Sequence record: OR699282.2
Source of the DNA: Escherichia phage BAU.Micro_ELP-22
Strand: one strand, 5' to 3'
Length of the DNA stretch: 64,000 nt
Part shown: piece by piece, positions 1 to 64,000 of the stretch
Layout of the letters: each line of letters opens with the position of its first letter
How positions within the stretch are numbered: the stretch's first letter is position 1
Notes under the pieces: generated by a model
What the model saw: the letters and a program-made list of their open reading frames with translations, nothing else
Told to the model about the DNA's origin: nothing
The model's database searches: none
Translations under genes and position numbers: made by a program

Positions 1-226
1 ATAATTTAACCAGTATTGATATCAGTGAGTTGTACGCGTATTATCAAAGTGCATTAGAGATGCATAAGTTATTTTTGAGTACAGATTTTGTTCTAAATTA
101 CAATTTTGAGGAATTTAAAAATTATAATTTAGTACAGAAATATGTAGTAGCAAAGTACATGTACAATCAAGGAATCAAAGGTTGCATCGAATTCAATACC
201 GTTCTTGTTTTAGTTGAGGTAATTTT

Positions 227-733
227 ATGCACCGCATGTCTGATTTAGAGTTCAGTTTAGATGCAGCATTTAAATTTGTTCACAAAATAGAAACAATATA
301 CAGTACATTATGTGCAATAACATCAGTATCAAAAGAGCTTGATGTTGGTGAAAGGTATCAGGTGTGGAATAATTCATTTTTTAATAAAGAACATTCTTCG
401 ACGGCATTTTATATTTTAGCATTTAATCCCAGCAATTGTTACCCAGAGAAGCATGAACGTTATCCGAATGACGACATGTGGTTTGAGTACAAAGAAGATT
501 CTGATATGTCGTCAATTGTAGTTCCTGATGATTTTAATGCACAAGATTTAACAGAAGAGTGGTGGTTCCAGCAGAATTTAGTACATGATGATATTGATTT
601 ATTTTTCTATATTGCATTTAAAATGCTTTATCACAACAATATAGTTAAAGAAAGTGTATCGTTTTCATGTCTATATATTGATGATTTGTACAATGAAATT
701 CAAATAAACATGCCCAGAACGCCTGTATCGTAA
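227..733 (+). CDS. hypothetical protein, FQ-motif paralog family
   Basis: 168-aa ORF; C-terminal motif EEWWFQQNLVHDD fits family consensus [DE][DE]x[YF]FQxS-[LIV]-[YH]-D. Confidence 0.6.
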   Translation: MHRMSDLEFSLDAAFKFVHKIETIYSTLCAITSVSKELDVGERYQVWNNSFFNKEHSSTAFYILAFNPSNCYPEKHERYPNDDMWFEYKEDSDMSSIVVPDDFNAQDLTEEWWFQQNLVHDDIDLFFYIAFKMLYHNNIVKESVSFSCLYIDDLYNEIQINMPRTPVS

Positions 734-785
734 GATATGGGCTTTTTTCGTTTTGGTATTGACATAGAAGACCAAAGCTGTTATC

Positions 786-1328
786 ATGTGTATTCATTTT
801 AAAGGAGAACATATAGTGAGTTTCATAATCCCAAGTACATACGAAGATGCATCAAGTGCAGTTCATAAGATTCATTATATTTTTAATTTAATTATTAGAT
901 CTGCAAAAATTAAAATGTATGCACCTCTTGTGACAAATAATCGAAATGAAGAAATTTTTATTAGCACAGACAAAATTATTTTTCCATATTTCAATGAAGA
1001 TAGATTGTGGTTCATACATTTAGCTGCATTACAAAAATATAAGATGTCAATTCGTAATAATTTGGTTATACCGTTATATCATCCCGATATTGGAGAGGAT
1101 GAGTATTTTCAGTACAGCACAGTACACCGCCATGAAGATATCTTTGCTGCTATGCTTATTGCTAAATTGAACACCGTTGATTTGGAGCAGTACAAATACA
1201 ATAATAAATCATGTAAGATCATAATCCCTGCATTCATAGCTCTTTATGATTATGTGGTGCATAACAAAAAAGATGATACATATGCTTTCAATGAAGAGTA
1301 TTTGAATTTTTTTAAGGAGAAAATATGA
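786..1328 (+). CDS. hypothetical protein, FQ-motif paralog family
   Basis: 180-aa ORF; motif GEDEYFQYSTVHRHED. Confidence 0.6.
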   Translation: MCIHFKGEHIVSFIIPSTYEDASSAVHKIHYIFNLIIRSAKIKMYAPLVTNNRNEEIFISTDKIIFPYFNEDRLWFIHLAALQKYKMSIRNNLVIPLYHPDIGEDEYFQYSTVHRHEDIFAAMLIAKLNTVDLEQYKYNNKSCKIIIPAFIALYDYVVHNKKDDTYAFNEEYLNFFKEKI

Positions 1329-1864
1329 GCAGTACAACAGTATCAAAAGTACAGAAAGCAATGTCATTCAATGAAATTGGTACATTTAAAGATAAGATCA
1401 TTGATTGCCTTGAATACATGATTTGTAGTAATATCGAAAGTATCGAGATATTTAACAAGACAAATCGCTCTTACCATATGATGTACATTGCAAACAATAA
1501 TGGTATCATTCCATTTATTTCGGATAGTACAATATGGTACGCATGTGATACGAAAAAATACACAGCAGGTTCGTATAGCTTAGGGTCACATACGGAATTG
1601 ATTATTCCTGAGCATTGTATGCAAGAAGAAGAATATTTTCAAATGCAATGTATACATTCACCATTAGTGTTGTTTAGTTTATATATTATACCTTATATCA
1701 CCAAATGTGTTCATGAGAATAAAGCTCCGTGGAATCATGAATTTGTATCGTTGAAGTTATTGTATAATGTATTAGTAGAATATTATGATTACAGGCACAA
1801 TGGTACAATCAGTGATGTATGGGAATTTGAATCGCTAAGGGTGAAAACATACACAGGTGAATGA
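1325..1864 (+). CDS. hypothetical protein, FQ-motif paralog family
   Basis: 179-aa ORF, ATGA start/stop overlap with upstream gene; motif QEEEYFQMQCIH. Confidence 0.6.
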   Translation: MSSTTVSKVQKAMSFNEIGTFKDKIIDCLEYMICSNIESIEIFNKTNRSYHMMYIANNNGIIPFISDSTIWYACDTKKYTAGSYSLGSHTELIIPEHCMQEEEYFQMQCIHSPLVLFSLYIIPYITKCVHENKAPWNHEFVSLKLLYNVLVEYYDYRHNGTISDVWEFESLRVKTYTGE

Positions 1865-2480
1865 TATGACCAGAATTAAAATGTATGATTTGATGCAGTA
1901 CAGTAAAATTGCCATTCCAGTGCTTAATAAAGTGCTGGATGCATTCATTGCCAAATACCCTGAGAATTCAGTGTTATGTATTCCATTTAGTGTTCCAGAT
2001 AAAGATGATATATTCCAAGTGAATGTCAGTACACGTGGTATTACATTACAGCAGAAATACATGGATACGGAATATTATGGAATAAAGTTGGATTCAGTAC
2101 AGGGTTCAAAATCAGCCTATGATTTTTTTGTTCCTAATAATATAGAGTCATGGGAAACAAACATTTCAAAGAAAGATGAAAATGATGTTCCTATTAGTGG
2201 TGTGTTCAACAATAAAGTTTTTTATTATTACGAAACCGACAAATTCCCTGAAGAGTTATATTACAATTCAGAAATGAATGAAGATGTAGATGCATTCATG
2301 TTTCAATTATCTTTAGTACATGATATCATTGATGTTCAAGAGTTAAGAGCAGAAATCAATTTAGCTAAAGAGTTATCGGACATGCTGCCACCGTTTAGTA
2401 TGCTTTTTTGTGAAGGTGGTTATTTTTCAAAAGAAGTGTTTGAACATTTCGTAGATGTTGTAAAAGGGTTGGATATATAG
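1857..2480 (+). CDS. hypothetical protein, FQ-motif paralog family
   Basis: 207-aa ORF; motif DAFMFQLSLVHDIID. Confidence 0.6.
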   Translation: MNDMTRIKMYDLMQYSKIAIPVLNKVLDAFIAKYPENSVLCIPFSVPDKDDIFQVNVSTRGITLQQKYMDTEYYGIKLDSVQGSKSAYDFFVPNNIESWETNISKKDENDVPISGVFNNKVFYYYETDKFPEELYYNSEMNEDVDAFMFQLSLVHDIIDVQELRAEINLAKELSDMLPPFSMLFCEGGYFSKEVFEHFVDVVKGLDI

Positions 2481-2481
2481 T

Positions 2482-2676
2482 ATGCTTACAGTTGATGTTA
2501 AACAAAAATACCGTAAGTTTGATTGGTTCACCGACAGTTTCCAGCTTGAATTATTACATTTGAATATCTGTGAAACATTATGTGCAGAAACACAAGATGA
2601 ATTTGATGATAGAGTGATGAACATAGTAATGCTTTCTTGCTTTAAACATTTTGGTTATTTTTTCGGACAGAATTGA
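2482..2676 (+). CDS. small hypothetical protein
   Basis: 64-aa ORF filling the gap between neighbouring genes, same strand. Confidence 0.35.
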   Translation: MLTVDVKQKYRKFDWFTDSFQLELLHLNICETLCAETQDEFDDRVMNIVMLSCFKHFGYFFGQN

Positions 2677-2684
2677 GGTAAAAA

Positions 2685-3203
2685 ATGCATCAACACAAGC
2701 ATCATTCATATGATTTTGCAATTAACATTATGAAGTTCATTCGAGCGTTGGAGGATGGGAAGCTTAGTCATAAGTACAGAAAAGAGGGTAACAATTGGTT
2801 CAGAAATGATGATGATGAGTTCAGAAGTCATAAGATTGTTTACAGCAATAATTACAGTGCCAATTACCTACAAGATGTAGTGATGTGTTTTGAATACGTG
2901 TTGCAGTTCAGGGGTTCAATCCAGGATGAGTTGATGGAGCACATGTACATCAGATACCTTCCAATGCTCAAAGATGAAAATGTATTATTAAATTCAATAT
3001 ACCAACGAGTTCGTGAAATTGAGTGCAGGGATATATTAGATACAGAAGAATCGTATTTCCAGCAATCCCTGATTTATGCACCTGATTTATTACAGGTACA
3101 TAATTTGTTTAATACATTACGTCAAAACATCAGTACAGACATATTTTTGTCATTATCGGATTATGATACATTTGTCAAAGATTTAGAGGAAATAGGTTTA
3201 TGA
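2685..3203 (+). CDS. hypothetical protein, FQ-motif paralog family
   Basis: 172-aa ORF; motif TEESYFQQSLIYAPD. Confidence 0.65.
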   Translation: MHQHKHHSYDFAINIMKFIRALEDGKLSHKYRKEGNNWFRNDDDEFRSHKIVYSNNYSANYLQDVVMCFEYVLQFRGSIQDELMEHMYIRYLPMLKDENVLLNSIYQRVREIECRDILDTEESYFQQSLIYAPDLLQVHNLFNTLRQNISTDIFLSLSDYDTFVKDLEEIGL

Positions 3204-3544
3204 GTCAATTTTCGGTTTATATAGTAAACGTCAGTAAAGATGGTAGTTTAATTGAATTTGATGTAGTTGATAACAATGATAATTCATATGGTATTAAGGT
3301 ACAGGACAATGATGTACAGTTCAGTACAAGGACAAATTTTGAGAATCCAGTCCAAGTTCCGAATTTCATAGAAGATGAAGCTGCACGATTCCAATACGAA
3401 ACGGCATATGACAATGTACATATGCATATTATTATGCAAACGAGTTTAGTTCAATTAGTTCCTTTGTTCAGACAAAATATATATGTACATGAAGTGTCGA
3501 TTAATGGCATTCAAAGTTCCGTTTTGTTCGGTACAAATATGTAA
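3200..3544 (+). CDS. hypothetical protein, degenerate FQ-motif
   Basis: 114-aa ORF; weak motif EAARFQYETAYDN. Confidence 0.5.
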   Translation: MSQFSVYIVNVSKDGSLIEFDVVDNNDNSYGIKVQDNDVQFSTRTNFENPVQVPNFIEDEAARFQYETAYDNVHMHIIMQTSLVQLVPLFRQNIYVHEVSINGIQSSVLFGTNM

Positions 3545-3554
3545 GGAAAGTACA

Positions 3555-4106
3555 ATGAGTTCAATGAGTTTATTAGATACATTAGAAAAAGACAGAAGTG
3601 CAATTAAGCGTTTAAAAGAGCAAGTACAAAAGATTGTATACAACGTTGATAAGTTTGAAGTCCCAGGAAGATTTGGTGATATTTCCCATACGGAGATCAA
3701 ATCCCTTAAGTCAGATTTGTTGATTAAAAATAAAAATGGGTTGATTTTAGTTTTGAGTTCAGATATGATGGGGGCAACACATAGTTATAATGCAGTATCG
3801 GTGCGTTCAGAGTGTGAAGGTATATATCTATCACAGGGTTTCAATAGCGAGACACAGGTTTGTTTTTGTGATGCAGTACATGACCCTATGAAGTTCACGA
3901 GAAGTGAAGCCCAAGCGTTATTAGAGCTATCAGACGAGAGTTTGTTTCAGTACAGTACAATGTATGACAATGATAAGCTTCGTTGTATGTACGCTGTAAA
4001 GCATTATACACAGGAGTTTTCTGGATTTGCATACCTTTTAGTTAGAACCAATACCAGATATATTGATATGTTAGAAGATTACATCGATAAAGTTGTTAAT
4101 GTATGA
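3555..4106 (+). CDS. hypothetical protein, FQ-motif paralog family
   Basis: ORF track start 3483 overlaps upstream gene; internal ATG 3555 preceded by AAGGAAAG chosen; motif SDESLFQYSTMYDND. Confidence 0.6.
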   Translation: MSSMSLLDTLEKDRSAIKRLKEQVQKIVYNVDKFEVPGRFGDISHTEIKSLKSDLLIKNKNGLILVLSSDMMGATHSYNAVSVRSECEGIYLSQGFNSETQVCFCDAVHDPMKFTRSEAQALLELSDESLFQYSTMYDNDKLRCMYAVKHYTQEFSGFAYLLVRTNTRYIDMLEDYIDKVVNV

Positions 4107-4296
4107 TGTATTATTATGGGATGGGATAATGCTGATGAAAGAGTTATTTGAAGATCAGTTCAATACATATGTGGATAATATTCTTTATTCCAGCCGTGCT
4201 AGTCAACGAGGAAATCGTGCTTACAATATAGATTACCTATTAGTGGTGCTGAGTTCACAGTACACCTACGCTGTACAGAGGACATATTATGAATAA
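4093..4296 (+). CDS. small hypothetical protein
   Basis: 67-aa ORF, overlapping start/stop chain with neighbours. Confidence 0.35.
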   Translation: MLMYDVLLWDGIMLMKELFEDQFNTYVDNILYSSRASQRGNRAYNIDYLLVVLSSQYTYAVQRTYYE

Positions 4297-4492
4297 TTTT
4301 AGAGATGTTGCTAAGGAGAAGTTCAAGTGCAGTTTAGATTACGGTTTAAATGATTTTCTTACATGCACAATGTACAGGAATGATGATTATGAGCAATCCG
4401 TAATTTCGTTGCACAGATATTTCGAAATAATTTACGCAAGATATCTTAGAAGGTTAGATGGGATAGGGGATTGGAATTATGATTACGTTTGA
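4289..4492 (+). CDS. small hypothetical protein
   Basis: 67-aa ORF in tandem chain. Confidence 0.35.
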   Translation: MNNFRDVAKEKFKCSLDYGLNDFLTCTMYRNDDYEQSVISLHRYFEIIYARYLRRLDGIGDWNYDYV

Positions 4493-4688
4493 AGAGCCGG
4501 AAGTGTTAAGTTCGCATAGTATTAAGGGTTTTGAATACATGATGGATTTGATTTTGAAGGATACATATTTGGTTCAGAGTGTAGATAATACGGTACACCG
4601 AGTATTGAATTTATACGAGATGACGAGTCGAAGGCTTTGTGCGATGAAAAGGATTGAAGAAATCAAGCTTTCTAGGCTGAATAAATAG
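4479..4688 (+). CDS. small hypothetical protein
   Basis: 69-aa ORF in tandem chain. Confidence 0.35.
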   Translation: MITFEEPEVLSSHSIKGFEYMMDLILKDTYLVQSVDNTVHRVLNLYEMTSRRLCAMKRIEEIKLSRLNK

Positions 4689-4884
4689 AGACGTTTCATT
4701 TTTACAGGCCGCAGGGGGTCAAAAAAATTTCCGCTGAAAAACATGCTAAGGTATATGTTTAATATAAAGTTTTATATTGTGTTTTTCAGAGTACAGTCCA
4801 TGTTTCCTGAAACAAAAAATACCCCGCCCCCGCAACGTGCTCCTTATATTGGAGTTTACCTTATTAATTATAGTAGAGATTAAG

Positions 4885-5262
4885 ATGGAAATAAAATATA
4901 ATGAATTTTGTGCAAGGACATGGATGTACACTGGTGAGTTAGTTACGCACTCTAACTTATACAAGGGTGATTTAAACTACGCTAGGGACAAGATTTTAAA
5001 GTACTGGAATGCTGACTTTTATTTGATGGATTTTAGTACTGGGTTTCATGGGATATCTATCGAGATGCCGGACTATACAGTACTTGATGATGCTGCACTG
5101 TTCCAGGAGGCATTAGTATTTGATAAGAAGTACATCTGTACATTAGAAGAGATGATTGAATTACAGCGTAGAATTAAATGTATTCACAGGGAATGTATAG
5201 ATATCTGGTGCAGTACTGGTGAGGCCGATTTCTGGAAATTTTTTAATCTAGGAGAAGAGTGA
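4885..5262 (+). CDS. hypothetical protein, FQ-motif family (LFQEALVFDKKY subgroup)
   Basis: In-frame ATG 4885 (MEIKYNEF) after a non-coding stretch; motif DDAALFQEALVFDKKYICTLEEMIELQ. Confidence 0.6.
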   Translation: MEIKYNEFCARTWMYTGELVTHSNLYKGDLNYARDKILKYWNADFYLMDFSTGFHGISIEMPDYTVLDDAALFQEALVFDKKYICTLEEMIELQRRIKCIHRECIDIWCSTGEADFWKFFNLGEE

Positions 5263-5618
5263 TGGAATTTGATTTTTTAATATCAGTACATACTTTCAAG
5301 CACAGTTATCAGTACTTTTGTAATTTAAACAAAGGTGATTTAATGCACAGTGCGAATGAGTATGTTCATTACACTCAGGGTAAATTTACATTCATTGATT
5401 ACAGTTCATTACAGTATCCACACCAAGATATGCCGGACTATACATTAATGGATACCGCAGAACTATTCCAAGAATCATTAGTATTTGATAAGAAGTACTT
5501 GTGTACATTTGAAGAAGTTATTGCAATACAAAATGAAATGAAAGAGTATGCTGCTTTGCATAAACCCAATGCAAGTATTAATCAAGAATACAAATTCAAT
5601 TTAGGAATTCAAGAATGA
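5259..5618 (+). CDS. hypothetical protein, FQ-motif family (LFQESLVFDKKY subgroup)
   Basis: 119-aa ORF; motif DTAELFQESLVFDKKYLCTFEEVIAIQNEMK; close paralog of the 4885 and 5615 genes. Confidence 0.7.
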   Translation: MMEFDFLISVHTFKHSYQYFCNLNKGDLMHSANEYVHYTQGKFTFIDYSSLQYPHQDMPDYTLMDTAELFQESLVFDKKYLCTFEEVIAIQNEMKEYAALHKPNASINQEYKFNLGIQE

Positions 5619-5974
5619 CATATGATTATTCTATGTACTATTATAAGTTACCTAAAGGATGGGACTTGTGCTGTAATCTTATTAAGGGCGACTCGGAACA
5701 TGAGTTGAGTTTATATATGCATTACAAAGATTCTTGTTTTAAATTTATTCATGTATCACATGACGACTATGACTATGAATCTGAGAGTCTTATAGATTAT
5801 ACAGTACTGGACGATGGCGAACTATTTCAGGCTGCATTAGTGTTTGATAAGAATAAGTACTCCTGTACATTTGAAGAAATGGTTTCTTTGCAAAATGAAA
5901 TGAAGAGATTTGAAAAAGAAAACGTATTTAATCCATCCCCATCAAGAACGAATAATTATTATTTCAATATATGA
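5615..5974 (+). CDS. hypothetical protein, FQ-motif family (LFQxALVFDK subgroup)
   Basis: 119-aa ORF; motif DDGELFQAALVFDKNKYSCTFEEMVSLQNEMK. Confidence 0.7.
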   Translation: MTYDYSMYYYKLPKGWDLCCNLIKGDSEHELSLYMHYKDSCFKFIHVSHDDYDYESESLIDYTVLDDGELFQAALVFDKNKYSCTFEEMVSLQNEMKRFEKENVFNPSPSRTNNYYFNI

Positions 5975-5983
5975 GATTATAAA

Positions 5984-6475
5984 ATGACATTACAGAGTTC
6001 ATTGGAAAAAGCAAAGAAGATTCATGAGTACATGAATATGGCAAAAGAAGGTTCAGTTTACGGTGTTTTCAAAGACACAAGTACTCAATATTATGTACCG
6101 GATAACCTCCTTTATAATGACTGCTCAGATACAGAAACGTGCGTACTGGATACAGAAACGTGCATACTAGATACCGACCCTAATGATTATGAATGCTTCA
6201 TTAATATGCATAATGAGTACATGGTCTATATTAATGATACAGATACCATCAACAGTACTGACAGCGATTCCAATGACATTATAATTCCGAGTGAAGTACT
6301 GGAAGGTCCGTGGGATAGTGAAGAGTATTACTTCCAACAAAGTACTGTATATGATAATGAAGTACTTGATGTTATTATAATTATGTGGTACTTTAAAAGT
6401 ATTGGTTCTGGGAACTTCTATTTCGATTACAAATACGTAAAGAAAACTGTAGATAACGGTATTAACAGGGGTTGA
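5984..6475 (+). CDS. hypothetical protein, FQ-motif family (EEYYFQ/WYFK subgroup)
   Basis: 163-aa ORF; N-term MTLQSSLEKAKKIHEYM; C-term VLEGPWDSEEYYFQQSTVYDNEVLDVIIIMWYFKSIG; contains in-frame 21-bp tandem repeat. Confidence 0.75.
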   Translation: MTLQSSLEKAKKIHEYMNMAKEGSVYGVFKDTSTQYYVPDNLLYNDCSDTETCVLDTETCILDTDPNDYECFINMHNEYMVYINDTDTINSTDSDSNDIIIPSEVLEGPWDSEEYYFQQSTVYDNEVLDVIIIMWYFKSIGSGNFYFDYKYVKKTVDNGINRG

Positions 6476-6476
6476 A

Positions 6477-6947
6477 ATGAGTTTAGAAAGAGCATTAGAG
6501 ATTGCGAAGTTAATTGATTTATGCAGCAAAGAAATTGTAGCAAATTGTCTTAATGGATATCTATTCAAGGAAGGTAAATCTTATTGTCGAATGAGATACG
6601 ATGACAGTAGTGAGTACATTCACATGTATGAAGAAAACTTAGATTCTTCTGAAACAACACTCAATGGGTGTGATGTTAATTTGGAAGATAATTACATGTA
6701 CTTCTGTCGTGATGCTGATATTTTAATACAAGATTCTGACATTATATCTGGTGCAGCAGAGAAACATCTTCCGTATTCAGTACTGGATAATGACTGGGGA
6801 AGTGAAGAGTTCTACTTCCAGCAGAATACTATCTACGAGGAATATGTGCTTGACAAGCTTGTCATTCTGTGGTACTTTAATAATACCGATTGTCCTAGCT
6901 TCTATCTGGACTTGGATCTACTACGAGTTATTAAAGAGGATATATGA
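6477..6947 (+). CDS. hypothetical protein, FQ-motif family (EEYYFQ/WYF subgroup)
   Basis: 156-aa ORF; motif DNDWGSEEFYFQQNTIYEEYVLDKLVILWYF. Confidence 0.75.
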   Translation: MSLERALEIAKLIDLCSKEIVANCLNGYLFKEGKSYCRMRYDDSSEYIHMYEENLDSSETTLNGCDVNLEDNYMYFCRDADILIQDSDIISGAAEKHLPYSVLDNDWGSEEFYFQQNTIYEEYVLDKLVILWYFNNTDCPSFYLDLDLLRVIKEDI

Positions 6948-7384
6948 GTTTAGCAAGTGCACTTAAACTGGCACACAAAATACATCACTTCCACGATAAC
7001 ATAAAAAGTGGTTTCTATGGTGATAAAGTAAGTGCATTTGGTAATGAGTATTATCTATCAGGTATAAAGACATACTCTGATGATATTTTACTTATGGGCC
7101 ATGATAAAGACAATACTATACAGTACTCTTCATGTAGTCAATATACTAGTTTCTTTGTATATATTCCAGGTACTAAGATTACTTTTGACACATCAAATAC
7201 ACCTGTTGACTTCGGGGTACTTGATGGGCCGTGGGGTACTGAAGAGTATTACTTCCAACAGAGTCTTATTTTTAACCAAGAAATGCTTGATTCCTTGGTT
7301 GTTTTGTGGTACTTTAAGGAATTGAATTTTGAACCCTTCTTCCTTGACTGGGGAGCATGTGAATATTTAAGTACAGGGGATTAG
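6944..7384 (+). CDS. hypothetical protein, FQ-motif family (EEYYFQ/WYFK subgroup)
   Basis: 146-aa ORF; motif LDGPWGTEEYYFQQSLIFNQEMLDSLVVLWYFK. Confidence 0.75.
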   Translation: MSLASALKLAHKIHHFHDNIKSGFYGDKVSAFGNEYYLSGIKTYSDDILLMGHDKDNTIQYSSCSQYTSFFVYIPGTKITFDTSNTPVDFGVLDGPWGTEEYYFQQSLIFNQEMLDSLVVLWYFKELNFEPFFLDWGACEYLSTGD

Positions 7385-7386
7385 TA

Positions 7387-7878
7387 ATGTCATTAGAAAG
7401 TGCATTGAAAGAAGCAAAGAAGATTCATGAGTACATGATTATGGTACAAGAAGGTTCAGTGCCTGGTGTGTATAAAACATCTGATACTGAATTTTTTGTA
7501 AAAGACCGCGACGATTATGATGAGTCAGAGATACATGCAGAAACGTTAGTACTACACACTGATACGGGTGATACTGATGACTGTGAATATCATATGTACA
7601 ATCAGTACATTAGTTATTGTAGAGATGAAGATATTATAATTTACAGCCCTGATTACGATGATTATGACACAATCATTCCGTATTCAGTACTAGAAGGTCC
7701 GTGGGATAGTGAAGAATATTACTTCCAGAATAGTACGTTGTACAATGAAGAAGAATTAGATGTTATTGTAATTATGTGGTACTTTAAAAGTATTGGTTCT
7801 GATAGTTTCTATTTCGATTATGAATACGTAGAGAATACTGTAGGGGAAGATAATGTCATTACAAAGTGCTCTGGATAA
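7387..7878 (+). CDS. hypothetical protein, FQ-motif family (EEYYFQ/WYFK subgroup)
   Basis: 163-aa ORF; N-term MSLESALKEAKKIHEYM; motif LEGPWDSEEYYFQNSTLYNEEELDVIVIMWYFKSIG; about 100 nt near-identical to 6295-6410. Confidence 0.75.
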   Translation: MSLESALKEAKKIHEYMIMVQEGSVPGVYKTSDTEFFVKDRDDYDESEIHAETLVLHTDTGDTDDCEYHMYNQYISYCRDEDIIIYSPDYDDYDTIIPYSVLEGPWDSEEYYFQNSTLYNEEELDVIVIMWYFKSIGSDSFYFDYEYVENTVGEDNVITKCSG

Positions 7879-8296
7879 AGCAAAAGAACTACAGGTATAT
7901 ATTGAAGATATCAAGGCTGGGAAGTTCGAAGAAGTATACAAAGCCGAGAATGGTAACTACTACAAGGATAGTGATTTTGCTACAACTACAGTTATTCTTG
8001 GGTTGAATTCCAAAAGTCCCGCAGATTTTTCACAATACAATCCAGATGCAGAATTTATCAGTTATGCTTATGGTGGTGAAATCCGTTTTTATAATCGCAG
8101 CAGACCTTTAAAATTGAACTTTGAAGTACTGAAAGGTCCGTGGGATAGTGAAGAGTATTACTTTCAGAATAGTACTTTGTATGATGATGAAGTACTAGAT
8201 ACTTTAGTTATTATGTGGTACTTTAAAAGTATTGATAGTACAAGGTTTTATTTGGATTATGAATATGTACGTGCCGAACATAAGGGTAAACGATGA
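7853..8296 (+). CDS. hypothetical protein, FQ-motif family (EEYYFQ/WYFK subgroup)
   Basis: 147-aa ORF; N-term MSLQSALDKAKELQ; motif LKGPWDSEEYYFQNSTLYDDEVLDTLVIMWYFKSID. Confidence 0.7.
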   Translation: MSLQSALDKAKELQVYIEDIKAGKFEEVYKAENGNYYKDSDFATTTVILGLNSKSPADFSQYNPDAEFISYAYGGEIRFYNRSRPLKLNFEVLKGPWDSEEYYFQNSTLYDDEVLDTLVIMWYFKSIDSTRFYLDYEYVRAEHKGKR

Positions 8297-8607
8297 AATT
8301 ATTATACAGTATTCAGTACATTCCAGGTACAATTAGTTTAATGTATTTCTTCGATCATGATAATTTCCAGCACCTTGCCGTTAGAAGATGTAATGAATCT
8401 TTAATGATTGAATATCTTCACGATTGTGATTATCTTCCTGACTTCCTTGAATGTGATTACAGAGATGATCATGAATCATTTATTTTTCAGGAATCACTTG
8501 TATGGGATAAGAGAATTAATTTTTATGCTTTACTTGAGATACAAAAACATGTGAAGTACTACTGGGATTACTTAATTACCCAAAAATATATAGAGATTGA
8601 AATATAA
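8293..8607 (+). CDS. hypothetical protein, FQ-motif family
   Basis: 104-aa ORF; motif DHESFIFQESLVWDKRINF. Confidence 0.65.
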   Translation: MKLLYSIQYIPGTISLMYFFDHDNFQHLAVRRCNESLMIEYLHDCDYLPDFLECDYRDDHESFIFQESLVWDKRINFYALLEIQKHVKYYWDYLITQKYIEIEI

Positions 8608-9080
8608 TGTACGAAAGTGATCTTAAGCACGCTGAGGAATTAGTTAATATAGTAAAGTTCTTTCAAAATAATGTAAAGTACTTAGACGACAAAGGGGCAT
8701 ATATTAGTACTATAAGTGTTGGTACAGATATTCTAGGATTAGGTAATGAATATAAGTACGAGTCCCATGATTATGATTTGGAATTCAAGTACTTCGAATG
8801 GAATCCTGGAACTTTCTATTCAATCGATGAAAGTGGGAAATATTTTGAATTCACCGAAGAAGACGTACTATTCTTAAATTCAGAAGATGCTTACTTCCAG
8901 TACAGTACTATATACCCAAATAGTGCATTAAGATCTTTAGTAGTTTTTAATGCATTTCTGAAAGAGAACTTTAATAATTCTATATTCATTGATTTAAATT
9001 ATGTATATGAACTAAATCAGGTGATATATATGGAGTCCAGAAAAAATGAGTTACGAAAGTGCAATCAAGAAAGCAAATGA
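8607..9080 (+). CDS. hypothetical protein, FQ-motif family
   Basis: 157-aa ORF; motif SEDAYFQYSTIYPNSALRSLVVF; N-term IVKFFQNN shared with next gene. Confidence 0.65.
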   Translation: MYESDLKHAEELVNIVKFFQNNVKYLDDKGAYISTISVGTDILGLGNEYKYESHDYDLEFKYFEWNPGTFYSIDESGKYFEFTEEDVLFLNSEDAYFQYSTIYPNSALRSLVVFNAFLKENFNNSIFIDLNYVYELNQVIYMESRKNELRKCNQESK

Positions 9081-9492
9081 TATTCTAAAAGTTGTTAAGT
9101 TCTTCAAAGAAAATCCTGAATACGTAGATGATGAACGAAGAGAAGTTTCTAATGGCACGAAGATTACAATTGATTCTTTATTTGATACTAGCAACAACAA
9201 CTGTAGTACTATTGAATTAGCATACGATTATATTTCATTGAACAGAAAATATGATGAAGTTACGATAGAGCGTCATGAGAATGAAGAATCTTTTAAAATT
9301 TCTGATATTTTATCTCTGAGTACAGAAGAAGGGTACTTCCAGGGAAGTACTGTTTATAATGAAGGAACACTAGACAATCTATGTACATTTAGTGTACTAT
9401 ATCAGAAGTCAGTACTGGATATATTTTATCTAGACACTGAAAAACTTGATAGGTTAGTTGATTTCGTTACTATAGAAGAGGCATCCGTTTGA
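9046..9492 (+). CDS. hypothetical protein, FQ-motif family
   Basis: 148-aa ORF; motif TEEGYFQGSTVYNEGTLDNL; three AGTACTG copies within 60 nt just downstream (9560-9602). Confidence 0.65.
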   Translation: MSYESAIKKANDILKVVKFFKENPEYVDDERREVSNGTKITIDSLFDTSNNNCSTIELAYDYISLNRKYDEVTIERHENEESFKISDILSLSTEEGYFQGSTVYNEGTLDNLCTFSVLYQKSVLDIFYLDTEKLDRLVDFVTIEEASV

Positions 9493-10025
9493 GAAAAATT
9501 AACATTAATGATTATGATGCATTACAAGATTTATCAAAAAAGATTCGCACTATCGTACCAGTACTGAAGAAATGCAGTACTGGTTTAATCGATCCTAGTA
9601 CTGTTGTTAATGAGAAGTACAATTTTCATTATGTATTACAGGGTACTGGGGCATTCCAGAAGTGTGAGGTGCGTGAGACACACGTAATTGATACATCATT
9701 GTTTTCTATTGGTGCACCTGTGTCGAATAATACTATTTTCCTAGACAACGCTGGAAATATTCAACAATTAACATTTAAGAAAAGGAAAAAGAACAATAAC
9801 ATTGGTGTGTATGCGATGAAGTGGGGTCAACCTGATTTGAAGCGTGAAATTCACATCCCTAAGTACAATTACAATGCATTTGACGAACAGTGTTTTCAAC
9901 TATCGTGTACTGACCCTGACTATGCTATTATTCAGTTCTATATGGAATTGCAGATAGCATTTAACAGTAATTTGTATATTAACTTATTGGCGATGAACAT
10001 CGATGAAGTATTCAAAAACATTTAA
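9489..10025 (+). CDS. hypothetical protein, degenerate FQ-motif
   Basis: 178-aa ORF; motif FDEQCFQLSCTDPDY. Confidence 0.55.
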   Translation: MRKININDYDALQDLSKKIRTIVPVLKKCSTGLIDPSTVVNEKYNFHYVLQGTGAFQKCEVRETHVIDTSLFSIGAPVSNNTIFLDNAGNIQQLTFKKRKKNNNIGVYAMKWGQPDLKREIHIPKYNYNAFDEQCFQLSCTDPDYAIIQFYMELQIAFNSNLYINLLAMNIDEVFKNI

Positions 10026-10221
10026 TCGAATTGAATACATGAGAACTGTGAGTGCAGTGTGGGACATATGGTTCACTACTAAACCAAAAATGGATTACCA
10101 TGACTTTAAGCTCTTGTTCTTCGTTGGCTCTAACAAACAGGATGTTGCAATGAAGGGTTATATTCAGCACTTACAGGAACTAATCCAGAAGAGAATATAT
10201 GAAAATAATAGACCAAAATGA
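10003..10221 (+). CDS. small hypothetical protein
   Basis: 72-aa ORF between larger genes. Confidence 0.35.
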   Translation: MKYSKTFNRIEYMRTVSAVWDIWFTTKPKMDYHDFKLLFFVGSNKQDVAMKGYIQHLQELIQKRIYENNRPK

Positions 10222-10390
10222 CATTGCTAAACTATTCAATATATATTCTACTAGAATGATGCAAACAGACTCATATAGTACTGAATTCAAAGAGTTGAAA
10301 GTCCTGATGTACTTGGGAACCCAATATCAGGAACAAGTTATTTTGGAATATATTAATTCGCTGAAGAAGGATATCCGTTATGTACGATGA
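10199..10390 (+). CDS. small hypothetical protein
   Basis: 63-aa ORF between larger genes. Confidence 0.35.
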   Translation: MKIIDQNDIAKLFNIYSTRMMQTDSYSTEFKELKVLMYLGTQYQEQVILEYINSLKKDIRYVR

Positions 10391-10940
10391 TTTAGATCTT
10401 GCGTTTGAACGTATGGTAATTTTAATGCAATGTGCAGAAATGCATGAAACAATCCGTCGCACCAAAGGGATTGAATATACAAGTAAACTATTCTCATACG
10501 AAAGTCGTCGAGGGATGGATCATTTTTACTGCACTGATTGTTCAAAGTTTTCAGTACTGAAATATTATCATCCTACTGTTTCCAATAATAGTTTAATATC
10601 CACATATGACGGTGATCTGTTTAGTGTAATGTATGACACATTACATCCATCAATTTCAATCTATAAAGATTGCGATAGTAGTTTATCGTATATAATTGAA
10701 GATTACTTATCTCCTAATACTGAAGAGAATATTTTTCAGAACAGTGTGTTGTATGATGAATTAAGTATAAAATGCATCTATATGTTCAATAAGTTAAAAG
10801 AGTACGCCGATAATAATTACTTAATTGATAAGTTAGCAGTATTGTCTGTTTCCGTTTTTAATACAAATGACATTGATATGAAATACTATAATGAGATTTG
10901 TAAAGTACATCATATGTATAAGGAACTATTATGTCAATAA
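10380..10940 (+). CDS. hypothetical protein, FQ-motif paralog family
   Basis: 186-aa ORF; motif TEENIFQNSVLYDELSIKCIYMF. Confidence 0.6.
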   Translation: MYDDLDLAFERMVILMQCAEMHETIRRTKGIEYTSKLFSYESRRGMDHFYCTDCSKFSVLKYYHPTVSNNSLISTYDGDLFSVMYDTLHPSISIYKDCDSSLSYIIEDYLSPNTEENIFQNSVLYDELSIKCIYMFNKLKEYADNNYLIDKLAVLSVSVFNTNDIDMKYYNEICKVHHMYKELLCQ

Positions 10941-11533
10941 ATGCAAATAAATGTTGTAGTGCAGATGTGCATTTGTTTTTTAAGAAATTAGCAAATGATA
11001 TTATATATATGCAGGAAATGATTTATCACAAACGAGCGGATTTAGAAAAAGCATTAGTACAGTTCTCATTTATGCTTGATGGTGATATATTTCTAGAGAG
11101 TGATGCATTGCGAATAGTATTAGACAAAAATGCTAAAAGATTTTTATTTCATATAGATAATAAATTATGTTCCTCCGTATGTCGTACTTTTTATAATCGT
11201 GATTCGGACTTATATCAATTCCTTTATTCTAAAGGTGCAGTAGAAGCATCATATGGTGATGGTTATGCCCTAGGAAAGAGTATTCCATTTATGAAATCAT
11301 TTAAAATAGAACACATCAGTACTGATGAAGATGTAATGTTCACAAATGATATAACTATGGGACGTGAAGATGCAATGCGATATATTACAAATTCTATGCA
11401 TACATTCTTTCAACGAACAGAATTTGATAATGTATATATATCAAATGTAAATATTTTCAATGACCTGTGTCAGTACTTGAAAAGTGTTTGTGATTTTGAT
11501 GAAAGCTATTGTAAGCTATACACTGAGGTATAA
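10931..11533 (+). CDS. hypothetical protein
   Basis: 200-aa ORF, no clear motif. Confidence 0.5.
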   Translation: MSINANKCCSADVHLFFKKLANDIIYMQEMIYHKRADLEKALVQFSFMLDGDIFLESDALRIVLDKNAKRFLFHIDNKLCSSVCRTFYNRDSDLYQFLYSKGAVEASYGDGYALGKSIPFMKSFKIEHISTDEDVMFTNDITMGREDAMRYITNSMHTFFQRTEFDNVYISNVNIFNDLCQYLKSVCDFDESYCKLYTEV

Positions 11534-11538
11534 AACCA

Positions 11539-11901
11539 ATGAACACATTAAGTATTACATACTATACAACTAAAAAATTAGTTACTTGTTTAATATCATT
11601 GAAGACAAATCATGATGATATGTTTGATATGGCGGCATATGAATTAGAATTATCAGAAGATGGCTTCAAGAGCTATGAAGTATATAGCTATGTTCGTGAA
11701 GATGTAATTGACACTACACTAATGCAAGAGGATGAGTTATTCCAAGAAAGTTTAGTATGGGATAATAAGTACGATTGTAACTTTGATTTCTTATGTTTAA
11801 TCCAGAAAGAAATGAAAAGAATCTTTGATAATTATCCAGTGAAGAGATTGAGTACTGGACCGGAGCAGTACAGGAGAATTTTATTCCGTTATGAAGACTG
11901 A
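11539..11901 (+). CDS. hypothetical protein, FQ-motif family (LFQESLVWD subgroup)
   Basis: 120-aa ORF; motif QEDELFQESLVWDNKYDCNFDFLCLIQKEMK. Confidence 0.7.
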   Translation: MNTLSITYYTTKKLVTCLISLKTNHDDMFDMAAYELELSEDGFKSYEVYSYVREDVIDTTLMQEDELFQESLVWDNKYDCNFDFLCLIQKEMKRIFDNYPVKRLSTGPEQYRRILFRYED

Positions 11902-12226
11902 ATTAGTGAAAGTAATGTACGCTACTCATATTAAACTACTACTTGTGAAATTTGATTATAATAAAAAACATAATGATTTCTATACTTTAATTCGTGATGA
12001 AAATACATTCTCCTTGCGATGCAACAATATACCGTTGAAGATAAATGATTTTACTTCACTTGACGAGGGTGAATTATTTCAAGAATCATTAGTTTTTAAT
12101 AGTAATATAAAAATTGATATAGAAGTTATTAAAAAATACCAGATTTTATTGAACAAAATTATGAATTGTTATCCATGTGAAATAGGTGGTCATATGCAGT
12201 TCAAATCAAAAATGTATGAATTATGA
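11891..12226 (+). CDS. hypothetical protein, FQ-motif family
   Basis: 111-aa ORF; motif DEGELFQESLVFNSN. Confidence 0.65.
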   Translation: MKTELVKVMYATHIKLLLVKFDYNKKHNDFYTLIRDENTFSLRCNNIPLKINDFTSLDEGELFQESLVFNSNIKIDIEVIKKYQILLNKIMNCYPCEIGGHMQFKSKMYEL

Positions 12227-12233
12227 GGTTTAT

Positions 12234-12770
12234 ATGTTAGATGAAAAAATGAACAATGGAACACAATATAATCATCTTAAGTTAGATACATTCGAATCAG
12301 CTATCAGTACTGCACAAGATATAATTGATATTATCAAGTTCATTAAAGAAAATAAGTTCAAATGTTTGAAAATACTAAATCGTTCAATGTACCGTGATAA
12401 CAATATTCATGTATCAGTACGTAGACCGAAAGATAAAGAAAGTGGGAGAGATTTCTATAACAACAGTGAGCAGTTCGAATGTGAATATGATCCAGAATTC
12501 AGAGGCGGTTTCATGTGTTACAGTATAAAGGATACCTCACACATTGAGATACGTTCATCGAAAGGTGGCATACGTACATTAGAGTTCATTGATATAGTTT
12601 TAAATCAGGAATACTACTTTCAACTATCATTATTGTTTCCTGCATACGATTTAGGAGTTCTATTCATGTATAAGTACTTTTATGAGCACTGGAATGAAGA
12701 CTTCTATCTGGACTTAGAAGATTACCAATTAGTTTGGAAAGAAATGGTAGAACTTCGCAATCCCTCTTGA
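12234..12770 (+). CDS. hypothetical protein, FQ-motif paralog family
   Basis: In-frame ATG 12234 with GAGG 8 nt upstream preferred over track start 12186; motif NQEYYFQLSLLFPAYD. Confidence 0.6.
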   Translation: MLDEKMNNGTQYNHLKLDTFESAISTAQDIIDIIKFIKENKFKCLKILNRSMYRDNNIHVSVRRPKDKESGRDFYNNSEQFECEYDPEFRGGFMCYSIKDTSHIEIRSSKGGIRTLEFIDIVLNQEYYFQLSLLFPAYDLGVLFMYKYFYEHWNEDFYLDLEDYQLVWKEMVELRNPS

Positions 12771-12796
12771 CACCCACCGATTCTTTGTGATATAAT
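12767..12796 (+). promoter_or_regulatory. sigma70-like promoter with extended -10
   Basis: TTGACA (12767-12772), 18-nt spacer, TGaTATAAT (-10 hexamer 12791-12796); followed by inverted repeat CCCTTTA/TAAAGGG (12796-12818) in the leader. Confidence 0.6.
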
Positions 12797-12829
12797 CCCT
12801 TTATATTAATTGTAAAGGGTTATAACACA

Positions 12830-13306
12830 ATGTCCAAAGACCTATCATTTAGCAATGCACAAAAAATAGCAAAAGACATTATCAGGGTTTATAAATTCCT
12901 TGCGAATGTTACTGAAGATTTTTCCGTGGGGGAACATAAAGTTATTAAACGAAATGGATACCTTTCATTTATGGATGGGTTACTCTATAGTTCAGATGAA
13001 TCAACTTGTAGCATTAGAGTACTTGATGAAGTACCAAGTGGTGATTTTATTTCATACCATTTTCCAAGTTCAGATAATTTCAAATACTACAATCATCTTC
13101 TTATAAATGAAGCATTTAATACGATTGTAATTAACACTGAAGAAGAGTTCTTCCAGTACAGTACTGTGTATCCAGAGAGGATTGTTTTCAGTTCAGTGAT
13201 TTTAACAGCCCTTAAAAATGAACTAAATTCCGATAGTGATCATTTCTACTTGGACCTGAACAATGTCGATTGTATTATTGAGTACCTGGAGAAAAATGGT
13301 TTATGA
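12830..13306 (+). CDS. hypothetical protein, FQ-motif paralog family
   Basis: 158-aa ORF; motif TEEEFFQYSTVYPERIVF. Confidence 0.65.
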   Translation: MSKDLSFSNAQKIAKDIIRVYKFLANVTEDFSVGEHKVIKRNGYLSFMDGLLYSSDESTCSIRVLDEVPSGDFISYHFPSSDNFKYYNHLLINEAFNTIVINTEEEFFQYSTVYPERIVFSSVILTALKNELNSDSDHFYLDLNNVDCIIEYLEKNGL

Positions 13307-13788
13307 TTACTACAGAATATGATTACTATGGTGTTTTAGAATTTACAGAAAATATCTATCGCATTGCAAAGGAGTTCAGAAGTCCTAAGCCTTTTGGTGG
13401 AATGCCTTTTGGTGGTATGTTTCAATACGATGAGTTCAGTTCATCTAAAGGAAGACTAGCATTTACTAATGGTAGAGGTAATCAAATCTACGCGGAGTAC
13501 TTTGATGATAATGACTTTCATTACAAAGCCGAATACATTTCATATTGCCCTGGGTCTGATTTGAAGATTAATATTGATACATTTAGAGAAGCAGTATTTG
13601 TTCCGTATAATGATTTAGTCTTCATGTCAGAGGAAATGTACTTTCAGGGTTCTTGTATTCATGATGTAAAAGTACTTAATGCTATGTTATTTTATGGTGC
13701 ACTACTTAATCATTACAAATACAATCAACGATTCTTTTTAGATTTAGCAGTCTACTATAAATGCGTGGATTATTTGAATGCAAAATAA
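13303..13788 (+). CDS. hypothetical protein, FQ-motif paralog family
   Basis: 161-aa ORF; motif SEEMYFQGSCIHDVKVLN. Confidence 0.65.
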   Translation: MITTEYDYYGVLEFTENIYRIAKEFRSPKPFGGMPFGGMFQYDEFSSSKGRLAFTNGRGNQIYAEYFDDNDFHYKAEYISYCPGSDLKINIDTFREAVFVPYNDLVFMSEEMYFQGSCIHDVKVLNAMLFYGALLNHYKYNQRFFLDLAVYYKCVDYLNAK

Positions 13789-14140
13789 GAAAACAATTCA
13801 GTACATGACGGATGGCAATGAATGCTTTGCTTCAAGATATGAATTCAACAAGAACCATTTCGTAACCTATATCCCTGAATATAATCAGTTTTATCTACAG
13901 ATTTACCAAAATGATTCATATATGAATGAGATATATTCTGAAATAAAAATCCTGGATTATAGTACTTTATCAGAAGAGGAATTGTTTCAGCAGAGCACTA
14001 TCAGTACTGAAGATGTGTATGAAATAATGGAATACCAGAAGGTACTTAAATATTTCCATGAAGTTCAGGATATACAAATGGATAGTGTTAAAGCGTGGAA
14101 TTATAACACATACGAGGTAAATTATGTTCGAAATGATTAA
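13778..14140 (+). CDS. hypothetical protein, FQ-motif paralog family
   Basis: 120-aa ORF; motif SEEELFQQSTISTEDVYE. Confidence 0.6.
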   Translation: MQNKKTIQYMTDGNECFASRYEFNKNHFVTYIPEYNQFYLQIYQNDSYMNEIYSEIKILDYSTLSEEELFQQSTISTEDVYEIMEYQKVLKYFHEVQDIQMDSVKAWNYNTYEVNYVRND

Positions 14141-14537
14141 AATTATGCAACGATGTATTGTAGACCAACACGGGATATATGGATATAGTTTAAGTGCTCC
14201 TATTGACAAAAATAAAACAACCTATGTAAGCTATAATGCTGTACAAGGATTTGATATATTCATTGATGCCAACAATAAAATCAAACAAGCTAAGGATGTG
14301 TCTATAATGACCCCTGACGAGCTATTTCAGTACAGCTTAGTTCTGCCTACCTGTATTGATTTACAACGTCTAGGAGCTATACAGAAGGTTTTACGCGAAC
14401 ATAAAGTACAACCCAATAAAGTCACACACATTCCAGAAACAATCTTCAAAACCATAGAAGTAGAAACTCCTGATTATATGTTAAGTGATGATGAGTACTA
14501 CGAGAAACACTTCCCTGGTAAAGTTTGGAGAGACTAA
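14124..14537 (+). CDS. hypothetical protein, FQ-motif paralog family
   Basis: 137-aa ORF; motif TPDELFQYSLVLPTCIDL. Confidence 0.6.
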   Translation: MFEMIKIMQRCIVDQHGIYGYSLSAPIDKNKTTYVSYNAVQGFDIFIDANNKIKQAKDVSIMTPDELFQYSLVLPTCIDLQRLGAIQKVLREHKVQPNKVTHIPETIFKTIEVETPDYMLSDDEYYEKHFPGKVWRD

Positions 14538-15019
14538 TGAACCGAAAGTACAGAGAAACTATGAAGTTCGCTAAGGAGTGTTTAGAGACAGTTGATTTCA
14601 TTTTCGATAACAAAGACTCACTGGGTCATCACTTCGTAATTACAAAGAAAGAAGATAAGAGATACAAGTGTGAAAGATTAGGATACAGTATTGAGTTCTC
14701 CTTAATGATTGATGGAATGATAAACTCCTTATATGAATGTGGTAAGACTGATTACCTTTCATTTAGATCATGGAGTGAAGGTATCATGTTCTTGAGAACA
14801 AATGGAGTTTTATATCCGTTTCTTGATGATTTATCAGAAGAAAGTTACTTTCAAAATAGTTTAATTTACACAGAAAAAGAACTCAAGATGCTATTCATTA
14901 TGTCGTACTTTAAAAAGTACTGCAATTTTAAATCATTATCTTTTGAGATCTCTGCAATGAAAGTATTCATTAAAAATGTAAAAGAATTAAAGAGGATTTA
15001 CGATGTACATAGAAAATGA
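14525..15019 (+). CDS. hypothetical protein, FQ-motif paralog family
   Basis: 164-aa ORF; motif SEESYFQNSLIYTEKELKMLFIMSYFK. Confidence 0.65.
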   Translation: MERLMNRKYRETMKFAKECLETVDFIFDNKDSLGHHFVITKKEDKRYKCERLGYSIEFSLMIDGMINSLYECGKTDYLSFRSWSEGIMFLRTNGVLYPFLDDLSEESYFQNSLIYTEKELKMLFIMSYFKKYCNFKSLSFEISAMKVFIKNVKELKRIYDVHRK

Positions 15020-15545
15020 TAATGTAAAATGCATTGCCGACATTTGTATAAAATTAATGAAAATTTTCATTAACCCAAAATACAAGACTCGTTCTTTACG
15101 TCATAATATTGATGAGCATTGTACCATTAATATACTAGGTAGTATTCTTGATGTAAAATATGATGGTAAAATGTTATTCGGTATAAGAGAAGAGAAGATA
15201 GATGATGCATTCTTTTCTTCTAAAGATAAATTTGAACCTTCTGATTATAAAGTGATTATTCGTGATGATAGCATCTATATTAGTAGTGATTATTCAAATT
15301 ACTTCGATAAAATATACACTGAAAACGTTGACTACCATTATGAAATGATTGATTTACCAGTAACAGACATTGATATGGAGAGAATCAAATTTTCATTATC
15401 AGATAATGAGTACTTAGGTATACAAACATATTATTCACTACAAGGAAAGATTCCACCTGCTATGTATATAAGGATTGAGATTGGTAATGTATTCAATGAT
15501 AAGGTTATATCAATTGCTGATAAAATATTGAGGGTTGAATTATGA
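15003..15545 (+). CDS. hypothetical protein
   Basis: 180-aa ORF in array; motif not evident. Confidence 0.5.
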   Translation: MYIENDNVKCIADICIKLMKIFINPKYKTRSLRHNIDEHCTINILGSILDVKYDGKMLFGIREEKIDDAFFSSKDKFEPSDYKVIIRDDSIYISSDYSNYFDKIYTENVDYHYEMIDLPVTDIDMERIKFSLSDNEYLGIQTYYSLQGKIPPAMYIRIEIGNVFNDKVISIADKILRVEL

Positions 15546-16105
15546 ATATCAATGATTACCAATTTCATAGGCTTGAATTTCGTCATTGTGTTGCATTTGC
15601 AAAAACATTGATGTGCATCATTGACACTCTTTCATCCAAACAATTTCGTAAGGATAATGATTTATTTCTGAAAAAAGGTCGTGTAACATCATCCGATATC
15701 AGTGTTGAACTATTTGTTGATATCAGTGTTGATACCGGAGACAGTACAAGGGTTGGTTGTATAGGTCATATTGGTACACATTGCTTCACATGGAATCCAA
15801 ATACAAGTCAAGTACGAATTGATTATAGAAATTCACGTTGGGTTGATCTTAGTACTGAATCCGATTTAGAATCAGCTATGTTCCAGCTAAGTTTAATTCA
15901 CAATCCTAATGAACTTCTTTACATTATTACTTTCAGTTATCTGTTACAAAACTACGATAATCCATCAGGGTTTTTCATAGAATCGGATATAGAAGAAATT
16001 ATGGAAGAGTTTCCTAGTTTAAAGGATATTCTGGAAGAAAAAGATTTCTATGAAGACTTCAGAGATTTATACGACATGCACTTGGAGTTATTTAAGAATG
16101 GATAA
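15542..16105 (+). CDS. hypothetical protein, FQ-motif paralog family
   Basis: 187-aa ORF; motif ESDLESAMFQLSLIHNPNELLYII. Confidence 0.6.
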   Translation: MNINDYQFHRLEFRHCVAFAKTLMCIIDTLSSKQFRKDNDLFLKKGRVTSSDISVELFVDISVDTGDSTRVGCIGHIGTHCFTWNPNTSQVRIDYRNSRWVDLSTESDLESAMFQLSLIHNPNELLYIITFSYLLQNYDNPSGFFIESDIEEIMEEFPSLKDILEEKDFYEDFRDLYDMHLELFKNG

Positions 16106-16616
16106 AGATGATATTCTAATTAGACTAATTAAGAGTTTAATAAAGTTCTCAAATAATGATGTCGATACATACAAAGTAGGGGATATTGAATTCAAATCAT
16201 TTGGTATGTACGGTGAGGACAAAACATATTATGCGTCAATGAAAATTCAAGATTTTCACGAGATGTTAATATCGTTATCATATGAAGATGTTGATCCAAG
16301 ATGGAGTTCCAGTATTTCACTATCGAGAATGGTAATTCGTAGTAAGCATCGTTACATTTCGTCAAAGAATACTCCTAACTTGATTAATATTGTGTTGAAT
16401 GAAAATACCAATCCTATATCTAAACTTGATATCGTACCGTTAACCGATGAAGTACTTTTTCAATTGAGTACCATTTGTGATGAAGATGTGATATCATGTA
16501 TGAAAATTTATGAGACGGTTGGGAGTGATATTCCCATGAACTATTACCTAACGATAGATGGAACATACCTCAGAGATGAAGCTCTAGCGTACATTGACAG
16601 TGTTTTACCAAAATAA
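16098..16616 (+). CDS. hypothetical protein, FQ-motif paralog family
   Basis: In-frame ATG 16098 overlapping upstream stop; motif TDEVLFQLSTICDEDV. Confidence 0.55.
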   Translation: MDKDDILIRLIKSLIKFSNNDVDTYKVGDIEFKSFGMYGEDKTYYASMKIQDFHEMLISLSYEDVDPRWSSSISLSRMVIRSKHRYISSKNTPNLINIVLNENTNPISKLDIVPLTDEVLFQLSTICDEDVISCMKIYETVGSDIPMNYYLTIDGTYLRDEALAYIDSVLPK

Positions 16617-16637
16617 AGACCCTTATTGGGTCTTTTT
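16617..16637 (+). terminator. rho-independent terminator
   Basis: AGACCC-ttatt-GGGTCT hairpin followed by TTTTT. Confidence 0.7.
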
Positions 16638-16648
16638 GTGTTTACGTC

Positions 16649-16677
16649 TTTACAGTAGCATTCAGATGTGTTATAAT
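16649..16677 (+). promoter_or_regulatory. sigma70-like promoter with extended -10
   Basis: TTTACA, 17-nt spacer, TGtTATAAT (-10 hexamer 16672-16677); 28 nt upstream of ATG 16705. Confidence 0.6.
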
Positions 16678-16704
16678 CGCTTTTAATAGAGTACAGGAGA
16701 AGAT

Positions 16705-17271
16705 ATGAGTACTGAATTAATTAAAGAAGTTACCTTACTTCTGAAGCATTGTTTTAAGTTCATTCCTGATACTGGTTCACGCCAGTACATTAAAGTTAAT
16801 GAGAAATATAACATCAATATCCTTGTATCTGAAACTGCGAGCAGTTATGCTAACATTGAGTTGGATTCTGAAGAAAAATATACAGTATTACAAATCATAG
16901 CAGATGTACAACGTAAACAAGATTATCGTTCTTCATTTTACAACGATTATCTGTGTGTTTGCTCAAACTTCAGTGAGAATAAAATTGTGTATAAGAATTT
17001 ATACACACATGAAGTGATTGATACATATAATTATAAAATTTCATCTGATGAATACAATGTGCTAATGTTCAACGCAAACCTTTTGTATGATGCCAGTACT
17101 GTACGCTGTTTAGAGTTAGCATATAAAATTCCAAAGATCATGGAAAGAAAAGATTTGATTCACTTTAAAACTATTTTAAAATACAGTACAAAAGAATTAG
17201 AGGATTTAGTACAGGCTCTTAAGAATTTCATTAATGAACATGTACCTGTTAAATTCGAGGATGCACAATGA
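16705..17271 (+). CDS. hypothetical protein, degenerate FQ-motif
   Basis: 188-aa ORF with AGGAG RBS; weak motif NVLMFNANLLYDASTV. Confidence 0.6.
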   Translation: MSTELIKEVTLLLKHCFKFIPDTGSRQYIKVNEKYNINILVSETASSYANIELDSEEKYTVLQIIADVQRKQDYRSSFYNDYLCVCSNFSENKIVYKNLYTHEVIDTYNYKISSDEYNVLMFNANLLYDASTVRCLELAYKIPKIMERKDLIHFKTILKYSTKELEDLVQALKNFINEHVPVKFEDAQ

Positions 17272-17852
17272 ACCATATCAGAACTAAAATTTTGAGACTC
17301 ATGCATGACATTGCAGAACTTTCAGAGATTCATGACATTACAGAAATTGTTGAATTTGATGATTATCGACTGAAAATTGAAAACAAATCCAAACATCGTT
17401 TTGGATCAGTTCAGTTGGATGTATATAAAACTTATGAATTTTCTAAAAAAATTAAAAGTTCATGGGATACGATTACTATGTACATTCGCACATCCAGAAA
17501 TCGTGAACGTATTGGTTCTATTTCTTCTAATATGGTATTTGCGAATGCATTACATGAAAAAATGAATAAAATTGTAGAATCTGATTTCAGTGAAGATGAT
17601 GGTTTTATTGGGTTGGATGTTCCACCAGAATTAGACCAAAGTGAAGATATTCGAGATGCATTCATTTTCCAGAAATCATTGTTGGACAATTACAAAGAAT
17701 TCGAGTACTTAATGCTTTGTTACGATACTGCAAAAGTTCTTGATTGTGGTGAACTAGTTATGTACAATGATTTTATCAATTACAAGACTGATGTTCTGAA
17801 TACACTACTTCAAAATATAGAATCGGTTAAGGAAAAATATGAACGCTTATAG
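17268..17852 (+). CDS. hypothetical protein, FQ-motif paralog family
   Basis: 194-aa ORF; motif DIRDAFIFQKSLLDNYKEFEYLML. Confidence 0.6.
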   Translation: MNHIRTKILRLMHDIAELSEIHDITEIVEFDDYRLKIENKSKHRFGSVQLDVYKTYEFSKKIKSSWDTITMYIRTSRNRERIGSISSNMVFANALHEKMNKIVESDFSEDDGFIGLDVPPELDQSEDIRDAFIFQKSLLDNYKEFEYLMLCYDTAKVLDCGELVMYNDFINYKTDVLNTLLQNIESVKEKYERL

Positions 17853-18417
17853 TTATATGACAGAACGCCATCAGTTATTATATGATATCAGTACAAAAAT
17901 GTTATCAATTGTTAGTAGTGCAAAAGAAATTGAAAAACAATACCTCATCCGTGATGTAGCAATTTCATCTAAATGTTGGTCCAATGAATATTACGATCAC
18001 GGTATTCTTACTATTTCTGGGGCTAGAAATATTTGTATTGTAAAAAATAAAAATAAAAGTAATGAAGAGTGTGAGATTATAACCGATATACAAATTAAGG
18101 ATGATGGAAGTTTTTCACACCACCCATTCCATATTAGTACTATTGGTGTTTTATATAATATTAAAGTACTATTCGGTGATGAAGAGTATGTGTTAAAATC
18201 TATCAATCCAGAATCAAGTACAGTTGAAGAAGAACTGTTCCAGATGAGCACTGTTATACCTGAAGAGGTTCTTAGTACTGTTATTTTTTGTAGTTTAATT
18301 TATCATGAATACAAAAAGTACCAGTTCGATTTCCACATGTTAGGAACATACATCTTCAATAATTTGAATGTAGATCGTTTAACAGCATTAAATGCAGCAA
18401 TGGATAAGGTGCTATAA
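17839..18417 (+). CDS. hypothetical protein, FQ-motif paralog family
   Basis: 192-aa ORF; motif VEEELFQMSTVIPEEVL. Confidence 0.6.
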   Translation: MNAYSYMTERHQLLYDISTKMLSIVSSAKEIEKQYLIRDVAISSKCWSNEYYDHGILTISGARNICIVKNKNKSNEECEIITDIQIKDDGSFSHHPFHISTIGVLYNIKVLFGDEEYVLKSINPESSTVEEELFQMSTVIPEEVLSTVIFCSLIYHEYKKYQFDFHMLGTYIFNNLNVDRLTALNAAMDKVL

Positions 18418-18845
18418 TGACAAGAGATGATTGTTTGTACATATGGGATATAATTGAAACTACACTTTCAAATCCAGAAAATTATAAAACAAAAAAAAGA
18501 CAACGACACAAAATATGGATAGATTTGTTCGTTGAGGGCATACACGCAGTGACTATTTGGGATTCACCGAGGGCATCATCATCTACTCTGTTGGACAATG
18601 AATGCATTGATTGCATTAATTCCACTTTTCATCTCCACGGTACTACAATTTTTGGTACATTTCTGGATATTGAAAGTAAAGATGATATTGATTCACTTGC
18701 GTTACAATACCAAGTACTATATAATACTAAATTAATTTACGATTTAGTACTAGCTTCTTATGTGTATAAATTAATGATGAAATATAATCATATTTCTGTT
18801 TCAGTTTATACTAAGGATATTCTTTCATTAAGAGACAAAACATGA
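18417..18845 (+). CDS. hypothetical protein
   Basis: 142-aa ORF, start/stop coupled to neighbours. Confidence 0.5.
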   Translation: MTRDDCLYIWDIIETTLSNPENYKTKKRQRHKIWIDLFVEGIHAVTIWDSPRASSSTLLDNECIDCINSTFHLHGTTIFGTFLDIESKDDIDSLALQYQVLYNTKLIYDLVLASYVYKLMMKYNHISVSVYTKDILSLRDKT

Positions 18846-19351
18846 GTTTATTAAATGCACGCGAATTGGTTGAGATGTATGAGATTTTGTCTTCATATAA
18901 AAATTCTCCAAAAGATGTAATTCTAAACAAAAAGTTCCATGTCAGTGTTGAACATATAACAAATATAGATATGATTTCTTTGGTGGAAAGTAATAAGTCA
19001 GGTCTGGAGCGTGATATCATGCGTTTGATTTATATTCCTAAACCATCATATACTAATGATAGTACTATTAGCAATGAGACATTCATGTATAGTCCTGGTA
19101 CGGATTCTACTATAGTATCGCTGTCCAATAAATCAATGGATACTTTCCAATTCATCTATACCAGTACTGATAACATTGAAGAAATTGAATTTCAAAACAA
19201 TACATTAAGTCCATGTAGTAGTGTTATAACCTTTATGTCATATCTATGGTCAACTAAAACAAGTGCTGTTGTATATAGTTCAAATTATACACAAGATAGT
19301 ATTGTTGAATCATATAAAGTTCTAAAGGAATACTATGAAAATAACAAATGA
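18842..19351 (+). CDS. hypothetical protein, degenerate FQ-motif
   Basis: 169-aa ORF; motif IEEIEFQNNTLSP. Confidence 0.55.
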   Translation: MSLLNARELVEMYEILSSYKNSPKDVILNKKFHVSVEHITNIDMISLVESNKSGLERDIMRLIYIPKPSYTNDSTISNETFMYSPGTDSTIVSLSNKSMDTFQFIYTSTDNIEEIEFQNNTLSPCSSVITFMSYLWSTKTSAVVYSSNYTQDSIVESYKVLKEYYENNK

Positions 19352-19916
19352 TTTTATTAAAAGTGTAGTACACCCTATGCTTAGTATTATGAAAAAAATA
19401 CAGAATCTACCGGAAGATAACGATTACAAGTTTAATCGTTTTGATTCAGATGTGTTTTGTATTGAAATTGAAATTAATAACAATCGTAATTTACATTTAA
19501 AATTCAAAGAATCTTCGAGTCCGTACTACAACTTTGATATGAATTTTAAAATAGATACTGACATTGAAGAAAACGTAATATCAAATCATACTAGCAAAAA
19601 TGGTTTTATGCATAGAACTACTATGTACAATAATAAAAATAGTATTATATCTAAATGGAATCAACAATTCACTAAAATTTGTGAAATTGAATATAATGAT
19701 TTTGGTGAAGAACATTACTTTCAGTTAAGTACAATTCATGAACTTCCACCATATGATTATGTTAAAACATGGTTTGATATTCATAATATAATTGATGATG
19801 CAATCAAACTTCCATTTGGTGTGTCAATATCATATACTGCTCCTAAAACATTTGTTTTTACTGAAGATATGATTATGAAAAAGATATGGGCAATCATCCC
19901 ACTTATGATGGATTAA
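19335..19916 (+). CDS. hypothetical protein, FQ-motif paralog family
   Basis: 193-aa ORF; motif GEEHYFQLSTIHELPPYDY. Confidence 0.6.
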   Translation: MKITNDFIKSVVHPMLSIMKKIQNLPEDNDYKFNRFDSDVFCIEIEINNNRNLHLKFKESSSPYYNFDMNFKIDTDIEENVISNHTSKNGFMHRTTMYNNKNSIISKWNQQFTKICEIEYNDFGEEHYFQLSTIHELPPYDYVKTWFDIHNIIDDAIKLPFGVSISYTAPKTFVFTEDMIMKKIWAIIPLMMD

Positions 19917-19923
19917 ATTTGTA

Positions 19924-19949
19924 CCAGGGGTTGACTCTGGTTTTTTTGT
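19924..19949 (+). terminator. putative rho-independent terminator
   Basis: ACCAG-gggttgact-CTGGT hairpin followed by TTTTTTT. Confidence 0.5.
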
Positions 19950-19977
19950 ATGATACATTGTTCTCAAGGAGAATTTT

Positions 19978-20529
19978 ATGAACTACAATCATGATCTTTT
20001 TACATTATGTGCATCCAAATGTGTTGAAGGATGGGCAGATAAAATCAATACCATAATTCATCGATATCTCGTCTTTAGTTCCCGTGCACGAAGTGAGGGG
20101 GCTATGGATTTCAAATATACACTATCTATTGATGGTGTAACTATCCATGCAGACGAAGAACGTCTGAACATTAATTTGTATGATTCCTGTGTATTTGCTA
20201 TTCACCAAAAGATGGGGAAAGGATGGGGTTGTAATAACATTAACTCCAAAGCTATCTTTTGGGTTGGTCACCATCAGACAGTACTTGATCCTTCAATCAA
20301 ATCTAATCTTTTATCCGATAATATGGTTTATGATTTATTGTACTCCGAAGAACAACATTTTCAGTTAAGTACATTACATGATCTGGCACAGTACGAGGAT
20401 TGTTACAAAACATTAGAACTATGCCATTCCCTTGAACTTAAAGATAAATTGATACAAGTTTACCCTTCATTCTTTCATGAAGAAGTACAAAGTACACTAG
20501 ATCATATTTTATATGGATACGATAAATGA
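19978..20529 (+). CDS. hypothetical protein, FQ-motif paralog family
   Basis: 183-aa ORF with AGGAG RBS; motif SEEQHFQLSTLHDLAQYED. Confidence 0.65.
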   Translation: MNYNHDLFTLCASKCVEGWADKINTIIHRYLVFSSRARSEGAMDFKYTLSIDGVTIHADEERLNINLYDSCVFAIHQKMGKGWGCNNINSKAIFWVGHHQTVLDPSIKSNLLSDNMVYDLLYSEEQHFQLSTLHDLAQYEDCYKTLELCHSLELKDKLIQVYPSFFHEEVQSTLDHILYGYDK

Positions 20530-21128
20530 GAAAAAGTTATCAAGAAGCTATTGACTTAATTCGTGAAGTTATCAAGGTGGCTCCTGCTGCTATTGAGTTC
20601 AAGAAGTCCATATACAAGAAGTATGGTTCAATGTCGAGTATGTGCTTTCAAAAGAAACGTAGAGCATTCACTACCCAGTACTGGAATGATTCTATCATCC
20701 TGAGCAATGAGACTCAGCGTATTTTAACACTAGAATCTGAACCTAATGAGTACGGGGAAGGGAACATTTGTGTACCTGATTATGATGAAATTAACTTCAA
20801 CTGCGGTGATTTTGAAACAACATTATTACTTCATGAGGGTTATCCAGAAGGTGATGTATTAGCTGAGTACAATCCAAAAACTAAAATTCTCAAAAGAGGA
20901 ATCCAGTTCACTATTAATAACAAAGATGATGTTCAAGCAGCACTGATGCAACTGAGTACAAGTGAACCTATCACTATTAGTGTAGAAGAGTTATGGGGAA
21001 TTATTTCAGTACTCAATGAGTGCTACAAAGTAAAATCATTGCGTAAACACAGCATTATATTACATACCAATATGGCAAATATAAAATGTAAGCACATTCA
21101 AGAAATGGTGGTTCCAGATGGACTTTAA
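20526..21128 (+). CDS. hypothetical protein, degenerate FQ-motif
   Basis: 200-aa ORF; motif DDVQAALMQLSTSEP. Confidence 0.55.
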   Translation: MRKSYQEAIDLIREVIKVAPAAIEFKKSIYKKYGSMSSMCFQKKRRAFTTQYWNDSIILSNETQRILTLESEPNEYGEGNICVPDYDEINFNCGDFETTLLLHEGYPEGDVLAEYNPKTKILKRGIQFTINNKDDVQAALMQLSTSEPITISVEELWGIISVLNECYKVKSLRKHSIILHTNMANIKCKHIQEMVVPDGL

Positions 21129-21702
21129 AGAAATTGAAAGTAAATTAAAGTACTTCAAAGATATCAAACTTCTTTGGAAAAAGTATAAAGTTGATTACAA
21201 TTTCAGTGATGATGAGACAATAAAATACATTGAGATTAATATCAAAATCAAGTTCAAGAATAATAATTATGGTGAAGTAACCTTAAATCATACTGGTATA
21301 TCACTCAAGGACTATGATGGTACAACACTCGCATATTTTGACTTCACACCAGAACCAGGTGAAACACTACTTAGTGAGATAAATTCCTATGACATGGAAG
21401 TGTTCGGCGGGAATCCGTTACTGTTCCGACTTTCTGAAGAGTGGAGTGAAGAGTACTACACTTACAAAGATGGTGTAGTACTTGACATTCATGGAGAAGT
21501 TGTGAATGACTTGGAAGAACGTTTGTTCCAAGAATTGTGTGTTTCAAATACTTCATATGCATACAATCATATCCTTGACATGTTTGATTTATATAGTAAA
21601 ATAGATGCTGAAATGAAGGCACATGGTATTCATTACCTTACAATTAACGACTATGCTCAACTCGAAACCGCTGTGAAAGCATTGACTAAAGTACTGAAAT
21701 AG
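21118..21702 (+). CDS. hypothetical protein, degenerate FQ-motif
   Basis: 194-aa ORF; motif LEERLFQELCVSNTSY. Confidence 0.55.
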   Translation: MDFKEIESKLKYFKDIKLLWKKYKVDYNFSDDETIKYIEINIKIKFKNNNYGEVTLNHTGISLKDYDGTTLAYFDFTPEPGETLLSEINSYDMEVFGGNPLLFRLSEEWSEEYYTYKDGVVLDIHGEVVNDLEERLFQELCVSNTSYAYNHILDMFDLYSKIDAEMKAHGIHYLTINDYAQLETAVKALTKVLK

Positions 21703-21711
21703 GAATGAAAT

Positions 21712-22125
21712 ATGAAACTGTATCATGCGAGTACTGTAAAAATTGATAACTTTTATATCCCGTATGGTGGTCTTCATATGGGAGGTAAACACAGTGCTTT
21801 GGAAGCTGCATTACGCAAGCTGAGAAGCCCACTGAACGTAGTAGACGCATGTACAGTATACTTGCATACCTTAGAAGTTGATGTTGATAACGTGCTTCTG
21901 TGTGAAGATTTAGGCAGTGATGATGAGTGGCGTTCACTTATTGAGAATTGCACTGCTCAAGGTTATGATGCTGTTCAGTACAAAAATGATTACGAGCCAG
22001 ACAATGTTCCTAGCTTTATGATTTGGGATGCATCTAAAGTTCGCATCATTGAAGTTGATGCTATGCATATGGATGAAGCTGAAATGATTATCGAAGATTT
22101 TCTTGATGAATATGAAGGTGTATAA
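21712..22125 (+). CDS. hypothetical protein (no FQ motif, interrupts array)
   Basis: 137-aa ORF, acidic C-terminus, AGGAAT-type RBS. Confidence 0.55.
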   Translation: MKLYHASTVKIDNFYIPYGGLHMGGKHSALEAALRKLRSPLNVVDACTVYLHTLEVDVDNVLLCEDLGSDDEWRSLIENCTAQGYDAVQYKNDYEPDNVPSFMIWDASKVRIIEVDAMHMDEAEMIIEDFLDEYEGV

Positions 22126-22661
22126 TGACTGACCCGATGGTAGCACTGGCACGTACTAAGTTACTATTAAAGATTGGTGAGATTTTTACGGTTCTTCTGT
22201 CCAATAATATTGATATTACTGAGCTAGATATTAAGCAACCGTGGGAAGTGACTATGTTCTCGGCGTTCCACCGATTGTCATATAAAGGTGAAAGTGTTCT
22301 TGATTTTAACCCTAAAGCAAAATTCATAGATTATGCTGCGTTGTACAGAGAGTTGCACCGAAATATTTATTCCGGTTGTATAACCAATAACTTCAAAGAA
22401 ATTAAAGTTCAAACTGCATCACATGAGTTCAATGATTTACTTTATCCAGAATTTAATCTAACGGAAGAATTACTCTTTCAGTACTCGTTAATTCTCACAA
22501 ATCTCGAAACGCTAGAGTACTACAAAGAGTTAGTAGATATTTTTATGAATACACGTCTTTCAAAAGATATTGTGATATTCTGGTATACAGAGCATGTTAC
22601 GGAGGAATTGCTTACTGAATTTCTTCTAAATATGACAGCTATAAAGGAGAAGTTATGTTAG
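22125..22661 (+). CDS. hypothetical protein, FQ-motif paralog family
   Basis: 178-aa ORF; motif TEELLFQYSLILTNLETLEYY. Confidence 0.6.
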   Translation: MTDPMVALARTKLLLKIGEIFTVLLSNNIDITELDIKQPWEVTMFSAFHRLSYKGESVLDFNPKAKFIDYAALYRELHRNIYSGCITNNFKEIKVQTASHEFNDLLYPEFNLTEELLFQYSLILTNLETLEYYKELVDIFMNTRLSKDIVIFWYTEHVTEELLTEFLLNMTAIKEKLC

Positions 22662-23128
22662 ATATTTTAGGAAACATCGACACTGCAAATTATTTTATTC
22701 AAGATGCATTGTTTAATACAGTACAACAAGGTTTAGAAGTTCACCACAATGTTTATCAGGGTGATGGATATTTTGTTGATATTATCGAGACACGTAAAAA
22801 TACATTTAATGTTAACATTACGACGCTTGGAAGACAGAACATTGCACGAATTTTAGTAAGTAAAGATGAAATAGTACTGAGATACAGTGCTAAGTTTATG
22901 TTGACTTATAAGAAAAAAACTGATATGTTCAGTACTAATTTATTTGATGAGCCATTTGACCTTGAAGATATTGAAGCTACTTTCTTTACTCAAAGTACTA
23001 TGGTAAAATACACTGATGTTCAATTTTCTGCTGATGTAATGTCGGAAACATTACAAATGATCAAGGTATTATTTTATGCATTTGAGCAATTTAGAGAAGA
23101 AAGAAACAAGGTTAACAACCACAGATGA
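22655..23128 (+). CDS. hypothetical protein, degenerate FQ-motif
   Basis: 157-aa ORF; motif DIEATFFTQSTMVKYTD. Confidence 0.5.
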   Translation: MLDILGNIDTANYFIQDALFNTVQQGLEVHHNVYQGDGYFVDIIETRKNTFNVNITTLGRQNIARILVSKDEIVLRYSAKFMLTYKKKTDMFSTNLFDEPFDLEDIEATFFTQSTMVKYTDVQFSADVMSETLQMIKVLFYAFEQFREERNKVNNHR

Positions 23129-23489
23129 ACTAATAGAGGCGATCACTAAGGAGTCAAAATACCACAAAGGGATTCGTCTATATTTTATAGATATTGGTTC
23201 AATGGAAGGCATATACATTTATGGTTCACAATCTTTATCTTATGATGTAATGCCAAAAAAACATGTAAAAATCTTTTTAGGTTCAGATAAAAAAACTTTC
23301 TTGACAATTAATGATAAAAACGTTATTATGAATTCGTTGGGTCATGATAAGGTGGAAATTGATCTAAACACACTGGAGGATATTGATTTTTTTCAATACG
23401 AGTGTTTAGGTGTTGACTTACATGGCATTAGTAGCGATATGATAAAATCATTAATCAAATATTTCGAAGGTGTTCATAAATGTATCTAA
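23076..23489 (+). CDS. hypothetical protein, degenerate FQ-motif
   Basis: 137-aa ORF (start uncertain, overlaps upstream gene); motif LEDIDFFQYECLGVD. Confidence 0.45.
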   Translation: MHLSNLEKKETRLTTTDELIEAITKESKYHKGIRLYFIDIGSMEGIYIYGSQSLSYDVMPKKHVKIFLGSDKKTFLTINDKNVIMNSLGHDKVEIDLNTLEDIDFFQYECLGVDLHGISSDMIKSLIKYFEGVHKCI

Positions 23490-23977
23490 CTAAATCAATG
23501 AAAAATTCATTTGATAAAATCAAGAGTTGTCTTGATGGGGAAAATATTACAAGTGTTACACAAACTGCTGACCAAATTCAAAGCAGTTCAAGTGATTGTA
23601 CTGTTATTTTAGGTTTACATAGTCTACGTTTATCAATAGTAAATAATATTGACAACACTGCTATTGTAATCACACCATGCCATATTCAAAATGAGAATGG
23701 TGTATATCTTCATCACATGGGAACAGTATTTCATATTTTCAATACAAACGAAAACATTGTTAAGGAATACAAATCTCTTAATATTGATTCAGGTGAATTA
23801 TTTCAAATGAGTACTTTGTACTCATGTAATTTTACAGATACTTCATGTATTTTGCCATTTTTCTTGGAAATTATTAAGAAAATGGAAAATTTAAAACGTG
23901 AATACAATAAAGAAATGGTTCCTGAAGCTATATTAAATATTACTAATGCTATAGAGAAGTATAATGCAGTGACTTAA
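23480..23977 (+). CDS. hypothetical protein, FQ-motif paralog family
   Basis: 165-aa ORF; motif DSGELFQMSTLYSCNF. Confidence 0.6.
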   Translation: MYLTKSMKNSFDKIKSCLDGENITSVTQTADQIQSSSSDCTVILGLHSLRLSIVNNIDNTAIVITPCHIQNENGVYLHHMGTVFHIFNTNENIVKEYKSLNIDSGELFQMSTLYSCNFTDTSCILPFFLEIIKKMENLKREYNKEMVPEAILNITNAIEKYNAVT

Positions 23978-24019
23978 TAAAAACGCACATGGAGTGCATT
24001 AGAAGATCAAGGATAGATC

Positions 24020-24493
24020 ATGGAGATTAAAACTGTTGAAAATGGGAAAATTGATGACATTTTAGAGTTGGACGCATTCAAAGTTCATGATATAATGTTT
24101 AATGTGAAGGACATTATTCAATGTCTATTTTTGTGTAGCAAGACAATGCATGATTTTTTTCACAACCCAAATACTAACGTTTTTATACTAACAATCAGTA
24201 CTGAAAACTCGTTTATCATGGGTATGCCTATGAGTACAAATGAACAATATATTGATTGTGTTATTCGTAATAACGATAGTATTACGCCACAATCTGAAGT
24301 ACGTAAAAAGAAAAACACCTACACAATCAAAGATGATAAAATTATGATGTGCTGTAGTAAAGGGTTTATATTAGATAATTTTATCATCAAAGACAGTTAT
24401 CACGACTTTAAAGTGTCTGAAAATCAATCCAATGTAGTTCTTTATGCGAGTGACATAGAAAGTCTAACAGTTAAAGATCCCAGTTTGGAGTAA
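24020..24493 (+). CDS. hypothetical protein
   Basis: 157-aa ORF. Confidence 0.5.
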   Translation: MEIKTVENGKIDDILELDAFKVHDIMFNVKDIIQCLFLCSKTMHDFFHNPNTNVFILTISTENSFIMGMPMSTNEQYIDCVIRNNDSITPQSEVRKKKNTYTIKDDKIMMCCSKGFILDNFIIKDSYHDFKVSENQSNVVLYASDIESLTVKDPSLE

Positions 24494-24495
24494 GT

Positions 24496-24627
24496 ATGGC
24501 TAAGAAAGTAAACAATTTCGTACAGAAACACATGAATGAGTTTAACAAGCCTCAGACACATGTTGATCGTAAGAAAGAAATGAAAAATGGTAAAGTAAAA
24601 CACAAGTCGAGATTTATTCTCGACTAA
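24496..24627 (+). CDS. small basic hypothetical protein
   Basis: 43-aa ORF (MAKKVNNFVQKHMNEF...) not in the >=60-aa track; ends inside terminator hairpin. Confidence 0.3.
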   Translation: MAKKVNNFVQKHMNEFNKPQTHVDRKKEMKNGKVKHKSRFILD

Positions 24628-24634
24628 TTTTTTG
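24605..24634 (+). terminator. rho-independent terminator
   Basis: AGTCGAG-atttatt-CTCGACT hairpin followed by AATTTTTT. Confidence 0.65.
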
Positions 24635-24656
24635 TCTAAATTTATGGAGATTTTAT

Positions 24657-25508
24657 ATGTTAGATAGCACTGACTTTCGCAATTTCAAAAAGTATTCAGT
24701 TCTTGAACATATAAACGAATTTCTAAATTCTACTACACCATTTGGCATCAGTGCGTTCGACTCATACGATGGGTATAGAATCTTCTCATGCAATGACTTT
24801 CAAATTTCCGTCAAAAAAGGTTTTACAAAAGAAGTTGCAATTCGTGATGTAGTACTGTATAGCGATTCTTCCATTTCTTACTGTCATGATGCGAACAATT
24901 TTGAATCTCTTTCAACACCTAATTGTTCATACTACAAATCCCATGACACGATGATGTACAAAGAACAACATATCAATGGTGTTTCGTTCTATAAAACGAA
25001 CAGTGATAAGTCATATACATCGAGAGATGATTTTGGAAAGTACACATGTACTATGCACGCGGATAATGAAAAAACAAGCTACACACATTCATTCGAGTCC
25101 AAATTCAAAGAGAGTGACTTTTCAAATATCACTATTCAAGAACAAGTTACAGAAGAAGGTGTTGTATATCGTAGTACTGCATTCTTTCGCATGAAAGATA
25201 TTGTCACTGGTAGACCAATGATGTACAATATTGACATATATATGAAAGGTGATATATCCGAAGTAGTGATTAGTACTGGTTATCGTGAAAAATATACAGT
25301 TACGATGGAATCACCAGATGCATCACTAGTTCACCTCTTTAACAATTTATACACATTCCAATTCGAACTTAGTTTCGAACCCAATGAATATCAAATATTC
25401 GATGTATTAAAAAGTAATATTATTAATAAGTTAGAATATTACTACAAGTTAGGTGGGAAAATGAGCATAGTTAATACTATGTTACATAACATAAAAGAAA
25501 CATTATAA
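24657..25508 (+). CDS. hypothetical protein
   Basis: 283-aa ORF with GGAGA RBS; no recognisable motif. Confidence 0.6.
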   Translation: MLDSTDFRNFKKYSVLEHINEFLNSTTPFGISAFDSYDGYRIFSCNDFQISVKKGFTKEVAIRDVVLYSDSSISYCHDANNFESLSTPNCSYYKSHDTMMYKEQHINGVSFYKTNSDKSYTSRDDFGKYTCTMHADNEKTSYTHSFESKFKESDFSNITIQEQVTEEGVVYRSTAFFRMKDIVTGRPMMYNIDIYMKGDISEVVISTGYREKYTVTMESPDASLVHLFNNLYTFQFELSFEPNEYQIFDVLKSNIINKLEYYYKLGGKMSIVNTMLHNIKETL

Positions 25509-25523
25509 ATTGGAGGATTTGGG

Positions 25524-25817
25524 ATGGATACTAAATTCAAAGTTATATTTAAAACTAAGCCGTATATTCCGCATACAGCAGAACGTTTTATACCACATGG
25601 TGCAGAGGAAATTATTCACCATGATGGTACAAAGTTATATCTAGTGCCATGTTCATATGAACGTGCAGTAGAAATGTTACTCATGAATTCTAAATTATGT
25701 ACAAACAAGTACATTAGCTACTTATACAATGAACATATTTTAGATTTTAATGATGAAAATATGTTTATTCTAGCAATTGAAGATTTTAATAATTGGTACA
25801 ACATTATTAAAATCTGA
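25524..25817 (+). CDS. hypothetical protein
   Basis: 97-aa ORF with GGAGGA RBS. Confidence 0.55.
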   Translation: MDTKFKVIFKTKPYIPHTAERFIPHGAEEIIHHDGTKLYLVPCSYERAVEMLLMNSKLCTNKYISYLYNEHILDFNDENMFILAIEDFNNWYNIIKI

Positions 25818-25825
25818 TAAAAATA

Positions 25826-25864
25826 TTGTGAACATATTAAATCTTTATGATATAATGTTCACAT
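25826..25864 (+). promoter_or_regulatory. extended -10 promoter embedded in an inverted repeat
   Basis: TGaTATAAT (-10 hexamer 25851-25856) flanked by TGTGAACAT (25827-25835) and ATGTTCACA (25856-25864). Confidence 0.5.
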
Positions 25865-25887
25865 CTTTTTTGATAATGGAGATATAG

Positions 25888-26274
25888 ATGAATACAAGTT
25901 CAATCCTAAAAGCAATTGGTGGTGTTTTACTTATTGAAGTGAAAGGTGAACCAAAACTATGCTGTTTGGAAGATATGAAGAATACAAAACACTTCAGTAC
26001 TGGTCAGATTTTTAATGCCATTCGTGTTCTAAATGATAAATCAATCGCTGATTATGGTAAAGTTTGGCCTGTATATCAAAACGCAGAGGGTGATATCAGT
26101 TCTGACTGGAAAACCATCGAAGCAGTTCGACAAAGTTGCGATAGTGACTGGGACTTTATTGTCGAAGTATGTGATCAACTACAAGAAGATGTTCCAGAAA
26201 TTGTCGAACGAAAAGAAGTCCTAGCACGACTTGAAAAATTCCGTCACGGAACACTACAGTATGACACAATCTAA
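25888..26274 (+). CDS. hypothetical protein
   Basis: 128-aa ORF with GGAGA RBS. Confidence 0.55.
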   Translation: MNTSSILKAIGGVLLIEVKGEPKLCCLEDMKNTKHFSTGQIFNAIRVLNDKSIADYGKVWPVYQNAEGDISSDWKTIEAVRQSCDSDWDFIVEVCDQLQEDVPEIVERKEVLARLEKFRHGTLQYDTI

Positions 26275-26323
26275 TCTGCTTATTAAAAATATCTAATTAA
26301 CATTATATAAAAGGAATTTAAAA

Positions 26324-26629
26324 ATGGAAGACAATGGAATGAAATTTGATATGTTTGAAGGTGTACCAGAGTTCGATTTCAATAAACTTGAAAATGGTGA
26401 AGAATCAGAACTAGTAAGTGTTACACTAAAATCAGATACCAAAAAGAAATATTCCCCATCAGTTCGTTCACGTTCTCAAGAAGAATATGAAACCTTCATT
26501 GAGAGTATTCATTACGAAACGTTCCATCATGCAGATGGTACTCCGTATGAAGTTCGTGTTACAGTACTGAAGCCTGAAGTAAACCCAATGGAAAATCTAC
26601 GTCCTGTTTACTGCTGGGCAAGCCACTAA
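26324..26629 (+). CDS. hypothetical protein
   Basis: 101-aa ORF with AAGGAA RBS. Confidence 0.55.
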   Translation: MEDNGMKFDMFEGVPEFDFNKLENGEESELVSVTLKSDTKKKYSPSVRSRSQEEYETFIESIHYETFHHADGTPYEVRVTVLKPEVNPMENLRPVYCWASH

Positions 26630-26640
26630 TAAACCAAAGG

Positions 26641-26670
26641 ACGGGATATAATATCTCGTCTTTTTTTTTG
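26641..26670 (+). terminator. rho-independent terminator
   Basis: GACGGGAT-ataat-ATCTCGTC hairpin (one G-U pair) followed by T9. Confidence 0.65.
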
Positions 26671-26681
26671 TCTGGAGATAT

Positions 26682-27530
26682 ATGAAACTTTATCTAATCG
26701 TTGACTACAGTAAGGGTTATTATGACTACGCAGAAGAATCTGAAGGGTATTGCTCGTCTACTAATGTCAATGTACGCACCAGTAGTACACATGAGCATGA
26801 ATCTATTACAAACCTAAAAGATTTCATCGCATATCGAGCATTTGAAAAGAATTTCTGTCGTAGTAGATATTCGAAGTTTGAGTACCCGTTAATTGATGTT
26901 CCTGATGAATTGATGTTCCAGTTAATGCTCACTGGAGTACAAGATTATGATTACATCGCGTACAATCACATTACTAAGAAAATTTATATCGGTACGTCAA
27001 CACATGACATTTCTATGTATGCATCATGCCCCGATGATCGAATGAATGATAGAAAATCATACTATAGTGGATCAGTTGGTTCAAATGATTCATTAAATAA
27101 AAATTTATTCTTTGAGTACGAGTTTGATAATCATCGAGGGAAAAAAGACCGAGAAGATTATTGTACTGAAATTGATAGTACCAATGGATATGAAGAAGTG
27201 AAAGAAGCGATAATGCCATATATCCTTGACAAGTACTACAAAGATTTTCAGTACTGTAGTAATTTTCTAATCCGAAATTCTATCATAATCGGTCGTCAAA
27301 GTACTGCATTCTCTAAGTACTACAATGATTCCCCTGTTGCTGAAAATGAAAACTGTAATATTCTCTCAATCCCACGTGAAGATATGGTATTCATGTTCAC
27401 ATCTTTCATTGAAGATGATGAGTTGTATGTAAAAAACAAGCACAGGTTCATGCCAAGTAAGATTGAGGTTATGAGAAGCTTAAGTGCAGATATCTTAACT
27501 AATTTCACTGAAAAAACAGAATACAACTGA
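26682..27530 (+). CDS. hypothetical protein with FQ-like motif
   Basis: 282-aa ORF; motif VPDELMFQLMLTGVQDYDY in N-terminal third. Confidence 0.55.
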   Translation: MKLYLIVDYSKGYYDYAEESEGYCSSTNVNVRTSSTHEHESITNLKDFIAYRAFEKNFCRSRYSKFEYPLIDVPDELMFQLMLTGVQDYDYIAYNHITKKIYIGTSTHDISMYASCPDDRMNDRKSYYSGSVGSNDSLNKNLFFEYEFDNHRGKKDREDYCTEIDSTNGYEEVKEAIMPYILDKYYKDFQYCSNFLIRNSIIIGRQSTAFSKYYNDSPVAENENCNILSIPREDMVFMFTSFIEDDELYVKNKHRFMPSKIEVMRSLSADILTNFTEKTEYN

Positions 27531-27560
27531 GACATACCATAAGTTTATGATATAATGTAA

Positions 27561-27594
27561 GGTGACAGCAGAATATGTTGTCGCCTTTTTTTTT
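27561..27594 (+). terminator. putative rho-independent terminator
   Basis: GGTGAC...GTCGCC hairpin (one G-U pair) followed by T10; preceded by TGATATAAT at 27548-27556. Confidence 0.5.
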
Positions 27595-28132
27595 AATCCT
27601 GAAAGGTTCCATATGGAAATGATTAAAGCCTAATCCACTCGAAAAGTAGAGGGTAGATGAGTAGTCCTTTCAGTACGAACAGCAAATGAAACCCGTTAGA
27701 TGATGGCATAGTTTGAACCACTCACGGCAATGCGGCTGTATAAAGAACTCCAATAGGATAAAGAGAGTTCCTCGATAGACATATAAGGATCGCACCTTAC
27801 CAATTATCTAAGGGAGATTTCATGAGAAATTTGCGGTCGTAATTTATACAAAATAGTTGCGTCCAAAATTCGTGAAATCAAATACAAGTACTGGTCATAT
27901 GGTATTTGTATTATGTGTCGGGATGTTTAAGACCGACGACCGTTGCTACAAGAACCGCGATAGAGAGAAACAGAGCAACCCGCTTTCGTCTCGTAAGAGA
28001 ATTCGTGATATGAACTATGTGAAGGCCACCAGCGTCAAACTTTTTTGTTCTTTCCCCTGCGGGGGGATGAAATATGCTCAAGCAAACCCCGTCAATATTA
28101 ATTAAAAGAAAATAGTACTTGTAGAATTAGAC

Positions 28133-28753
28133 ATGCGTAGCATGGTAATTCTACTGATGTTGATGGAATCAACGTCACGTATATTCATTGATGTTTCCAT
28201 AGGAATAATGATGGCATTTATTAGAAAACAAAAAACTTTTACCTATAAGACTTTGGATTTTGTTGATTGTGAAAACCAATTACAAGATGAAGATAACTTT
28301 ACAGGATTTGTTGTTATTAAAGAAAAAGGATGCATTTCGTATATAAAGGAATTACAGAACGGCATTGAAGTTACTTCAGTCAAATTACTTCCTACACAAA
28401 AACCAACAATATTAAAAGCACAGTATGGTAATTATTTCGAGGAAAGATATAGTAATAATTTAATAAGTGTTAAGGCTCATATTATAAAAGGAGAACTAGA
28501 AGGAGAATATAGAAAATACAACCCACAAGGAAAATGTGTTTGGGTTAAATACTTCAATTCAGGAAATGATGTAACATCTGAAATAATTGAGTTTTTAGGT
28601 TTAACATGTACCCCTGAAACTCTTCATGATTACAAATTTAATACTGAAGAAGAGTTTAATCTGATGATGCGTTATGGTTCACATTTTAAATTTTTATATG
28701 AATATAACATTGACAGTAGTACTTTTGATAAGATAGTACAGAACTGTCTCTAA
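28133..28753 (+). CDS. hypothetical protein
   Basis: 206-aa ORF; true start may be the internal ATG at 28208 or 28211 after AGGAATA. Confidence 0.5.
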   Translation: MRSMVILLMLMESTSRIFIDVSIGIMMAFIRKQKTFTYKTLDFVDCENQLQDEDNFTGFVVIKEKGCISYIKELQNGIEVTSVKLLPTQKPTILKAQYGNYFEERYSNNLISVKAHIIKGELEGEYRKYNPQGKCVWVKYFNSGNDVTSEIIEFLGLTCTPETLHDYKFNTEEEFNLMMRYGSHFKFLYEYNIDSSTFDKIVQNCL

Positions 28754-28769
28754 CAAAAGGAATTATATA

Positions 28770-29291
28770 ATGTCGAAGAAGGATGCTTCGAAAAAACATT
28801 CAGTACATTTTAGTACTGGTAAAGATAACTGGACAACTCCAAAAGATTTCTTTGAAGAGTTAGATGAGTTATGGGGATTTACGCTTGATGCTGCTTGTGT
28901 TGATGAGACTGCATTATGTGAGAATTATTTTACACCAAATGATGATTCTCTTTCACAGGATTGGGGAAAGAATATAGTTTGGTTGAACCCTCCATATAGT
29001 GATTTGAAAACATGGTTATCTAAAGCAGTAGATGCGTATAATAAAGGAGCAACTGTATTAATTCTTGTACCATCAAGAACGGATACTATAGCCTTTCAGG
29101 ATTATGCTGCGAAAGTTTGTGATTGTATTTGTTTTATTAAGGGAAGGTTACGATTTGGTATCCCAGAAGAACCAGAGAAGAAAACAGATTCAGCACCATT
29201 TCCTTCGTGTCTGATAGTACTGGATAAGTACTTAACCACTGCTAAAATCAATTATCTTAAATCTCTTGGATTGGTGATGAAGAATTTATGA
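28770..29291 (+). CDS. DNA N6-adenine methyltransferase (phage Dam family)
   Basis: WTTPKDFFEELDELWGFTLDAACVDE, catalytic NPPY (VWLNPPYSD), LVPSRTDT and PFPS motifs typical of the phage N6A-MTase family. Confidence 0.8.
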   Translation: MSKKDASKKHSVHFSTGKDNWTTPKDFFEELDELWGFTLDAACVDETALCENYFTPNDDSLSQDWGKNIVWLNPPYSDLKTWLSKAVDAYNKGATVLILVPSRTDTIAFQDYAAKVCDCICFIKGRLRFGIPEEPEKKTDSAPFPSCLIVLDKYLTTAKINYLKSLGLVMKNL

Positions 29292-29821
29292 AAGAAACAT
29301 GCGTATTAACTTTTGGACGTGTTAATCCCGTACATCGTGGACATGGTTTAGTTTTTGAAAAGGCCAAAACATTACAAGAACAGTACAATGCTGATTTAAA
29401 AATATATCTAAGCACCAGTACTGACAATATAAAAAACCCACTCCCACCTGAACTAAAAATGTATTATACAGAGGGATTTTATCCTTCAGTGCAAGAGAAC
29501 ATCTACACAGAAGACAATCTGTTTGATATAATGAGAGAACTGGATGGAAAGTACTTAGATGTTCTTTTCATATGTGGTTCTGACCGTATTGATTCTTTTC
29601 AAAAAACTCTTGACATGTACAATGGTAAGTTGTATAATTTTTGTAGTATAAAAGTAATTCAAGCAGGTATTGACCGTAATGTAAGTCAATATAGCTCAAC
29701 ACAAATGCGTAACTTCGCAAAAAATGAAGATTTTGATAGTTTTCGTGAGTTTTTACCTGGAAATGACGAGAACTTAAAAATACAATTATTTGAAGACGTT
29801 ATAAAATACATGAGGAAATAA
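29288..29821 (+). CDS. nucleotidyltransferase, NMN/NaMN adenylyltransferase-like
   Basis: N-terminal HxGH motif (FGRVNPVHRGHG) and C-terminal SSTxxR-type motif (YSSTQMRNF) of the cytidylyl/adenylyltransferase fold; start overlaps MTase stop. Confidence 0.55.
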   Translation: MKETCVLTFGRVNPVHRGHGLVFEKAKTLQEQYNADLKIYLSTSTDNIKNPLPPELKMYYTEGFYPSVQENIYTEDNLFDIMRELDGKYLDVLFICGSDRIDSFQKTLDMYNGKLYNFCSIKVIQAGIDRNVSQYSSTQMRNFAKNEDFDSFREFLPGNDENLKIQLFEDVIKYMRK

Positions 29822-29823
29822 TT

Positions 29824-30117
29824 ATGTCAGTACTGTTCAAAACCAATCCAGTACTTTGGGATCAAAATGAGCAATCAGGATTTCGTTCCATCCATGTTGA
29901 ATACAAAGGTAATACTGTAGTTGCAATTATTGCTAACAAAACTCTAGGAAACTGGACTGCACAGGTTGTTCCTATGGGATATTCTTACACATCTGATGAG
30001 GTTCAATTCCTGGCTGAACTATATCGTCAAGTGCCGTTTATCATTAATGTACTAGAAGGTAATGATACATTATCACATGCAGATGTGATTAATTTTCTTG
30101 GAAACTTGCATGTGTGA
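29824..30117 (+). CDS. hypothetical protein
   Basis: 97-aa ORF. Confidence 0.5.
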   Translation: MSVLFKTNPVLWDQNEQSGFRSIHVEYKGNTVVAIIANKTLGNWTAQVVPMGYSYTSDEVQFLAELYRQVPFIINVLEGNDTLSHADVINFLGNLHV

Positions 30118-30397
30118 TGAAATAAATCTTACAGGATATTTTTTACAAGAATCAATGATTAAATTTAGTGATAAATTTTCAGTACTGGATGGTATCGAAA
30201 TGTGGCATGTCAAACCACTGTTCCACACTTTCAGTAAAGAGCACAAAATGTTATTGACTGAAGCGAGTAAATCAAATAACATATGTGAAATCAAAATTGG
30301 TGTAAATGTCTATAAAGGGATGGTTATCTTTTTTGACAATAACAGCAACTACTTTTATATTGTTAAGGAGCATTACGTTGACAAATACAAATACTAA
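30098..30397 (+). CDS. hypothetical protein
   Basis: 99-aa ORF. Confidence 0.45.
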   Translation: METCMCDEINLTGYFLQESMIKFSDKFSVLDGIEMWHVKPLFHTFSKEHKMLLTEASKSNNICEIKIGVNVYKGMVIFFDNNSNYFYIVKEHYVDKYKY

Positions 30398-30992
30398 TAC
30401 ATACTTCCGTTATCTTCGCTTAGGTCTTTCCCTACGTCCGATCCGTGGAAAGTGCGATTCACTCGCTGACCTTGACTATGCATATGCATTACATCATGAA
30501 GGTGTACAGTATGTATTGGGTGATTATGGTGAATTTGAAGAAACAAATGACAGTACTGGAATTAATGCTGGTGTAGAAAATCTTAACAACATTGCTAACA
30601 GTTCTCGCCATGACATTGTGTTACAGATTCAAAACTTTATTGAGCAGCACACAGGTAAACGTGTTTGGTGCTATGTCGGTACTGATGCACAAATGTCAAT
30701 TTCATTCGGTAACGATGAAGGATATGTTGCACAGCTTATTATGGATTTTGAATCTGAAGAGAAGTTTTTAGAATTCAAAGAAAAGATTATTCAGTCACTT
30801 GTTGATATGGGTATCCCCGAAGATAAAATGCCAGAAGTTCAAAACATTGATGAATTTGTTTTGATTCCATCTGATGAGAAATATGATGCAATGTTTACTG
30901 CCCTTAATATTCCAGGAGTTATTGTGGAGTACTTTGATGATGGTGATGATAGTATCTATATCGATCTAGATGACGATGACGACGATGAATAA
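30378..30992 (+). CDS. hypothetical acidic protein
   Basis: TTG start 30378 preceded by AAGGAG (7-nt spacing) chosen over track start 30306; poly-acidic C-terminus DLDDDDDDE. Confidence 0.5.
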   Translation: MTNTNTNTYFRYLRLGLSLRPIRGKCDSLADLDYAYALHHEGVQYVLGDYGEFEETNDSTGINAGVENLNNIANSSRHDIVLQIQNFIEQHTGKRVWCYVGTDAQMSISFGNDEGYVAQLIMDFESEEKFLEFKEKIIQSLVDMGIPEDKMPEVQNIDEFVLIPSDEKYDAMFTALNIPGVIVEYFDDGDDSIYIDLDDDDDDE

Positions 30993-30999
30993 TGTACAT

Positions 31000-31026
31000 A
31001 GCCCGACATAAGTTCGGGCTATTTTT
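31000..31026 (+). terminator. rho-independent terminator
   Basis: AGCCCGA-cataagt-TCGGGCT hairpin followed by ATTTTT. Confidence 0.7.
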
Positions 31027-31038
31027 GTAAGGGGATAT

Positions 31039-31314
31039 ATGAATTATAAAGTTCTACAATATACATACAGTGTTTTGTTTGATTTACATCACAATGGAAG
31101 ATATCTCAATACAATACGAGAAAACACATTCACTCATACTATCTGGATTAATCACTTAATAATGATACGTGAATATTTTGTTAATAGTGAGATAATCATT
31201 CGTGGTAAAAAACAGAAGATAGAACAAGTTAATAGTTTTGGTGGTAAATTAGTACTATCATTTATAGATAGTAATACTAATGAAAGATATAGTATAGATT
31301 TGGTGGACATATGA
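31039..31314 (+). CDS. hypothetical protein, small paralog family 2
   Basis: 91-aa ORF; N-term LQYTYSVLFDL pattern shared with the next six genes. Confidence 0.6.
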   Translation: MNYKVLQYTYSVLFDLHHNGRYLNTIRENTFTHTIWINHLIMIREYFVNSEIIIRGKKQKIEQVNSFGGKLVLSFIDSNTNERYSIDLVDI

Positions 31315-31577
31315 ATTATAAAGATTTCCTACTAACATACAAGATTATTCGAGATTTAGCACACGACAATGATAGCCCTAGTCTAGAAGACACATGCACT
31401 GAAATGATTCATACAATTCGTGGTAAGATTAAAAAAAAATTCAGTACTGTTATTATTGGTGATGACCATGCAGAATTTTCTGATATAATCATTAGACGTG
31501 ATGGTAAAGTTGAGGTTCAGTACTACACTGATTTTGGATTTACCAGTATTCCGTTGGAGATATTCCCTTGGGATTAA
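31311..31577 (+). CDS. hypothetical protein, small paralog family 2
   Basis: 88-aa ORF; LLTYKIIRDL N-term. Confidence 0.6.
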   Translation: MNYKDFLLTYKIIRDLAHDNDSPSLEDTCTEMIHTIRGKIKKKFSTVIIGDDHAEFSDIIIRRDGKVEVQYYTDFGFTSIPLEIFPWD

Positions 31578-31879
31578 ATTTAAATGATATACAATTCACT
31601 TATAAGATCCTATATGATTTGTATGATGTATACCTTGTTAGTAACAAAATAGGTTCACATAACCCATACAAAGAACAACCATTTATTGATTTATATATTG
31701 AGTACTTAGATTCAGTAGGTGAATATATAAAAAAGAATTACAGTACTTTTATCGATGGAAATGATAAATTCGATTTCTATGGTGTGCAATCATATAATGG
31801 TATAATCCATGTTCAATTTCAGGAAATAACCGATAGGGGATTTATCGAGATTAAAGTTGTGAAGTTGGTGAATTTATAA
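31568..31879 (+). CDS. hypothetical protein, small paralog family 2
   Basis: TTG start per ORF track; IQFTYKILYDL N-term. Confidence 0.5.
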   Translation: MGLNLNDIQFTYKILYDLYDVYLVSNKIGSHNPYKEQPFIDLYIEYLDSVGEYIKKNYSTFIDGNDKFDFYGVQSYNGIIHVQFQEITDRGFIEIKVVKLVNL

Positions 31880-31889
31880 GAGGTTACAT

Positions 31890-32201
31890 ATGTTATTAAA
31901 TGATATACAATTCACATACAAATTTTTGTATATCCAATACGCTACGGTTGATGCTGGAGAATATCTCTACAGTGAAATCTATCGTTCGGTATGGATAAAG
32001 TTTTTGGATGAATTACATGATTATTACCATGATTTGTGTATAGTTCGTGATAATAAAATATACAAATTCCGCGATATTGTTAGTCATAGCGGTAAGCTAC
32101 GATTGGAATTAAGTACTGATAGTGATGTTGATTGGATTGGTGTAAATTTACTGGAATTGAAGAATGAAAAACAACTTAAAGGAAATACAAGTATTTTATA
32201 A
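31890..32201 (+). CDS. hypothetical protein, small paralog family 2
   Basis: 103-aa ORF; IQFTYKFLY N-term. Confidence 0.6.
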   Translation: MLLNDIQFTYKFLYIQYATVDAGEYLYSEIYRSVWIKFLDELHDYYHDLCIVRDNKIYKFRDIVSHSGKLRLELSTDSDVDWIGVNLLELKNEKQLKGNTSIL

Positions 32202-32448
32202 ATTCTTATACTTATCATATGTAAAAGATGAGTACTATGAAAGTGTGTATTATTTTTTATGGCAACATTACCGTACTATAGTAAGAGATTTATATATAGG
32301 AAAATCTATCATATCCAATGGTGAAAAATGTATCTGTACGGATGTAGTTAGTTTTAATGGTTCTTTAACATTGTGTTTCAGATGCGATAATAATAGTGGA
32401 TCATTTTCATTAAACGTATATCAGTTAGAAGGAATAAATTTTGAATAA
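32164..32448 (+). CDS. hypothetical protein, small paralog family 2
   Basis: 94-aa ORF; IQVFYKFLYL N-term. Confidence 0.55.
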   Translation: MKNNLKEIQVFYKFLYLSYVKDEYYESVYYFLWQHYRTIVRDLYIGKSIISNGEKCICTDVVSFNGSLTLCFRCDNNSGSFSLNVYQLEGINFE

Positions 32449-32641
32449 ATGTCCATATTGTAACAGTACTCAATTAGCTCGTTTCCGTTTAGATTCAGAC
32501 TGGGCGACTGGTGCTGGTGATTTCTTCCCTATTAATGATGATGCAGAATACACCGAAGAACAGCACAAAGATTTTGATAAATCATGGCGACCTGACATTG
32601 AGTGCATTTATTGCCTTAATTGTGAGCGTGTTCATGACTAA
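32441..32641 (+). CDS. small zinc-ribbon protein
   Basis: 66-aa ORF with two CxxC pairs (CPYCNS ... CIYCLNC). Confidence 0.5.
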   Translation: MNKCPYCNSTQLARFRLDSDWATGAGDFFPINDDAEYTEEQHKDFDKSWRPDIECIYCLNCERVHD

Positions 32642-32897
32642 AGCTGAACTAATAGTTCATACATATAAAATGATATCAAGTACTGAGTTATCATATAGTG
32701 CAGATAATCCAGTACTGGATTATTTTGTTGAATTATTGAAAGAGCATTATATTGGTAAATCACTGATTCTTAATAATATTAATTTCACGGTAAAGGATGT
32801 AGCACCTGGAAAAAACGTACTAATAGTATGTGTTACTTCATCTGATAACCCAGTATACCCAATATCAATAATTTTTGAGATATTAGGAGATTTATGA
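32634..32897 (+). CDS. hypothetical protein, small paralog family 2
   Basis: In-frame ATG 32634 (ATGACTAA overlap with upstream stop) preferred over track start 32511. Confidence 0.5.
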   Translation: MTKAELIVHTYKMISSTELSYSADNPVLDYFVELLKEHYIGKSLILNNINFTVKDVAPGKNVLIVCVTSSDNPVYPISIIFEILGDL

Positions 32898-33184
32898 ATA
32901 TCATTTTAATGCAGAAAACATATGCTATATTGGTGAAAGATTATTCCATTACTTTCGATTCACAAGAAAGTGCTCTACATAACCTATACAAAAACGTAAC
33001 ACAAGAATACAGAAATATGTTTTCTGACTTAGTAGTAGGAAGGTATTTCAGTACTAGAAAATACCCAAAACTTCAAATAGTTGATGTTTCTTTTTATTTC
33101 AATGGTCATATTACTATTCATAGTTTAGACCAAGATTCAACAACGTACTTAAACTTTTCATTTGATGAGGTAACATTTTTATGA
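32894..33184 (+). CDS. hypothetical protein, small paralog family 2
   Basis: 96-aa ORF. Confidence 0.55.
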   Translation: MNIILMQKTYAILVKDYSITFDSQESALHNLYKNVTQEYRNMFSDLVVGRYFSTRKYPKLQIVDVSFYFNGHITIHSLDQDSTTYLNFSFDEVTFL

Positions 33185-33357
33185 GAACAGTATTTTTTAT
33201 CTGGAGTCTTTTTTCATTGGCAGTACTGACAGTATGTGGGATTTGTTTCCTTTCATCAATTAATACTTGGTATATCAATTTACTATTTCCATTTGTCGGT
33301 GTTGGTTTAGGGTTTACTTTGCATAGTGTATGTAAGGATTACAATGAGAACAAATGA
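33181..33357 (+). CDS. small membrane protein
   Basis: 58-aa ORF (MRTVFFIWSLFSLAVLTVCGICFL...), two hydrophobic segments; below ORF-track cutoff. Confidence 0.35.
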   Translation: MRTVFFIWSLFSLAVLTVCGICFLSSINTWYINLLFPFVGVGLGFTLHSVCKDYNENK

Positions 33358-33622
33358 AGTACTTATTGCTGAAACAATGAAGATGATTTACAATATCACG
33401 TCAGCACAGAATATGCCCTATCCAACTAAGTCTTTATTGAGGACTGTGTATCTGGGGATAGTACAGGAATACTACAAATCCAAGCACCGAAGCATTATTA
33501 GTGTTTATCGTGATTATGAAAGGATTCGTATTTTATTCTGGAACAAGAATCGAGTACGTTCTGAATGTGACCTAGTGGACTTTAAATTAGAGAATCTTTA
33601 TTGCTATAAACAGGGACAATAG
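33326..33622 (+). CDS. hypothetical protein
   Basis: 98-aa ORF; start may be 33344. Confidence 0.45.
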   Translation: MYVRITMRTNEVLIAETMKMIYNITSAQNMPYPTKSLLRTVYLGIVQEYYKSKHRSIISVYRDYERIRILFWNKNRVRSECDLVDFKLENLYCYKQGQ

Positions 33623-33640
33623 TTTAATTCATGATATAAT
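33613..33640 (+). promoter_or_regulatory. sigma70-like promoter with extended -10
   Basis: GGGACA (33613-33618), 16-nt spacer, TGaTATAAT (-10 hexamer 33635-33640); upstream of the 33681 gene. Confidence 0.5.
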
Positions 33641-33680
33641 AATGGGTAAGGAACAATAATTAACACAAGGAGTGTGTGAA

Positions 33681-34409
33681 ATGCTTGACCGTATCCGTTT
33701 CGCTACAGAGATGGCGAATGAATTAAACATGGCAAATTTCCAAATGTTAACATCAGTAATGGCTGAACATGCATGTGCTTATTCTGTAAGTGGTGTGCAG
33801 TGTGGTCAGGAGAATATGTTAGCAGATGTTTATAGTGAAGTGCAAAGTAAGCAATATAGTGTAAAGACATATAAGGATAAGTTTGTTAGTCTTTATATGA
33901 ACGAAGATATTGCCGAAGACCGTAAATTCACTGATTTTATTATTGAACGCCGAGTATCAGGTGTATCTAATCCTAATGCATCAAGCGAGGAAGTTTTTGC
34001 AGAAGTACTGAAAGATATATACGAAAATGAATTAAAAAGTAAGAATCATTACAATGTACGTGAAACTAACACAGTGCTCTTGGGATATGATGAAGACGAA
34101 GAATACTATTATTTTCGTATGACTGAAGTTCCTTTTGAATACAAATCTCCATATACAACTACAGTGAAAGAATTTACTGAAAAAAGTAAAAACTTCATGA
34201 AGCATGAAGGAAATCGTTGTAGTATAAATGGTTATGACGAAAATGGCATTCACATTTATGAATGGGTTCACCCAAATTGTCAGACATACACTCGTTGCTT
34301 GAAAAAACGTTATAATTTAGAAGAGCATGAATCATTCTATTTTAAAGTTAAGAAGCAAGGTTACACTCGCCCCGCCGATTCTGAATTGATGGGTATGATA
34401 TATTTCTAA
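33681..34409 (+). CDS. hypothetical protein
   Basis: ATG 33681 with AAGGAG RBS (track used GTG 33672); 242 aa, no recognisable motif. Confidence 0.6.
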   Translation: MLDRIRFATEMANELNMANFQMLTSVMAEHACAYSVSGVQCGQENMLADVYSEVQSKQYSVKTYKDKFVSLYMNEDIAEDRKFTDFIIERRVSGVSNPNASSEEVFAEVLKDIYENELKSKNHYNVRETNTVLLGYDEDEEYYYFRMTEVPFEYKSPYTTTVKEFTEKSKNFMKHEGNRCSINGYDENGIHIYEWVHPNCQTYTRCLKKRYNLEEHESFYFKVKKQGYTRPADSELMGMIYF

Positions 34410-34419
34410 GGAAACTTCT

Positions 34420-34701
34420 ATGGATTTTTATCTACACACATGGACATACGAACAATATATTACATTATATCTTGAAATTATTAACACAGAACCTAGGTGT
34501 GGTTGTTGGTTCGCAGATATCATAAAAGAGTATGCTGACGAGTTCGAGTTTGTGTATCTTGGGTCTGATATATTTGTAAAAAGTGTAGGTAAAACCGGAC
34601 GAATCACTGATATAGATTACGACACTGTTAGTGTGAATTTCTATGTTGATTTTCCTGATGCTGGAGTTGATGGTGTATATTGTCTTTATGAAATAATTTA
34701 A
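34420..34701 (+). CDS. hypothetical protein
   Basis: 93-aa ORF. Confidence 0.5.
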   Translation: MDFYLHTWTYEQYITLYLEIINTEPRCGCWFADIIKEYADEFEFVYLGSDIFVKSVGKTGRITDIDYDTVSVNFYVDFPDAGVDGVYCLYEII

Positions 34702-34707
34702 ATTCTT

Positions 34708-34732
34708 AGGCCAGCGTTTGCTGGTCTTTTTT
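34708..34732 (+). terminator. rho-independent terminator
   Basis: GGCCAGC-gttt-GCTGGTC hairpin followed by TTTTTT. Confidence 0.7.
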
Positions 34733-34745
34733 CGCAGGTACAAAG

Positions 34746-35048
34746 ATGTTCAGTATAGATTTAATTAACAGTACTATCAAAATGTTGGCTGATTTGGTGA
34801 GACAATCCAATGGAACTTTATATCCATCAATGTATAAAATGTTTGACCGATACATCAAGGATTGTAACATATCATTATATGGACTTACTGTTGATATAGA
34901 CGATTACTATGGAATTAATACTTCATATAAAACAGGAATTTTAATTGGTATTAATATAAAGATGGGGTATTTCCCTTATTACTGTATAGGATTACCAGAT
35001 AATACTTTGGTAGAATATCCAGCCAGTACTATTAAATTAAGAGGATAA
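34746..35048 (+). CDS. hypothetical protein
   Basis: 100-aa ORF. Confidence 0.5.
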   Translation: MFSIDLINSTIKMLADLVRQSNGTLYPSMYKMFDRYIKDCNISLYGLTVDIDDYYGINTSYKTGILIGINIKMGYFPYYCIGLPDNTLVEYPASTIKLRG

Positions 35049-35055
35049 AACTAAA

Positions 35056-35634
35056 ATGAATGTATTAGAATTAAGTACTAAGCTGATTAGTATGCGTAAT
35101 GAGTGGTACGATTGGTTTTATAATGGTACTGATATGGATTTTTCAAAATATCCATTTATGGAATCAGGATGTGATGCAAGATACCGCTGGTTGAGCAAAG
35201 ATTGTTCTGGTTTACATATTCTAGTTGACGATAGTGGTCAGGGAATTATAAAAGATTTACTTCAAGTTGAACAACTCGTCCATGATAATTGGTGTGATAA
35301 CGATCCATACCTTGGAAATATGATTTATGTAAGTGAAGATGATTGCATATTCGTTATCCAGCGTCATGGTAATTCTATGTTTTATGTAGCAGATAGCAGT
35401 ACTCCAGAAGGTGCAGCAGCCGATGGACTTATGCCTAAGATTGATATATTGGAATTTGGATTACCTGAGCACTTCCAGATTAGTACTTTATACGATATTC
35501 CACCACTTGAGTTCTTTGAAGAATTTAAATTGTACTACAATGATCTTCAAAAATTGAGTACTGATCGACGCATTGAAATAACTGTTAAGTACATGGACGG
35601 AACGAAATTAACTGATACGGGGATAGAATTTTGA
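35056..35634 (+). CDS. hypothetical protein with FQ-like motif
   Basis: 192-aa ORF; motif LPEHFQISTLYDIPPLEFF. Confidence 0.55.
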   Translation: MNVLELSTKLISMRNEWYDWFYNGTDMDFSKYPFMESGCDARYRWLSKDCSGLHILVDDSGQGIIKDLLQVEQLVHDNWCDNDPYLGNMIYVSEDDCIFVIQRHGNSMFYVADSSTPEGAAADGLMPKIDILEFGLPEHFQISTLYDIPPLEFFEEFKLYYNDLQKLSTDRRIEITVKYMDGTKLTDTGIEF

Positions 35635-36320
35635 TTAAAGATTTAGATAGAATTTTATATGTACTAAGGGGTGTAATTACATTACATCCACAAATCAATC
35701 GAATTGAAAGTACATTTCAGTTGGAGTCAAGAGAAACTCCATATTCACATATATCAAATGTAGTTGGTTCACTCAGTACTGAAGACTCGTCTTACGATAT
35801 TTGTGTATGTGAAGTACAACCAAGTTCGGATCTTGGATTTGCTATTTTTGATAAAGATCAAAATCTCATTAGTATGTTTCAGTGCAATAATCCTTTTTGG
35901 AAAACATGCCTGTATCCAGAGTGGGCTATGCTTGATCCAACCAAGAGTACCATTAAAGTTTATGACTCTAAAAATGATGAAGTCGTTATTGATTTGGATG
36001 AGTCAATGTCAGAGGAAGAACACTTTCAGCTAATGATGATGCGTGCTATGCCGGAATACAATGCAATGATTAACACTGTGCAATACATTAAGGATACCAT
36101 GCCAGCGTTGCGTACACATGAGTTTTGTCATCCGGTATTGTATGAACATCTAGATTTAGACTTCAGTACTATTAAATTTAAAGATAGTGTTAAAAAATAT
36201 ATTCAAGAGAATGTTAAATTTGATTTTATTAGTACTATGAACAATAATCCAAAAACTAATTTTAGGCATCAGTACAATGAATCTTTGTCTAATGGACGTG
36301 ATACCAGTTGGTGGAAATAA
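35631..36320 (+). CDS. hypothetical protein with FQ-like motif
   Basis: 229-aa ORF; motif SEEEHFQLMMMRAMPEY. Confidence 0.55.
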   Translation: MIKDLDRILYVLRGVITLHPQINRIESTFQLESRETPYSHISNVVGSLSTEDSSYDICVCEVQPSSDLGFAIFDKDQNLISMFQCNNPFWKTCLYPEWAMLDPTKSTIKVYDSKNDEVVIDLDESMSEEEHFQLMMMRAMPEYNAMINTVQYIKDTMPALRTHEFCHPVLYEHLDLDFSTIKFKDSVKKYIQENVKFDFISTMNNNPKTNFRHQYNESLSNGRDTSWWK

Positions 36321-36321
36321 T

Positions 36322-36585
36322 ATGAATATTCAAGATAGATTACAATTACTGTACACACTTGAACAGGCTGCTTATGATCTTGTTCGAAAAATCTCAGATG
36401 AACTACCTAAAGGAACTAAAGTTCGTGTACGTGAGATGAATTATTTTTCTGGAGTAATTGAAGAACAAGTACTAACAGTGAATAAAGTAACATACTATGA
36501 ATCTGAGTTGTCTATTCAGTGTGAATCTGATGATGGATTAATATCATATTATGGAACTGATGTAGATATAGAGGTAATAAAATGA
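36322..36585 (+). CDS. hypothetical protein, small paralog family 3
   Basis: ATG 36322 preferred over track start 36277; core DELPKGTKVRVREMNYFSGVI. Confidence 0.5.
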   Translation: MNIQDRLQLLYTLEQAAYDLVRKISDELPKGTKVRVREMNYFSGVIEEQVLTVNKVTYYESELSIQCESDDGLISYYGTDVDIEVIK

Positions 36586-37724
36586 CCCTTTTGCAAATAT
36601 ATGAAGATTTAATGCACTTATGTAATACAAACGATGCATTCTTTTATGTGGATCATAAAAGTCCTGCTGGTGGCACGTATCGTGTATTCAGTTATCGTCT
36701 AGCATCATACACTGATTTCATGCAACCAAATGCGTTGGAAACCCGTGGCTCTATGTGGGAAATTGATGAAGAAGGTGAAATGATACGTTGTGCAGCACGT
36801 ACAATGAAAAAGTTCTTCAATGCTTACGAGAATCCTGCTACAATGTTCCCTGCTAACACCACATGCGATGACATTGCGGTAGTGATGCCTAAGTTGGATG
36901 GTTCGATTATCAGTACTTACCGTGATAATGATGGTGAGATTCGTTGTAAATCACATACTGCATTGTATTCTGACCATGCGATTAACAGTACTCGACTTAT
37001 TAACGAGAACCAGAATTTGTATCAGTACATCGACGAAGCGGAACGTTTAGGTTACACAGTTAATATGGAGTATACAAGCCCAGAGTACCGAATTGTATTA
37101 CCATATCAGGTAGAACAACTGTTTGTACTGAACGTTCGTCATCGTGTGAGTGGTGAGTTGCTATGTGGTAAAGCACTACGTGATAAGTTTCCATGTCTTG
37201 CACAGTACAGTACTAATATGACTGGAAAAGATATTCATCACACTTTTCCGGTACGAAATACCTTCCGTGAAAGCGTGGAGGAAGTTCATAAAATGCTTGA
37301 TATTGAGGGTTTTGTGTGCATCCTAAATAATGGGACAATGTGTAAAATAAAGACTGACTGGTACAGTTCATTACATCTTACAAAAGATAGTATTATTATT
37401 GATTCTCATTTATATGAAGCAGTATTAAATGGTTCAAGTGATGATTTAAAACAATTGTTCAGTACTGATGAATATGCTATGCAAAAGATATTAAGAATGG
37501 AACAATTGGTATTTTCGTGCTATAATGCATTACAAGATGAAGTAGAAAGCTTCGTCAAGGAACACAAGCACTTGGAGCGAAAGGAATTCGCAATGAAGGT
37601 TCAGGAGTGTTTAACTAATGAACTGAATCGTCAGGGCTTGGCCTTTGCAATGTATAACAATAAGAAAGTTGATTACAAAGAGACTCTTATAAAATACATG
37701 AAAATTGTACTAAAGGATTTTTAG
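36582..37724 (+). CDS. rnlA: RNA ligase 1
   Basis: 380-aa ORF aligning from memory with T4 RnlA: FFYVDHKSPAGGTYRVFSYRLASY...ALETRGSMWEIDEEGE...KKFFNAYENP and nucleotidyl-transfer lysine motif KLDGS. Confidence 0.85.
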   Translation: MTLLQIYEDLMHLCNTNDAFFYVDHKSPAGGTYRVFSYRLASYTDFMQPNALETRGSMWEIDEEGEMIRCAARTMKKFFNAYENPATMFPANTTCDDIAVVMPKLDGSIISTYRDNDGEIRCKSHTALYSDHAINSTRLINENQNLYQYIDEAERLGYTVNMEYTSPEYRIVLPYQVEQLFVLNVRHRVSGELLCGKALRDKFPCLAQYSTNMTGKDIHHTFPVRNTFRESVEEVHKMLDIEGFVCILNNGTMCKIKTDWYSSLHLTKDSIIIDSHLYEAVLNGSSDDLKQLFSTDEYAMQKILRMEQLVFSCYNALQDEVESFVKEHKHLERKEFAMKVQECLTNELNRQGLAFAMYNNKKVDYKETLIKYMKIVLKDF

Positions 37725-37754
37725 TACTATCTAGCCTAAGCACAAGGAGAAGTG

Positions 37755-38009
37755 ATGGCTAAACCTAAGTATAAAAATGACGGTTCCCTTTCTCCGACTG
37801 AGTTCAGGAAAATACAAGAAGAAATCGATGAATTACAGCACAAACGCTCAATGAAAGGTGTGAAGATAAGTAAGAAACGAATCGAGAATACCTTCGGATG
37901 TAGTAGTACTGAATACAAGAAGAAAAGGAAACCAAAAGGTGTTAAGCCGAGAATACATGATGTAACTCGCTATACATCGAAACGTGAAAATAAATTCGAC
38001 CCACTATAA
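37755..38009 (+). CDS. small basic hypothetical protein
   Basis: ATG 37755 with AAGGAG RBS; lysine/arginine-rich. Confidence 0.5.
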   Translation: MAKPKYKNDGSLSPTEFRKIQEEIDELQHKRSMKGVKISKKRIENTFGCSSTEYKKKRKPKGVKPRIHDVTRYTSKRENKFDPL

Positions 38010-38018
38010 GGAGTTCAT

Positions 38019-38255
38019 ATGAAAGTTGAAGTTCAGCATAGTATTGTTCAGGATATGTCAGTAGTTAAATTTCTTTCCTTGAAAGATTATTTCAGATGTA
38101 TCAAGTTCCTAGAAGAATCTCAATTACAGTGGACCCCATTAAAGTACAGTTCATCCAATGATACTGCTAGTATTCGTTGTGATGAATCTGTACTTGTGAA
38201 AATCTCCAAGCGATTTGGGATTGGGAAATACAATGATAAACAATGCACAAAGTAA
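38019..38255 (+). CDS. hypothetical protein
   Basis: 78-aa ORF. Confidence 0.45.
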   Translation: MKVEVQHSIVQDMSVVKFLSLKDYFRCIKFLEESQLQWTPLKYSSSNDTASIRCDESVLVKISKRFGIGKYNDKQCTK

Positions 38256-38544
38256 TTTACTATATATAAAGTCAGTAGAAGCTGAAATTAAAAATTCAGT
38301 ACAAACTATCGTCGATGAAATGATTGACAAATACAAGAGCAATCTTATTGGGAAGAAAGTCAGATGTTGGGATTACACATTCAAACACTGGTACGATTCC
38401 GAGATTGTGAAAGTTGATGTGAATACTGATAGTAATGGTCTAATTAATGGTATTGCGTATATTGGTGTTTTAATACGCAAGGGAACACCACAGGAATGGC
38501 TAACTTATCATAATATAGAGCATGTTAAATTTTTAGAGGATTAA
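38233..38544 (+). CDS. hypothetical protein, small paralog family 3
   Basis: ATG 38233 preferred; core KSNLIGKKVRCWDYTFKHWYDSEIVKVDV. Confidence 0.5.
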   Translation: MINNAQSNLLYIKSVEAEIKNSVQTIVDEMIDKYKSNLIGKKVRCWDYTFKHWYDSEIVKVDVNTDSNGLINGIAYIGVLIRKGTPQEWLTYHNIEHVKFLED

Positions 38545-38547
38545 AGG

Positions 38548-39480
38548 ATGCCAACTATCACACTAACAGTTGGATTGCCTGGGTGTGGTAAAACTACATG
38601 GGCAGTGCAAGAGATTAAAAACGCCAAATCCAAGACTATCAACATCAACCGTGATGATATTCGTGAATCTATGGCTGGGTCACATGATGCTTACAAATTC
38701 AACGATGCTAATGAGAAGTACGTAACTAATTTACAGTTCAGTGCAGCAAATTCAGCAGCAGAGAATGGTTGGAACATCATCATATCCGATACGAACCTTA
38801 AACAACATTTCCGTAATCTATGGAAAGTATGGGCTAAAGATAATGGCTATGATTACAAAGAAAAGAACTTCTATGATGATTTTGTACCTAATGAAGACCG
38901 TGGTGCAGATGTTCATGAATTCTTTAAGATTAAAGAGTTCGTAAAACTTTGCAAGAAATATAATCTCCAGCGTGAGCGTTCAGTACAAGATAATATCATT
39001 GACACTATGGCAGATACGTACTATTATAGTAAAGCATTGCACATTGGTTACTATGGTAATTCACGAGAAGCTGCTATTATCGTTGATATCGACGGTACTC
39101 TTGCTCATAAATGGGGTCGTAATCCTTACGATGAAAGTACTGTTCTTCAGGATACACCTGATGAAGAAGTTATTTTGTCTATTATCGCTGAAGCAGTTTT
39201 TCATAAACGCAAGATTATCGTCATGAGTGGGCGTACTGAAGGGTGTCGTGCTGATACCGAACAGTGGCTTAAGAATTGGGGTGTTCCTTACGATGCATTG
39301 TTTATGCGAGATATCGATGATAAACGTCCTGATGATGTTGTAAAATTCGACCTGTACATGAAAAATGTGGTTGATCATTACGATGTTAAAAAGGTATATG
39401 ATGACCGCGATCAAGTTGTATTCATGTGGCGTAAACTACTTGGGTTGAAAGTTTTCCAAGTGGCTGAAGGAAATTTCTAA
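38548..39480 (+). CDS. pseT: polynucleotide 5'-kinase/3'-phosphatase
   Basis: Walker A P-loop GLPGCGKTTW at N-terminus; HAD-type phosphatase motif VDIDGTLA; tail DDRDQVVFMWRKLLGLKVFQVAEGNF parallels T4 Pnk C-terminus. Confidence 0.85.
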   Translation: MPTITLTVGLPGCGKTTWAVQEIKNAKSKTININRDDIRESMAGSHDAYKFNDANEKYVTNLQFSAANSAAENGWNIIISDTNLKQHFRNLWKVWAKDNGYDYKEKNFYDDFVPNEDRGADVHEFFKIKEFVKLCKKYNLQRERSVQDNIIDTMADTYYYSKALHIGYYGNSREAAIIVDIDGTLAHKWGRNPYDESTVLQDTPDEEVILSIIAEAVFHKRKIIVMSGRTEGCRADTEQWLKNWGVPYDALFMRDIDDKRPDDVVKFDLYMKNVVDHYDVKKVYDDRDQVVFMWRKLLGLKVFQVAEGNF

Positions 39481-39484
39481 TACA

Positions 39485-39516
39485 AAAGGGATCATATATT
39501 GGTCCCTTTTTCTTTT
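39485..39516 (+). terminator. rho-independent terminator
   Basis: AAAGGGATC-atatatt-GGTCCCTTT hairpin followed by T-run. Confidence 0.65.
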
Positions 39517-39705
39517 AAGGTACATTATAGTGAATGTAACAACACAGATGTTATTACGAAAAGACTACTTAGAAAATATAGAACGATACTATAGATTGTC
39601 TTTGTATGAAAATAAGCATAAAAATTATAGTTTTGATAAACTACTAAATTCCAGTACTGATGATTATCTATTTTCATCAATGTTTTATGTGAGAGGTTTA
39701 TTATA

Positions 39706-39966
39706 ATGGATAAATTTCACACAGATATAACACAGATAGGTAATCTTATCAATAGTCTAATTACTGATTTAGAAGAAAAGTACTTAGGTCGAAATGTATA
39801 CGTAGAAATGTATGAAACATATGGTGTTATTGATATGATTTATTACAGTGCATTGAAGTGTGAAATACGTTTAACAATATGTTTGTTTGAAAAAAATACA
39901 TTCAACAGAAGTACTGCAATTCGCCAAGTTGGAGTTGATGATATAGAATTATACGAGGAACAATAA
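39706..39966 (+). CDS. hypothetical protein, small paralog family 3
   Basis: 86-aa ORF; core LITDLEEKYLGRNVYVEMYE. Confidence 0.55.
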   Translation: MDKFHTDITQIGNLINSLITDLEEKYLGRNVYVEMYETYGVIDMIYYSALKCEIRLTICLFEKNTFNRSTAIRQVGVDDIELYEEQ

Positions 39967-40217
39967 TGTTTGAGCAGGACTTAGAGATATTCAAAAGTCA
40001 TATTGATTACTTGACTATATTAGAAAATGATTTAACTACAAAGTACAAAGGCATTCGTGTTCTGTGCTGGTATGATGATTGGGATTATAAACGTGAACTC
40101 ACGATTGATCGAATTTATTTCAGTGACGGTGTACTAAATGTACATGGTGTAAATGATTTTGGTCATTCATATACATATTCTAATAATGCTAAATTTAAAA
40201 GGATCTACAATGAATGA
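39966..40217 (+). CDS. hypothetical protein, small paralog family 3
   Basis: 83-aa ORF; core LENDLTTKYKGIRVLCWYDDWDY. Confidence 0.55.
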   Translation: MFEQDLEIFKSHIDYLTILENDLTTKYKGIRVLCWYDDWDYKRELTIDRIYFSDGVLNVHGVNDFGHSYTYSNNAKFKRIYNE

Positions 40218-40512
40218 ATATTATCATAATTTATTCGATTACATAAAACTAATAGATGATCTTTCTTTTGAATTTCTCAGTACTGAAAAAGTTCTTGAAC
40301 CTCTCTATTATGATTGTATTAGTTCACTATGTTTAGATGAAAAAGAGATATTAGCAAACAACTTACCATCCACGGTCTGTACAATCAATGGTTCCAAGGC
40401 ATTAGTGTGCGAGGTTAATTTTCATAAATCACTTAATACAATTGTTTACAAGTTCGATAACACTTGGGTAAATCATGTAACCAGTAATATTAAATCTGTG
40501 AGATTTTTATGA
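40210..40512 (+). CDS. hypothetical protein
   Basis: ATG 40210 (MNEYYHNLF) preferred over track start 40153. Confidence 0.5.
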   Translation: MNEYYHNLFDYIKLIDDLSFEFLSTEKVLEPLYYDCISSLCLDEKEILANNLPSTVCTINGSKALVCEVNFHKSLNTIVYKFDNTWVNHVTSNIKSVRFL

Positions 40513-40805
40513 ATATAAAAAAATTATTTGAACAAGTAAATTTATTGTACTGGTGTTCAGACGGTTCAGATAAGGAATATAGTGAAGTTTATTTAGAACT
40601 GTTTAGAACTGAAATTCATCAAATTCGAAGATACCTAATTGATAACAAAACTAAAGTACAAGTAAGATACCATAACGGTACGTTAAAGAATGGTGTAATT
40701 ATTGGATTGATAGTTACACGAATGTCTAATAATATTAAAGTTGCAGTTAGATTAATGACTGATGATGGTGTCTACACAATAGAAGCTAGTGAGATTATAT
40801 ATTAA
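40509..40805 (+). CDS. hypothetical protein, small paralog family 3-like
   Basis: 98-aa ORF; core NKTKVQVRYHNGTLKNGVIIGL. Confidence 0.5.
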   Translation: MNIKKLFEQVNLLYWCSDGSDKEYSEVYLELFRTEIHQIRRYLIDNKTKVQVRYHNGTLKNGVIIGLIVTRMSNNIKVAVRLMTDDGVYTIEASEIIY

Positions 40806-41111
40806 ATGGATATACAAACATTCAATAAACTTAAGTACTATGATGATGGTTTTGCATTAATAATTAACGAACTTGATGGAATACCATACGAATATCATAA
40901 TCAAGTAATGAAGATAATAAAATGTATATGTGAAGAATTAAAAAGTATATTTAAAAATGAATATGTTTATGATTTAGGTAATAGTAGCAAAAAACTATAC
41001 ATAAAGAAATTCTGGGGAACGCATTGCGGTTTGATGGTCGATTTAGGTTTAAGTTTAGACGATAATTCTGAATCATGTTCATTATATATAGATGAAATGC
41101 GAATATCATGA
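40806..41111 (+). CDS. hypothetical protein
   Basis: 101-aa ORF. Confidence 0.5.
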   Translation: MDIQTFNKLKYYDDGFALIINELDGIPYEYHNQVMKIIKCICEELKSIFKNEYVYDLGNSSKKLYIKKFWGTHCGLMVDLGLSLDDNSESCSLYIDEMRIS

Positions 41112-41151
41112 GACGTATCAGAATTCGGTGATATAATTTGATTACATCACC
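41109..41151 (+). promoter_or_regulatory. extended -10 promoter flanked by inverted repeat
   Basis: TGaTATAAT (-10 hexamer 41132-41137) between GGTGAT (41127-41132) and ATCACC (41146-41151); GGGAGA RBS follows. Confidence 0.5.
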
Positions 41152-41168
41152 AATAGGGAGAAGTTGAA

Positions 41169-41495
41169 GTGAATGGTTCGTTTTTAACAATATTAGAAAA
41201 GACAACCGAGATGCTTTCTAGCTCGTTAATGCAGATTTTCAGTACTAATAATTTATACAATACCCAGGTGTTAGATTCAATTAATAATAACTATGTGGTA
41301 AGTATATCTGATGAAATATGTCCATTTAACGCGTATTCAATTTATAGTGTAGAAGAGTTTCATATATCCGAGATTCGATGTGGTTTTGGTGCTTGGTTAG
41401 TTCTAAATGAACGTTCAGGGTTGTCTTTATACATCGAAGAAGTTAGTAAATTTATATACAAAGGAGTAGAATATGTTAACCCCAATTATTCTTAG
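41169..41495 (+). CDS. hypothetical protein
   Basis: GTG start with GGGAGA RBS 8 nt upstream; 108 aa. Confidence 0.5.
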   Translation: MNGSFLTILEKTTEMLSSSLMQIFSTNNLYNTQVLDSINNNYVVSISDEICPFNAYSIYSVEEFHISEIRCGFGAWLVLNERSGLSLYIEEVSKFIYKGVEYVNPNYS

Positions 41496-42102
41496 CAGTG
41501 CATATGTAATCGGTATTATTATTTCTGGTATGCTTGCATATAACTATAACAGAAGTGTTCTAGGTTATGTAGTACTTGGTACAGTACTAAGTCCAGTGAT
41601 TGCCATTGGTCTTCTTGTTATGCTAGGTGAGAAAAATACAAGCTTCTTTATTACTAAAGAACTTGATAAAATCACTCCAGCACCAGAAACAGTTATTCCA
41701 GAAGTTAAAGAAGAAGTTAAAGAAGTTGAAGTTCAAATGCAAGTTAAAGTGTATAATACACTTGAAGAAACTGATCCTAAAGTTGTAGTGAATGTAGTTC
41801 CAGTAGTTGAAGATGTGAAACCAAAAGCTCCTAAAGTACAGAAAAATACTAAAACTGCAAAGAAAGCTCGTTACACTAAAGGTAAGAACAAAGGTAAATC
41901 TAAGGATGAACCACAACTAGGTGTTCATGACCATACTGCACAAATTGCAACGGCAGCGACCGCAGCAGCAATCGTAACATCACCAATCTACAACAATGAT
42001 GATTACAGTGATTATAGCCGTCACAGCAGTTCTTCCTCTGATTCTTGTTCCTATGATAGCTCTAGTTCTGATTCAAGTTCATCGTCTGGAAGTTGTGATT
42101 AA
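41473..42102 (+). CDS. membrane protein with Ser/Asp-rich C-terminal tail
   Basis: N-terminal hydrophobic helices, central KEEVKEVEVQ region, C-terminus SSSSSDSCSYDSSSSDSSSSSGSCD. Confidence 0.55.
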   Translation: MLTPIILSSAYVIGIIISGMLAYNYNRSVLGYVVLGTVLSPVIAIGLLVMLGEKNTSFFITKELDKITPAPETVIPEVKEEVKEVEVQMQVKVYNTLEETDPKVVVNVVPVVEDVKPKAPKVQKNTKTAKKARYTKGKNKGKSKDEPQLGVHDHTAQIATAATAAAIVTSPIYNNDDYSDYSRHSSSSSDSCSYDSSSSDSSSSSGSCD

Positions 42103-42431
42103 TGTCAATGAAACCACTAATTCAACATAATATTTTTTATAGGTCATTATTCAAAATTCAAGATGATTTTTATCAGACGTTGAGTAATGATCTTATAGGT
42201 AAAACTGTACGATATTCGGAACAATACATCAAACGTATGACAAGTGAGTATATTGACCCTGAATACGAATACGACATTGAACACATTAATCCCAATACTA
42301 GAATGAAAATCATTGAGATATTTAAGAATGGGAGAACTATAGGTGCTGAAATTGAGTACTTGAATTGTGATTGTTACATAGATACCGAGTTAAGTTTGGA
42401 TTATCTTGTTTTAGTGGATGATGAGGAATAA
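42102..42431 (+). CDS. hypothetical protein, small paralog family 3
   Basis: 109-aa ORF; core LSNDLIGKTVRYSEQY. Confidence 0.55.
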   Translation: MSMKPLIQHNIFYRSLFKIQDDFYQTLSNDLIGKTVRYSEQYIKRMTSEYIDPEYEYDIEHINPNTRMKIIEIFKNGRTIGAEIEYLNCDCYIDTELSLDYLVLVDDEE

Positions 42432-42433
42432 TT

Positions 42434-42649
42434 ATGATAACATTTTTTGCAATATATGGTTTTGTAGCATTTGTTACATTTATAACCAACTTTCTAGTAC
42501 TTAATTGGGGTTGTTTTAAAGATGAAATCATGATTATCATGAATCTCCAAACAGCAGCACTGATGGCTATTATTTGGCCTGTAACATTAGTATATATTTT
42601 TATTTCACTTACCCAAGATATTATTAACAAATATAAGAGAAAGAAATAA
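42434..42649 (+). CDS. small membrane protein
   Basis: 71-aa ORF, two hydrophobic segments. Confidence 0.5.
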   Translation: MITFFAIYGFVAFVTFITNFLVLNWGCFKDEIMIIMNLQTAALMAIIWPVTLVYIFISLTQDIINKYKRKK

Positions 42650-42900
42650 TGTTCAACACTGACTTATCACATTTGCGATATCTTATGTCTTTGGCTGATG
42701 ATTTTATAAATGATCTGAAGCCAAAATATATTGGTCAAGAAGTACGATTAATAAACTCCAGAGGGTATGGAAAGTATATTATTACTGATATGTATATTAG
42801 TGGTGGTGAATGGCGTTTTAAAATTAATACTTATCTTAAAGATGGTTCTTTTGCTGGAACACAAGTTACTAAACACACTAATATTATATGGTTGGAGTAA
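42649..42900 (+). CDS. hypothetical protein, small paralog family 3
   Basis: 83-aa ORF; core INDLKPKYIGQEVRLINSRGYGKYIITDMY. Confidence 0.55.
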   Translation: MFNTDLSHLRYLMSLADDFINDLKPKYIGQEVRLINSRGYGKYIITDMYISGGEWRFKINTYLKDGSFAGTQVTKHTNIIWLE

Positions 42901-42902
42901 TA

Positions 42903-43646
42903 ATGAAACACTTCTTAGAAGTAACTGTACCTGATGATAAAGATTTATACATTGTAGGTGATTTGCATGGTAATGGTAAACTATGGGATGCTACAGTGAA
43001 AGAATTTGGTATTACACACAATGATTATGTTTTCAGTGTAGGTGATATTATCGACCGTGGAGAACAAAATTCAAAGCTCCTTTTTGAATTTTTGTTCGGA
43101 GAAAATCGTTACATGATTGCGGGTAATCATGAGATGATGTGCGTTGATTCGGAAACACTTCGAGATTGGTATCATTGTTGGATAAGTAATGGTGGTGATA
43201 AATTCCTTGATGAAGTTGGAGGAACAGGCATTCAATTCTTTCGTCAGTACTTAAAGGATCTCCCTATGATTATCCAAATCAATCACCGAGGATTGAAGAT
43301 TGGGTTAGTTCATGCTGGAGTTCCGTTGGAATATACAACATGGGAACGATTTGTTAATGGGACAAAATCACTTAGTGCTGATATAATTGATAAGTGCTTG
43401 TGGGATAGAAAAACATTCGATTATTGTAGAACTAATAATACATATTATGCACCTAAGTTAGATGGAGTGCATTGTGTCTTTAGTGGACATACAGCAGTTA
43501 CAGACCCACTCATTTACGGTAATCGCATTTGGATTGATAGTCAGTTCTTGACGGGTGACTTAACTCTCGCTACTCCACAAAGTGGTGGGATGAGATATTT
43601 ACGTAAAGAAAAAGATGAGTACTCATTCAATCGTTTCAAAAGGTAA
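42903..43646 (+). CDS. Ser/Thr protein phosphatase (PPP-family metallophosphoesterase)
   Basis: Motifs GDLHGN, GDIIDRGE, GNHEMM in canonical order; ATG 42903 with GGAG RBS preferred over track start 42888. Confidence 0.75.
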   Translation: MKHFLEVTVPDDKDLYIVGDLHGNGKLWDATVKEFGITHNDYVFSVGDIIDRGEQNSKLLFEFLFGENRYMIAGNHEMMCVDSETLRDWYHCWISNGGDKFLDEVGGTGIQFFRQYLKDLPMIIQINHRGLKIGLVHAGVPLEYTTWERFVNGTKSLSADIIDKCLWDRKTFDYCRTNNTYYAPKLDGVHCVFSGHTAVTDPLIYGNRIWIDSQFLTGDLTLATPQSGGMRYLRKEKDEYSFNRFKR

Positions 43647-43651
43647 TAATT

Positions 43652-43921
43652 ATGCATGATGTAGTTAAAAAATATTTGAATGATAGATATATTATGAAAA
43701 AATCTATTAATTCTATCCTAAAAGACCATGCAAATCAAATACGTGAGATTCTATCAAATAAACTTATTGGTTGTTCAGTTGAGTTCAACTACAAAAAGAA
43801 TGTCGTGAAGGTTGGAGTTATTAAACGTGTAGTTGCTGTTTATGACCAAGATGTATATGTTGAAATAGAATATGATGATAAATTATCACAATTAAGTACT
43901 GAAGATTTAACATTTTTATAA
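43652..43921 (+). CDS. hypothetical protein, small paralog family 3
   Basis: 89-aa ORF; core LSNKLIGCSVEFNYKKNVVKVGVI. Confidence 0.55.
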   Translation: MHDVVKKYLNDRYIMKKSINSILKDHANQIREILSNKLIGCSVEFNYKKNVVKVGVIKRVVAVYDQDVYVEIEYDDKLSQLSTEDLTFL

Positions 43922-43931
43922 GGAAATAGAA

Positions 43932-44159
43932 ATGAAAGTAATTCAAGTTATGGTAGAAAAATACCAAACTGAAGATGGTCGTATTTTTGATTCAGCTAAA
44001 CAAGCTGAACACCATGAACGTATTATTTCTGGTGCACGTAAAGTATGTCCTACATGTAATGGAACACAACAAGTACCGTCAGAAGATTACCGCAGCTTTT
44101 ATGCTTGTCCACACTGTGATGGTAAAGGGTTTTTAGAAAAACAAGAGGTATGGAAATGA
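43932..44159 (+). CDS. small zinc-ribbon protein
   Basis: 75 aa; CPTCNG ... CPHCDG (two CxxC pairs, DnaJ-like zinc finger spacing). Confidence 0.5.
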   Translation: MKVIQVMVEKYQTEDGRIFDSAKQAEHHERIISGARKVCPTCNGTQQVPSEDYRSFYACPHCDGKGFLEKQEVWK

Positions 44160-44569
44160 AATTGTATTGCTTAACTAATATGTACTGTCAAGGTGTCCAA
44201 GCTGGCATTCAAGCATTCCATGCTGGTGTTAAACTAATTAAAGAGTATGAAGGTTCTGCTTTCAGTACTATTATTGATGAATGGTACTATGAACACGAAA
44301 CTATTGTAGTACTAAATGCTGGTGGACATGATAAGTTAAATTCTTATTATAACAACCTTAGCAAACAGGGAAAAGTTCCGTTTGCCAAATTCAATGAAGC
44401 TGGATTGAATGATGCTATTACCTGTGTAGCAGTACTGTGTACGTCTGAAATGATTGAAGACATGGCTGTTATGCGTATGAATCTTCCTGCTGGTGATCAA
44501 CTAATGCAAGTAAAATATGGTGCATTGTTTGACACATTAAAAGCAATCAGCACAATGAGGACAATTTGA
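44150..44569 (+). CDS. hypothetical protein
   Basis: 139-aa ORF. Confidence 0.5.
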   Translation: MEMKLYCLTNMYCQGVQAGIQAFHAGVKLIKEYEGSAFSTIIDEWYYEHETIVVLNAGGHDKLNSYYNNLSKQGKVPFAKFNEAGLNDAITCVAVLCTSEMIEDMAVMRMNLPAGDQLMQVKYGALFDTLKAISTMRTI

Positions 44570-45768
44570 TGGATTTTCCAGAGAAGTTATTTGTTGCACG
44601 TTCCTATGTAAACCACAACCAAGTTGATGGTTTTATTATCGATGCAACAAAATCACATACAAAAGCGTTTGAAACAAAGAAAGAGAGAGCAGAGTACTGG
44701 GCAAAGAAGAACAATCTTCCATCGTTATATATTGACAACGTTCCAACTACGGGATTTTGTGTAGTTGATAAATTAACAACTCATGCACGAGAAACATATT
44801 TCACGATCCGTCACCCAGAAGGATTTGAATTTATGATTAGTGCAAAAAACATGAATGATTTAATTATCAATAACGATATAATCAAAGGTGTTTTTGTAGA
44901 CCCAATGTTTTTCAACAATAACTTAGAATTAATTAATGGTAAAACAAAAACGTTTGCTAAGTTAGTTGAAAAAGAAAATAAAAAAGAACAACAAAAAGAA
45001 ACTGTAGCAGGTCTTAAAGTTGGTGATGGTTTCACTTATCTTAAAGAAGATTACTATTACTGCGGTAAAGTACATGCAATTTGTATAAAGAAAACTAAAG
45101 AATTTGCATATCCAGACAAAAGTTCAGTTTATCATTTACTTTTTAACAGTACTCGTGGAACTTATGCATTGAATCAACGTTTGGATAATTACAATCTTGA
45201 ACCTCGTGCACTCTTGAATAAGAAGACTACAGCAGATGAAGAAATTAAACTTGCTAATGAATTTTGGCAAAGCTATAGAACAAACAGACATAACCCATTA
45301 GGTGAATCTAACATTCCAGTACTGGTACACAATAAATCATTTAAAGCAAAAGACCTTAAAATTAAATACGAAGAAATAAATGTTGATGATCTTATGAATA
45401 ATGGACGTTTCAACGAGAACGTACCATTTATGACTAAAGATAATGAACAAACATATCGCGTATTTTTTGGTGTAAGTAATAATACAACGCGTAGTTATTA
45501 TGGGCGTAGTGGAGATTATAATATCCATTATAATGATAAATTTGAACGCTTTAGTGCATATCCAGTTCAAATTGATGATAATGGGATTATGGTAATGGAT
45601 GTTGATATTAATGAACACTCATCATTTAGTACATGGAATGGCTATCGTTCCCCATTCTTCCCACCAAATGAACGCAAAACATCAAGCACTCGTTACTACC
45701 AAGACAAACCATGTCACGTTCAACTATCAATTAGTAATCCACTTTATATTGGAAAGTATTATCTATAA
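44566..45768 (+). CDS. hypothetical protein
   Basis: 400-aa ORF, lysine-rich central segment; no recognisable motif. Confidence 0.6.
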   Translation: MMDFPEKLFVARSYVNHNQVDGFIIDATKSHTKAFETKKERAEYWAKKNNLPSLYIDNVPTTGFCVVDKLTTHARETYFTIRHPEGFEFMISAKNMNDLIINNDIIKGVFVDPMFFNNNLELINGKTKTFAKLVEKENKKEQQKETVAGLKVGDGFTYLKEDYYYCGKVHAICIKKTKEFAYPDKSSVYHLLFNSTRGTYALNQRLDNYNLEPRALLNKKTTADEEIKLANEFWQSYRTNRHNPLGESNIPVLVHNKSFKAKDLKIKYEEINVDDLMNNGRFNENVPFMTKDNEQTYRVFFGVSNNTTRSYYGRSGDYNIHYNDKFERFSAYPVQIDDNGIMVMDVDINEHSSFSTWNGYRSPFFPPNERKTSSTRYYQDKPCHVQLSISNPLYIGKYYL

Positions 45769-45779
45769 AGGAATATACA

Positions 45780-47198
45780 ATGAGCATTTTAGCAATTCTT
45801 GAAAGCATTAAAAATACTAGCAGTACTCTGGGCAAAAAGGCTATTCTTGAACAAAATAAAGATAATGTAACTTTACAAAAAGTACTGAAATATACACTAG
45901 ACCCTTCTATCGTAAGTGGCTATAAGAAGCTCCCTGACGCTGATGACGTATATCAACATATGACGTTAGATGAAGCAATTGATAAGCTAGAATGCATTTA
46001 CAAGCGTGATGTGACAGGAAATGCGGGGCGTGATTTCATTGCTTCAGTACTGGGTTCTGTATCAGAAGATGACCAAGAAGTTCTTCGTAAAATGCTCACG
46101 AAGAACCTTGATTGTGGTATTCAAGAAAAGAACTGCAATGATGTATTTGGTAAAGGATTCATCAAAGACGAACCATATATGCGTTGTTCTTTGATTGACA
46201 AAAAGACTGCAAAGAACATCAACTTCAAAGATTATGGTTACGCTATATCAGAAGTGAAAATGGATGGTCAGTACTTGAACCACGTTGTCATTAATGGTTC
46301 ATTAACTTCTACATCCCGTAATGGTAAACTATACGACTTCCTGGGTTGTCGTGATGGTGAGATGGCAGGTCTTGCTCACATCATCCAAAGTAAAGATGAA
46401 CGTTTTAGTAGTGGTGTGGTCTTTATGGGGGAAGGTGTAGTACTGGACAATGATGGAGAAACCATTCTCCCACGCACTACTGGCAACGGTATAATTCAGA
46501 AAGCTGGTAAAGATAGCATCAGTCAGAATGAAGCAATGCGTACTGTATTCGTTCTATGGGATGTTGTTCCATATGATGCATTTTGTGAAGGTGTATGGGA
46601 TGTAAAACGTAAAGAACGTCGCGAGATCTTAGTAGATGCAATTAACGAACTCAATAGTGATTTTGTTCGTATGGTTGGATTCCGTAAAGTTCTAAACATC
46701 AAAGAAGCATTTGAGTACAATAGTGAACTAATGAACGAAGGTGAAGAGGGTTCAGTACTGAAATGCGAAGATGGTATCTGGAAATCTCACACTTCTCCTA
46801 AGCAGTTGAAAATGAAACTTAAGATGCAATTGGATTTGCGTATTGTTGGTTTCAATGAAGGTGAAGGGAAGCGTAAAGGTAGCCTTGGTTCTTTACAACT
46901 GGAAAGTGCATGTGGCACATTGAAAGTTAATGTAGGTACAGGCATCCGTGAAAAAGATGCCGAATGGACGTTTAAAACCATTTGGGAAAGAATGCAAGAA
47001 CTTATTGGTAAAGTGGTTACAGTTGAGTGTAATGACATTGTATTCGAGAAGCGTACTGGTGAGCCATCACTGTTCTTACCAGTGTTTATTGAATTTAGAT
47101 TTGACAAAAACACTTGTGACGACTATACTCGTATTTTAGAAATTCGTGATAGTGCTGTTGAGGTGTTCTCAAACAGTATCATTGAATCACTTGGCTAA
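45780..47198 (+). CDS. ATP-dependent DNA ligase (T4 gp30-like)
   Basis: N-term ILAILESIKNTSSTLGKKAILEQNKDN parallels T4 ligase ILKILNEIASIGSTKQKQAILEKNKDN; adenylation lysine motif EVKMDGQ; LKMKLKMQLDLRIVGF near C-terminus. Confidence 0.85.
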   Translation: MSILAILESIKNTSSTLGKKAILEQNKDNVTLQKVLKYTLDPSIVSGYKKLPDADDVYQHMTLDEAIDKLECIYKRDVTGNAGRDFIASVLGSVSEDDQEVLRKMLTKNLDCGIQEKNCNDVFGKGFIKDEPYMRCSLIDKKTAKNINFKDYGYAISEVKMDGQYLNHVVINGSLTSTSRNGKLYDFLGCRDGEMAGLAHIIQSKDERFSSGVVFMGEGVVLDNDGETILPRTTGNGIIQKAGKDSISQNEAMRTVFVLWDVVPYDAFCEGVWDVKRKERREILVDAINELNSDFVRMVGFRKVLNIKEAFEYNSELMNEGEEGSVLKCEDGIWKSHTSPKQLKMKLKMQLDLRIVGFNEGEGKRKGSLGSLQLESACGTLKVNVGTGIREKDAEWTFKTIWERMQELIGKVVTVECNDIVFEKRTGEPSLFLPVFIEFRFDKNTCDDYTRILEIRDSAVEVFSNSIIESLG

Positions 47199-47217
47199 AC
47201 ACTTATAGGAGGTAATT

Positions 47218-48009
47218 ATGAAATTTGTTGTAACGTCTGACGTACACGGTGGTACTGATTACCTCCATAGTGGTGATTACAGTGATACAGTACTGATTAT
47301 TGCTGGGGATTTTGATGAAGTTAAACGTAGTCGTTATCGTACTGGCATTGAATCCCTGTGTAAACAGTTTAAGAATGTAGTACTGGTTCCTGGCAATCAT
47401 GAATATTATGGTTCCAATATCCACAAAACGCATAAAGTACTGTCCGATATGCAAGATGAGATTCCAAATTTCATCTTTTTGCAAAACAAATTTGTATGGC
47501 TGGATGGAGTACTGCTTGTTGGTAGTACTCTGTGGACAGACTTCGATAAAGGTAATTCTTTGACGAAGTTTGATGCTTGTCAGAAGATGAACGATTACAA
47601 ACATATCCGTCATGGAACAACATCAGAGCCTTGGCGTAAGAAACTGACACCAGATGATACTGAGTTTATGCATCACAAAGATAAACAATTTATCAAAAAT
47701 TCTATTGACACAGTTCGCTTTATGCATGATAATGATTTCAAGGTCATCGTGGTTACCCATCACGCACCAAGTTATCAAAGTGTTTCACCAAAATATAAAA
47801 ATGATTCACTGAATGGTTGTTACTGTTCCGATATGGATCAGTACATTGAAGATTTGGGTGCTGATGTTTGGATTCATGGTCATGTTCATAGTAGCTTTGA
47901 CTACCACATTGGTAAGACACGTATCATTTGTAATCCACGAGGCTATGAATCATACAGTGGAGCTTGTGAGAATTTTGATTACAATCCTAAATTTGTATTT
48001 GAAATTTAA
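47218..48009 (+). CDS. calcineurin-like metallophosphoesterase
   Basis: Motifs VVTSDVHGG, IIAGDFDE, VPGNHEYYG, VVTHHAP, WIHGHVHSS. Confidence 0.75.
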   Translation: MKFVVTSDVHGGTDYLHSGDYSDTVLIIAGDFDEVKRSRYRTGIESLCKQFKNVVLVPGNHEYYGSNIHKTHKVLSDMQDEIPNFIFLQNKFVWLDGVLLVGSTLWTDFDKGNSLTKFDACQKMNDYKHIRHGTTSEPWRKKLTPDDTEFMHHKDKQFIKNSIDTVRFMHDNDFKVIVVTHHAPSYQSVSPKYKNDSLNGCYCSDMDQYIEDLGADVWIHGHVHSSFDYHIGKTRIICNPRGYESYSGACENFDYNPKFVFEI

Positions 48010-48021
48010 TGAGAGGATATT

Positions 48022-48405
48022 GTGTCATTAATTTATTTTGAACTACCAGAATATACCAATTATCCAAGCCGAGTTATTTGCTCAGTTTATAGTAATGCAT
48101 ATCATCACTTGTTAGTGAATAGTAATAAAGCTGTGCATTATTATCGAAATAAAGAACCACGTACATTAAAGAATCGTTATGGGTTTGACCCAACTAACAC
48201 TGAAGTTGAACTCTGTGATCTGTTCGGGGAAGTAATGGTGGTGTTGAAACGAGATATTCATCTTTTCCATACATACAAACTTAATCAGTACTTTATGGAA
48301 ACACTGTCTATACGTTCCCATGCTCCGATGATTAAAGTTGATTTGAATTATGTTGATGATAAATTGAAATATGATTTCATTAATTCACTTGTTTATTTGG
48401 AGTAA
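48022..48405 (+). CDS. hypothetical protein
   Basis: GTG start with GAGAGGA RBS; 127 aa. Confidence 0.45.
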   Translation: MSLIYFELPEYTNYPSRVICSVYSNAYHHLLVNSNKAVHYYRNKEPRTLKNRYGFDPTNTEVELCDLFGEVMVVLKRDIHLFHTYKLNQYFMETLSIRSHAPMIKVDLNYVDDKLKYDFINSLVYLE

Positions 48406-48406
48406 T

Positions 48407-48811
48407 ATGAATATACGTTCAGTACGAATATTTTCATTTGTTGATATGAATAAAAAACACTCTTATGTGTTTGAAAATGTCAATAAGTTAAATCCTCATA
48501 CGGCAAAAATGATTGAAACCATGAAGAACTTGAGTTTACATATAGAAGTTTACTATCTTCATGACGATTCTGTTTATGTATATGATGATGGATGGTATGA
48601 CGGTGTGTTTTATGATGACATTAGCACTACTGCTGATTACTACTTTCTAGTGAGTAATCCACTATTCAGTACTAAAACTTTGTTTGACATTACCGATACA
48701 AGCGTGTATGATACAAGTCATGTTGAGTTACTTAAGTTTGATCCAGTATTATTCAACAAAGAGACGGCGTATTGGATGACTGATTTCTTTTCAAATATTC
48801 CAGTAAAATAG
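48407..48811 (+). CDS. hypothetical protein
   Basis: ATG 48407 with GGAG RBS preferred over track start 48371. Confidence 0.5.
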   Translation: MNIRSVRIFSFVDMNKKHSYVFENVNKLNPHTAKMIETMKNLSLHIEVYYLHDDSVYVYDDGWYDGVFYDDISTTADYYFLVSNPLFSTKTLFDITDTSVYDTSHVELLKFDPVLFNKETAYWMTDFFSNIPVK

Positions 48812-48812
48812 T

Positions 48813-48841
48813 TTGGACATTTTAAATCTTAGTGATATAAT
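48813..48841 (+). promoter_or_regulatory. sigma70-like promoter with extended -10
   Basis: TTGGAC (48813-48818), 17-nt spacer, TGaTATAAT (-10 hexamer 48836-48841); upstream of clpP. Confidence 0.6.
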
Positions 48842-48875
48842 ACTCACAACAACGAAATAATAGAGGAAATTAATA

Positions 48876-49571
48876 ATGGTTGAACAATTCATGTTTGGTG
48901 GTTATGCTAATGGCGAAGTACGTAACATTTCTATTCCTTACGTAGTTGAGAAAGTTAATGGTTCAGAACGTACATATGATCTAGCATCTCGTATGATGCA
49001 AGACCGTATCATTTTCCTTGATACTGATTTCAATGATCAAATGGCACATATCATCAAACAACAATTGGTATGGTTAGACTCACAAGGTGATTCCCCTATT
49101 ACATTCTACATTAGTTCACCGGGTGGTTCAGTACACGCAGGTTTGGGTATTGCAGATGTTGCTAAGTCTTGTATTTCTCCAATTCGCACTGTAGTAATGG
49201 GCTATGCAGCATCAATGGGTTGCTATACACAATCTGTAATTGGCACTAAAGGTTTCCGTTTAGGTGGTAAGCGTTCTTATTTCATGTGTCACCAAGTAAG
49301 TTCTGGTACACAAGGTCTAATTACTGACCAGAAGATTTCACTTAAACATTCTGATGCCCTAAACACTCTATTGACTAAAGAAATTGCAGAAGCAGTTGGT
49401 GTAACACACGAACAACTACTTAAAGATGCAGACCGTGATTTGTGGTTAAATGCAGAAGAAGCTCTTGAATATGGTGAACATGGTTTCATCGATGGTATTA
49501 TTCTTGGGCCACGCAATGAAGAAGGTAAGTACTTAGTTAAGCGTCGCGGTGGCGTGGAAGAGTGGGTGTAA
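48876..49571 (+). CDS. clpP: ATP-dependent Clp protease proteolytic subunit (ClpP homolog)
   Basis: RIIFLDTDFNDQMAHIIKQQLVWLD, ISSPGGSVHAGLGIAD, catalytic Ser context GYAASMGC, His context MCHQVSSGTQG and Asp in DADRDLWL all align with bacterial ClpP. Confidence 0.85.
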   Translation: MVEQFMFGGYANGEVRNISIPYVVEKVNGSERTYDLASRMMQDRIIFLDTDFNDQMAHIIKQQLVWLDSQGDSPITFYISSPGGSVHAGLGIADVAKSCISPIRTVVMGYAASMGCYTQSVIGTKGFRLGGKRSYFMCHQVSSGTQGLITDQKISLKHSDALNTLLTKEIAEAVGVTHEQLLKDADRDLWLNAEEALEYGEHGFIDGIILGPRNEEGKYLVKRRGGVEEWV

Positions 49572-49619
49572 GATAGATTTTGATGCCTCAATATGGGGCA
49601 TCATCTTTGTGGAGATTAT

Positions 49620-49910
49620 ATGAAAGTACTAGTACGTAATAATACGGAAGTAGCAAATGTATTAGAAGATTCCGATTTTATTAATGTTGCGTTCGATCAA
49701 ATTAGTGCAGTAGCACTTGAATTAAAAAATGTAGATGAATCTGAGCGTGTGCTGAATGGTTTTGCAATTGTACTTGAATTAATGAAAGAAGTACTAATTA
49801 AAAAGAACATTAATCCAGTTGATGCGGTTCAACATGCAGAAGCTGTGCGTAAAGAACACGGTACATTCTCTGACAAAAAATACATTCAAACTGATGAGGT
49901 AAAAGAATAA
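49620..49910 (+). CDS. hypothetical protein
   Basis: ATG 49620 with GGAG RBS; 96 aa. Confidence 0.5.
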   Translation: MKVLVRNNTEVANVLEDSDFINVAFDQISAVALELKNVDESERVLNGFAIVLELMKEVLIKKNINPVDAVQHAEAVRKEHGTFSDKKYIQTDEVKE

Positions 49911-49911
49911 T

Positions 49912-50358
49912 ATGTCCAATGCACAATATAAAGATGGTTATGACGCATACAAAGCAAAAGTAGTTCTAAGTGCTGAACAGCTAAAAATGCAGCATCCATT
50001 ATATCGTCAGGGCTATCGTGCAGCACAAGCAGAAGCAATGAAGAAAAATAATGTAACTTTTCCTACTACACTATATGATATTCCAAAACGTCCACACATT
50101 TTTAAAGCTGAATGGACTGATATTATGGCAGCGACAAAGCGTCCACGCTTTGCTAAATTACACACCGATGAAGGTCGCTGGTTGCTAATGGGGATTATGA
50201 AAGCAGTTGAGAATCAATCTCATAAGATTGTTCGTTATAAAGATGTTGTTGCTATGGTTGATAAAGCATTTGACCTTGTACTTCAATATGGTTATGATGA
50301 AGGTGTTCTAACTGTCGCTGATTGTGAAAAATATCAGTACACCCCATATCAAAAATAA
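49912..50358 (+). CDS. hypothetical protein
   Basis: 148-aa ORF. Confidence 0.55.
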   Translation: MSNAQYKDGYDAYKAKVVLSAEQLKMQHPLYRQGYRAAQAEAMKKNNVTFPTTLYDIPKRPHIFKAEWTDIMAATKRPRFAKLHTDEGRWLLMGIMKAVENQSHKIVRYKDVVAMVDKAFDLVLQYGYDEGVLTVADCEKYQYTPYQK

Positions 50359-50368
50359 TATTGTGAAA

Positions 50369-50397
50369 AGGAATCCTATCATGGGATTCCTATTTTT
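50369..50397 (+). terminator. rho-independent terminator
   Basis: AGGAATCC-tatcatg-GGATTCCT hairpin followed by ATTTTT. Confidence 0.75.
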
Positions 50398-50484
50398 ATT
50401 GCTGTATATCAATTTTCCATTGATCATATTTTGATCTATATGAGCTAAATACCCAAGGAATCATTGTTACTAGGGTAGGTGAAT

Positions 50485-51033
50485 ATGCAGCAATATAATT
50501 TAACTGAAGAACAAAGTGATATTTTTTACCATCATATGTTTTTAATTGATGAATTTGCTTTAAAAATTAATTCTGAAGCAATTGATATATTGAAGAAATG
50601 GTATAGTTGTTATAATAAAAACAAAAAGTGGTATTGGTTTAATAGAAATATAAAATCATTTCTAAAAACAATCACACACACTGATAGTATTGAGTTAATA
50701 CATAGTTCTATTGGATATAGTTACTTAACTAAACACAACAGTACTATGATGTTATCAGGGTTTAAAGTTGAAAGAATTTCCAAGTTAACAGGTTTATCAT
50801 TAGAAACAATTCTATATGATATTGAGAAAATTTGGAAAACTATAGAATTAATGCATAAAAATATGTCATTCATATATAGAAATTATGATATATTCACTGA
50901 TGTAAGACAATATCATAATAAACCGTATGTATTGGATGAAAAGTACTATAATCATATGGAAGTTTGTTCTAAACTCGTTGATGATTGGAATCTAGAGGGA
51001 CATAATGAAATACACACACCTAAGTATAGATGA
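50485..51033 (+). CDS. hypothetical protein
   Basis: ATG 50485 (track used GTG 50479); 182 aa. Confidence 0.55.
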   Translation: MQQYNLTEEQSDIFYHHMFLIDEFALKINSEAIDILKKWYSCYNKNKKWYWFNRNIKSFLKTITHTDSIELIHSSIGYSYLTKHNSTMMLSGFKVERISKLTGLSLETILYDIEKIWKTIELMHKNMSFIYRNYDIFTDVRQYHNKPYVLDEKYYNHMEVCSKLVDDWNLEGHNEIHTPKYR

Positions 51034-51529
51034 TACTAATATCTGGTTAGATAACATAATCAAGACATTAGAATTAATTAAACTTACATTACAAAAAACT
51101 ACTGATATTGAAATTAAAATTAAACAAGAAATATTAAACTATTATCATAGAAACAAATATAGCACGTTTATCTCTAAATTAATTTATGGATTATATGATA
51201 TTGAAGATATTTGCATCGGTTACAGTACTGGTATTTGCTTCACAGTTAATGGTTTAAAAAATGATTTAAATTTCAGACTTTCCGATGAAGAGCAAGATTT
51301 TCGTAGATTTTGTGATAATATTATGGATACAGATAAAATTACATTTGTTATTGAATTAAATCAAACGTGGTCTACATATGCAGATAAACCATTTGAAATT
51401 AATGAAACAGATGTGTTAAACTATATTCGAGTTATGAAAATTCATGATTTGTGTAAAAACGCATTGTTAAGTATTGGAGCTTATAATGAAACATACGACT
51501 TGGTTGAAGATAGCAGAAGTAGTTGCTGA
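51005..51529 (+). CDS. hypothetical protein
   Basis: 174-aa ORF. Confidence 0.5.
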   Translation: MKYTHLSIDDTNIWLDNIIKTLELIKLTLQKTTDIEIKIKQEILNYYHRNKYSTFISKLIYGLYDIEDICIGYSTGICFTVNGLKNDLNFRLSDEEQDFRRFCDNIMDTDKITFVIELNQTWSTYADKPFEINETDVLNYIRVMKIHDLCKNALLSIGAYNETYDLVEDSRSSC

Positions 51530-51965
51530 GGAAAGTAAATGTATTTCACAAAAAGTTGGTTGTGTTATTGTTAAAAATAACCGAGTATTGAGTACTGGAT
51601 ACAATGGTACTCCATCAAAACAACCAAATTGTTGTGATGTGAATCAACACTTAGTCAATGATGGACGTTTTCAAGACTGGGTTAGTGATGAAGCAAAGCA
51701 TGAACATCATGAGTGGAGTAATATTCATGAAATCCATGCTGAAATGAACGCTTTACTCTATAGTTCTCCTGCTGAACGTCAAGGTGCTACTCTTTACACA
51801 ACACTACAACCATGTTATACTTGTTCTAAGTTGATCGCAGGTAGTGGGATTTCACGTGTAATTTATCTCAAAAATTATCCTCGTACACCACCAGAAGCTA
51901 TTAAAGTACTGGAAGATGCTGGAATTATTGTTAATTGCATTTATGATAAGGGTCTTGATAAATGA
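51486..51965 (+). CDS. cd: deoxycytidylate (dCMP) deaminase
   Basis: ESKCISQKVGCVIVKNNRVLSTGYNGTP, zinc ligand motifs HAEMNAL and PCYTCSKLI; closely parallels T4 Cd; ATG 51486 with GGAG RBS. Confidence 0.85.
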   Translation: MKHTTWLKIAEVVAEESKCISQKVGCVIVKNNRVLSTGYNGTPSKQPNCCDVNQHLVNDGRFQDWVSDEAKHEHHEWSNIHEIHAEMNALLYSSPAERQGATLYTTLQPCYTCSKLIAGSGISRVIYLKNYPRTPPEAIKVLEDAGIIVNCIYDKGLDK

Positions 51966-52219
51966 CAGTAATAATTATTATTGCTTTTCTAATAACAGTG
52001 TTTTTTATTTTTATGTTATATATAGTTGCTATGGATGAACCTAATACTTCTTTTCGAAATTATGAAGTTCGTTTTTCTGCACAAAATAATAAGTACTATA
52101 TTGTAAACTGTATACAGCGTAGTGAGAAAAGGGTAACAAGTAGATTTGGATTTACCATTTATTATAAAGACCGAGTAGAAGCTGATATGATTTGTCAGAA
52201 GCTTAATACTGTAGAATAA
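51962..52219 (+). CDS. small membrane protein
   Basis: 85 aa, N-terminal TM helix (IIIIAFLITVFFIFMLYIVAM). Confidence 0.5.
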   Translation: MTVIIIIAFLITVFFIFMLYIVAMDEPNTSFRNYEVRFSAQNNKYYIVNCIQRSEKRVTSRFGFTIYYKDRVEADMICQKLNTVE

Positions 52220-52246
52220 AAAAAGGAGCCGTATGGCTCCTTTTTT
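52217..52246. terminator. bidirectional rho-independent terminator
   Basis: A-run, GGAGCC-gtat-GGCTCC hairpin, T-run; sits between convergent + and - strand genes. Confidence 0.75.
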
Positions 52247-52247
52247 G

Positions 52248-52625
52248 TTAACCAGGGAGGTTACAATAATACAAATCCCAAGGGTGATATTTCATCGCAC
52301 CAGTACTCAATTTAATTTTATGAAACTGGAATGATTCGGCAAATGCACTATCGTCAATCTTAATACAAAAAGTGTTTTTGGCTAGAGTTGGTGCAATTTC
52401 CAATGCTGTTTTAGATGCATCTAATCTAATTTTATCTTTATCATAACTAGTGATAGTTACAAAACGATAAACATTAAAATCAGTATCAATGAGATCGTAA
52501 ACACAACTAGAACGTTGATTAAAGATGTTCAAGTTATATTTCAATTCACCGTTTATATTAGCTGCGGTTACACAAAACCCGCCGATATTGAATGGTAGTT
52601 TACCTTGTGCTGCGATAGCTTTCAT
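52248..52625 (-). CDS. hypothetical protein (only minus-strand gene in window)
   Basis: 125-aa ORF on - strand bounded by the bidirectional terminator. Confidence 0.5.
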   Translation of the reverse strand: MKAIAAQGKLPFNIGGFCVTAANINGELKYNLNIFNQRSSCVYDLIDTDFNVYRFVTITSYDKDKIRLDASKTALEIAPTLAKNTFCIKIDDSAFAESFQFHKIKLSTGAMKYHPWDLYYCNLPG

Positions 52626-52695
52626 ATTTTATTTCCTTTTTTAAATATAAGTATGAAATATATTTGTTTTTTACATCAGATGCACCATGAACTAG

Positions 52696-52724
52696 TTGAC
52701 AAAACATCAGTGGTATGATATGAT
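52696..52724 (+). promoter_or_regulatory. sigma70-like promoter
   Basis: TTGACA (52696-52701), 17-nt spacer, TGaTATGAT (52719-52724); TTAAGT(A/G) triple repeat follows at about 52770-52810. Confidence 0.5.
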
Positions 52725-52850
52725 CTGTTATAAACTGTACACCTTAAGTTTTATTTTTAAAAATTTGAGTTAAGTACAGAAAAAGTTTGACTTAAGTGTT
52801 TAAGTACTATATTATTTATATCTTCCTAAACAAAATTGAGGACTTGTTAT

Positions 52851-53459
52851 ATGAAAAGACTATGGCTTGAAGTGATACAAGCAGCGATGTTTCTATTGTT
52901 AATAAATTTTCCAGCCAGTGCTGGTATTGAAAGTAAAAATGTGATAAAGTATAATCCTGAAACCCGAAATGTATATTTCATATCAGATATTACAGATGGG
53001 TCGCTCAAGAGAATGATAGAGTTGTATGATAAAGAACACTATGATACCATCACAATTACATCTCCTGGTGGTGATTTTGATGCAGGTATTCGAATGGCAA
53101 ACTTTGTTAGAGACAATGGGATAAATTTAATTGTTTCTAGGTATTGCAATTCAGCATGTACTGTGGTATTCTTTAGTGTATCTCCCGAAAAGCGATATAT
53201 GACAAATCGCTCAGTACTGGGTCTTCATAACATTTCGATTAAAAGTAATGTTACTGATGGTGATAATTCATTTGTGTCTGTAAGACAGTTATCAACTTTT
53301 ACCGAAGAAATGGCAACAAAGGTAGGTTTCCTTTTTTCACTATATGCAGCAAATGGAATCCCACCAGAAGTACTATTTAGAGTTAGTCGTTCTCGTGGTG
53401 AAGATGTTGTAATATTAACAAAACCAGAACTGGTTTTTTACGGTTCAGTCAAACAATAA
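52851..53459 (+). CDS. secreted ClpP/S49-fold serine peptidase-like protein
   Basis: Signal peptide MKRLWLEVIQAAMFLLLINFPASAG; ITSPGGDFDAGIRMANFV and CNSACTVVFF resemble the ClpP SPGG and active-site Ser segments. Confidence 0.5.
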   Translation: MKRLWLEVIQAAMFLLLINFPASAGIESKNVIKYNPETRNVYFISDITDGSLKRMIELYDKEHYDTITITSPGGDFDAGIRMANFVRDNGINLIVSRYCNSACTVVFFSVSPEKRYMTNRSVLGLHNISIKSNVTDGDNSFVSVRQLSTFTEEMATKVGFLFSLYAANGIPPEVLFRVSRSRGEDVVILTKPELVFYGSVKQ

Positions 53460-53529
53460 AAATAATTAAAATAACAGGATGATTATGATGTACTTCCTTT
53501 GTTATTAATTATATTGAGATTATATAACT

Positions 53530-53790
53530 ATGACAAACATCCAAAACTTGACATCTATTATTTTTTATGCTACTGTAGTAATGTATGCTACAGTTATTTT
53601 TCTAACAGTTTTCATTTACAAAGATTATCGTAATGGCTTTATTGATCCAACTACAATGAAGTTCAATTCAAAATTCGAAGCAATAATTTATTATGTACTA
53701 TCAACTTCATACTTGGTGTGCCTAATGTTGTTAGGAGCACTAATTTATATCTTATACACAACATTATTTGCAATTGGAGCTATTTTATGA
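53530..53790 (+). CDS. small membrane protein
   Basis: 86 aa, two to three hydrophobic segments. Confidence 0.5.
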   Translation: MTNIQNLTSIIFYATVVMYATVIFLTVFIYKDYRNGFIDPTTMKFNSKFEAIIYYVLSTSYLVCLMLLGALIYILYTTLFAIGAIL

Positions 53791-54380
53791 CCTGTATTAT
53801 TGCACACACTGACGGAGTAAGTTCTTTTATTGCTGGGGATAAGTTAGGAAGCAATGGATTTACAAAAACTGTTCAAACTGAGCCAAAGGTATTCGAGAAA
53901 GAATTTATCAAGTTACATGATGATGGACTAACTAGAACTAAAGAAGTAATGGCATTGGGTTATACTACATCATTTCGTATGGGTCAGTTGTTAAATTATA
54001 ACCTTAATTTACCTGAACAAGATGCTAGTCAAACATTTTCACAATATTTGGTTCTTAAAGTTATTCCAATTATTCGTCAAATGTTTAAAGAAGAATGGGG
54101 TGCACGAGATGCATCACAAGATGTAGGTGGTGGACAATTTATCATTCTCCACAATCATACAATCTATGAAGTTCAAGAAGACTTTTCAGTACTACAACCT
54201 AAAACAAGAATTACCGCAGTAGGTAGTGGGACATATCATGCAATTGCAGCAATGCAAGCATATATTGAAGTTGAGAACGAATCTAAAAAACCACTACACG
54301 AACGTATCAAATCAATTTTTAAAATTGTTAGTGATAATGTAACAAGCGTAAGCGAAGAGTTTGATGTTTTAAAATATTAA
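53787..54380 (+). CDS. HslV/proteasome beta-like Ntn hydrolase
   Basis: ATG 53787 (ATGA overlap) gives M-TCIIAHTDGVSSFIAGDKLG resembling the HslV N-terminus TTIVSVRRNGHVVIAGDGQ with Thr nucleophile; ITAVGSGTYHAIAAM matches LIAIGSGGPYAQAAA. Confidence 0.6.
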   Translation: MTCIIAHTDGVSSFIAGDKLGSNGFTKTVQTEPKVFEKEFIKLHDDGLTRTKEVMALGYTTSFRMGQLLNYNLNLPEQDASQTFSQYLVLKVIPIIRQMFKEEWGARDASQDVGGGQFIILHNHTIYEVQEDFSVLQPKTRITAVGSGTYHAIAAMQAYIEVENESKKPLHERIKSIFKIVSDNVTSVSEEFDVLKY

Positions 54381-54407
54381 AAGTACTAATATTATAAGAG
54401 AGAATAG

Positions 54408-54602
54408 ATGATGGCATACACAATTTATGAATGGGTTTTGAGTTTTTTTATAGTTTTTTCTATTGTTGTAATTTATAACAATGCTAAATGCTTATATAGG
54501 GACTTGAAATCCAATGGTTATCACAAAGATAATAATTTTATGTATGCCTATCATATTGGAATCATTCTGTTATTATCAATATATTTAATTGTTTTTTTAT
54601 AA
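54408..54602 (+). CDS. small membrane protein
   Basis: 64 aa, two hydrophobic segments. Confidence 0.45.
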   Translation: MMAYTIYEWVLSFFIVFSIVVIYNNAKCLYRDLKSNGYHKDNNFMYAYHIGIILLLSIYLIVFL

Positions 54603-54611
54603 GGATTGAAT

Positions 54612-55364
54612 ATGATATCAGAAAAATTTATAAGCAATGAAGGTAAAAAGCGATTACTGATTATATCAGGTGCAGGACTTTCTGTTGAAAGTGGTATGGA
54701 ACCTTTTCGATTTGATGATGGTTTGTGGGATACATTTAAAATTAATGATGTATGTAACATTGCTAGTTTAACTACAAAATATCATGTTGTTCATTCTTTC
54801 TATAATACATTACGTGTAAAATTGGGACAATGCGAACCCAATGCAATGCATTATTTTATAAAATCGTTAGAAGATCAATATGGTGATTGCTTCCTTCATA
54901 TGACTTCTAACATGGATGATCTTTATACTCGTATCGGTGGTCATGAGCTTAAACTTCATGGAAACTTGTGCGAAGTTATTGAAAATTATAGTATCAATTC
55001 TGATGATTATAATGTTATTAACTGCGGATACGAACCATACATACCAAAACATGATGTTTTTGCTAAACCAAATGTAGTAATGATTGGAGAATATCATCGT
55101 TATGTTGATGGTATTCGCTTACCAATTTACGAAGAACGAAATAATGTGTTGAAATCTCTTAATGAAAATGATACAGTTATTGTAATTGGTAGTAGCGATA
55201 CAGTACTGGTGTGGTCGAGATTAGCAGCAGCATTGCCATGTTATAGTGTTAATGTTAACATTCGTAAAAATGATAATGATTTTTTGTTTAATGAAAAAGT
55301 TATCAAGCCAGCAACCAAAGCAATACCTCAACTAGAGACTATAATTAAGGAACGTATGAAATGA
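54612..55364 (+). CDS. Sir2-family NAD-dependent deacylase/ADP-ribosyltransferase-like protein
   Basis: LLIISGAGLSVESGMEPFRFDDGLW (NAD-binding GAGxSxxSGIxxFR), catalytic-His context ELKLHGN, VIVIGSSDTV; ATG 54612 with AAGGA RBS. Confidence 0.65.
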   Translation: MISEKFISNEGKKRLLIISGAGLSVESGMEPFRFDDGLWDTFKINDVCNIASLTTKYHVVHSFYNTLRVKLGQCEPNAMHYFIKSLEDQYGDCFLHMTSNMDDLYTRIGGHELKLHGNLCEVIENYSINSDDYNVINCGYEPYIPKHDVFAKPNVVMIGEYHRYVDGIRLPIYEERNNVLKSLNENDTVIVIGSSDTVLVWSRLAAALPCYSVNVNIRKNDNDFLFNEKVIKPATKAIPQLETIIKERMK

Positions 55365-55912
55365 GTGTTAAAGAAGTTCCCTTTGGTGAATATGGCACAC
55401 GTGCAAATTTTGTATTTTGCTATTTCTTTGCAAGAAAATGCAACCCTTACGAAAACTATGAGTTAAATGATATACCAGAAGTAAATCTGGTATTACTACA
55501 ATTACGATGGGATGGTCTTCTTGGTGGATGTGGTGGAACCGTAGAAAGTACTGATATCTCACTAGAAGATGCGTTGCGTCGTGAAGTTCAAGAAGAAATG
55601 GATTACAATATTTTTGTTTCCCATCTTCGACCACTCAAAACTTTTGAAATTTACCCAGGTGCAAACAGTCATAGTTTTAGCTATGAAGTGAGCTATGACG
55701 AGTTGAAACACATTAGAGATGGATACACTAATGCTAAACATGCAAGTGCAGAAGTGGCTGGTGTAAATTTATGTCATATTTCTCGTTATTCTAAGGGACA
55801 AAATCGAGAAGCGGGATATAATAATCTTATGACACAGAACTTCATCGGTACAGCAAAACAAGAATTGGAGTATCTGGTTCAAAAAGAAAACTTACTAATT
55901 AGTTATCTATAG
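55361..55912 (+). CDS. putative Nudix hydrolase (divergent Nudix box)
   Basis: GGCGGTVESTDISLEDALRREVQEEMDY resembles Gx5Ex7REUxEExGU but with a longer E-to-RE spacer. Confidence 0.45.
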   Translation: MSVKEVPFGEYGTRANFVFCYFFARKCNPYENYELNDIPEVNLVLLQLRWDGLLGGCGGTVESTDISLEDALRREVQEEMDYNIFVSHLRPLKTFEIYPGANSHSFSYEVSYDELKHIRDGYTNAKHASAEVAGVNLCHISRYSKGQNREAGYNNLMTQNFIGTAKQELEYLVQKENLLISYL

Positions 55913-55921
55913 GAGTTTAAC

Positions 55922-56242
55922 ATGTCTTACTCAATGTTTTTGGATGATATTCGTGATGCAAATCTATATTATCCAAACCAAGATATGGTGGTATGTCGTG
56001 ACTTTAAAAGTGCATGTGAATATGTTATTGAAAATGGAATTCCAGCATTTGTATCATTCGACCATGACTTGGGTGATGTGAGCGAAGACGAAAAGACTGG
56101 ATATTCTTTTGCTAAGTTTCTTATTGATTATATGTTTGATAATAATATTAAAGAACCGTTTGAGTACTTTGTTCACAGTAGTAATCCTGTTGGTAAAATT
56201 AATATTGAAACATACTTAAACAATGGATTTAACGCATTATGA
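55922..56242 (+). CDS. hypothetical protein
   Basis: 106-aa ORF with GGAG RBS. Confidence 0.55.
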   Translation: MSYSMFLDDIRDANLYYPNQDMVVCRDFKSACEYVIENGIPAFVSFDHDLGDVSEDEKTGYSFAKFLIDYMFDNNIKEPFEYFVHSSNPVGKINIETYLNNGFNAL

Positions 56243-56541
56243 TTCAAACACACATCAAAAGTCTTATTTGTACTGTTCTGTTAGGTGCAGGAGTTCTTTG
56301 GTTCGGACAGTATCACGAGAACACTAAGCGTACCAACATTCACTACAATACCGCAGAAGTTGTTAGTTTAGGACAATGTAGCGAGTCCAAATGTTCATTT
56401 ATGTATAAAACCCAAAATGGTGAAGTACGTAATGGACTATCAAGAGAACCAGTTTCAATTGGTCAACTTGTTTACCAGGAGTGCTGGGAAGAAAAGGTTC
56501 GAGGTTCACGTTGCTATGTTGAATACGAACCAAATATGTAA
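56239..56541 (+). CDS. hypothetical membrane-anchored protein
   Basis: 100 aa; N-terminal hydrophobic segment LICTVLLGAGVLWF. Confidence 0.5.
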   Translation: MIQTHIKSLICTVLLGAGVLWFGQYHENTKRTNIHYNTAEVVSLGQCSESKCSFMYKTQNGEVRNGLSREPVSIGQLVYQECWEEKVRGSRCYVEYEPNM

Positions 56542-56601
56542 TAATCCGAGTCAATAACATTAGTCGAGTACAAGGATGTACTCATAACTCAAGGATGTTT
56601 T

Positions 56602-58041
56602 ATGAAAAAATATACAATTGACACAAACGTACTACTATCTGACCCTAATGCATCTATTGCTTTTGATGGTGCTGCAATCATTCTACCATTTACAGTACTG
56701 GAAGAATTGGATTCAATTAAGAGTCGTAATGTAGATGTTTCACGCGATGCTCGTGTTGCTATTCGTAACATTGAAGCAATTATTGCAGATGCATCACATG
56801 ATGAGATTAGTAGTACTGGTGTTAATATTGCTGATGTTCATACCAATATGAATCCTGATAGCAAATTGTTTGTTATTACAAACGAAGAAGCTGAAGCACT
56901 AATTCGTACTAAAGGTTCAGAAGAGAAAGTTCAAACCCTTCTCAAAAGCACAGTACCTGATGATAAAATCATTCTGGTAGCTTTAGCAACAGAATCAGTA
57001 CTGGTAACTCGTGATATCAACATGCGTATCAAAGCACTAAGTTATGGTGTCGAGGTACAAGATTATCGCCATGATATTGTTATTGGTGATAGTGATTTGA
57101 TTCACATTGGTCAACACCATTTGGAAATTAATTTTTGGGAAGTATATAGCAACTTAACCAATACTAATATTCAATCCGAACAAGTTGGTCGTCGTTTGTA
57201 TCATTACATTTCTAAAAGCTTGATTGAACATTTGCTTCCACAAAATCTATGCATCGGTGATTATCTATATGATGATGCAGACGTATTATTTGTGTACGAA
57301 GGTCAATCAGCAATTGAGGAAGATGATGGAACACTAACACCAGAAGATATTTTGGTATTCCAAGATATTGGACAATCAGTAGCTTTACGTGCTAAAGTAT
57401 GGGATATTAAAGCAAAGAATATCCAACAAGCACTCGCCATCAACAGTATTCTCGATCCTGATGTACATCTAACAGTACTGCTAGGTTCTGCTGGTACTGG
57501 TAAAACACTAATTACGATTGCTACTGCATTAGAATTAGTACTGGAAAAACGTAAATACGACCGAATCATCTTCTCTAAAACTCAAGACTCACAGTTTGAA
57601 GATATTGGTTTCTTGCCAGGTTCAGAAGCAGAAAAAGTGATTCCATTCTGTGGAGCCGCAATTGACGCGTTAGAGTTTCTTCATAAAGATGATGCTAACC
57701 CACAAGGTAGTATTGAAGAGATTATGAAACGTAATGTTATTCAATTTAAAGCACTAAACTTTGTACGTGGACGTTCATTCACCAACACTATTCTAGTAGT
57801 TGATGAATTCCAAAACATTACACCTGCACAAGCCAAAACAATCTTGACACGAGCAGGATTAAACTGTAAAGTAGTAATTATGGGTAACTTGAGTCAGATT
57901 GACAGTAAGTTTATTAGTCCTGTTAACAGTGGTTTGACATATGTAACTGAGAAGTTTAAAGATTGGGCAGGTTGTCGTGTCATCGAACTAGAAGGTGTTG
58001 TTCGTTCACCACTTGCAGAATTTGCTGAAGAAAATATGTAA
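56602..58041 (+). CDS. phoH: PIN-domain / PhoH-like ATPase fusion protein
   Basis: N-terminal PIN-like YTIDTNVLLSDP...LEELD; C-terminal Walker A LLGSAGTGKTLITIA and Walker B-like ILVVDEFQN. Confidence 0.75.
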   Translation: MKKYTIDTNVLLSDPNASIAFDGAAIILPFTVLEELDSIKSRNVDVSRDARVAIRNIEAIIADASHDEISSTGVNIADVHTNMNPDSKLFVITNEEAEALIRTKGSEEKVQTLLKSTVPDDKIILVALATESVLVTRDINMRIKALSYGVEVQDYRHDIVIGDSDLIHIGQHHLEINFWEVYSNLTNTNIQSEQVGRRLYHYISKSLIEHLLPQNLCIGDYLYDDADVLFVYEGQSAIEEDDGTLTPEDILVFQDIGQSVALRAKVWDIKAKNIQQALAINSILDPDVHLTVLLGSAGTGKTLITIATALELVLEKRKYDRIIFSKTQDSQFEDIGFLPGSEAEKVIPFCGAAIDALEFLHKDDANPQGSIEEIMKRNVIQFKALNFVRGRSFTNTILVVDEFQNITPAQAKTILTRAGLNCKVVIMGNLSQIDSKFISPVNSGLTYVTEKFKDWAGCRVIELEGVVRSPLAEFAEENM

Positions 58042-58045
58042 TATT

Positions 58046-58078
58046 GTATGGGACATAATGTCCCATACATGATATAAT
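58046..58078 (+). promoter_or_regulatory. perfect palindrome overlapping extended -10 promoter
   Basis: GTATGGGACAT-a-ATGTCCCATAC (58046-58068), then TGaTATAAT (-10 hexamer 58073-58078); GGGACA sits at the -35 position. Confidence 0.5.
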
Positions 58079-58109
58079 GTTGTTATCATAATACAGAAGG
58101 AGATATAAA

Positions 58110-58307
58110 ATGGCTAAACAACCTAAGAAACAAGAACCAGTAGCAAAAGTTAAGAAAGAGAAAGTTATTCAATCTAAAGAACAACGTATGTACGAACAAC
58201 GTAAGAGTGAAACCCTATCCGGTCTACAAGCTCTACGCAAACAAGGTGTACTAACTCGTGCTCAATACCGTGAGATAGTAGCACAAAAAGGTTATTGGGG
58301 CATTTGA
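58110..58307 (+). CDS. small basic hypothetical protein
   Basis: 65 aa with AAGGAG RBS; lysine-rich. Confidence 0.55.
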   Translation: MAKQPKKQEPVAKVKKEKVIQSKEQRMYEQRKSETLSGLQALRKQGVLTRAQYREIVAQKGYWGI

Positions 58308-58401
58308 AGCAATAAACTGGAGTTCATGATAAATACTTTCATAAGAATAATAATACTTTTTATTAATTTAAAAAGAACTCCATGTGTTATTTCAGTTTTT
58401 C

Positions 58402-58429
58402 ATCCCTGTCTTTTGGCAGGGATTTTTTA
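58402..58429 (+). terminator. rho-independent terminator
   Basis: ATCCCTG-tcttttgg-CAGGGAT hairpin followed by TTTTTT. Confidence 0.7.
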
Positions 58430-58524
58430 TATCTATATCTTGACAAAAGGAACAAATCATGAGAACATGTATTAAAGGAAGAATGACTTTCCATTAGGTT
58501 ATTTTAACTTAAAGGAGATTTCAT

Positions 58525-59082
58525 ATGTTTTTTGACCAAACATTTACGTTGTATCACGATTCTGGTAAAGTTGAGATTATTGATAATCTGTTAGAGTACA
58601 TTGCGGAACATGACGGTATAGACCGTTTCCACAGTAAGATGAAATTCGATTTAGCTGAATTCAACAAAAAGAATCGTGAAACATTTTGGAAGAACCGTTT
58701 CTATTACGAAATGTTTCCAGAAAAGTTTGTGGGTTATTATCTTTGTACTGAAAAAGGATTACTTGTATCTCCTGATTTACTTATGGGTGAATACATGATA
58801 CTCTATAATGAGTACTGGGAACATAAACGTAAAGCTCGTGATACTGAATGGCGACATAAGCGTTCGTATATGTACAAACATAACCACTCACGATACAAGC
58901 GTCCTAAGACTCAACAAGAGCGTCGTATGGCTTGTGCAGTACTGAAGGATGAGGGGGAACCTGAAATACGTGGAAGACGTAAGATGCGTTCATTACCATC
59001 GTATTGGGACGATATCAGAACAAGACATAGTACTGGCTGGAAATACAGTACTAAACGTAAACATCAATACAAAGGGAGCTAA
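58525..59082 (+). CDS. hypothetical basic protein
   Basis: 185 aa with AAGGAG RBS; Arg/Lys-rich C-terminal half. Confidence 0.55.
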   Translation: MFFDQTFTLYHDSGKVEIIDNLLEYIAEHDGIDRFHSKMKFDLAEFNKKNRETFWKNRFYYEMFPEKFVGYYLCTEKGLLVSPDLLMGEYMILYNEYWEHKRKARDTEWRHKRSYMYKHNHSRYKRPKTQQERRMACAVLKDEGEPEIRGRRKMRSLPSYWDDIRTRHSTGWKYSTKRKHQYKGS

Positions 59083-59100
59083 TGCTCCCTAATTTTATAG

Positions 59101-59439
59101 GTGAACTTTATGAACAAAATTGACGTTACTGTAGTGATTGGTTATATTGAAATTGAACCGTGTGGCATTGATACCTTTATTGACACTCTTAATAAGTATC
59201 GTGCTGAATATAACGGTCCCATTAGTCTTTCACCAGACGGTGGTTACGGCGGGTTCGATGGATACAATGTAATTTGGACCAGAGAAGAAACTGACGAAGA
59301 ATATAATACACGAATTGAAGCTGAATCTAAAAGATGTGAAGAAATTGAACGTCAAGAAATGAAACACTTAATGAACAAGAAATCATTAAGTACCGAAGAG
59401 AAATCTAAACTGCTAAAATACATCAAGGATTACATGTAA
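59101..59439 (+). CDS. hypothetical protein
   Basis: GTG 59101 per track (ATG 59110 alternative). Confidence 0.5.
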   Translation: MNFMNKIDVTVVIGYIEIEPCGIDTFIDTLNKYRAEYNGPISLSPDGGYGGFDGYNVIWTREETDEEYNTRIEAESKRCEEIERQEMKHLMNKKSLSTEEKSKLLKYIKDYM

Positions 59440-60089
59440 TGAAAAATGTAACTCAAGAAAAGATTCTGTACCTTGCAAAGTACAATGGTGGTTTCAATAT
59501 CATTAGCCGTGAGTACAGTGGTAATTTGGCTAAGTTGATTGACAGTTTGTTAGAATTTGATTTCATTAAATGGGAAACTAATGAACTTTGGTACGAATAT
59601 GCTGGTCAGAAATGGGAAAGTGATTATGATAATGCAATACATTCATACACTATCACCAAAGCAGGTGAAGTTCGATTAGCCATTATGCGTTGTGCATATA
59701 CTTACAAAAATCATAAAGGTGAAGAAAAACATATTCGCAGAAATGAAGAGCTATTACTTCTCATGGAAGCAGCAAAAGTTACAATGCATGATTTGTTCCA
59801 CCACCCACGTTGGTATGAAAATCTAACAAAAGCAGAGTACAAAGCTTTACGTTACATTGATGAACAAAACAACAACCCAGTTGAAGTTGATGATGTTAGT
59901 GATGACGAACTAAGCCTCAAAAATGTATTTGAAAGTACCAGTACTGAAAGTATTACAGACATTTCTGTACAGATGGCACTAAAAGCAATGGAACTTTTCA
60001 AGACACAATATGAAGGACACAGTGCTGAAGAAGTAGAGCGTGAGTTCATTACACGCGTACAGATTGCATTGTTCCAATCGAAAAAGTAG
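59439..60089 (+). CDS. hypothetical protein
   Basis: 216-aa ORF. Confidence 0.55.
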   Translation: MKNVTQEKILYLAKYNGGFNIISREYSGNLAKLIDSLLEFDFIKWETNELWYEYAGQKWESDYDNAIHSYTITKAGEVRLAIMRCAYTYKNHKGEEKHIRRNEELLLLMEAAKVTMHDLFHHPRWYENLTKAEYKALRYIDEQNNNPVEVDDVSDDELSLKNVFESTSTESITDISVQMALKAMELFKTQYEGHSAEEVEREFITRVQIALFQSKK

Positions 60090-60293
60090 GATGATATGAA
60101 ATATGAACATCCGTGATGGGTTATCATATAAAGAAGCAGGTAAAGATGGTGTCAAAGTCTTTGCATTTGTGCACTTGACATGTTCGCTTTGTAATGCGAT
60201 AATATAAGTTCAGAAGAGATGGAACGTGAGTTCCTTACTTACATGAATGTTAAACTAGCCAAATGGCGTAAATCAATTCAATAGGTATTTTAA

Positions 60294-61265
60294 ATGAAAA
60301 CTAAAATTATTTCTGAACAAAAAATTGGCAATACTACAGTACTGAATCTTGAAGTTCAAGGTCTTAGTAATGTTCGTTCTCTTACGGTTTGTACTCAGAG
60401 AGATGATTTGACTGATTTCTATAGCTCAGAATACATGTCAGAAGAACCTTGGGATATGGGATGGTTGGACGGTAGTAGTTATATCAGTTCACGTTATAGT
60501 TTTGGTTCTCATGAAAATATTGAACAATTAAAAAATGAGTATATTAAACTCAGTGATACTATTGAAATGAAAGAAGAAGATTGTGTAGAACTTTTCATTT
60601 TTGAATTCGATGCCGGAAATGGTAATTCATTACTAGTAAGTAATATTGAAGAACATTTAATGTATCATGAAATTGAAGATGTAGATTTTGAAAGTATTAA
60701 AAATGTTGTTCATATGGTTGGTGGTAGTATTACTGATGATTCAGATATCGGTCATAATATTTCACTTTGCTTAATTTCTCATCCAAAAACTCGTGGTTTT
60801 AAAGTTCCACAAGATGAAACTTACGTGTCTGAAACTGCTGATGAAGGAATTTATCCTTGGAATGATTATGTAGAATACTATGGTCATTTCTGTTCTGATA
60901 CAAAAGAACTGAAAAAAGGCGAACAATATTTTGATATGTTCCGTGCTGCACAGCGTTTAGTACTGAATAATACTGAACTATTTCCTGATCGCGGCGAAGA
61001 AAATATGATTGATATTATCTTCAAGAACTATGATTATGTACAGAACATTCCTGATAATGTACATTTGGAATATGTTCACGGTTCTTCAAACAAATTCTAT
61101 AATATTGAATTGAATGCTCCAGTGTGTGAAGTAATTATTGAGTACGGTGCTATTGGTAAAACCAGTACTACTGATGGTGAAGAATTCGAAACTATTGAAG
61201 AAGCACGTAAGTTCTTCGAGAAGAAAGTAATTTCCAAAATTAAAAGTGGTTATAGCCCAAAATGA
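60294..61265 (+). CDS. hypothetical protein with C-terminal WGR-like domain
   Basis: C-terminal ~80 aa (YVHGSSNKFYNIELNAPVCEVIIEYGAIGKTSTTDGEEFETIEEARKFFEKKV) resembles the WGR domain of PARP-type proteins. Confidence 0.45.
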   Translation: MKTKIISEQKIGNTTVLNLEVQGLSNVRSLTVCTQRDDLTDFYSSEYMSEEPWDMGWLDGSSYISSRYSFGSHENIEQLKNEYIKLSDTIEMKEEDCVELFIFEFDAGNGNSLLVSNIEEHLMYHEIEDVDFESIKNVVHMVGGSITDDSDIGHNISLCLISHPKTRGFKVPQDETYVSETADEGIYPWNDYVEYYGHFCSDTKELKKGEQYFDMFRAAQRLVLNNTELFPDRGEENMIDIIFKNYDYVQNIPDNVHLEYVHGSSNKFYNIELNAPVCEVIIEYGAIGKTSTTDGEEFETIEEARKFFEKKVISKIKSGYSPK

Positions 61266-61642
61266 AAATCACACGCTTTGGTAAAACCTTTGAACTAAAC
61301 ATTGTTTCTGTTTATAAAAAAGGAAAATCAGGAAAGTTAAGCACTGATAATATTAGATTTGTTATTAGTGATTATTATGATATGTTTAATCAGGCATTTG
61401 AAGAAAATAAATTTGGTTTGATTTTATGTAAACCACAAAAACCGGAATTAGGTATTTTGGATTTAAGAACTGATAAGTCTGATTTTATTGGTAATCTTGA
61501 TATTATTGAATTTAAAGTTGATATATCAAAAGAACATTTTAGAGTTAAAAACTATAATTATTACAAAGTTGATATTAATTCTATCGAAGTACAAAACGTA
61601 CTTGATGAACTTATCAGTAATAATTCGTGTTTTACTAAATGA
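61262..61642 (+). CDS. hypothetical protein
   Basis: 126-aa ORF. Confidence 0.5.
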   Translation: MKITRFGKTFELNIVSVYKKGKSGKLSTDNIRFVISDYYDMFNQAFEENKFGLILCKPQKPELGILDLRTDKSDFIGNLDIIEFKVDISKEHFRVKNYNYYKVDINSIEVQNVLDELISNNSCFTK

Positions 61643-61887
61643 GAAAAAATATCATGAAAAATATATTCATTACATTAACAATATTTGTATCCATTATTCT
61701 CTGTGGTTGTGCTCCTAAAGTTGATGAGATGGATGCTGAAATCATCCGTCAAGGTTTAACAAAACTAAATCACCAAGGAACACTATACGCATGTCATACT
61801 ATGCGTCATGGACAAGATCTTAATCTCATGTGCAGGAAGATTGTGAATCGCAAACGTCTTAATACTGTTCCGAAGGATGCACAATGA
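61639..61887 (+). CDS. putative lipoprotein
   Basis: Hydrophobic leader then cysteines (IFITLTIFVSIILCGCAPK), lipobox-like. Confidence 0.45.
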   Translation: MRKNIMKNIFITLTIFVSIILCGCAPKVDEMDAEIIRQGLTKLNHQGTLYACHTMRHGQDLNLMCRKIVNRKRLNTVPKDAQ

Positions 61888-62053
61888 AAGAAGTAATTGG
61901 CTACAAATGTAAAAATTGTGGCAAAGATAAGGGTAAGCATTCAGTACAAGGAATGGCTTGCCCGAATCCAGGTCGTGGTAATTTCAGAGGGTTCAGTACT
62001 GAAAAGTCTTACGAGCCGGATCATACCAAACCTGTAATGGGTTATAAATTATG
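61884..62053 (+). CDS. small cysteine-rich (zinc-ribbon-like) protein
   Basis: 56-aa ORF below track cutoff (MKEVIGYKCKNCGK...MACPNPG), start/stop coupled on both sides. Confidence 0.35.
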
Positions 62054-62410
62054 AGTGATTATGTAGCATTTCTTCATCGCTTTGGAGAAGCTAAAGAAAA
62101 ACATATTATCCGTATGCCATTATATGGTGAAAAAGACTGGTACAAAAGTACTATCAGTGTAGGTGCATTTCGTGACCGTGAAGCTGGATTCTTTCTGGGT
62201 AAGAAACATGAACGAGAGGTACTTTGCTCACTGTGGCGTTTGGATGAATGGGATAGTGAGAACGTAAGAACTGCTGAATCAATGCTGGCTATTGTTGGTA
62301 TTGCGAACTATCAGCATCCATATGACCTATTACCTACATTTGAACATGCTTCTTTGTTTGACTTTTACAAAGCAGTAGGGTATGATTATAAAAAGAAACG
62401 TTACATTTAA
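62051..62410 (+). CDS. hypothetical protein
   Basis: 119-aa ORF. Confidence 0.5.
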   Translation: MSDYVAFLHRFGEAKEKHIIRMPLYGEKDWYKSTISVGAFRDREAGFFLGKKHEREVLCSLWRLDEWDSENVRTAESMLAIVGIANYQHPYDLLPTFEHASLFDFYKAVGYDYKKKRYI

Positions 62411-62455
62411 TATCAGTACTGTCATAATGGCAGTACTTTTTAATTGGAGATTACT

Positions 62456-63070
62456 ATGACTACATCGGAAAAGTACTGGTGGATTTTGGCTCATCCCAAA
62501 TTCATAAACAAAGATATGGTTCCAGCTAGGATTGATATAGAACCTCATGATGTGTGTCCAATGACAAATCGAATTGAAGATTTCAAAGCATTGAATACAA
62601 AGACTCAATTTTGGGTAGAATTTCTTTCACCAATGTATATTGAGCAAGACGACGAATGGGTACAAGCACATGATTATCAATTGGATTGTGGTGGTGATAC
62701 GTATGAAGAGGCGATTGAAAAATTATACAAAAATGTGCTAAACACATATGGTAATTACACCCAACAAGAAGCAGATAACACATTTAATAAGATCCATGCA
62801 TTCAAATCTACTCCATCAATTTTTAATCCCACTAAAACTGTTTGGGAGGAACGACACAGTTGGAGTTCATGTGTAATCGATGAAGAAACCAAAGAAAAAA
62901 TCATCGATGATATAAAAAATTTAAAAAATACGATAGAAGCCTTGCGTGAATTCATAATGTCTTGTACAATAGAACAACAGAAAGAGGCAAAGATACATTT
63001 GGAGAGTGAAGAATGTAAACTTTGGGTTCTAGAGAAATCTATTGAAAAGGGTATAGACTTAGACTTATGA
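62456..63070 (+). CDS. hypothetical protein
   Basis: ATG 62456 with GGAG RBS preferred over track start 62444. Confidence 0.5.
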   Translation: MTTSEKYWWILAHPKFINKDMVPARIDIEPHDVCPMTNRIEDFKALNTKTQFWVEFLSPMYIEQDDEWVQAHDYQLDCGGDTYEEAIEKLYKNVLNTYGNYTQQEADNTFNKIHAFKSTPSIFNPTKTVWEERHSWSSCVIDEETKEKIIDDIKNLKNTIEALREFIMSCTIEQQKEAKIHLESEECKLWVLEKSIEKGIDLDL

Positions 63071-63435
63071 ATAGTAAATTGGAGAAACTAATCGAAGAAT
63101 TACGCCAGATGCCACCTATTGAACAAGTAGGAAATTACAAACGGTATCGTGTTATTGCTCGTGCACTTGATAAAAAAGGTAGAGTACTGGCAACTCGCAC
63201 AAATTCTTATACACAGACTCACCCAGTACAGAAGGGTTTCGCCATTCGTGCTGGGCGACCGCAAGGTGAGTTTCTTCATGCTGAAATTTCATGTTTACTG
63301 GCTGCTCGTACTGATGTTCATACTTTACTGATTGCACGGATAAGTAAAGATGGAATTCCTGTTCCGGCTAAACCATGTGAAATTTGCTCATTAGCAATAA
63401 AAGAATATGGGGTGAAAGAGATTATCCACACATGA
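63067..63435 (+). CDS. small CDA-fold zinc-dependent deaminase-like protein
   Basis: Zinc-ligand signature HAE (FLHAEISCLLAA) and PCxxC (PAKPCEICSLAI) with spacing typical of the cytidine/dCMP deaminase fold; 122 aa. Confidence 0.55.
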   Translation: MNSKLEKLIEELRQMPPIEQVGNYKRYRVIARALDKKGRVLATRTNSYTQTHPVQKGFAIRAGRPQGEFLHAEISCLLAARTDVHTLLIARISKDGIPVPAKPCEICSLAIKEYGVKEIIHT

Positions 63436-63653
63436 AAATTGAAAGATATGCTAAGCATACTGTTGGGTGTGTAAATGATATATTCTATTATTATATTTTT
63501 GCACCTGAACTACGTTTTCAAATCACAACATACAATGATGGCAGATTTAAAGATACAAACTTCCTCATAACCGACTTAGCAAAGTATGCGAATACAGAAC
63601 ATTTTAATCATTTAGTATTTGTGTACTGTATACCAAACCCAAATAAAAAGTAG
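63432..63653 (+). CDS. hypothetical protein
   Basis: ATG 63432 overlapping upstream stop (ATGA). Confidence 0.45.
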   Translation: MKIERYAKHTVGCVNDIFYYYIFAPELRFQITTYNDGRFKDTNFLITDLAKYANTEHFNHLVFVYCIPNPNKK

Positions 63654-63663
63654 GAGATTAAAA

Positions 63664-64000
63664 ATGGCTAAAACAATTTCTTTAAAAAATGAAAATGTAG
63701 GACAACGCAAAGATGGTTTCTTTGGTTTTTCTTGGACAACATTATTCTTTGGACCGTTCCCTGCATTGTTTCGTGGTGACTTTATTACGTTCATCGGTGC
63801 ATTTGTAATTTACTTCATCCTCAACGCAGTGTCATTTTGGATTGTGGGTACAATTGCAATGGTTGTATGGGCATTTCTTTATAATAAGTACTACACCGTG
63901 AATCTCATCAAGAATGGGTATAAATTCAATGGCACACATGAAGAAAATGCTGAAGCTGCAATGGCTTTGCAAATTGATTTGAATAAAAACAACACAGTTG
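63664..64000 (+). CDS. membrane protein (3'-truncated at window end)
   Basis: AGGAG RBS 7 nt upstream of ATG 63664; open to window end; hydrophobic segments. Confidence 0.55.
   Translation, partial: MAKTISLKNENVGQRKDGFFGFSWTTLFFGPFPALFRGDFITFIGAFVIYFILNAVSFWIVGTIAMVVWAFLYNKYYTVNLIKNGYKFNGTHEENAEAAMALQIDLNKNNTV

Follow-up and report, generated by a model that had tools for sequence, protein, structure and literature searches.

AGTACT as a candidate highly iterated palindrome of enterobacterial RaK2-like jumbo phages

The palindrome AGTACT is the top outlier (rank 1) among all 4096 hexamers in a stretch of jumbo coliphage DNA, and its excess points to selection on the DNA itself, as neither codon usage nor protein sequence can yield it. 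The stretch analysed, referred to here as the window, comprises 64,000 nucleotides of Escherichia phage BAU.Micro_ELP-22 (OR699282.2), an Asteriusvirus with 97.8% identity to phage SP27. Selection at the DNA level, which the original prediction had also favoured over an amino-acid or codon-usage artefact, is well supported because protein-preserving shuffles, slow substitution of the motif both outside genes and at the third base of codons, roughly symmetric flanks, the density of copies in non-coding DNA and the upkeep of that density across four genera all argue for it. The explanation proposed here, which is tentative and which we would place just short of an even chance, is that AGTACT is a highly iterated palindrome of enterobacterial RaK2-like jumbo phages, kept dense by this selection and read by a clade-specific factor.

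Exact counting finds 197 copies of AGTACT in the window, for which base composition predicts 21.4 and dinucleotide-preserving shuffles yield 16.8 ± 4 (maximum 27). The over-representation of about an order of magnitude claimed by the original prediction is thus real and stronger than stated (197 against about 17 expected), and its local counts of six copies at 9001-10020, three of them within 9560-9602, and of four at 45001-46000 are exact. A similar density had been reported for rnlA and the ligase gene; five sites are indeed present in the RnlA-type RNA ligase gene (36582-37724, + strand), a conserved enzyme gene rich in sites, and six in the DNA ligase gene (45780-47198, + strand). Codon-preserving shuffling, named at the outset as the test capable of overturning the claim, left it standing: synonymous-codon shuffles that keep each protein gave 48.8 ± 6.0 copies (maximum 66) and codon-order shuffles 23.9 ± 4.6, against 182 in coding sequences. 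The Markov models that had likewise been suggested expect 74 (order 3) and 169 (order 4), but such high-order nulls are circular here because the 5-mers on which they are trained, AGTAC and GTACT, are themselves mostly AGTACT copies. External genomes were taken as the valid null instead, namely T4, with 4 copies against 8 expected, and the E. coli host, with 3 per 50 kb (about 1 per 17 kb).

The palindromes form a field without strand preference at 5000-63892 (197 copies, 3.3 per kb), lying in all three frames and between genes. Frame counts are 77, 43 and 62, with up to 15 further copies outside gene calls; every frame is enriched, and the density in non-coding DNA equals or exceeds that of coding DNA. 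The hexamer had been read as Ser-Thr, Val-Leu or Gln-Tyr according to frame, and all three dipeptides prove to be inflated (141 against 75, 171 against 99 and 62 against 36, respectively). CTG, noted beforehand as an otherwise uncommon Leu codon, is rare in the window (132/1620); no other codon pair encodes Val-Leu there as often as GTACTG does. The excess might be put down to codon usage, to dipeptide content or to a family of dispersed repeats, AGT, ACT, GTA and TAC being common codons here. The probability of such an artefact is close to nil, as the observed count exceeds that of the protein- and codon-preserving shuffles by 22-34 standard deviations and the enrichment extends to all three frames and to non-coding DNA. 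Dispersed repeats (REP/MITE-like) and tandem arrays were rejected: information content is limited to about ±4 bp around AGTACT, 136 of 142 20-mer contexts in the terminal repeat are distinct and spacing is near-random. Pairs of sites separated by 20-24 bp are modestly over-represented across the genome, an example being the tight trio at 9560-9602 (no strand; copies at 9560, 9576 and 9597, with spacings of 16 and 21 bp).

The flanks of the motif are roughly dyad-symmetric, with C at -1 in 43% and G at +1 in 47% of copies, giving the extended consensus C-AGTACT-G (CAGTACTG, 46 occurrences in the window) within a wider consensus T-n-C-AGTACT-G-n-A. These flanks bear on the suggestion that the copies are bound by SlmA, the nucleoid-occlusion protein of the host, through which the phage would block host cell division. 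AGTACT lies at the centre of the SlmA-binding sequence GTGAGTACTCAC (PMC3020112), sites in multiple copies block division (PMC3573117), and the enrichment is confined to phages of enteric hosts. SlmA, however, needs G1 and T2 followed by a purine as the third base (PMC3020112), and the phage sites lack these, sharing with the SlmA site a core (A4, G5 and pyrimidine 6) that AGTACT possesses by definition. Full flanks occur at 0 of 893 SP27 sites, only 9 carry GTR on the left (27 expected) and only 12 carry YAC on the right (23 expected), not even a relaxed site is found in the whole 347 kb, and at -1, where A follows C at 27%, G is the least frequent base (9%). SlmA-site identity is accordingly rejected, the required flanking bases being both absent and depleted, and a role for SlmA is extremely improbable.

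Enrichment of AGTACT by 7-20-fold characterizes four genera, Asterius-, Alcyoneus-, Mimas- and Eneladusvirus. T4 and Agrobacterium phage Atu_ph07 show none, and the Pseudomonas sister group is depleted (6 copies in MIJ3 against 26 expected). Density is upheld across the four genera despite turnover of the sites: positional conservation between genera is 31-43% for AGTACT, against 15-29% for control hexamers, and most sites turn over. Motif positions change at about half the background rate (about 0.3-0.7x of matched background), with 7 substitutions inside the motif against a codon-position-matched expectation of 22 in SP27, 22 against 44 in 121Q and 47 against 63 in UE-S1. This slowing extends to the third base of codons and to non-coding DNA, in which 0 of 52 and 0 of 88 positions within AGTACT copies have changed. 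Polarised changes comprise 11 gains and 19 losses, against a neutral prediction of about 7 losses per gain; fewer sites have been lost than neutrality would allow, which argues for selection and not merely for the generation of sites. Density is held constant by slow loss together with the appearance of new sites at different positions in each lineage.

The same phages lack the tetramer GCGC altogether, an observation missing from the original prediction. SP27 contains none against 180 expected, and the count is zero in all AGTACT-enriched genera and at expectation elsewhere, placing GCGC absence and AGTACT enrichment at the same phylogenetic boundary. This shared boundary is one reason to consider a mutational or repair drive without function, whether VSP-like biased repair or gene conversion, or a by-product of purging GCGC to GTAC by C-to-T change, that would create AGTACT more quickly than it is lost; two transitions turn GCGC into GTAC, which is 2.1-fold enriched overall. 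A similar drive is said to have been proposed for HIP1 by Elhai in 2015. As a relic of GCGC purging, AGTACT was rejected: the 180 expected GCGC are far too few to supply about 800 excess AGTACT, 0 of 38 aligned AGTACT sites correspond to GCGC in the outgroup, whose own 49 GCGC are aligned to GTGC, GCGT or GCAC and in no case to GTAC. Nor is there any depletion of AGTATT and AATACT, each one step away from AGTACT; fewer sites have been lost than neutrality predicts, and a drive would not readily maintain a zone that has sharp borders and its own strand-specific word (described below). We consider a functionless drive distinctly unlikely.

Over the whole SP27 genome AGTACT numbers 893 against 99 expected, and each 5-kb bin is enriched. 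Copies are most crowded where constraint from coding is least and in the 21-kb terminal repeats, the densest region (6.5/kb), in which non-coding DNA carries 10.8/kb and coding DNA 4.7/kb. Early and terminal regions are denser than late genes, a gradient that could simply mirror weaker protein constraint.

The original prediction placed AGTACT across the window; this holds from 5000 to 63892, but positions 1-4999 contain no AGTACT and no GTACT of any kind by exact count, and carry AGTACA instead. This AGTACT-free block, which had not been remarked upon before, is the right-hand part of a 7.6-kb polar zone (160.9-168.5 kb in SP27) that is conserved in 121Q, UE-S1 and fEgEco12. Such a block is kept by one genus, and the only form of the word that it admits, AGTACA, differs from the palindrome by one base and is present on a single strand. 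Its genes are uniformly on the + strand, and AGTAC occurs 43 times on the top strand and 0 times on the bottom, 41 of the 43 being AGTACA. Window positions 1-4999 (+ strand) contain 10 TGTACA and 27 AGTACA, the latter spread over all frames and confined to the coding strand. The zone persists in a lineage in which it retains only 78% nucleotide identity, the two lineages having 39 and 35 sites, of which only 19 are shared, and GTACT being absent from both. The switch from AGTACA alone to AGTACT is sharp, at an intergenic gap of roughly 200 bp (4689-4884, no strand), the zone's AGTACA ending with a copy at 4790 and AGTACT starting with one at 5000.

The strict confinement of the variant to the coding strand of uniformly oriented genes would suit a signal at the RNA level, with transcripts recognised at AGUACU (AGUACA within the variant zone), for example as a site cut or bound by a sequence-specific ribonuclease or RNA-binding protein controlling when mRNA decays or is processed. 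Genes in the window are almost all co-oriented, meaning that most sites are transcribed, and a palindrome supplies the identical RNA word from either strand. Roughly mirror-symmetric flanks on both DNA strands would not, however, arise from an RNA or coding signal, and the equal or higher density and unchanged state of non-coding copies tell against it. Regions of minus-strand genes are equally enriched, without a strand-specific variant, and the target of a ribonuclease is normally avoided rather than enriched. An RNA signal is therefore judged unlikely.

The polarity of this zone and the peak of density at the DNA ends also resemble the logic of Chi, and AGTACT could be the preferred cleavage or binding site of the phage's own topoisomerase II, or of another enzyme of replication or recombination, for instance a Chi-like signal to a helicase-nuclease; the palindrome would serve both directions and the polar zone one. 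Short Chi sites, such as the 5-mer of B. subtilis, occur at similar frequency. The anatomy C-A|GTAC|T-G suits a two-fold symmetric site with a 4-bp stagger, and the phage encodes topoisomerase II subunits. Strict polarity is confined to the 7.6-kb zone; outside it the oriented pentamer AGTAC is at expectation (114 and 108 against 118) and only the full palindrome is enriched. Topoisomerase II genes are present in RaK2, which is enriched, but probably also in its AGTACT-depleted Pseudomonas relatives, and sequence-specific evidence favours neither enzyme. The proposal as a whole is very unlikely.

A further possibility is that AGTACT is the target of the phage Dam-family or another methyltransferase, the sites having been enriched to maximise protective methylation against host defences. 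The Dam-family enzyme of the original prediction is a genuine PF05869 (TIGR01712) N6-adenine methyltransferase (28770-29291, + strand), but its link to AGTACT is unsupported and it can be regarded as a candidate reader only. Among the window's larger proteins it is the sole nuclease, methyltransferase or DNA-binding match. Homologs occur in all AGTACT-enriched genera, 121Q, UE-S1 and GAP32 carrying theirs in a common gene neighbourhood, and none was found for the Pseudomonas sister group at E<=1e-25; the same phyletic pattern is, however, common to many other genes. Short contiguous palindromes are typical of methyltransferase sites, and the DNA of RaK2 has been reported to be methylated (PMC3622015). 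Against this, AGTACT is not enriched in unrelated phages whose Dam homologs are 42-46% identical (Lactococcus 0 against 10 expected, Staphylococcus 9 against 11), methylation alone provides no reason for more sites, and the single-strand AGTACA zone is not explained. Virion DNA of fEgEco12 is cut normally by ten enzymes (ScaI not among them) and therefore shows no sign of bulk modification; these include EcoRI and HindIII, which are blocked by adenine methylation inside their sites and which cut as predicted. The genome also encodes a C5-methyltransferase, the distribution of which departs from the phyletic pattern of AGTACT. Taken as the cause of the enrichment, methylation is improbable.

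In cyanobacteria, highly iterated palindromes were recognized three decades ago and still have no agreed function; the cyanobacterial HIP1 is the closest analogue of AGTACT. To our knowledge, neither a strand-specific variant zone nor a rule of total GCGC exclusion has been described for HIP1; AGTACT phages have both. Three features by which such palindromes are recognized are found for AGTACT: it is a short palindrome many-fold above expectation and the top k-mer outlier, it is mostly genic, present in all frames and overrides codon and amino-acid preference, and its copies are under purifying selection with abundance kept across diverged genomes. For a fourth, a methyltransferase specific to the palindrome or its core, the encoded Dam-family and C5 enzymes are at most candidates. 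HIP1 (GCGATCGC; PMC5861425, PMC4390886) is likewise over-represented by an order of magnitude or more, lineage-specific, mostly genic, in every frame and under selection with turnover of individual copies, and is accompanied by orphan methyltransferases. AGTACT differs in being an AT-rich 6-mer of a viral rather than a cellular genome, with a cognate methyltransferase that is only a candidate. HIP1 proper was rejected, as the word is AGTACT in an enterobacterial phage and CGATCG occurs 0 times in the window.

Chi (RecBCD/AddAB), DNA uptake sequences and KOPS are short, dense, selected words that mark 'self' for a DNA-processing machine. The strict polarity of the variant zone and the density peak near DNA ends would be expected under Chi-type logic; these words, however, are asymmetric everywhere and have known readers, whereas the main form of AGTACT is a perfect palindrome whose reader is only inferred. 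The SlmA-binding sequence shares the central AGTACT and the enteric hosts, but the flanks that SlmA requires are depleted around the phage copies. Restriction-site avoidance, for example of ScaI (AGT^ACT), similarly concerns a 6-bp type-II-like palindrome under strong selection in phages; its sign is reversed for AGTACT (7-20x enriched), and it fits AGTACT in MIJ3 (6 against 26) and GCGC clade-wide.

Together, the AGTACT excess and the accompanying protein changes point to an undiscovered system that may read AGTACT on viral DNA. Under the explanation favoured here, the reader would be a clade-specific, two-fold symmetric factor acting on double-stranded DNA, either type-II-enzyme-like (a methyltransferase, nickase or nuclease-like protein) or a small dimeric binder. 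Half of the palindrome would constitute one reading unit, displayed on both strands by AGTACT and on one by AGTACA. The original prediction had offered DNA modification, nicking, packaging and nucleoid binding as possible roles. Speculatively, the word could serve as a dense 'self' mark, occurring roughly every 200-400 bp in the phage but only every 17 kb or so in E. coli, which together with GCGC absence might let phage-directed nucleases destroy host DNA and spare or process phage DNA, beginning at the terminal repeats that bear free ends. Against this explanation, the restriction of a single-strand variant to one block, with A rather than C/G at position 6, is not accounted for. A bolder scenario, possible though on balance doubtful, is that self and non-self are told apart by sequence grammar alone, without modified bases: GCGC would be forbidden as the target of a phage-directed nuclease that breaks up host DNA, AGTACT required as a bidirectional Chi-like or protective mark for a clade-specific reader, and AGTACA a one-strand dialect for the 7.6-kb block. 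T4, by comparison, carries hydroxymethylcytosine as a modified base.

No earlier report of AGTACT enrichment was found in the searchable literature, and the AGTACT-free polar AGTACA zone and the absence of GCGC in exactly the AGTACT-enriched genera are new findings. AGTACT represents an extreme case on the scale of HIP1, here in a lytic phage that has numerous sequenced relatives and whose fast life cycle is open to experiment. Three handles are available that HIP1 lacks, namely a single-strand-variant control block, an AGTACT-depleted sister lineage and a co-inherited absolute ban on GCGC, which make the purpose of such words directly testable. The combination of AGTACT richness and GCGC absence also provides a simple signature for spotting members of the clade in metagenomes. 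If the sequence-grammar scenario is true, it would constitute a new kind of viral self/non-self system and a tractable model for highly iterated palindromes. If AGTACT is a self mark, it would show how giant phages without modified bases tell their own DNA from that of the host, and would bear on the engineering of Asteriusvirus, RaK2-like and GAP32-like phages for phage therapy.

The window comes from a jumbo coliphage of the genus Asteriusvirus, whose genomes measure about 350 kb; by megablast the window is 97.8% identical to SP27 (98.2% in the alignment used to study selection) and approximately 94-95% identical to 121Q, PBECO4 and Sharanji (121Q 95.3% in that alignment), and its position 9000 corresponds to position 172549 of SP27. 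Its G+C content is 32.9% and the plus strand holds 131 of the 136 gene calls. AGTACT occurs 197 times, compared with 16.8 +/- 4 copies (maximum 27) in dinucleotide-preserving shuffles and 21.4 expected from base composition, which bears out the large excess put forward in the original prediction, whose local counts were all exact on recount. The palindrome is the strongest outlier among the 4096 hexamers, the runners-up (CAGTAC, GTACTG and AAGTAC) overlapping AGTACT itself, and its extended consensus is C-AGTACT-G, with T/A preferred more weakly 3-4 bases out. The observed count also exceeds the Markov expectations of order 3 (74) and order 4 (169), a comparison proposed at the outset, and these nulls are circular and inflated because the pentamers on which they are trained, AGTAC and GTACT, are mostly copies of the motif. 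More telling are the controls: 41 kb of T4 contains 4 copies, where 8 are expected, and 50 kb of E. coli K-12 contains only 3.

Within the genes of the window, which contain 182 copies, a synonymous-codon shuffle of each gene that keeps both proteins and codon usage yields 48.8 +/- 6.0 copies (maximum 66) and a shuffle of codon order yields 23.9 +/- 4.6. The original prediction had argued against an amino-acid or codon-usage artefact and had staked this on a codon-preserving shuffle, which fails to reproduce the count; each of the three frames lies 3.3- to 4.6-fold above the synonymous shuffle. The protein-preserving and codon-order shuffles together rule out a codon, dipeptide or Markov artefact as the cause, and the codon-preserving nulls are conservative, as the codon usage that they preserve has already been inflated by the motif. 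Ser-Thr is written AGTACT in 77 of 141 dipeptides, where codon frequencies predict about 21, and the dipeptides able to encode the word are in excess as well (ST 141 versus 75, VL 171 versus 99, QY 62 versus 36), with no such excess of the reversed pairs TS and LV; protein sequences have thus been reshaped by the DNA word.

Selection was examined by aligning the window to SP27, 121Q and UE-S1 (98.2, 95.3 and 92.9% identity, respectively). In all three alignments, motif positions have changed less than matched outside positions in every class, including third codon positions (1.6 versus 3.5%, 4.1 versus 8.8% and 9.3 versus 12.4%) and non-coding positions (0 of 88, 0 of 52 and 1 of 52, versus 1.4, 3.9 and 7.7% outside), the total of motif changes being 7 where 22 are expected for SP27, 22 versus 44 for 121Q and 47 versus 63 for UE-S1. 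Polarised changes comprise 11 gains and 19 losses of AGTACT. With approximately 540 one-step neighbours and 197 motifs, neutrality predicts about seven losses per gain, and the motif is thus near an equilibrium maintained by selection. Between genera, codon alignments of 28-49 orthologs (about 62-79% amino-acid identity) place AGTACT at the same position in 31-43% of cases, versus 15-29% for control hexamers; the sites are mostly lineage-specific and often stand in place of quite different sequences, the density being kept. A main rival to selection is a repair drive of the VSP type that would generate the word, against which the neighbouring sequences AGTATT and AATACT are not depleted. Together with the shortfall of the shuffles, the slow change at motif positions upholds the earlier claim of selection at the level of DNA, which very probably acts on a recognition site. 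In UE-S1 (L017, compared with window 5000-46000), AGTACT is approximately 20% less frequent than in its relatives; this phage lacks 26 sites common to the other three, most commonly replaced by AGTTCT (8 of 26), and has only three unique sites. As this comparison has no outgroup, the deficit may represent relaxed selection in UE-S1 or gains in the others.

The SP27 genome, rebuilt from 50-kb pieces, contains 893 copies in 347 kb. All 5-kb bins exceed expectation, including those in minus-strand gene blocks, and the density is approximately 1.5-2 per kb at its lowest, in the late structural genes, and 6-7 per kb at its highest, at 128-150 kb. The physical termini of fEgEco12 have been established by PhageTerm and restriction mapping; the record begins at the left end and the genome has a direct terminal repeat of 20,993 bp (PMC13070987). 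The AGTACT-dense stretch of that record stops at approximately 20.7-20.9 kb, and the terminal repeat is therefore the densest region. The first 5 kb of GAP32 has the same pattern (40 copies, 2 expected). Within the terminal repeat, AGTACT reaches 10.8 per kb in non-coding DNA versus 4.7 in coding DNA, and 136 of 142 sites have unique 20-mer contexts. Given the local density, the sites are spaced almost at random, apart from a slight surplus of 20-24-bp distances (26 versus 12.4 +/- 3.5) and a mild shortage of long gaps. These contexts and spacings rule out a dispersed repeat or tandem array and indicate independent hexamers, as dense as coding constraint allows. A link to GC-skew landmarks is likewise ruled out, as skew tracks gene orientation only. 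Two 12-mers recur in the SP27 terminal repeat (128-150 kb), AAAAGTACTTGC eight times and TTCAGTACTGAA six times, and a minority of its sites may lie inside a repeated regulatory element, possibly early promoters. Directly after the repeat, a run of tandem small ORFs of about 5 kb, encoding approximately 70 residues each (SP27 153.6-158.4 kb, about 5-10 kb upstream of window position 1; fEgEco12 L019:6900-12000), is almost devoid of AGTACT and AGTACA (one each in SP27) and has ACTATC and CTATCA as its top k-mers, forming a third compositional domain.

The original prediction had extended the excess across the entire window; it is high overall, but the first 5 kb has no copies of AGTACT or GTACT and instead carries 27 of AGTACA, all on the plus strand, in three frames and in unrelated contexts. 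This is the right-hand part of a zone spanning 160.9-168.5 kb of SP27, in which AGTAC occurs 43 times on the top strand and never on the bottom (7.7 expected per strand). The next base is A in 41 of the 43, versus 70% elsewhere, so that this position specifically demands A; TGTACA, likewise a palindrome, is over-represented too, with nine copies. Outside the zone, large plus-strand regions have oriented AGTAC at expectation (114 and 108 versus 118), where only the full palindrome is thus selected. The zone has sharp borders, the right one being a 200-bp intergenic gap (window 4689-4884), and a tail of extra AGTACA extends about 20 kb rightward; no sigma-70 promoter or terminator at the boundary rises above chance. 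The zone is also present in 121Q, UE-S1 and fEgEco12. In the last of these it lies 29-37 kb from the left genome end and is 77.6% nucleotide-identical, with 42 copies of AGTACA and none of GTACT in 8 kb. The two zones have 19 AGTACA positions in common, out of 39 and 35 sites, and replaced sites have never become AGTACT; this turnover without GTACT indicates that the single-strand form is actively maintained. It also excludes a recent foreign import, given the presence of the zone in 121Q, UE-S1 and the divergent fEgEco12, and paralogy is rejected as the cause because the zone genes have no Pfam matches and no paralogs within the window. The zone is specific to Asteriusvirus: the syntenic region of GAP32 lacks it, and a query with one zone protein returned homologs only from Escherichia and Salmonella phages. 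The protein encoded at window 1866-2480 is 100% identical in at least 13 phage records and at least 99% identical in 20, among the matches listed, even in cases where window 9000-14000, a few kb to its right, shows only 94-96% identity; a second subgroup has the protein at just 56%. This pattern suggests that the block has swept or been exchanged recently, or else that constraint on it is unusually strong.

Among relatives, sampled over 27-100 kb each, AGTACT is the top outlier in RaK2 (Alcyoneusvirus; 114 observed, 11 expected), two segments of GAP32 (Mimasvirus; 114 and 253, 14 expected in each), XbC2 (Mimasvirus; 90, 13.5 expected) and Serratia phage BF (Eneladusvirus; 86, 12 expected). The enrichment is absent from the sampled T4 and Agrobacterium phage Atu_ph07, mild in Salicola phage SCTP-2 (20 versus 8) and reversed in the Pseudomonas sister group (MIJ3, PA5oct-like), with 6 copies where 26 are expected in 77 kb. 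In MIJ3 (L012, L018) the word is among the most depleted palindromes, and its lineage has queE and gpt-like genes, which suggest a 7-deazaguanine DNA modification and hence a protection strategy unlike that of the enterobacterial relatives. XbC2 (L010), whose recorded host is Xanthomonas, has the full enterobacterial-clade signature (AGTACT 90 versus 13.5, GCGC 0 versus 38) together with a capsid protein at 89% identity; its natural host range may be worth a second look.

The same phylogenetic boundary delimits a complete absence of GCGC: none in the window (25 expected), none in SP27 (180 expected) and none in the sampled segments of the four enriched genera (about 280 expected in sum), the GCGC-free loci being L008, L009, L010, L015, L016, L017, L019 and L020. 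In MIJ3, SCTP-2, Atu_ph07 and T4, GCGC is at expectation. That the ban is absolute in phages infecting at least six host genera suggests that they carry its cause with them, for instance a candidate GCGC-specific nuclease of the clade; no gene for such an enzyme was found, and a coarse scan had no restriction-type nuclease among the best 25 Pfam families from 140 SP27 proteins. As C-to-T transitions on the two strands of GCGC yield GTAC, AGTACT could be debris of the purge. The numbers do not match (180 expected GCGC versus approximately 800 excess AGTACT), not one of the 38 AGTACT sites aligned across 20 orthologs also present in MIJ3 stands opposite GCGC, and the 49 GCGC of the outgroup align with GTGC, GCGT and GCAC, never with GTAC; this origin is therefore rejected. 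Other tetranucleotides are also scarce: GATC is under-represented (85 versus 214 in the window, 612 versus 999 in SP27) despite a phage-encoded Dam-family methyltransferase, and GGCC and CCGG are at about half of expectation in both.

Of what reads the word, its flanks give an indication. They are roughly mirror-symmetric (43% of the 893 SP27 sites have C at -1 and 47% have G at +1), and with the contiguous palindrome of 6-8 bp they point, as sequence features, to recognition on duplex DNA; a signal at the level of RNA is a main rival explanation. Enzymes that wrap around the helix (type II methyltransferases, nucleases, topoisomerases) and small dimeric binders typically recognise palindromes of this kind; a site of the topoisomerase or Chi-like type counts as a further main rival. 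That AGTACT is a methylation target is also a main rival, and the original prediction had pointed to the Dam-family enzyme at 28770. The enzyme is genuine, its gene neighbourhood is the same in 121Q, UE-S1 and GAP32, and it has homologs in all enriched genera, with none detected in the Pseudomonas group; Lactococcus and Staphylococcus phages with 42-46% identical homologs are not enriched, however, and the family is therefore unlikely to be the determinant. SP27 also encodes a compact C5 cytosine methyltransferase of 286 residues (62461-63318; L003:12461-13318, in a piece of that genome), whose best alignment, over its whole length, is with the catalytic domain of eukaryotic DNMT3 (E ~1e-23) and whose distribution does not match that of AGTACT, so that it too is rejected as the reader. 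SmaI, ClaI and NruI are sensitive to CpG methylation. All three cut fEgEco12 DNA, so the C5 enzyme probably does not methylate CpG generally in virion DNA; ten restriction enzymes, ScaI not among them, cut this DNA as predicted, which makes bulk hypermodification unlikely (PMC13070987). The host protein SlmA binds GTGAGTACTCAC, with AGTACT as its core, and requires G1, T2 and a purine at position 3 (PMC3020112). It is rejected as the reader, as the required flanks are two to three times rarer than chance, no phage site is a full site and relaxed sites are absent throughout the 347 kb. Elsewhere, window 54612-61265 encodes several clustered proteins whose domains relate to NAD/ADP-ribose and RNA: SIR2 (54612-55364), a Nudt16-like NUDIX (55361-55912), a fusion of PIN and PhoH (56602-58041) and a protein with a WGR domain (60294-61265). 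Together they may form a counter-defence module.

AGTACT is a selectively maintained DNA word that follows clade-, domain- and strand-specific rules. In searches of the literature that covered the full-text genome papers of RaK2, CBB, Sharanji, fEgEco12 and related phages and stopped short of subscription-only papers such as the description of GAP32, neither the AGTACT excess nor the GCGC absence came up. Among described phenomena, AGTACT comes closest to HIP1 of cyanobacteria (PMC4390886, PMC5861425). AGTACT fits the description of a highly iterated palindrome, yet it is not HIP1. Three of its features have, to our knowledge, no described counterpart in HIP1: the polar zone with its variant word, the sister lineage in which the palindrome is depleted, and the second word that is forbidden. 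Each half of the palindrome may constitute one reading unit, which AGTACT would offer on both strands and AGTACA on one. AGTACT is approximately 50 times denser in the phage than in the host, and this density, its concentration in the terminal repeat at the free ends and its coupling to the GCGC ban favour a sequence-based distinction of self from non-self, the explanation that we prefer over the others but still consider rather unlikely in this particular form. Under this proposal, host DNA would be attacked at a word that is absent from the phage, and the phage would have its own DNA marked or processed at a word that is nearly absent from the host.

Follow-up and report, generated by a model that had tools for sequence, protein, structure and literature searches.

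The 64,000-nucleotide stretch analysed here (the window) is part of the genome of a jumbo coliphage of the genus Asteriusvirus, 98% identical to SP27. About 8% of the genes of this phage belong to one family of small acidic proteins, encoded head-to-tail close to the genome's left end (Table 1). An earlier note had described a tandem array of motif-bearing paralogs at 227-23977, which motif counts and an HMM now confirm. The left edge of the window truncates the array: in SP27 the 4.4 kb upstream contains six further members, raising the total to about 48, within a range of about 44-48. The array region is essentially fully coding, with 12 ATGA-type (4-nt) start/stop overlap junctions, and its genes form translationally coupled operons. 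The array is interrupted by seven small ORFs, 63-72 aa in length (30-248, 2482-2676, three at 4093-4688 and two at 10003-10390). The array proteins are 100-210 aa long, soluble, acidic (median pI 4.9) and non-virion. No member has a transmembrane segment; the lone TM-like window belongs to an over-long version of the 4885 gene, whose longest ORF begins at 4777 and for which orthologs favour the ATG at 4885.

Table 1. Array genes, outlying members and predicted transcription signals in the window
Position	Strand	Feature	Motif	Evidence
227..733	+	family member	EEWWFQQNL	HMM, strict motif
721..742	+	terminator-like hairpin then T run, closing one transcription unit
759..787	+	predicted sigma-70 consensus promoter, TTGACA-17-TATCAT, TG extension		intergenic gap
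786..1328	+	family member; true start may lie downstream of promoter	EDEYFQYST	HMM, strict motif
1325..1864	+	family member	EEEYFQMQC	HMM, strict motif
1857..2480	+	family member	DAFMFQLSL	HMM, strict motif
2685..3203	+	family member	EESYFQQSL	HMM, strict motif, phrog_28680
3200..3544	+	possible degenerate member	AARFQYET	HH probability 38%
3483..4106	+	family member	DESLFQYST	HMM, strict motif
4885..5262	+	short-subfamily member	DAALFQEAL	HMM
5259..5618	+	short-subfamily member; second structure model	TAELFQESL	HMM
5615..5974	+	short-subfamily member	DGELFQAAL	HMM
5984..6475	+	MSLxSAL-subgroup member	EEYYFQQST	HMM, phrog_9317
6477..6947	+	MSLxSAL-subgroup member	EEFYFQQNT	HMM
6944..7384	+	MSLxSAL-subgroup member	EEYYFQQSL	HMM
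7387..7878	+	MSLxSAL-subgroup member; first structure model	EEYYFQNST	HMM
7853..8296	+	MSLxSAL-subgroup member	EEYYFQNST	HMM
8293..8607	+	short-subfamily member	ESFIFQESL	HMM
8607..9080	+	family member	EDAYFQYST	HMM, strict motif
9046..9492	+	family member	EEGYFQGST	HMM, strict motif
9489..10025	+	family member	DEQCFQLSC	HMM
10380..10940	+	family member	EENIFQNSV	HMM, strict motif
11539..11901	+	short-subfamily member; N-terminal parent of hybrid P0038	EDELFQESL	HMM
11891..12226	+	short-subfamily member; C-terminal parent of hybrid P0038	EGELFQESL	HMM
12186..12770	+	family member	QEYYFQLSL	HMM, strict motif, phrog_28549
12767..12796	+	predicted sigma-70 promoter, perfect 12/12, extended -10		intergenic gap
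12830..13306	+	family member	EEEFFQYST	HMM, strict motif
13303..13788	+	family member	EEMYFQGSC	HMM, strict motif, phrog_12674
13778..14140	+	short member	EEELFQQST	HMM
14124..14537	+	family member	PDELFQYSL	HMM
14525..15019	+	family member	EESYFQNSL	HMM, strict motif
15003..15545	+	probable member	FQ motif lost	HH probability 92%; two phmmer relatives in other phages are HMM members
15542..16105	+	family member	ESAMFQLSL	HMM, strict motif
16050..16616	+	family member	DEVLFQLST	HMM, strict motif
16615..16635	+	terminator-like hairpin then T run
16649..16677	+	predicted sigma-70 consensus promoter, 11/12, TG extension		intergenic gap
17268..17852	+	probable member	DAFIFQKSL	HH probability 75%; two phmmer relatives in other phages are HMM members
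17839..18417	+	family member	EEELFQMST	HMM, strict motif
18417..18845	+	probable member	SLALQYQVL (degenerate)	HH probability 34%; one other-phage phmmer relative is an HMM member
18842..19351	+	probable member	EEIEFQNNT	HH probability 14%; one other-phage phmmer relative is an HMM member
19335..19916	+	family member	EEHYFQLST	HMM, strict motif
19923..19941	+	terminator-like hairpin then T run
19978..20529	+	family member	EEQHFQLST	HMM, strict motif
20526..21128	+	possible degenerate member	QAALMQLST	strict motif match; HH probability just 2.5%
21118..21702	+	family member	EERLFQELC	HMM, strict motif
22125..22661	+	family member	EELLFQYSL	HMM, strict motif
23076..23489	+	probable member	DIDFFQYEC	HH probability 29%; one other-phage phmmer relative is an HMM member
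23480..23977	+	family member, last array gene	SGELFQMST	HMM, strict motif
35056..35634	+	probable outlying member, weakly supported	PEHFQISTL	phmmer link to 19335-19916; HH probability 13%
35631..36320	+	outlying family member	EEEHFQLMM	HMM

Family membership and predicted fold

What holds these proteins together? The motif, in short form [DE][DE]x[YFL]FQxS[TL], was sought in ORFs of 60 aa or more with the strict expression [DEQNST][DEQNSTAG].[YFLWMIH][FM]Q.[STNAQEL][LTVICY]. This matches 35 of the 52 plus-strand ORFs in 227-23977 and 0 of 78 ORFs outside the array region; 1000 residue shuffles gave a mean of 0.19 matches and a maximum of four. The six example motifs quoted in the earlier note are all present in their ORFs, and the distance from the start of the motif to the C-terminus is 44-79 residues, against the 35-50 first described. 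All-versus-all phmmer joins 22 ORFs, and an iterative HMM, built on ORFs pooled from four phages with reversed and shuffled decoys as control, recruits 36 window ORFs (35 in the array plus 35631-36320) and not a single decoy. Because of these phmmer links and the decoy-free HMM, the case for homology goes beyond the motif, and one family diversified around a conserved core is supported. In the alignment F and Q form invariant columns, at a mean column identity of just 11-14%. An invariant polar Q at such identity could mark a shared functional site, not a purely structural one.

The large expansion stands, but its size comes down from about 45 to 40-42 of the 46 array ORFs of 100 aa or more: 35 members are firm, five probable (15003, 17268, 18417, 18842, 23076) and two possible (3200, 20526), with profile-profile and ortholog evidence adding about six. 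Membership is unsupported for ORFs 10931, 16705, 21712 and 22655. Three outliers had been suggested; the HMM retains 35631, a phmmer link to 19335 lends weak support to 35056, and 26682 drops out at an HH probability of 1%.

Members share a confidently predicted alpha/beta fold, the prediction being built from paralog alignments. The first AlphaFold model (7387-7878) has a pLDDT of 89.5 and a pTM of 0.85, and an independent short-subfamily model (5259-5618) a pLDDT of 83.4; both present the same core, in which a sheet is combined with the FQ helix, a long helix and a terminal strand. The predicted position of the invariant F-Q is a short helix with an [ST]-E-E segment at its start. The motif falls where model confidence is highest (block-mean pLDDT 92-98), and constraint on the protein peaks in the FQ helix (omega 0.14 around the motif vs 0.30 in the flanks). 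Fold-level comparison with solved structures, including solved anti-defence proteins, found no relative. As in the earlier note, no named family could be assigned: searches of Pfam, NCBIfam, PADLOC and PDB sequences gave zero matches, the PADLOC defence-system models showed no similarity, and the literature searched does not describe the family. Its present database form is at least nine PHROGs groups of ‘unknown function’ (9317, 12674, 28549, 28680, 13866, 15629, 22855, 34636, 37163; hit by members at E values as low as 1e-136, the groups also cross-hitting one another more weakly), which record neither its unity nor its motif, fold or function.

Age, turnover and selection

This multigene family is lineage-specific, occurring in RaK2-like jumbo phages (Asteriusvirus, Alcyoneusvirus, Eneladusvirus), and syntenic arrays hold about 26 copies in Klebsiella K64-1 and about nine in Serratia BF. 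Because of this synteny, most duplications predate these genera and are old, not recent. Rapid duplication, as originally envisaged, is not borne out: the closest within-genome paralogs show 54-57% protein identity and at most 80% DNA identity. The near-identical segments of about 100 nt are likewise not confirmed, the best repeat being 201 nt at 80% and a five-copy 109-nt repeat 63-72% identical. The short LFQESLVFDKKY set is a real subgroup, as is the MSLxSAL group of five ORFs (5984-8296). At least one gene, P0038, is a hybrid of neighbours, with two adjacent paralogs (parents 11539-11901 and 11891-12226) fused in register.

Array genes are under purifying but relaxed selection (omega 0.23 across 39 array ortholog pairs vs 0.12 for 84 other genes; p = 2e-4), and the repertoire varies among related phages, with 19 of 69 orthogroups common to all four Asteriusvirus genomes and 30 confined to a single phage. 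Orthologs show no gene-wide positive selection. N- and C-terminal parts evolve at an equal rate (omega 0.30 each) and therefore no specificity domain stands out. Between adjacent genes, dS takes values anywhere from 0.01 to more than 2. The gene at 15003-15545, which has lost FQ, retains purifying selection (omega 0.22).

Genome position and transcription signals

A direct terminal repeat of about 21 kb forms the left end of the genome, and the array is located just inside it. In fEgEco12 the repeat spans 1-20,993 (PMC13070987) and HMM members extend from 27.3 to 56.3 kb, a layout shared by Serratia BF. The few inter-operon gaps are occupied by host-type sigma-70 consensus matches and terminator-like hairpins; the gaps account for less than 2% of 1-20,000 and contain three of its five top sigma-70 matches (11/12 or better). 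The predicted promoter at 12767 is conserved in fEgEco12 and A4, though the flanking genes are just 58-73% identical to their fEgEco12 orthologs. In phage CBB, a comparable short-ORF region with RpoD-like promoters was suspected by its authors to be early (PMC5259590). Among 62 virion proteins of phAPEC6, none falls between gp347 and gp549, an interval that includes the array (about gp404c-gp445c).

Proposed role of the array

What could such a repertoire do? We tentatively regard a multigene family of host-protein binders, serving host takeover or counter-defence, as the best explanation. The proteins are probably made early in infection and act on host proteins, and a putative anti-defence or host-takeover role fits the position, promoters, non-virion status and gene turnover. 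Two other roles raised in the earlier note fare less well. A virion host-range function is unlikely because no array product occurs among the phAPEC6 virion proteins, and membrane-based superinfection exclusion is unlikely because transmembrane segments are lacking. An exclusion or envelope-acting arsenal is indeed very improbable for acidic proteins predicted to be globular, even though the region is putatively early and the fEgEco12 terminal repeat has a gene annotated ‘protein spackle’.

The concentration of conservation in one short segment, with F and Q invariant and omega at its lowest there, would also suit adaptors whose FQ helix docks all paralogs on one shared host or phage machine (e.g. 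a phage ClpP-type protease, RNA polymerase or the ribosome), with recruitment of different substrates, or retuning of the machine, left to the variable parts; the same-strand region that holds the array also includes a gene for a ClpP-family protease (PF00574, E = 4e-41), at 48876-49571. We consider this unlikely, as the motif is predicted to be an ordered helix and not a flexible docking peptide, and 15003-15545 remains constrained without FQ. Known ClpP-docking loops ([LIV]-G-[FL]) also look unlike the FQ motif. Paralogs acting inside the phage, on transcription timing, replication or assembly, would accord with an array position kept across three genera, with the 19 shared orthogroups and with the transcription-factor or structural DNA-binding roles that Iyer et al. 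propose for the phage G expansion (PMC7824862). Such regulators or chaperones seem improbable here: the acidity of the proteins is evidence against nucleic-acid binding, single-phage orthogroups are unusual for core regulators, and none is detected in virions. The resemblance of E-E-x-Y-F-Q-[G/S] to the TEV NIa consensus E-x-x-Y-x-Q|G/S, matched literally at 9046-9492 (EEGYFQGS) and 13303-13788 (EEMYFQGS), might suggest 3C-like processing, a highly improbable reading given that the motif sits in a well-predicted helix and not an extended accessible linker, that the position following Q varies widely (Q, N, Y, L, E, M, G) and that the window encodes just ClpP-type proteases and no 3C- or chymotrypsin-like one. 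Array products have had no experimental detection to date, which spurious ORFs or decaying pseudogenes in AT-rich DNA would explain; the chance of this is negligible, the idea being already contradicted by selection (omega 0.23 at dS up to over 2) and by two confident AlphaFold models, and opposed by conservation across genera and by the overlapping, essentially fully coding arrangement.

Several known systems offer parallels. The MGF110/360/505 families of ASFV and the host-range families of poxviruses, the latter with ‘genomic accordions’, are terminal multigene families: their paralogs stand in tandem on one strand close to a genome end, vary in copy number and content by isolate, recombine into deletions and chimeras, and have immune-evasion or host-range roles that were shown experimentally. 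The array resembles them in its near-terminal same-strand paralogs, variable copy number and content, and chimera (P0038), but sequences, folds and hosts are unrelated, its duplications are ancient where theirs are recent amplifications, and its role is just inferred. The SPO1 terminal-redundancy module, the T5 pre-early region and the T4 immediate-early small ORFs are host-takeover clusters of small, mostly non-essential genes near a genome end with strong host-type promoters. The array shares their dense small genes, near-terminal location and host-type promoter matches; however, those clusters comprise unrelated genes instead of one paralogous family, and the array is situated just inward of the terminal repeat and not within it. 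SUKH/Imm tandem immunity arrays of bacterial polymorphic-toxin systems consist of divergent paralogs of about 100-200 aa thought to counter different protein toxins. Similar single-strand runs of divergent paralogs occur here, but phage-encoded, with no fold similarity to any solved structure and no associated toxin gene. Bacillus phage G carries a lineage-specific Zn-ribbon expansion of about 35 copies (Iyer et al. 2021, PMC7824862), again one small-protein family hugely expanded in a jumbo phage with a function just inferred; that family has a known fold and proposed transcription-factor or DNA-binding roles, whereas ours is an acidic alpha/beta fold without known relative, with more copies and in one syntenic tandem array common to three genera.

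Returning to host-protein binding, we envisage that host RNA polymerase would transcribe the array genes early in infection. The FQ helix would be mainly a fold determinant, and each paralog, built on the shared scaffold with a sheet and termini of its own that have diverged, may bind and modulate a different host protein. With distinct host targets for each paralog, the array would constitute a host-takeover or counter-defence repertoire; an early repertoire of host-protein-binding proteins is the most likely role of this family.

Membership and extent of the FQ family

Based on motif, pairwise and profile comparisons, we regard the + strand array at 227-23977 as chiefly one family of small acidic paralogs, the FQ family, with the motif [DE][DE]x[YFL]FQxS[TL]. 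Of the 52 + strand ORFs of at least 60 aa in the array region, 35 match the strict regular expression for this motif, and of the 78 ORFs outside it none does; the number expected by chance averaged 0.19 and reached 4 at most in 1000 residue-shuffle trials. All the example motifs quoted in the earlier note were located in the window. All-versus-all phmmer joins 22 ORFs into one component, and the likeness extends past the motif. An iterative HMM, with reversed and shuffled decoys placed in the search database, finds 30 members when only window ORFs are used and 36 in the window once those of the Asteriusvirus relatives fEgEco12, A4 and Turkey5 are pooled, with no decoy recruited at any stage. 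The F and Q columns of the family alignment are invariant, and the proposal of a single homologous family is upheld by these results.

Profile-profile comparison, combined with HMM membership of related ORFs in other phages, adds the ORFs starting at 15003, 17268, 18417, 18842 and 23076; those at 3200 and 20526 are possible members, judging from sequence, and membership of 10931, 16705, 21712 and 22655 is unsupported by profile-profile comparison. The family share is 40-42 of the 46 ORFs of at least 100 aa in the array region. The large array described at the outset stands, though with this count and not one of about 45; the four ORFs just named lack support, and seven small ORFs (63-72 aa) interrupt the array. 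The array is also truncated by the window's left edge: in the relative SP27, 6 extra members lie within 4.4 kb upstream, and the total is about 48 of 597 annotated features. Three outliers had been proposed, of which 35631 is a firm member, 35056 a weakly supported one and 26682 unsupported. The motif begins 44-79 residues from the C-terminus, not 35-50 as first stated. Pfam gave nothing above cut-off for ORFs 10931, 16705, 20526, 21712, 22655, 24020, 24657 and 26682, in or beside the array, and no window gene could be matched to the 'ADP-ribosyl transferase' annotation in ph0011.

Predicted fold and occurrence among phages

AlphaFold2, given an alignment of 30 window paralogs only, produced a model of the 7387-7878 product (MSLxSAL subgroup) with a pLDDT of 89.5 and a pTM of 0.85. 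The predicted fold has an N-terminal helix followed by seven strands, short helices at residues 99-103 and 109-115, a long helix (121-135), a strand (141-144) and a last helix (146-152); residues 109-115, EEYYFQN, are the motif. The product of 5259-5618, from the short subfamily, was modelled independently from a different alignment (pLDDT 83.4) and retains the core of sheet, FQ helix, long helix and terminal strand, without the N-terminal helix. Almost all of the family's conservation resides in the motif, where the [ST]-E-E that opens the helix looks like a helix-capping box. With a median pI of 4.9, FQ-family proteins are acidic, and they lack transmembrane segments.

Known domains gave no characterised match, in keeping with the earlier failure to name a family: Pfam had none above the gathering score for 10 members, and the 30-member alignment had zero matches in each of NCBIfam, PADLOC and a PDB profile search. 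BFVD matches are confined to uncharacterised proteins of 121Q, RaK2, Serratia BF, Yersinia fHe-Yen9 and Cronobacter GAP32, and PHROGs scatters the family over at least nine groups of unknown function. Assignment to SUKH/Imm immunity proteins or to DNA-mimic anti-restriction proteins (Ocr/ArdA) failed on fold and, for the mimics, also on extreme acidity. The literature yielded no account of this family or its motif, nor of the fold or the synteny across genera.

When 1.84 billion representative proteins were searched exhaustively with a profile, only 123 clusters reached E <= 1e-3, all of 65-200 aa and the majority with [ST]EExYFQxS[TL]xY[DN]; a profile search with a second, divergent alignment returned close relatives only, and tblastn with members from two loci (L005 and L017) gave zero matches. 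The motif as a DNA pattern matches 6 of 2.9 million IMG/VR contigs, among them 121Q, RaK2 and a pair of contigs, both from one metagenome, on which the arrays are genuine; a further contig has no HMM hits and is a chance match. On an 8 kb ENA contig, 15 of 16 tightly packed genes are members. Contigs of about 350 kb labelled Escherichia coli by NCBI also carry many members and are whole Asteriusvirus genomes within isolate assemblies, which agrees with reports that lytic phages persist in bacterial isolates.

The family reaches beyond Asteriusvirus. In Klebsiella phage K64-1 (Alcyoneusvirus), 22 HMM-supported members and 4 recognised by motif only form a syntenic array, with the same Dam, nucleotidyltransferase and RnlA genes downstream of it. 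A syntenic block in Serratia phage BF (Eneladusvirus), at 20-25 kb of its linear record, holds about 9 motif-bearing ORFs, 5 of which score with the HMM (best E = 2e-11, decoys 0). Firm HMM counts for four Asteriusvirus genomes are 36, 44, 43 and 39, the 36 being that of the window with its left edge cut off. Copy number thus rises across genera, from about 9 in Serratia BF through about 26 in K64-1 to about 44-48 in Asteriusvirus, and the survey of related phages that the earlier note called for finds clear variation, with about 9, about 26 and, by firm HMM count, 36-44 members per genome. The family is older than the three genera.

Genomic setting, candidate expression signals and turnover

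The window is 98% identical across 25 kb to SP27 (LC494302, 163.5-188.5 kb), whose genes beneath the match are all annotated 'hypothetical protein'; with about 30 further Asteriusvirus jumbo phages, which infect E. coli or Salmonella and include PBECO4, 121Q, phAPEC6 and Sharanji, it shares 85-97% identity. Its GC content is 29-36%, its coding is almost wholly on the + strand, and it contains neither tRNA genes nor Rfam families. The array is followed by genes for Dam, a nucleotidyltransferase, RnlA, a polynucleotide kinase-like protein, DNA ligase, ClpP, Sir2, a NUDIX-like protein, WGR and PTH2; RnlA, which occurs in more than 1,500 phage records, is unusable as a synteny anchor. Asteriusvirus direct terminal repeats measure about 21 kb (Sharanji 20,668 bp; fEgEco12 20,993 bp, the latter backed by restriction digests; PMC13070987). 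The idea that the array is itself this repeat, prompted by Logan contigs of about 28 kb and the 22 kb repeat of CBB, was rejected by mapping to fEgEco12 (375 kb). There the repeat occupies 1-20,993 with spaced small genes, packed ORFs of about 70 aa follow at about 21-27 kb, and FQ members span 27.3 to 56.3 kb, so the array adjoins the repeat and is not within it.

Coding density in the array is about 100%, and adjacent genes mostly overlap, start and stop codons included: twelve junctions are of the 4-nt ATGA type, and gaps number only five (52-88 nt). The − strand ORFs are short and antisense, lying inside + strand genes. Of the five sigma-70 matches that score best in the first 20 kb, three sit in these intergenic gaps, each matching 11-12 of 12 consensus positions. 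The candidate promoter at 12767 is a perfect 12/12 with an extended -10, and it is kept in fEgEco12 and A4, while its flanking genes are just 58-73% identical to their fEgEco12 orthologs. In CBB, an analogous short-ORF region with RpoD-like promoters was suspected by the CBB authors to be early (PMC5259590). Literature searches turned up no Asteriusvirus transcriptome. The array corresponds to about gp404c-gp445c of phAPEC6, and none of the 62 proteins identified by mass spectrometry in the phAPEC6 virion comes from the gp347-gp549 interval.

Features in and around the FQ array (window coordinates unless SP27 is named)
Feature	Coordinates	Observation
Candidate sigma-70 promoters	759; 12767; 16649	In intergenic gaps
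Terminator-like hairpins	721; 16615; 19923	
Low-dS stretch	6944-9492	About 0.01 against fEgEco12 (comparison over 227-36320)
High-dS genes	10380; 11891; 22655	>2 in the same comparison
27-member family	SP27 153.8-161.4 kb (segment L010 25849-33373)	Separate family; packed ORFs of ~65-96 aa directly upstream of the FQ array; motif roughly G-T-N-[FY]-Q-E-x-[YF]-V
27-member (~70 aa) family inside the array	10003-10221; 10199-10390	E = 2e-12; 3e-7
Two mini-families	SP27 128.5-132.5 kb (segment L010 567-4549)	Further upstream; ORFs of ~60 aa; 11 and 6 members
Non-coding gap	27531-27856	326 nt; TGnTATAAT-type -10 element at start; strong terminator hairpin 27559-27587
Five-member family	31039-32448	ORFs of 88-103 aa; N-terminal pattern L-N-D-I-Q-F-T-Y-K-x-L-Y; ORFs of like size extend to about 34.7 kb
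Paralog pair	39706-39966; 42649-42900	ORFs of ~85 aa, mutual paralogs (phmmer)
Repair and NAD-related cluster	36582-63435	RnlA-like RNA ligase, polynucleotide kinase/phosphatase-like protein, DNA ligase, PTH2, Sir2 followed directly by a NUDIX-like gene; nucleic-acid repair and NAD-related genes; also WGR-domain protein, two deaminases
ClpP-family protease	48876-49571	PF00574, E = 4e-41
Second ClpP-like ORF	52836-53459	Weak, under Pfam cut-off; hydrophobic N-terminus
'Protease'	53718-54380	By fEgEco12 annotation; no Pfam hit

Several other small-ORF families surround the array. No relationship between the 27-member family and the FQ family could be detected (HH probability 0.8%), yet each motif has an aromatic residue and then Q at its centre. 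For the neighbouring families of about 70, 60 and 95 aa no link to the FQ family was found (HH probability <1%), and the five-member family is unrelated by hhalign. Taken with the FQ array, the upstream mini-families mean that tandem paralog arrays dominate the left ~60 kb of the genome. The non-coding gap has no Rfam match and no tRNA. The downstream repair and NAD-related cluster looks like a counter-defence or RNA-repair toolkit.

How has the family evolved? Comparison of the window with fEgEco12 gives a median omega of 0.23 for 39 family ortholog pairs, against 0.12 for 84 other genes (Mann-Whitney p = 2e-4), and values above 0.5 occur in just 3 family pairs. Positions up to 6 residues from the motif have an omega of 0.14; the N-terminal and C-terminal parts have 0.30 each. 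In the same comparison dS jumps from 0.01 to >2 between neighbouring genes, a pattern that indicates gene-by-gene mosaic exchange between phages, on a fine scale among Asteriusvirus lineages. Reciprocal best hits among four Asteriusvirus genomes define 69 orthogroups, 19 present in all four and 30 singletons. The closest paralogs are 54-57% identical in protein, and the top DNA repeat, 201 nt long, reaches 80% identity. This absence of near-identical duplicates led us to reject a recent 'genomic accordion' amplification, and the rapid duplication proposed earlier is not supported with such distant paralogs; the 'near-identical' segments of about 100 nt were likewise overstated, the five-copy 109-nt repeat being 63-72% identical. 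One database protein from Salmonella phage SD-1_S14 (P0038) is an in-register hybrid of the 11539-type and adjacent 11891-type genes, which corresponds to window 11539-12226, with 84 of residues 1-85 identical to the former and its last 29 residues all identical to the latter. Unequal recombination between tandem paralogs would produce such a sequence, unless it reflects an assembly collapse or other assembly artefact. A wider scan found no further clear chimera among about 32 testable genes, and the motif as a recombination hotspot was rejected on a tally of one clear chimera against 31 non-chimeric genes.

Possible roles of the array and its significance

We infer the expression timing, targets and any phenotype of the FQ family. 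The reading that we favour, tentatively and with nearly balanced expectations, is that the array is an early-expressed repertoire that binds and modulates host proteins, for host takeover or counter-defence, on a shared scaffold. The array would be expressed early in infection, and its paralogs would bind and modulate host proteins from the common scaffold; position, promoters, absence from the virion, solubility, relaxed purifying selection and turnover all fit. The main rival, which we consider unlikely, places the emphasis on the invariant FQ helix, which would dock all paralogs onto one shared machine. That the paralogs are phage-internal regulators seems improbable, and superinfection exclusion very improbable.

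Cleavage of the motif by a TEV- or 3C-type protease draws on a striking sequence resemblance, for two members (EEGYFQGS and EEMYFQGS) fit E-x-x-Y-x-Q|[GS] literally. In most members, however, the residue after Q is variable, and the motif is predicted to form an ordered helix where the model is most confident (block-mean pLDDT 92-98). The proteases found within the window are ClpP-type only, with none 3C-like, and we rejected cleavage as scarcely credible. Motif codons vary synonymously between copies (GAA/GAG, TTC/TTT, CAG/CAA), so conservation acts on the protein and not on the DNA. That the array ORFs are spurious has a negligible chance of being right.

A bolder form of the host-modulating repertoire, possible but doubtful, holds that this is the largest single-family phage paralog expansion yet recognised (about 48 copies, about 8% of genes), with a new fold, and that it acts as a combinatorial early arsenal in which the FQ helix plugs the paralogs into one hub while variable surfaces target various defence or housekeeping proteins of the host. 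Tandem multigene families are already known in large viruses, and the FQ family is a further case of that phenomenon. Paralogues make up about 10% of RaK2 gene products according to the RaK2 paper, and Iyer et al. termed the Zn-ribbon expansion of phage G, at roughly 35 copies, 'unprecedented' (PMC7824862); the FQ family, at about 48 copies, exceeds it.

What are the implications of such a family for jumbo phage biology? Roughly 45 'hypothetical proteins' per genome become one problem, with one fold, one invariant motif and one block, and an unnamed single family accounts for about 1 gene in 12 in 350 kb phages proposed for E. coli, Salmonella and Klebsiella therapy. The copy-number gradient over three genera offers a natural series for relating family expansion to jumbo genome size. 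Should the hub arsenal prove true, the array would be to a bacterial virus what terminal multigene families are to ASFV and poxviruses. If a role in takeover or counter-defence holds, bacterial viruses, like giant eukaryotic viruses, would maintain large terminal multigene families, and the FQ family would yield new protein inhibitors by the dozen, together with the host proteins on which they act.

Follow-up and report, generated by a model that had tools for sequence, protein, structure and literature searches.

The gap at positions 4689–4884 of the 64,000-nt stretch of Escherichia phage BAU.Micro_ELP-22 analysed here (OR699282.2; hereafter the window) is non-coding and conserved among related jumbo phages. 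In the reading that we prefer, and to which we give a probability of about one half, it forms a long conserved leader for the block of paralogous genes downstream. This leader would be transcribed from an internal late promoter, ATAAATA, located on the upstream edge of the gap, while two slippage-prone GC tracts mark the breakpoints of rearrangements. The gap is thus regarded as a conserved, non-coding regulatory spacer and not as a new kind of element.

Genomic context of the gap

The closest match to the window is the Asteriusvirus jumbo coliphage SP27 (99.4% identity), and the next best matches are UB, JP4, PBECO4 and 121Q. The GC content of the window is 32.9%. A 1-kb query around the gap matched 32 phage records, all of them Asteriusvirus jumbo phages of Escherichia or Salmonella, and the gap alone was placed at 33 places in 32 phage records. 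The gap is 196 nt long and extends from the TAG codon of orfB (4686–4688) to the ATG codon of orfC (4885). The upstream gene, orfB (4479–4688, + strand, 69 aa), is present in the ORF list and is annotated in SP27 and in other relatives. It has no paralog within the array, and its final codons, AAT AAA TAG, contain the ATAAATA heptamer. The downstream gene, orfC (4885–5262, + strand, 125 aa), is the first of three consecutive family C paralogs and matches phrog_15629, a family of unknown function. The phrog_15629 profile aligns from residue 5 of the protein starting at ATG 4885, and this start is therefore favoured over the later ATG of some annotations.

All-against-all BLASTP of the window ORFs showed that the paralog families are interleaved. 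Family B flanks the gap on both sides and the three-gene family C run starts at 4885. Thus the first-pass annotation was right to describe a gap of about 195 bp without a credible ORF interrupting a paralog array: the ORFs found inside are not conserved in frame. Profile searches assigned neither a Pfam nor a PHROG family to orfB. For the flanking proteins the Pfam search gave zero matches, and the PHROGs found were of unknown function only. The products annotated at this locus in relatives are all 'hypothetical protein', except for an 'amidohydrolase 3' on the phAPEC6 homologue of orfC.

Gene gain and loss in the paralog array occurs at gene boundaries. Extra small genes are found directly after orfC (window position 5262) in phAPEC6, G17, SHEFM2K, slurp01, BF17, Turkey3 and 121Q, and are missing from the window. 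They measure 162 and 372 nt in phAPEC6 (2478–3007 of the fetched locus) and 225 and 369 nt in 121Q. Elsewhere, at window position 42261, a tandem GAATAC hexamer has one copy fewer than in SP27, a 6-nt in-frame indel inside a coding region. A replication origin was also considered for the gap and rejected, as the cumulative GC skew climbs steadily with no turning point.

Conservation across relatives and rearranged loci

The locus was fetched from 21 relatives, and the alignment was built from the 18 colinear ones and the window. Without its two GC tracts, the gap has a mean pairwise identity of 0.956 and 87% invariant columns. The corresponding proportions in the three flanking genes are 79% for codon positions 1 and 2 (Fisher p = 0.02) and 68% for third positions (p = 8e-6). 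Conservation in homologous phages, whose absence the first-pass annotation had proposed to count against its own reading, is thus observed across relatives. Three segments can be distinguished between and around the tracts. At the 5′ side, a -35-like hexamer, TTTACA (4701–4706, + strand), is replaced by TTGACA in nine relatives and by TTCACA in seven. The conserved AT-rich core (4721–4819, + strand) contains an A7T3 stretch, an inverted repeat formed by CTGAAAAACA (4734–4743) and TGTTTTTCAG (4780–4789), and several TAnnnT hexamers. The last segment (4838–4884, + strand), which comprises the 5′ leader and translation initiation region of orfC, is about 98% identical across relatives; it carries a weak hairpin, GCTCC-N7-GGAGT (4839–4855), and a GAGA Shine-Dalgarno-like element (4876–4879). 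The level of conservation is uneven along the locus, the 3′ end of orfB equalling the gap, so that part of the signal may reflect recombination history and mosaic ancestry rather than selection. The search for distant homologues returned 121Q alone from IMG/VR and 121Q-like contigs alone from a metagenome scan.

Three phages carry rearranged versions of the locus. In A4 the genes differ on both sides, and the homology (94%) extends from the G run to the Shine-Dalgarno region. SD-1_S14 has a deletion running from inside orfB to the A run just 5′ of the C tract, with loss of the motif, the G tract and the core. In ph0011 the sequence from about 4698 to the C tract has been swapped for unrelated AT-rich sequence, ATAATTA stands at the position of the motif, and ACACAATCAC stands in place of the C tract. 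The breakpoints of SD-1_S14 and ph0011 both sit at the A run directly before the C tract, and the GC tracts thus coincide with rearrangement breakpoints. The segment common to these three phages is limited to about the last 50–70 nt before the ATG. Since SD-1_S14 lacks the motif and ph0011 has ATAATTA, the module is dispensable.

A candidate late promoter at the upstream boundary

The heptamer ATAAATA at 4681–4687 (+ strand) lies 2 nt outside the interval originally reported, where it overlaps the AAT AAA TAG end of orfB. It corresponds to the T4-type late-promoter motif recognized by gp55-like sigma factors. For CBB and GAP32, two related phages of the Rak2-like group, the same motif has been predicted as a late promoter, and it resembles the T4 late promoter TATAAATA (PMC5259590). 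In the window, ATAAATA is found only four times on both strands, against 48 ± 7.7 copies expected from dinucleotide-preserving shuffles, a depletion of about 12-fold; for comparison, the two strands carry 23 and 34 copies of ATAAATT. The depletion agrees with counterselection of stray late promoters in an early region. Two of the four copies are on the + strand. The copy at 4681–4687 is invariant in 19 relatives, and a – strand copy at 22364 is not conserved even in SP27. The sole other + strand copy, at 58329–58335, forms codons 2–3 of a 49-aa ORF (58326–58475) beside the PhoH-like gene region.

The distribution of the motif was examined in 50 kb of phAPEC6 carrying structural and replication genes. 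There, 15 of the 20 ATAAATA copies fall in the 9% of the sequence that is intergenic (binomial p = 3e-12). All but one of these 15 are followed by an annotated gene on the same strand at a distance of 17–111 nt; for the remaining one the distance is 546 nt. The genes downstream of phAPEC6 motifs include those for the major head, the portal, the prohead protease and the baseplate wedge. Moreover, phAPEC6 gp237c matches the profiles phrog_12791, 'sigma factor for late transcription' (E = 3e-154), and phrog_234, 'late sigma transcription factor' (8e-18); neither a direct sequence search of the PDB nor Pfam gave a match for it. The site at 4681 therefore combines a core motif on the sense strand with the presence in the genus of a gp55-like sigma factor, and the motif is avoided elsewhere and concentrated upstream of late genes. 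Several late-promoter motifs in phAPEC6 (120000–169999) are immediately followed by a short hairpin that would lie at the 5′ end of the late transcript, for example ATAAATAACGGGGAACACTATGTTCCCC. Such pairs are found at locus positions 12218, 19501, 23553 (–) and 9532 (+), and the hairpins may be 5′ stabilising stem-loops.

The sequence context of the site is less typical. It lies 197 nt from the ATG, and 13 of the 15 intergenic phAPEC6 copies are 17–65 nt from their gene. The base following the motif is a G, found at none of the 15 intergenic phAPEC6 sites and at none of 35 CBB sites; the A4 version has a T. The base preceding it is A and not T, the motif of the genus being a 7-mer. The first-pass annotation had placed in the gap a promoter separating expression blocks of the array. 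The idea finds support in ATAAATA, just outside the interval, and not in the features on which it had been based. No promoter map, transcript map or transcriptome for any Asteriusvirus was found in the literature searched.

The gap lies within a predicted early transcription unit

The transcription unit that includes the gap opens with a terminator hairpin followed by T6 (721–742), and then a consensus sigma-70 promoter, TTGACA-17-TATCAT, with a TG extension (759–787). Beyond it, one has to go to 12767 for another strong promoter and to 16615 for another terminator. As no strong promoter or terminator lies between, the gap is located within an early polycistronic unit of about 12 kb. A scan of the gap found no sigma-70 promoter above the shuffled background and no terminator. 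TTTACA lacks a convincing -10 partner, the best being AAAAAT, with the G run in the spacer; this pair has 9 of 12 matches, no better than in shuffled sequence.

Other promoter classes were also considered. The CBB-type promoter TGAAAC-N17-TATAAT was rejected: the window contains 13 matches, 12.9 being expected, and the gap no usable one. The phage possesses a promoter class of its own, with a -35 element of the GGGACA, GAGACA or GGAACA kind, 17 nt, and TATAAT with a TGA extension, nearly always TGATATAAT. It parallels the TGAAACG class predicted in phage CBB. The window contains 19 copies of TGNTATAAT against 10 expected, and 16 of these are on the + strand, spanning 12788–58078 (for example 24088, 25848, 27548, 33632, 41129, 43379, 48833 and 58070). 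The GGGACA-N17-TATAAT class is absent from 1–12787, and hence from the gap. The TATA-containing stretch that the first-pass annotation took as a possible promoter therefore forms neither a sigma-70 promoter nor one of the phage's own type.

One of these sites opens another region with little coding capacity. From 27531 to 28132, about 600 nt contain no solid ORF. The region starts with the phage-type promoter TGAGAC-N17-TATAAT (TGATATAAT at 27548), and a strong terminator-like hairpin with T9 follows immediately (27564–27597). About 500 nt of GC-richer sequence come after it, closing in a CCCCTGCGGGGGG hairpin immediately upstream of ATG 28067. The SP27 record has no annotation in this region, and no Rfam match was obtained for 27531–28132, which is a candidate ncRNA or attenuated leader.

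A realistic, though not a probable, alternative is that the gap lacks its own promoter and serves simply as intercistronic spacer and 5′ leader in the early polycistronic mRNA. In that case ATAAATA would be incidental, resulting from the Asn-Lys-stop end of orfB, and conservation of the gap would serve the translation initiation of orfC or the processing and stability of the mRNA. The atypical distance and the G after the motif agree with this explanation, as does the failure to find a sigma-70 promoter, a phage-type promoter or a terminator in the gap. The 47 nt beside the ATG are the only segment kept in every relative, SD-1_S14 and ph0011 included. Since the motif overlaps the final codons of orfB, coding constraint could also explain its invariance. 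However, a heptamer avoided on both strands (4 copies against 48) is unlikely to be silent where a sense copy is tolerated. The A4 locus provides a second argument. In that phage, the same leader is preceded by an ATAAATA in intergenic DNA, with about 29 nt to the end of the G run (31 nt for the window); the 30 nt separating motif and G run cannot be aligned. The gene upstream is unrelated to orfB, and no near match to it was found in any other phage record. Coding constraint therefore cannot explain the A4 copy. These observations lead us to prefer an internal late promoter.

RNA structure and coding potential

The first-pass annotation had also suggested a regulatory structure or a small RNA, with structure prediction as a way to check it. 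An Rfam search of the gap returned nothing at the gathering score (best E-value 0.26), and a tRNA/tmRNA search of the gap found none. Minimum free energies are ordinary, with single-sequence z values of -0.49 and -0.46 on the two strands, so that neither strand folds better than shuffled sequence. RNAalifold, run on 16 distinct sequences, proposed 40 pairs with 0 compensatory changes; 31 of the pairs never vary and the power of detection is low. With 31 of 40 pairs invariant, the alignment speaks neither for nor against RNA structure. The 10-nt perfect inverted repeat of the AT-rich core (4734–4743/4780–4789) was rejected as a structure, being disrupted in clade 2 with no compensation. An alternative hairpin pairing 4807–4821 with 4780–4789 is broken in clade 2 as well.

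It is nevertheless conceivable that the gap encodes a small ncRNA of about 170 nt, extending from about 4693 to the weak hairpin and U-rich tail at 4839–4866 and either acting in trans or forming a cis-regulatory structure. The strong conservation of a gap without a conserved ORF would fit such an RNA. RNAalifold also proposes long-range helices in invariant segments, TAAGGTA/TACCTTA, TTTAATATAA/TTATATTGGA and a further helix that covers the Shine-Dalgarno region of orfC. In the distant relative PA5oct, ncRNAs defined by RNA-seq occur in ORF-free regions (PMC7318152). We nonetheless consider a small RNA unlikely in view of the Rfam result, the ordinary fold energies, the lack of compensatory pairs and the absence of a credible terminator. 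Moreover, SD-1_S14 and ph0011 have lost the 5′ arms of the proposed helices and keep the 3′ arms, and the inverted repeat is broken in clade 2. The suggestion of a regulatory structure or small RNA was thus not upheld.

The gap contains just two ORFs, one of 46 aa starting with ATG (4743–4883) and a TTG-initiated extension of orfC. The 46-aa ORF is annotated in a few records; it was rejected as a gene, since in clade 2 it meets a stop after 10 codons and others carry frameshifts in it. We likewise discarded the possibility that translation reads through the orfB TAG and continues in the open frame that follows, a frame that relatives do not preserve. A repeated element or decayed paralog was also rejected, BLASTN and TBLASTX showing no similarity of the gap to the paralogs or to the rest of the window. 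A related proposal, that the gap is the decaying remnant of a former gene whose conservation merely reflects the close kinship of the sequenced phages, appears quite unlikely to us. It could account for the 46-aa ORF being intact in one clade and annotated in several records, and for the pseudogene-like frameshifting indels in the GC tracts and A runs. However, without its tracts the gap exceeds third codon positions in conservation, and positions 1 and 2 slightly, no similarity was detected within the window, and A4 keeps the module precisely despite its different flanking genes.

The GC tracts are hypervariable

Two tracts stand out in the gap from an AT-rich window, being the short tracts with the highest GC density in the 64 kb. 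The first (4707–4720, + strand), GGCCGC-A-GGGGG-TC or GGCCGCAGGGGGTC, ends in a hypervariable homopolymer. The second, TACCCCGCCCCCGCAACG (4820–4837, + strand), is a CCG/CCC simple sequence that occurs in at least 8 versions among relatives, including CCCCGCCCCCGC, CCCCGCCCCGC, CCCCGCCGCG, CCCCGCCGCCG and CCCCGCCACCG. Both GGCCGCAGGGGGTC and TACCCCGCCCCCGCAACG are unique in the window even when 2–3 mismatches are allowed (0 expected), and they represent two of the four clusters in the window in which G or C fills 11 or more of 12 positions. No uninterrupted G/C run in the 64 kb is longer than CCCCGCCCCCGC. Runs of at least five G or five C number eight in the 64 kb, two of them within the gap (chance for a given 196-nt interval, 2.6e-4). 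The first-pass annotation had singled out both tracts as unusual and C-rich: both are genuine GC outliers, but on the + strand the first is a G run and only the second is rich in C.

The final G run is 4, 5, 6, 7, 8, 9 or 10 nt long among relatives and is preceded by A or T. The G tract differs in every pair of phages that are at least 98.5% identical across about 940 flanking columns. Thus the window and SP27, with 99.78% identity in the flanks, have A followed by G5 and T followed by G8, respectively. Over 50 kb aligned to SP27, this 3-nt change is the largest homopolymer indel in near-identical context, the remaining ones being changes of 1–2 T in terminator tails. Three metagenome contigs related to 121Q have runs of 6, 6 and 7 G. 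Sequencing error may add noise to these lengths, but cannot explain a range of 4–10. The G run therefore shows a feature of phase-variable homopolymer loci, a length that varies faster than its flanks. The two tracts together have an identity of 0.85 with 47% invariant columns, the lowest conservation in the gap. Because tract length varies among near-identical phages, the GC tracts are unlikely to be sequence-specific signals. Pairing of the G tract with the C tract was considered and rejected: merely GGGGU/ACCCC (5–6 bp) is possible, and the lengths of the tracts do not co-vary.

A poly-G contingency switch, in which the length of the run would set a promoter spacer or the structure of the late leader so that expression of the paralog block differs among particles, seems highly improbable. 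The + strand would supply the postulated promoter TTGACA-(n+11)-AAAAAT, or the – strand TTGACC-(n+8)-AAAAAT with a TG extension. The variability of the run in every close pair is in keeping with such a switch, as are the perfect TTGACA found directly upstream in nine relatives and the spacers of 16–18 nt obtained at n = 5–7 (+) and n = 8–10 (–). Against it, the -10 candidates are poor, promoter-like sites are no more frequent than in shuffled sequence, the -35 hexamer itself is inconstant, with G, T or C at its third base, and some of the length differences could be assembly errors. We are very doubtful of the extended version, a contingency switch made of the poly-G run and the variable C tract 100 nt downstream, by which sibling virions differing in paralog expression would hedge their bets against varied hosts.

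A model for the paralog block

The preferred reading of an internal late promoter can be formulated as follows. Late in infection, RNA polymerase carrying the phage gp55-like sigma factor would read ATAAATA. In T4, late transcription starts about 6 nt downstream of the motif. By analogy, the transcript would start near 4693 and cover orfC and the paralog genes that follow, preceded by a leader of about 190 nt. The early unit would thereby be split in two: the genes at 786–4688 would be expressed early only, and those from 4885 onwards both early, via read-through, and late. The last 47 nt of the gap would act as the translation initiation region of orfC. The GC tracts would have no sequence-specific role; being slippage-prone, they would change rapidly in length and provide breakpoints for deletions and replacements.

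If correct, this model would provide a first anchor for a temporal map of the Asteriusvirus paralog arrays, indicating which half is also made late. Phages of this genus are under development for therapy and biocontrol. The motif statistics, that is the 12-fold depletion of ATAAATA and the GGGACA-N17-TATAAT promoters, could be used to annotate transcription units throughout the genus. The hypervariable G tract is a handy strain marker, and the site may be misassembled or heterogeneous. The current understanding of phage biology is unchanged by these results.

Comparison with known systems

In Neisseria, Haemophilus and Campylobacter, poly-G and poly-C contingency tracts are located in promoter spacers or in 5′ coding regions. 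The G run of the gap is similar to them in mutability only: with 4–10 residues it outpaces the surrounding change, and it adjoins a -35-like hexamer. Unlike these bacterial tracts, it is carried by a virulent jumbo phage.

A second comparison can be made with the PeSL (promoter-early stem-loop) cassettes, which mediate modular shuffling in T4-type phages (PMC2839356, PMC4122927). Like them, the gap is a conserved intergenic regulatory sequence among small ORFan or paralog genes, with breakpoints of indels or replacements inside it, here those of A4, SD-1_S14 and ph0011. However, PeSL is a repeated motif that combines an early sigma-70 promoter with a stem-loop. The gap is single-copy per genome, with no second copy in the 64-kb window, and has neither a sigma-70 promoter nor a stable stem-loop or terminator.

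The T4-type late promoters, together with the motif of CBB and GAP32, offer the closest parallel to our preferred reading. The site at 4681–4687 differs from them in being 197 nt from the start codon, in overlapping a stop codon and in being followed by G, and the genes surrounding it form a block of small ones, presumably early and of unknown function. It shares with them the same core motif, a gp55-like late sigma factor, avoidance of the motif elsewhere, and independence from a -35 element.
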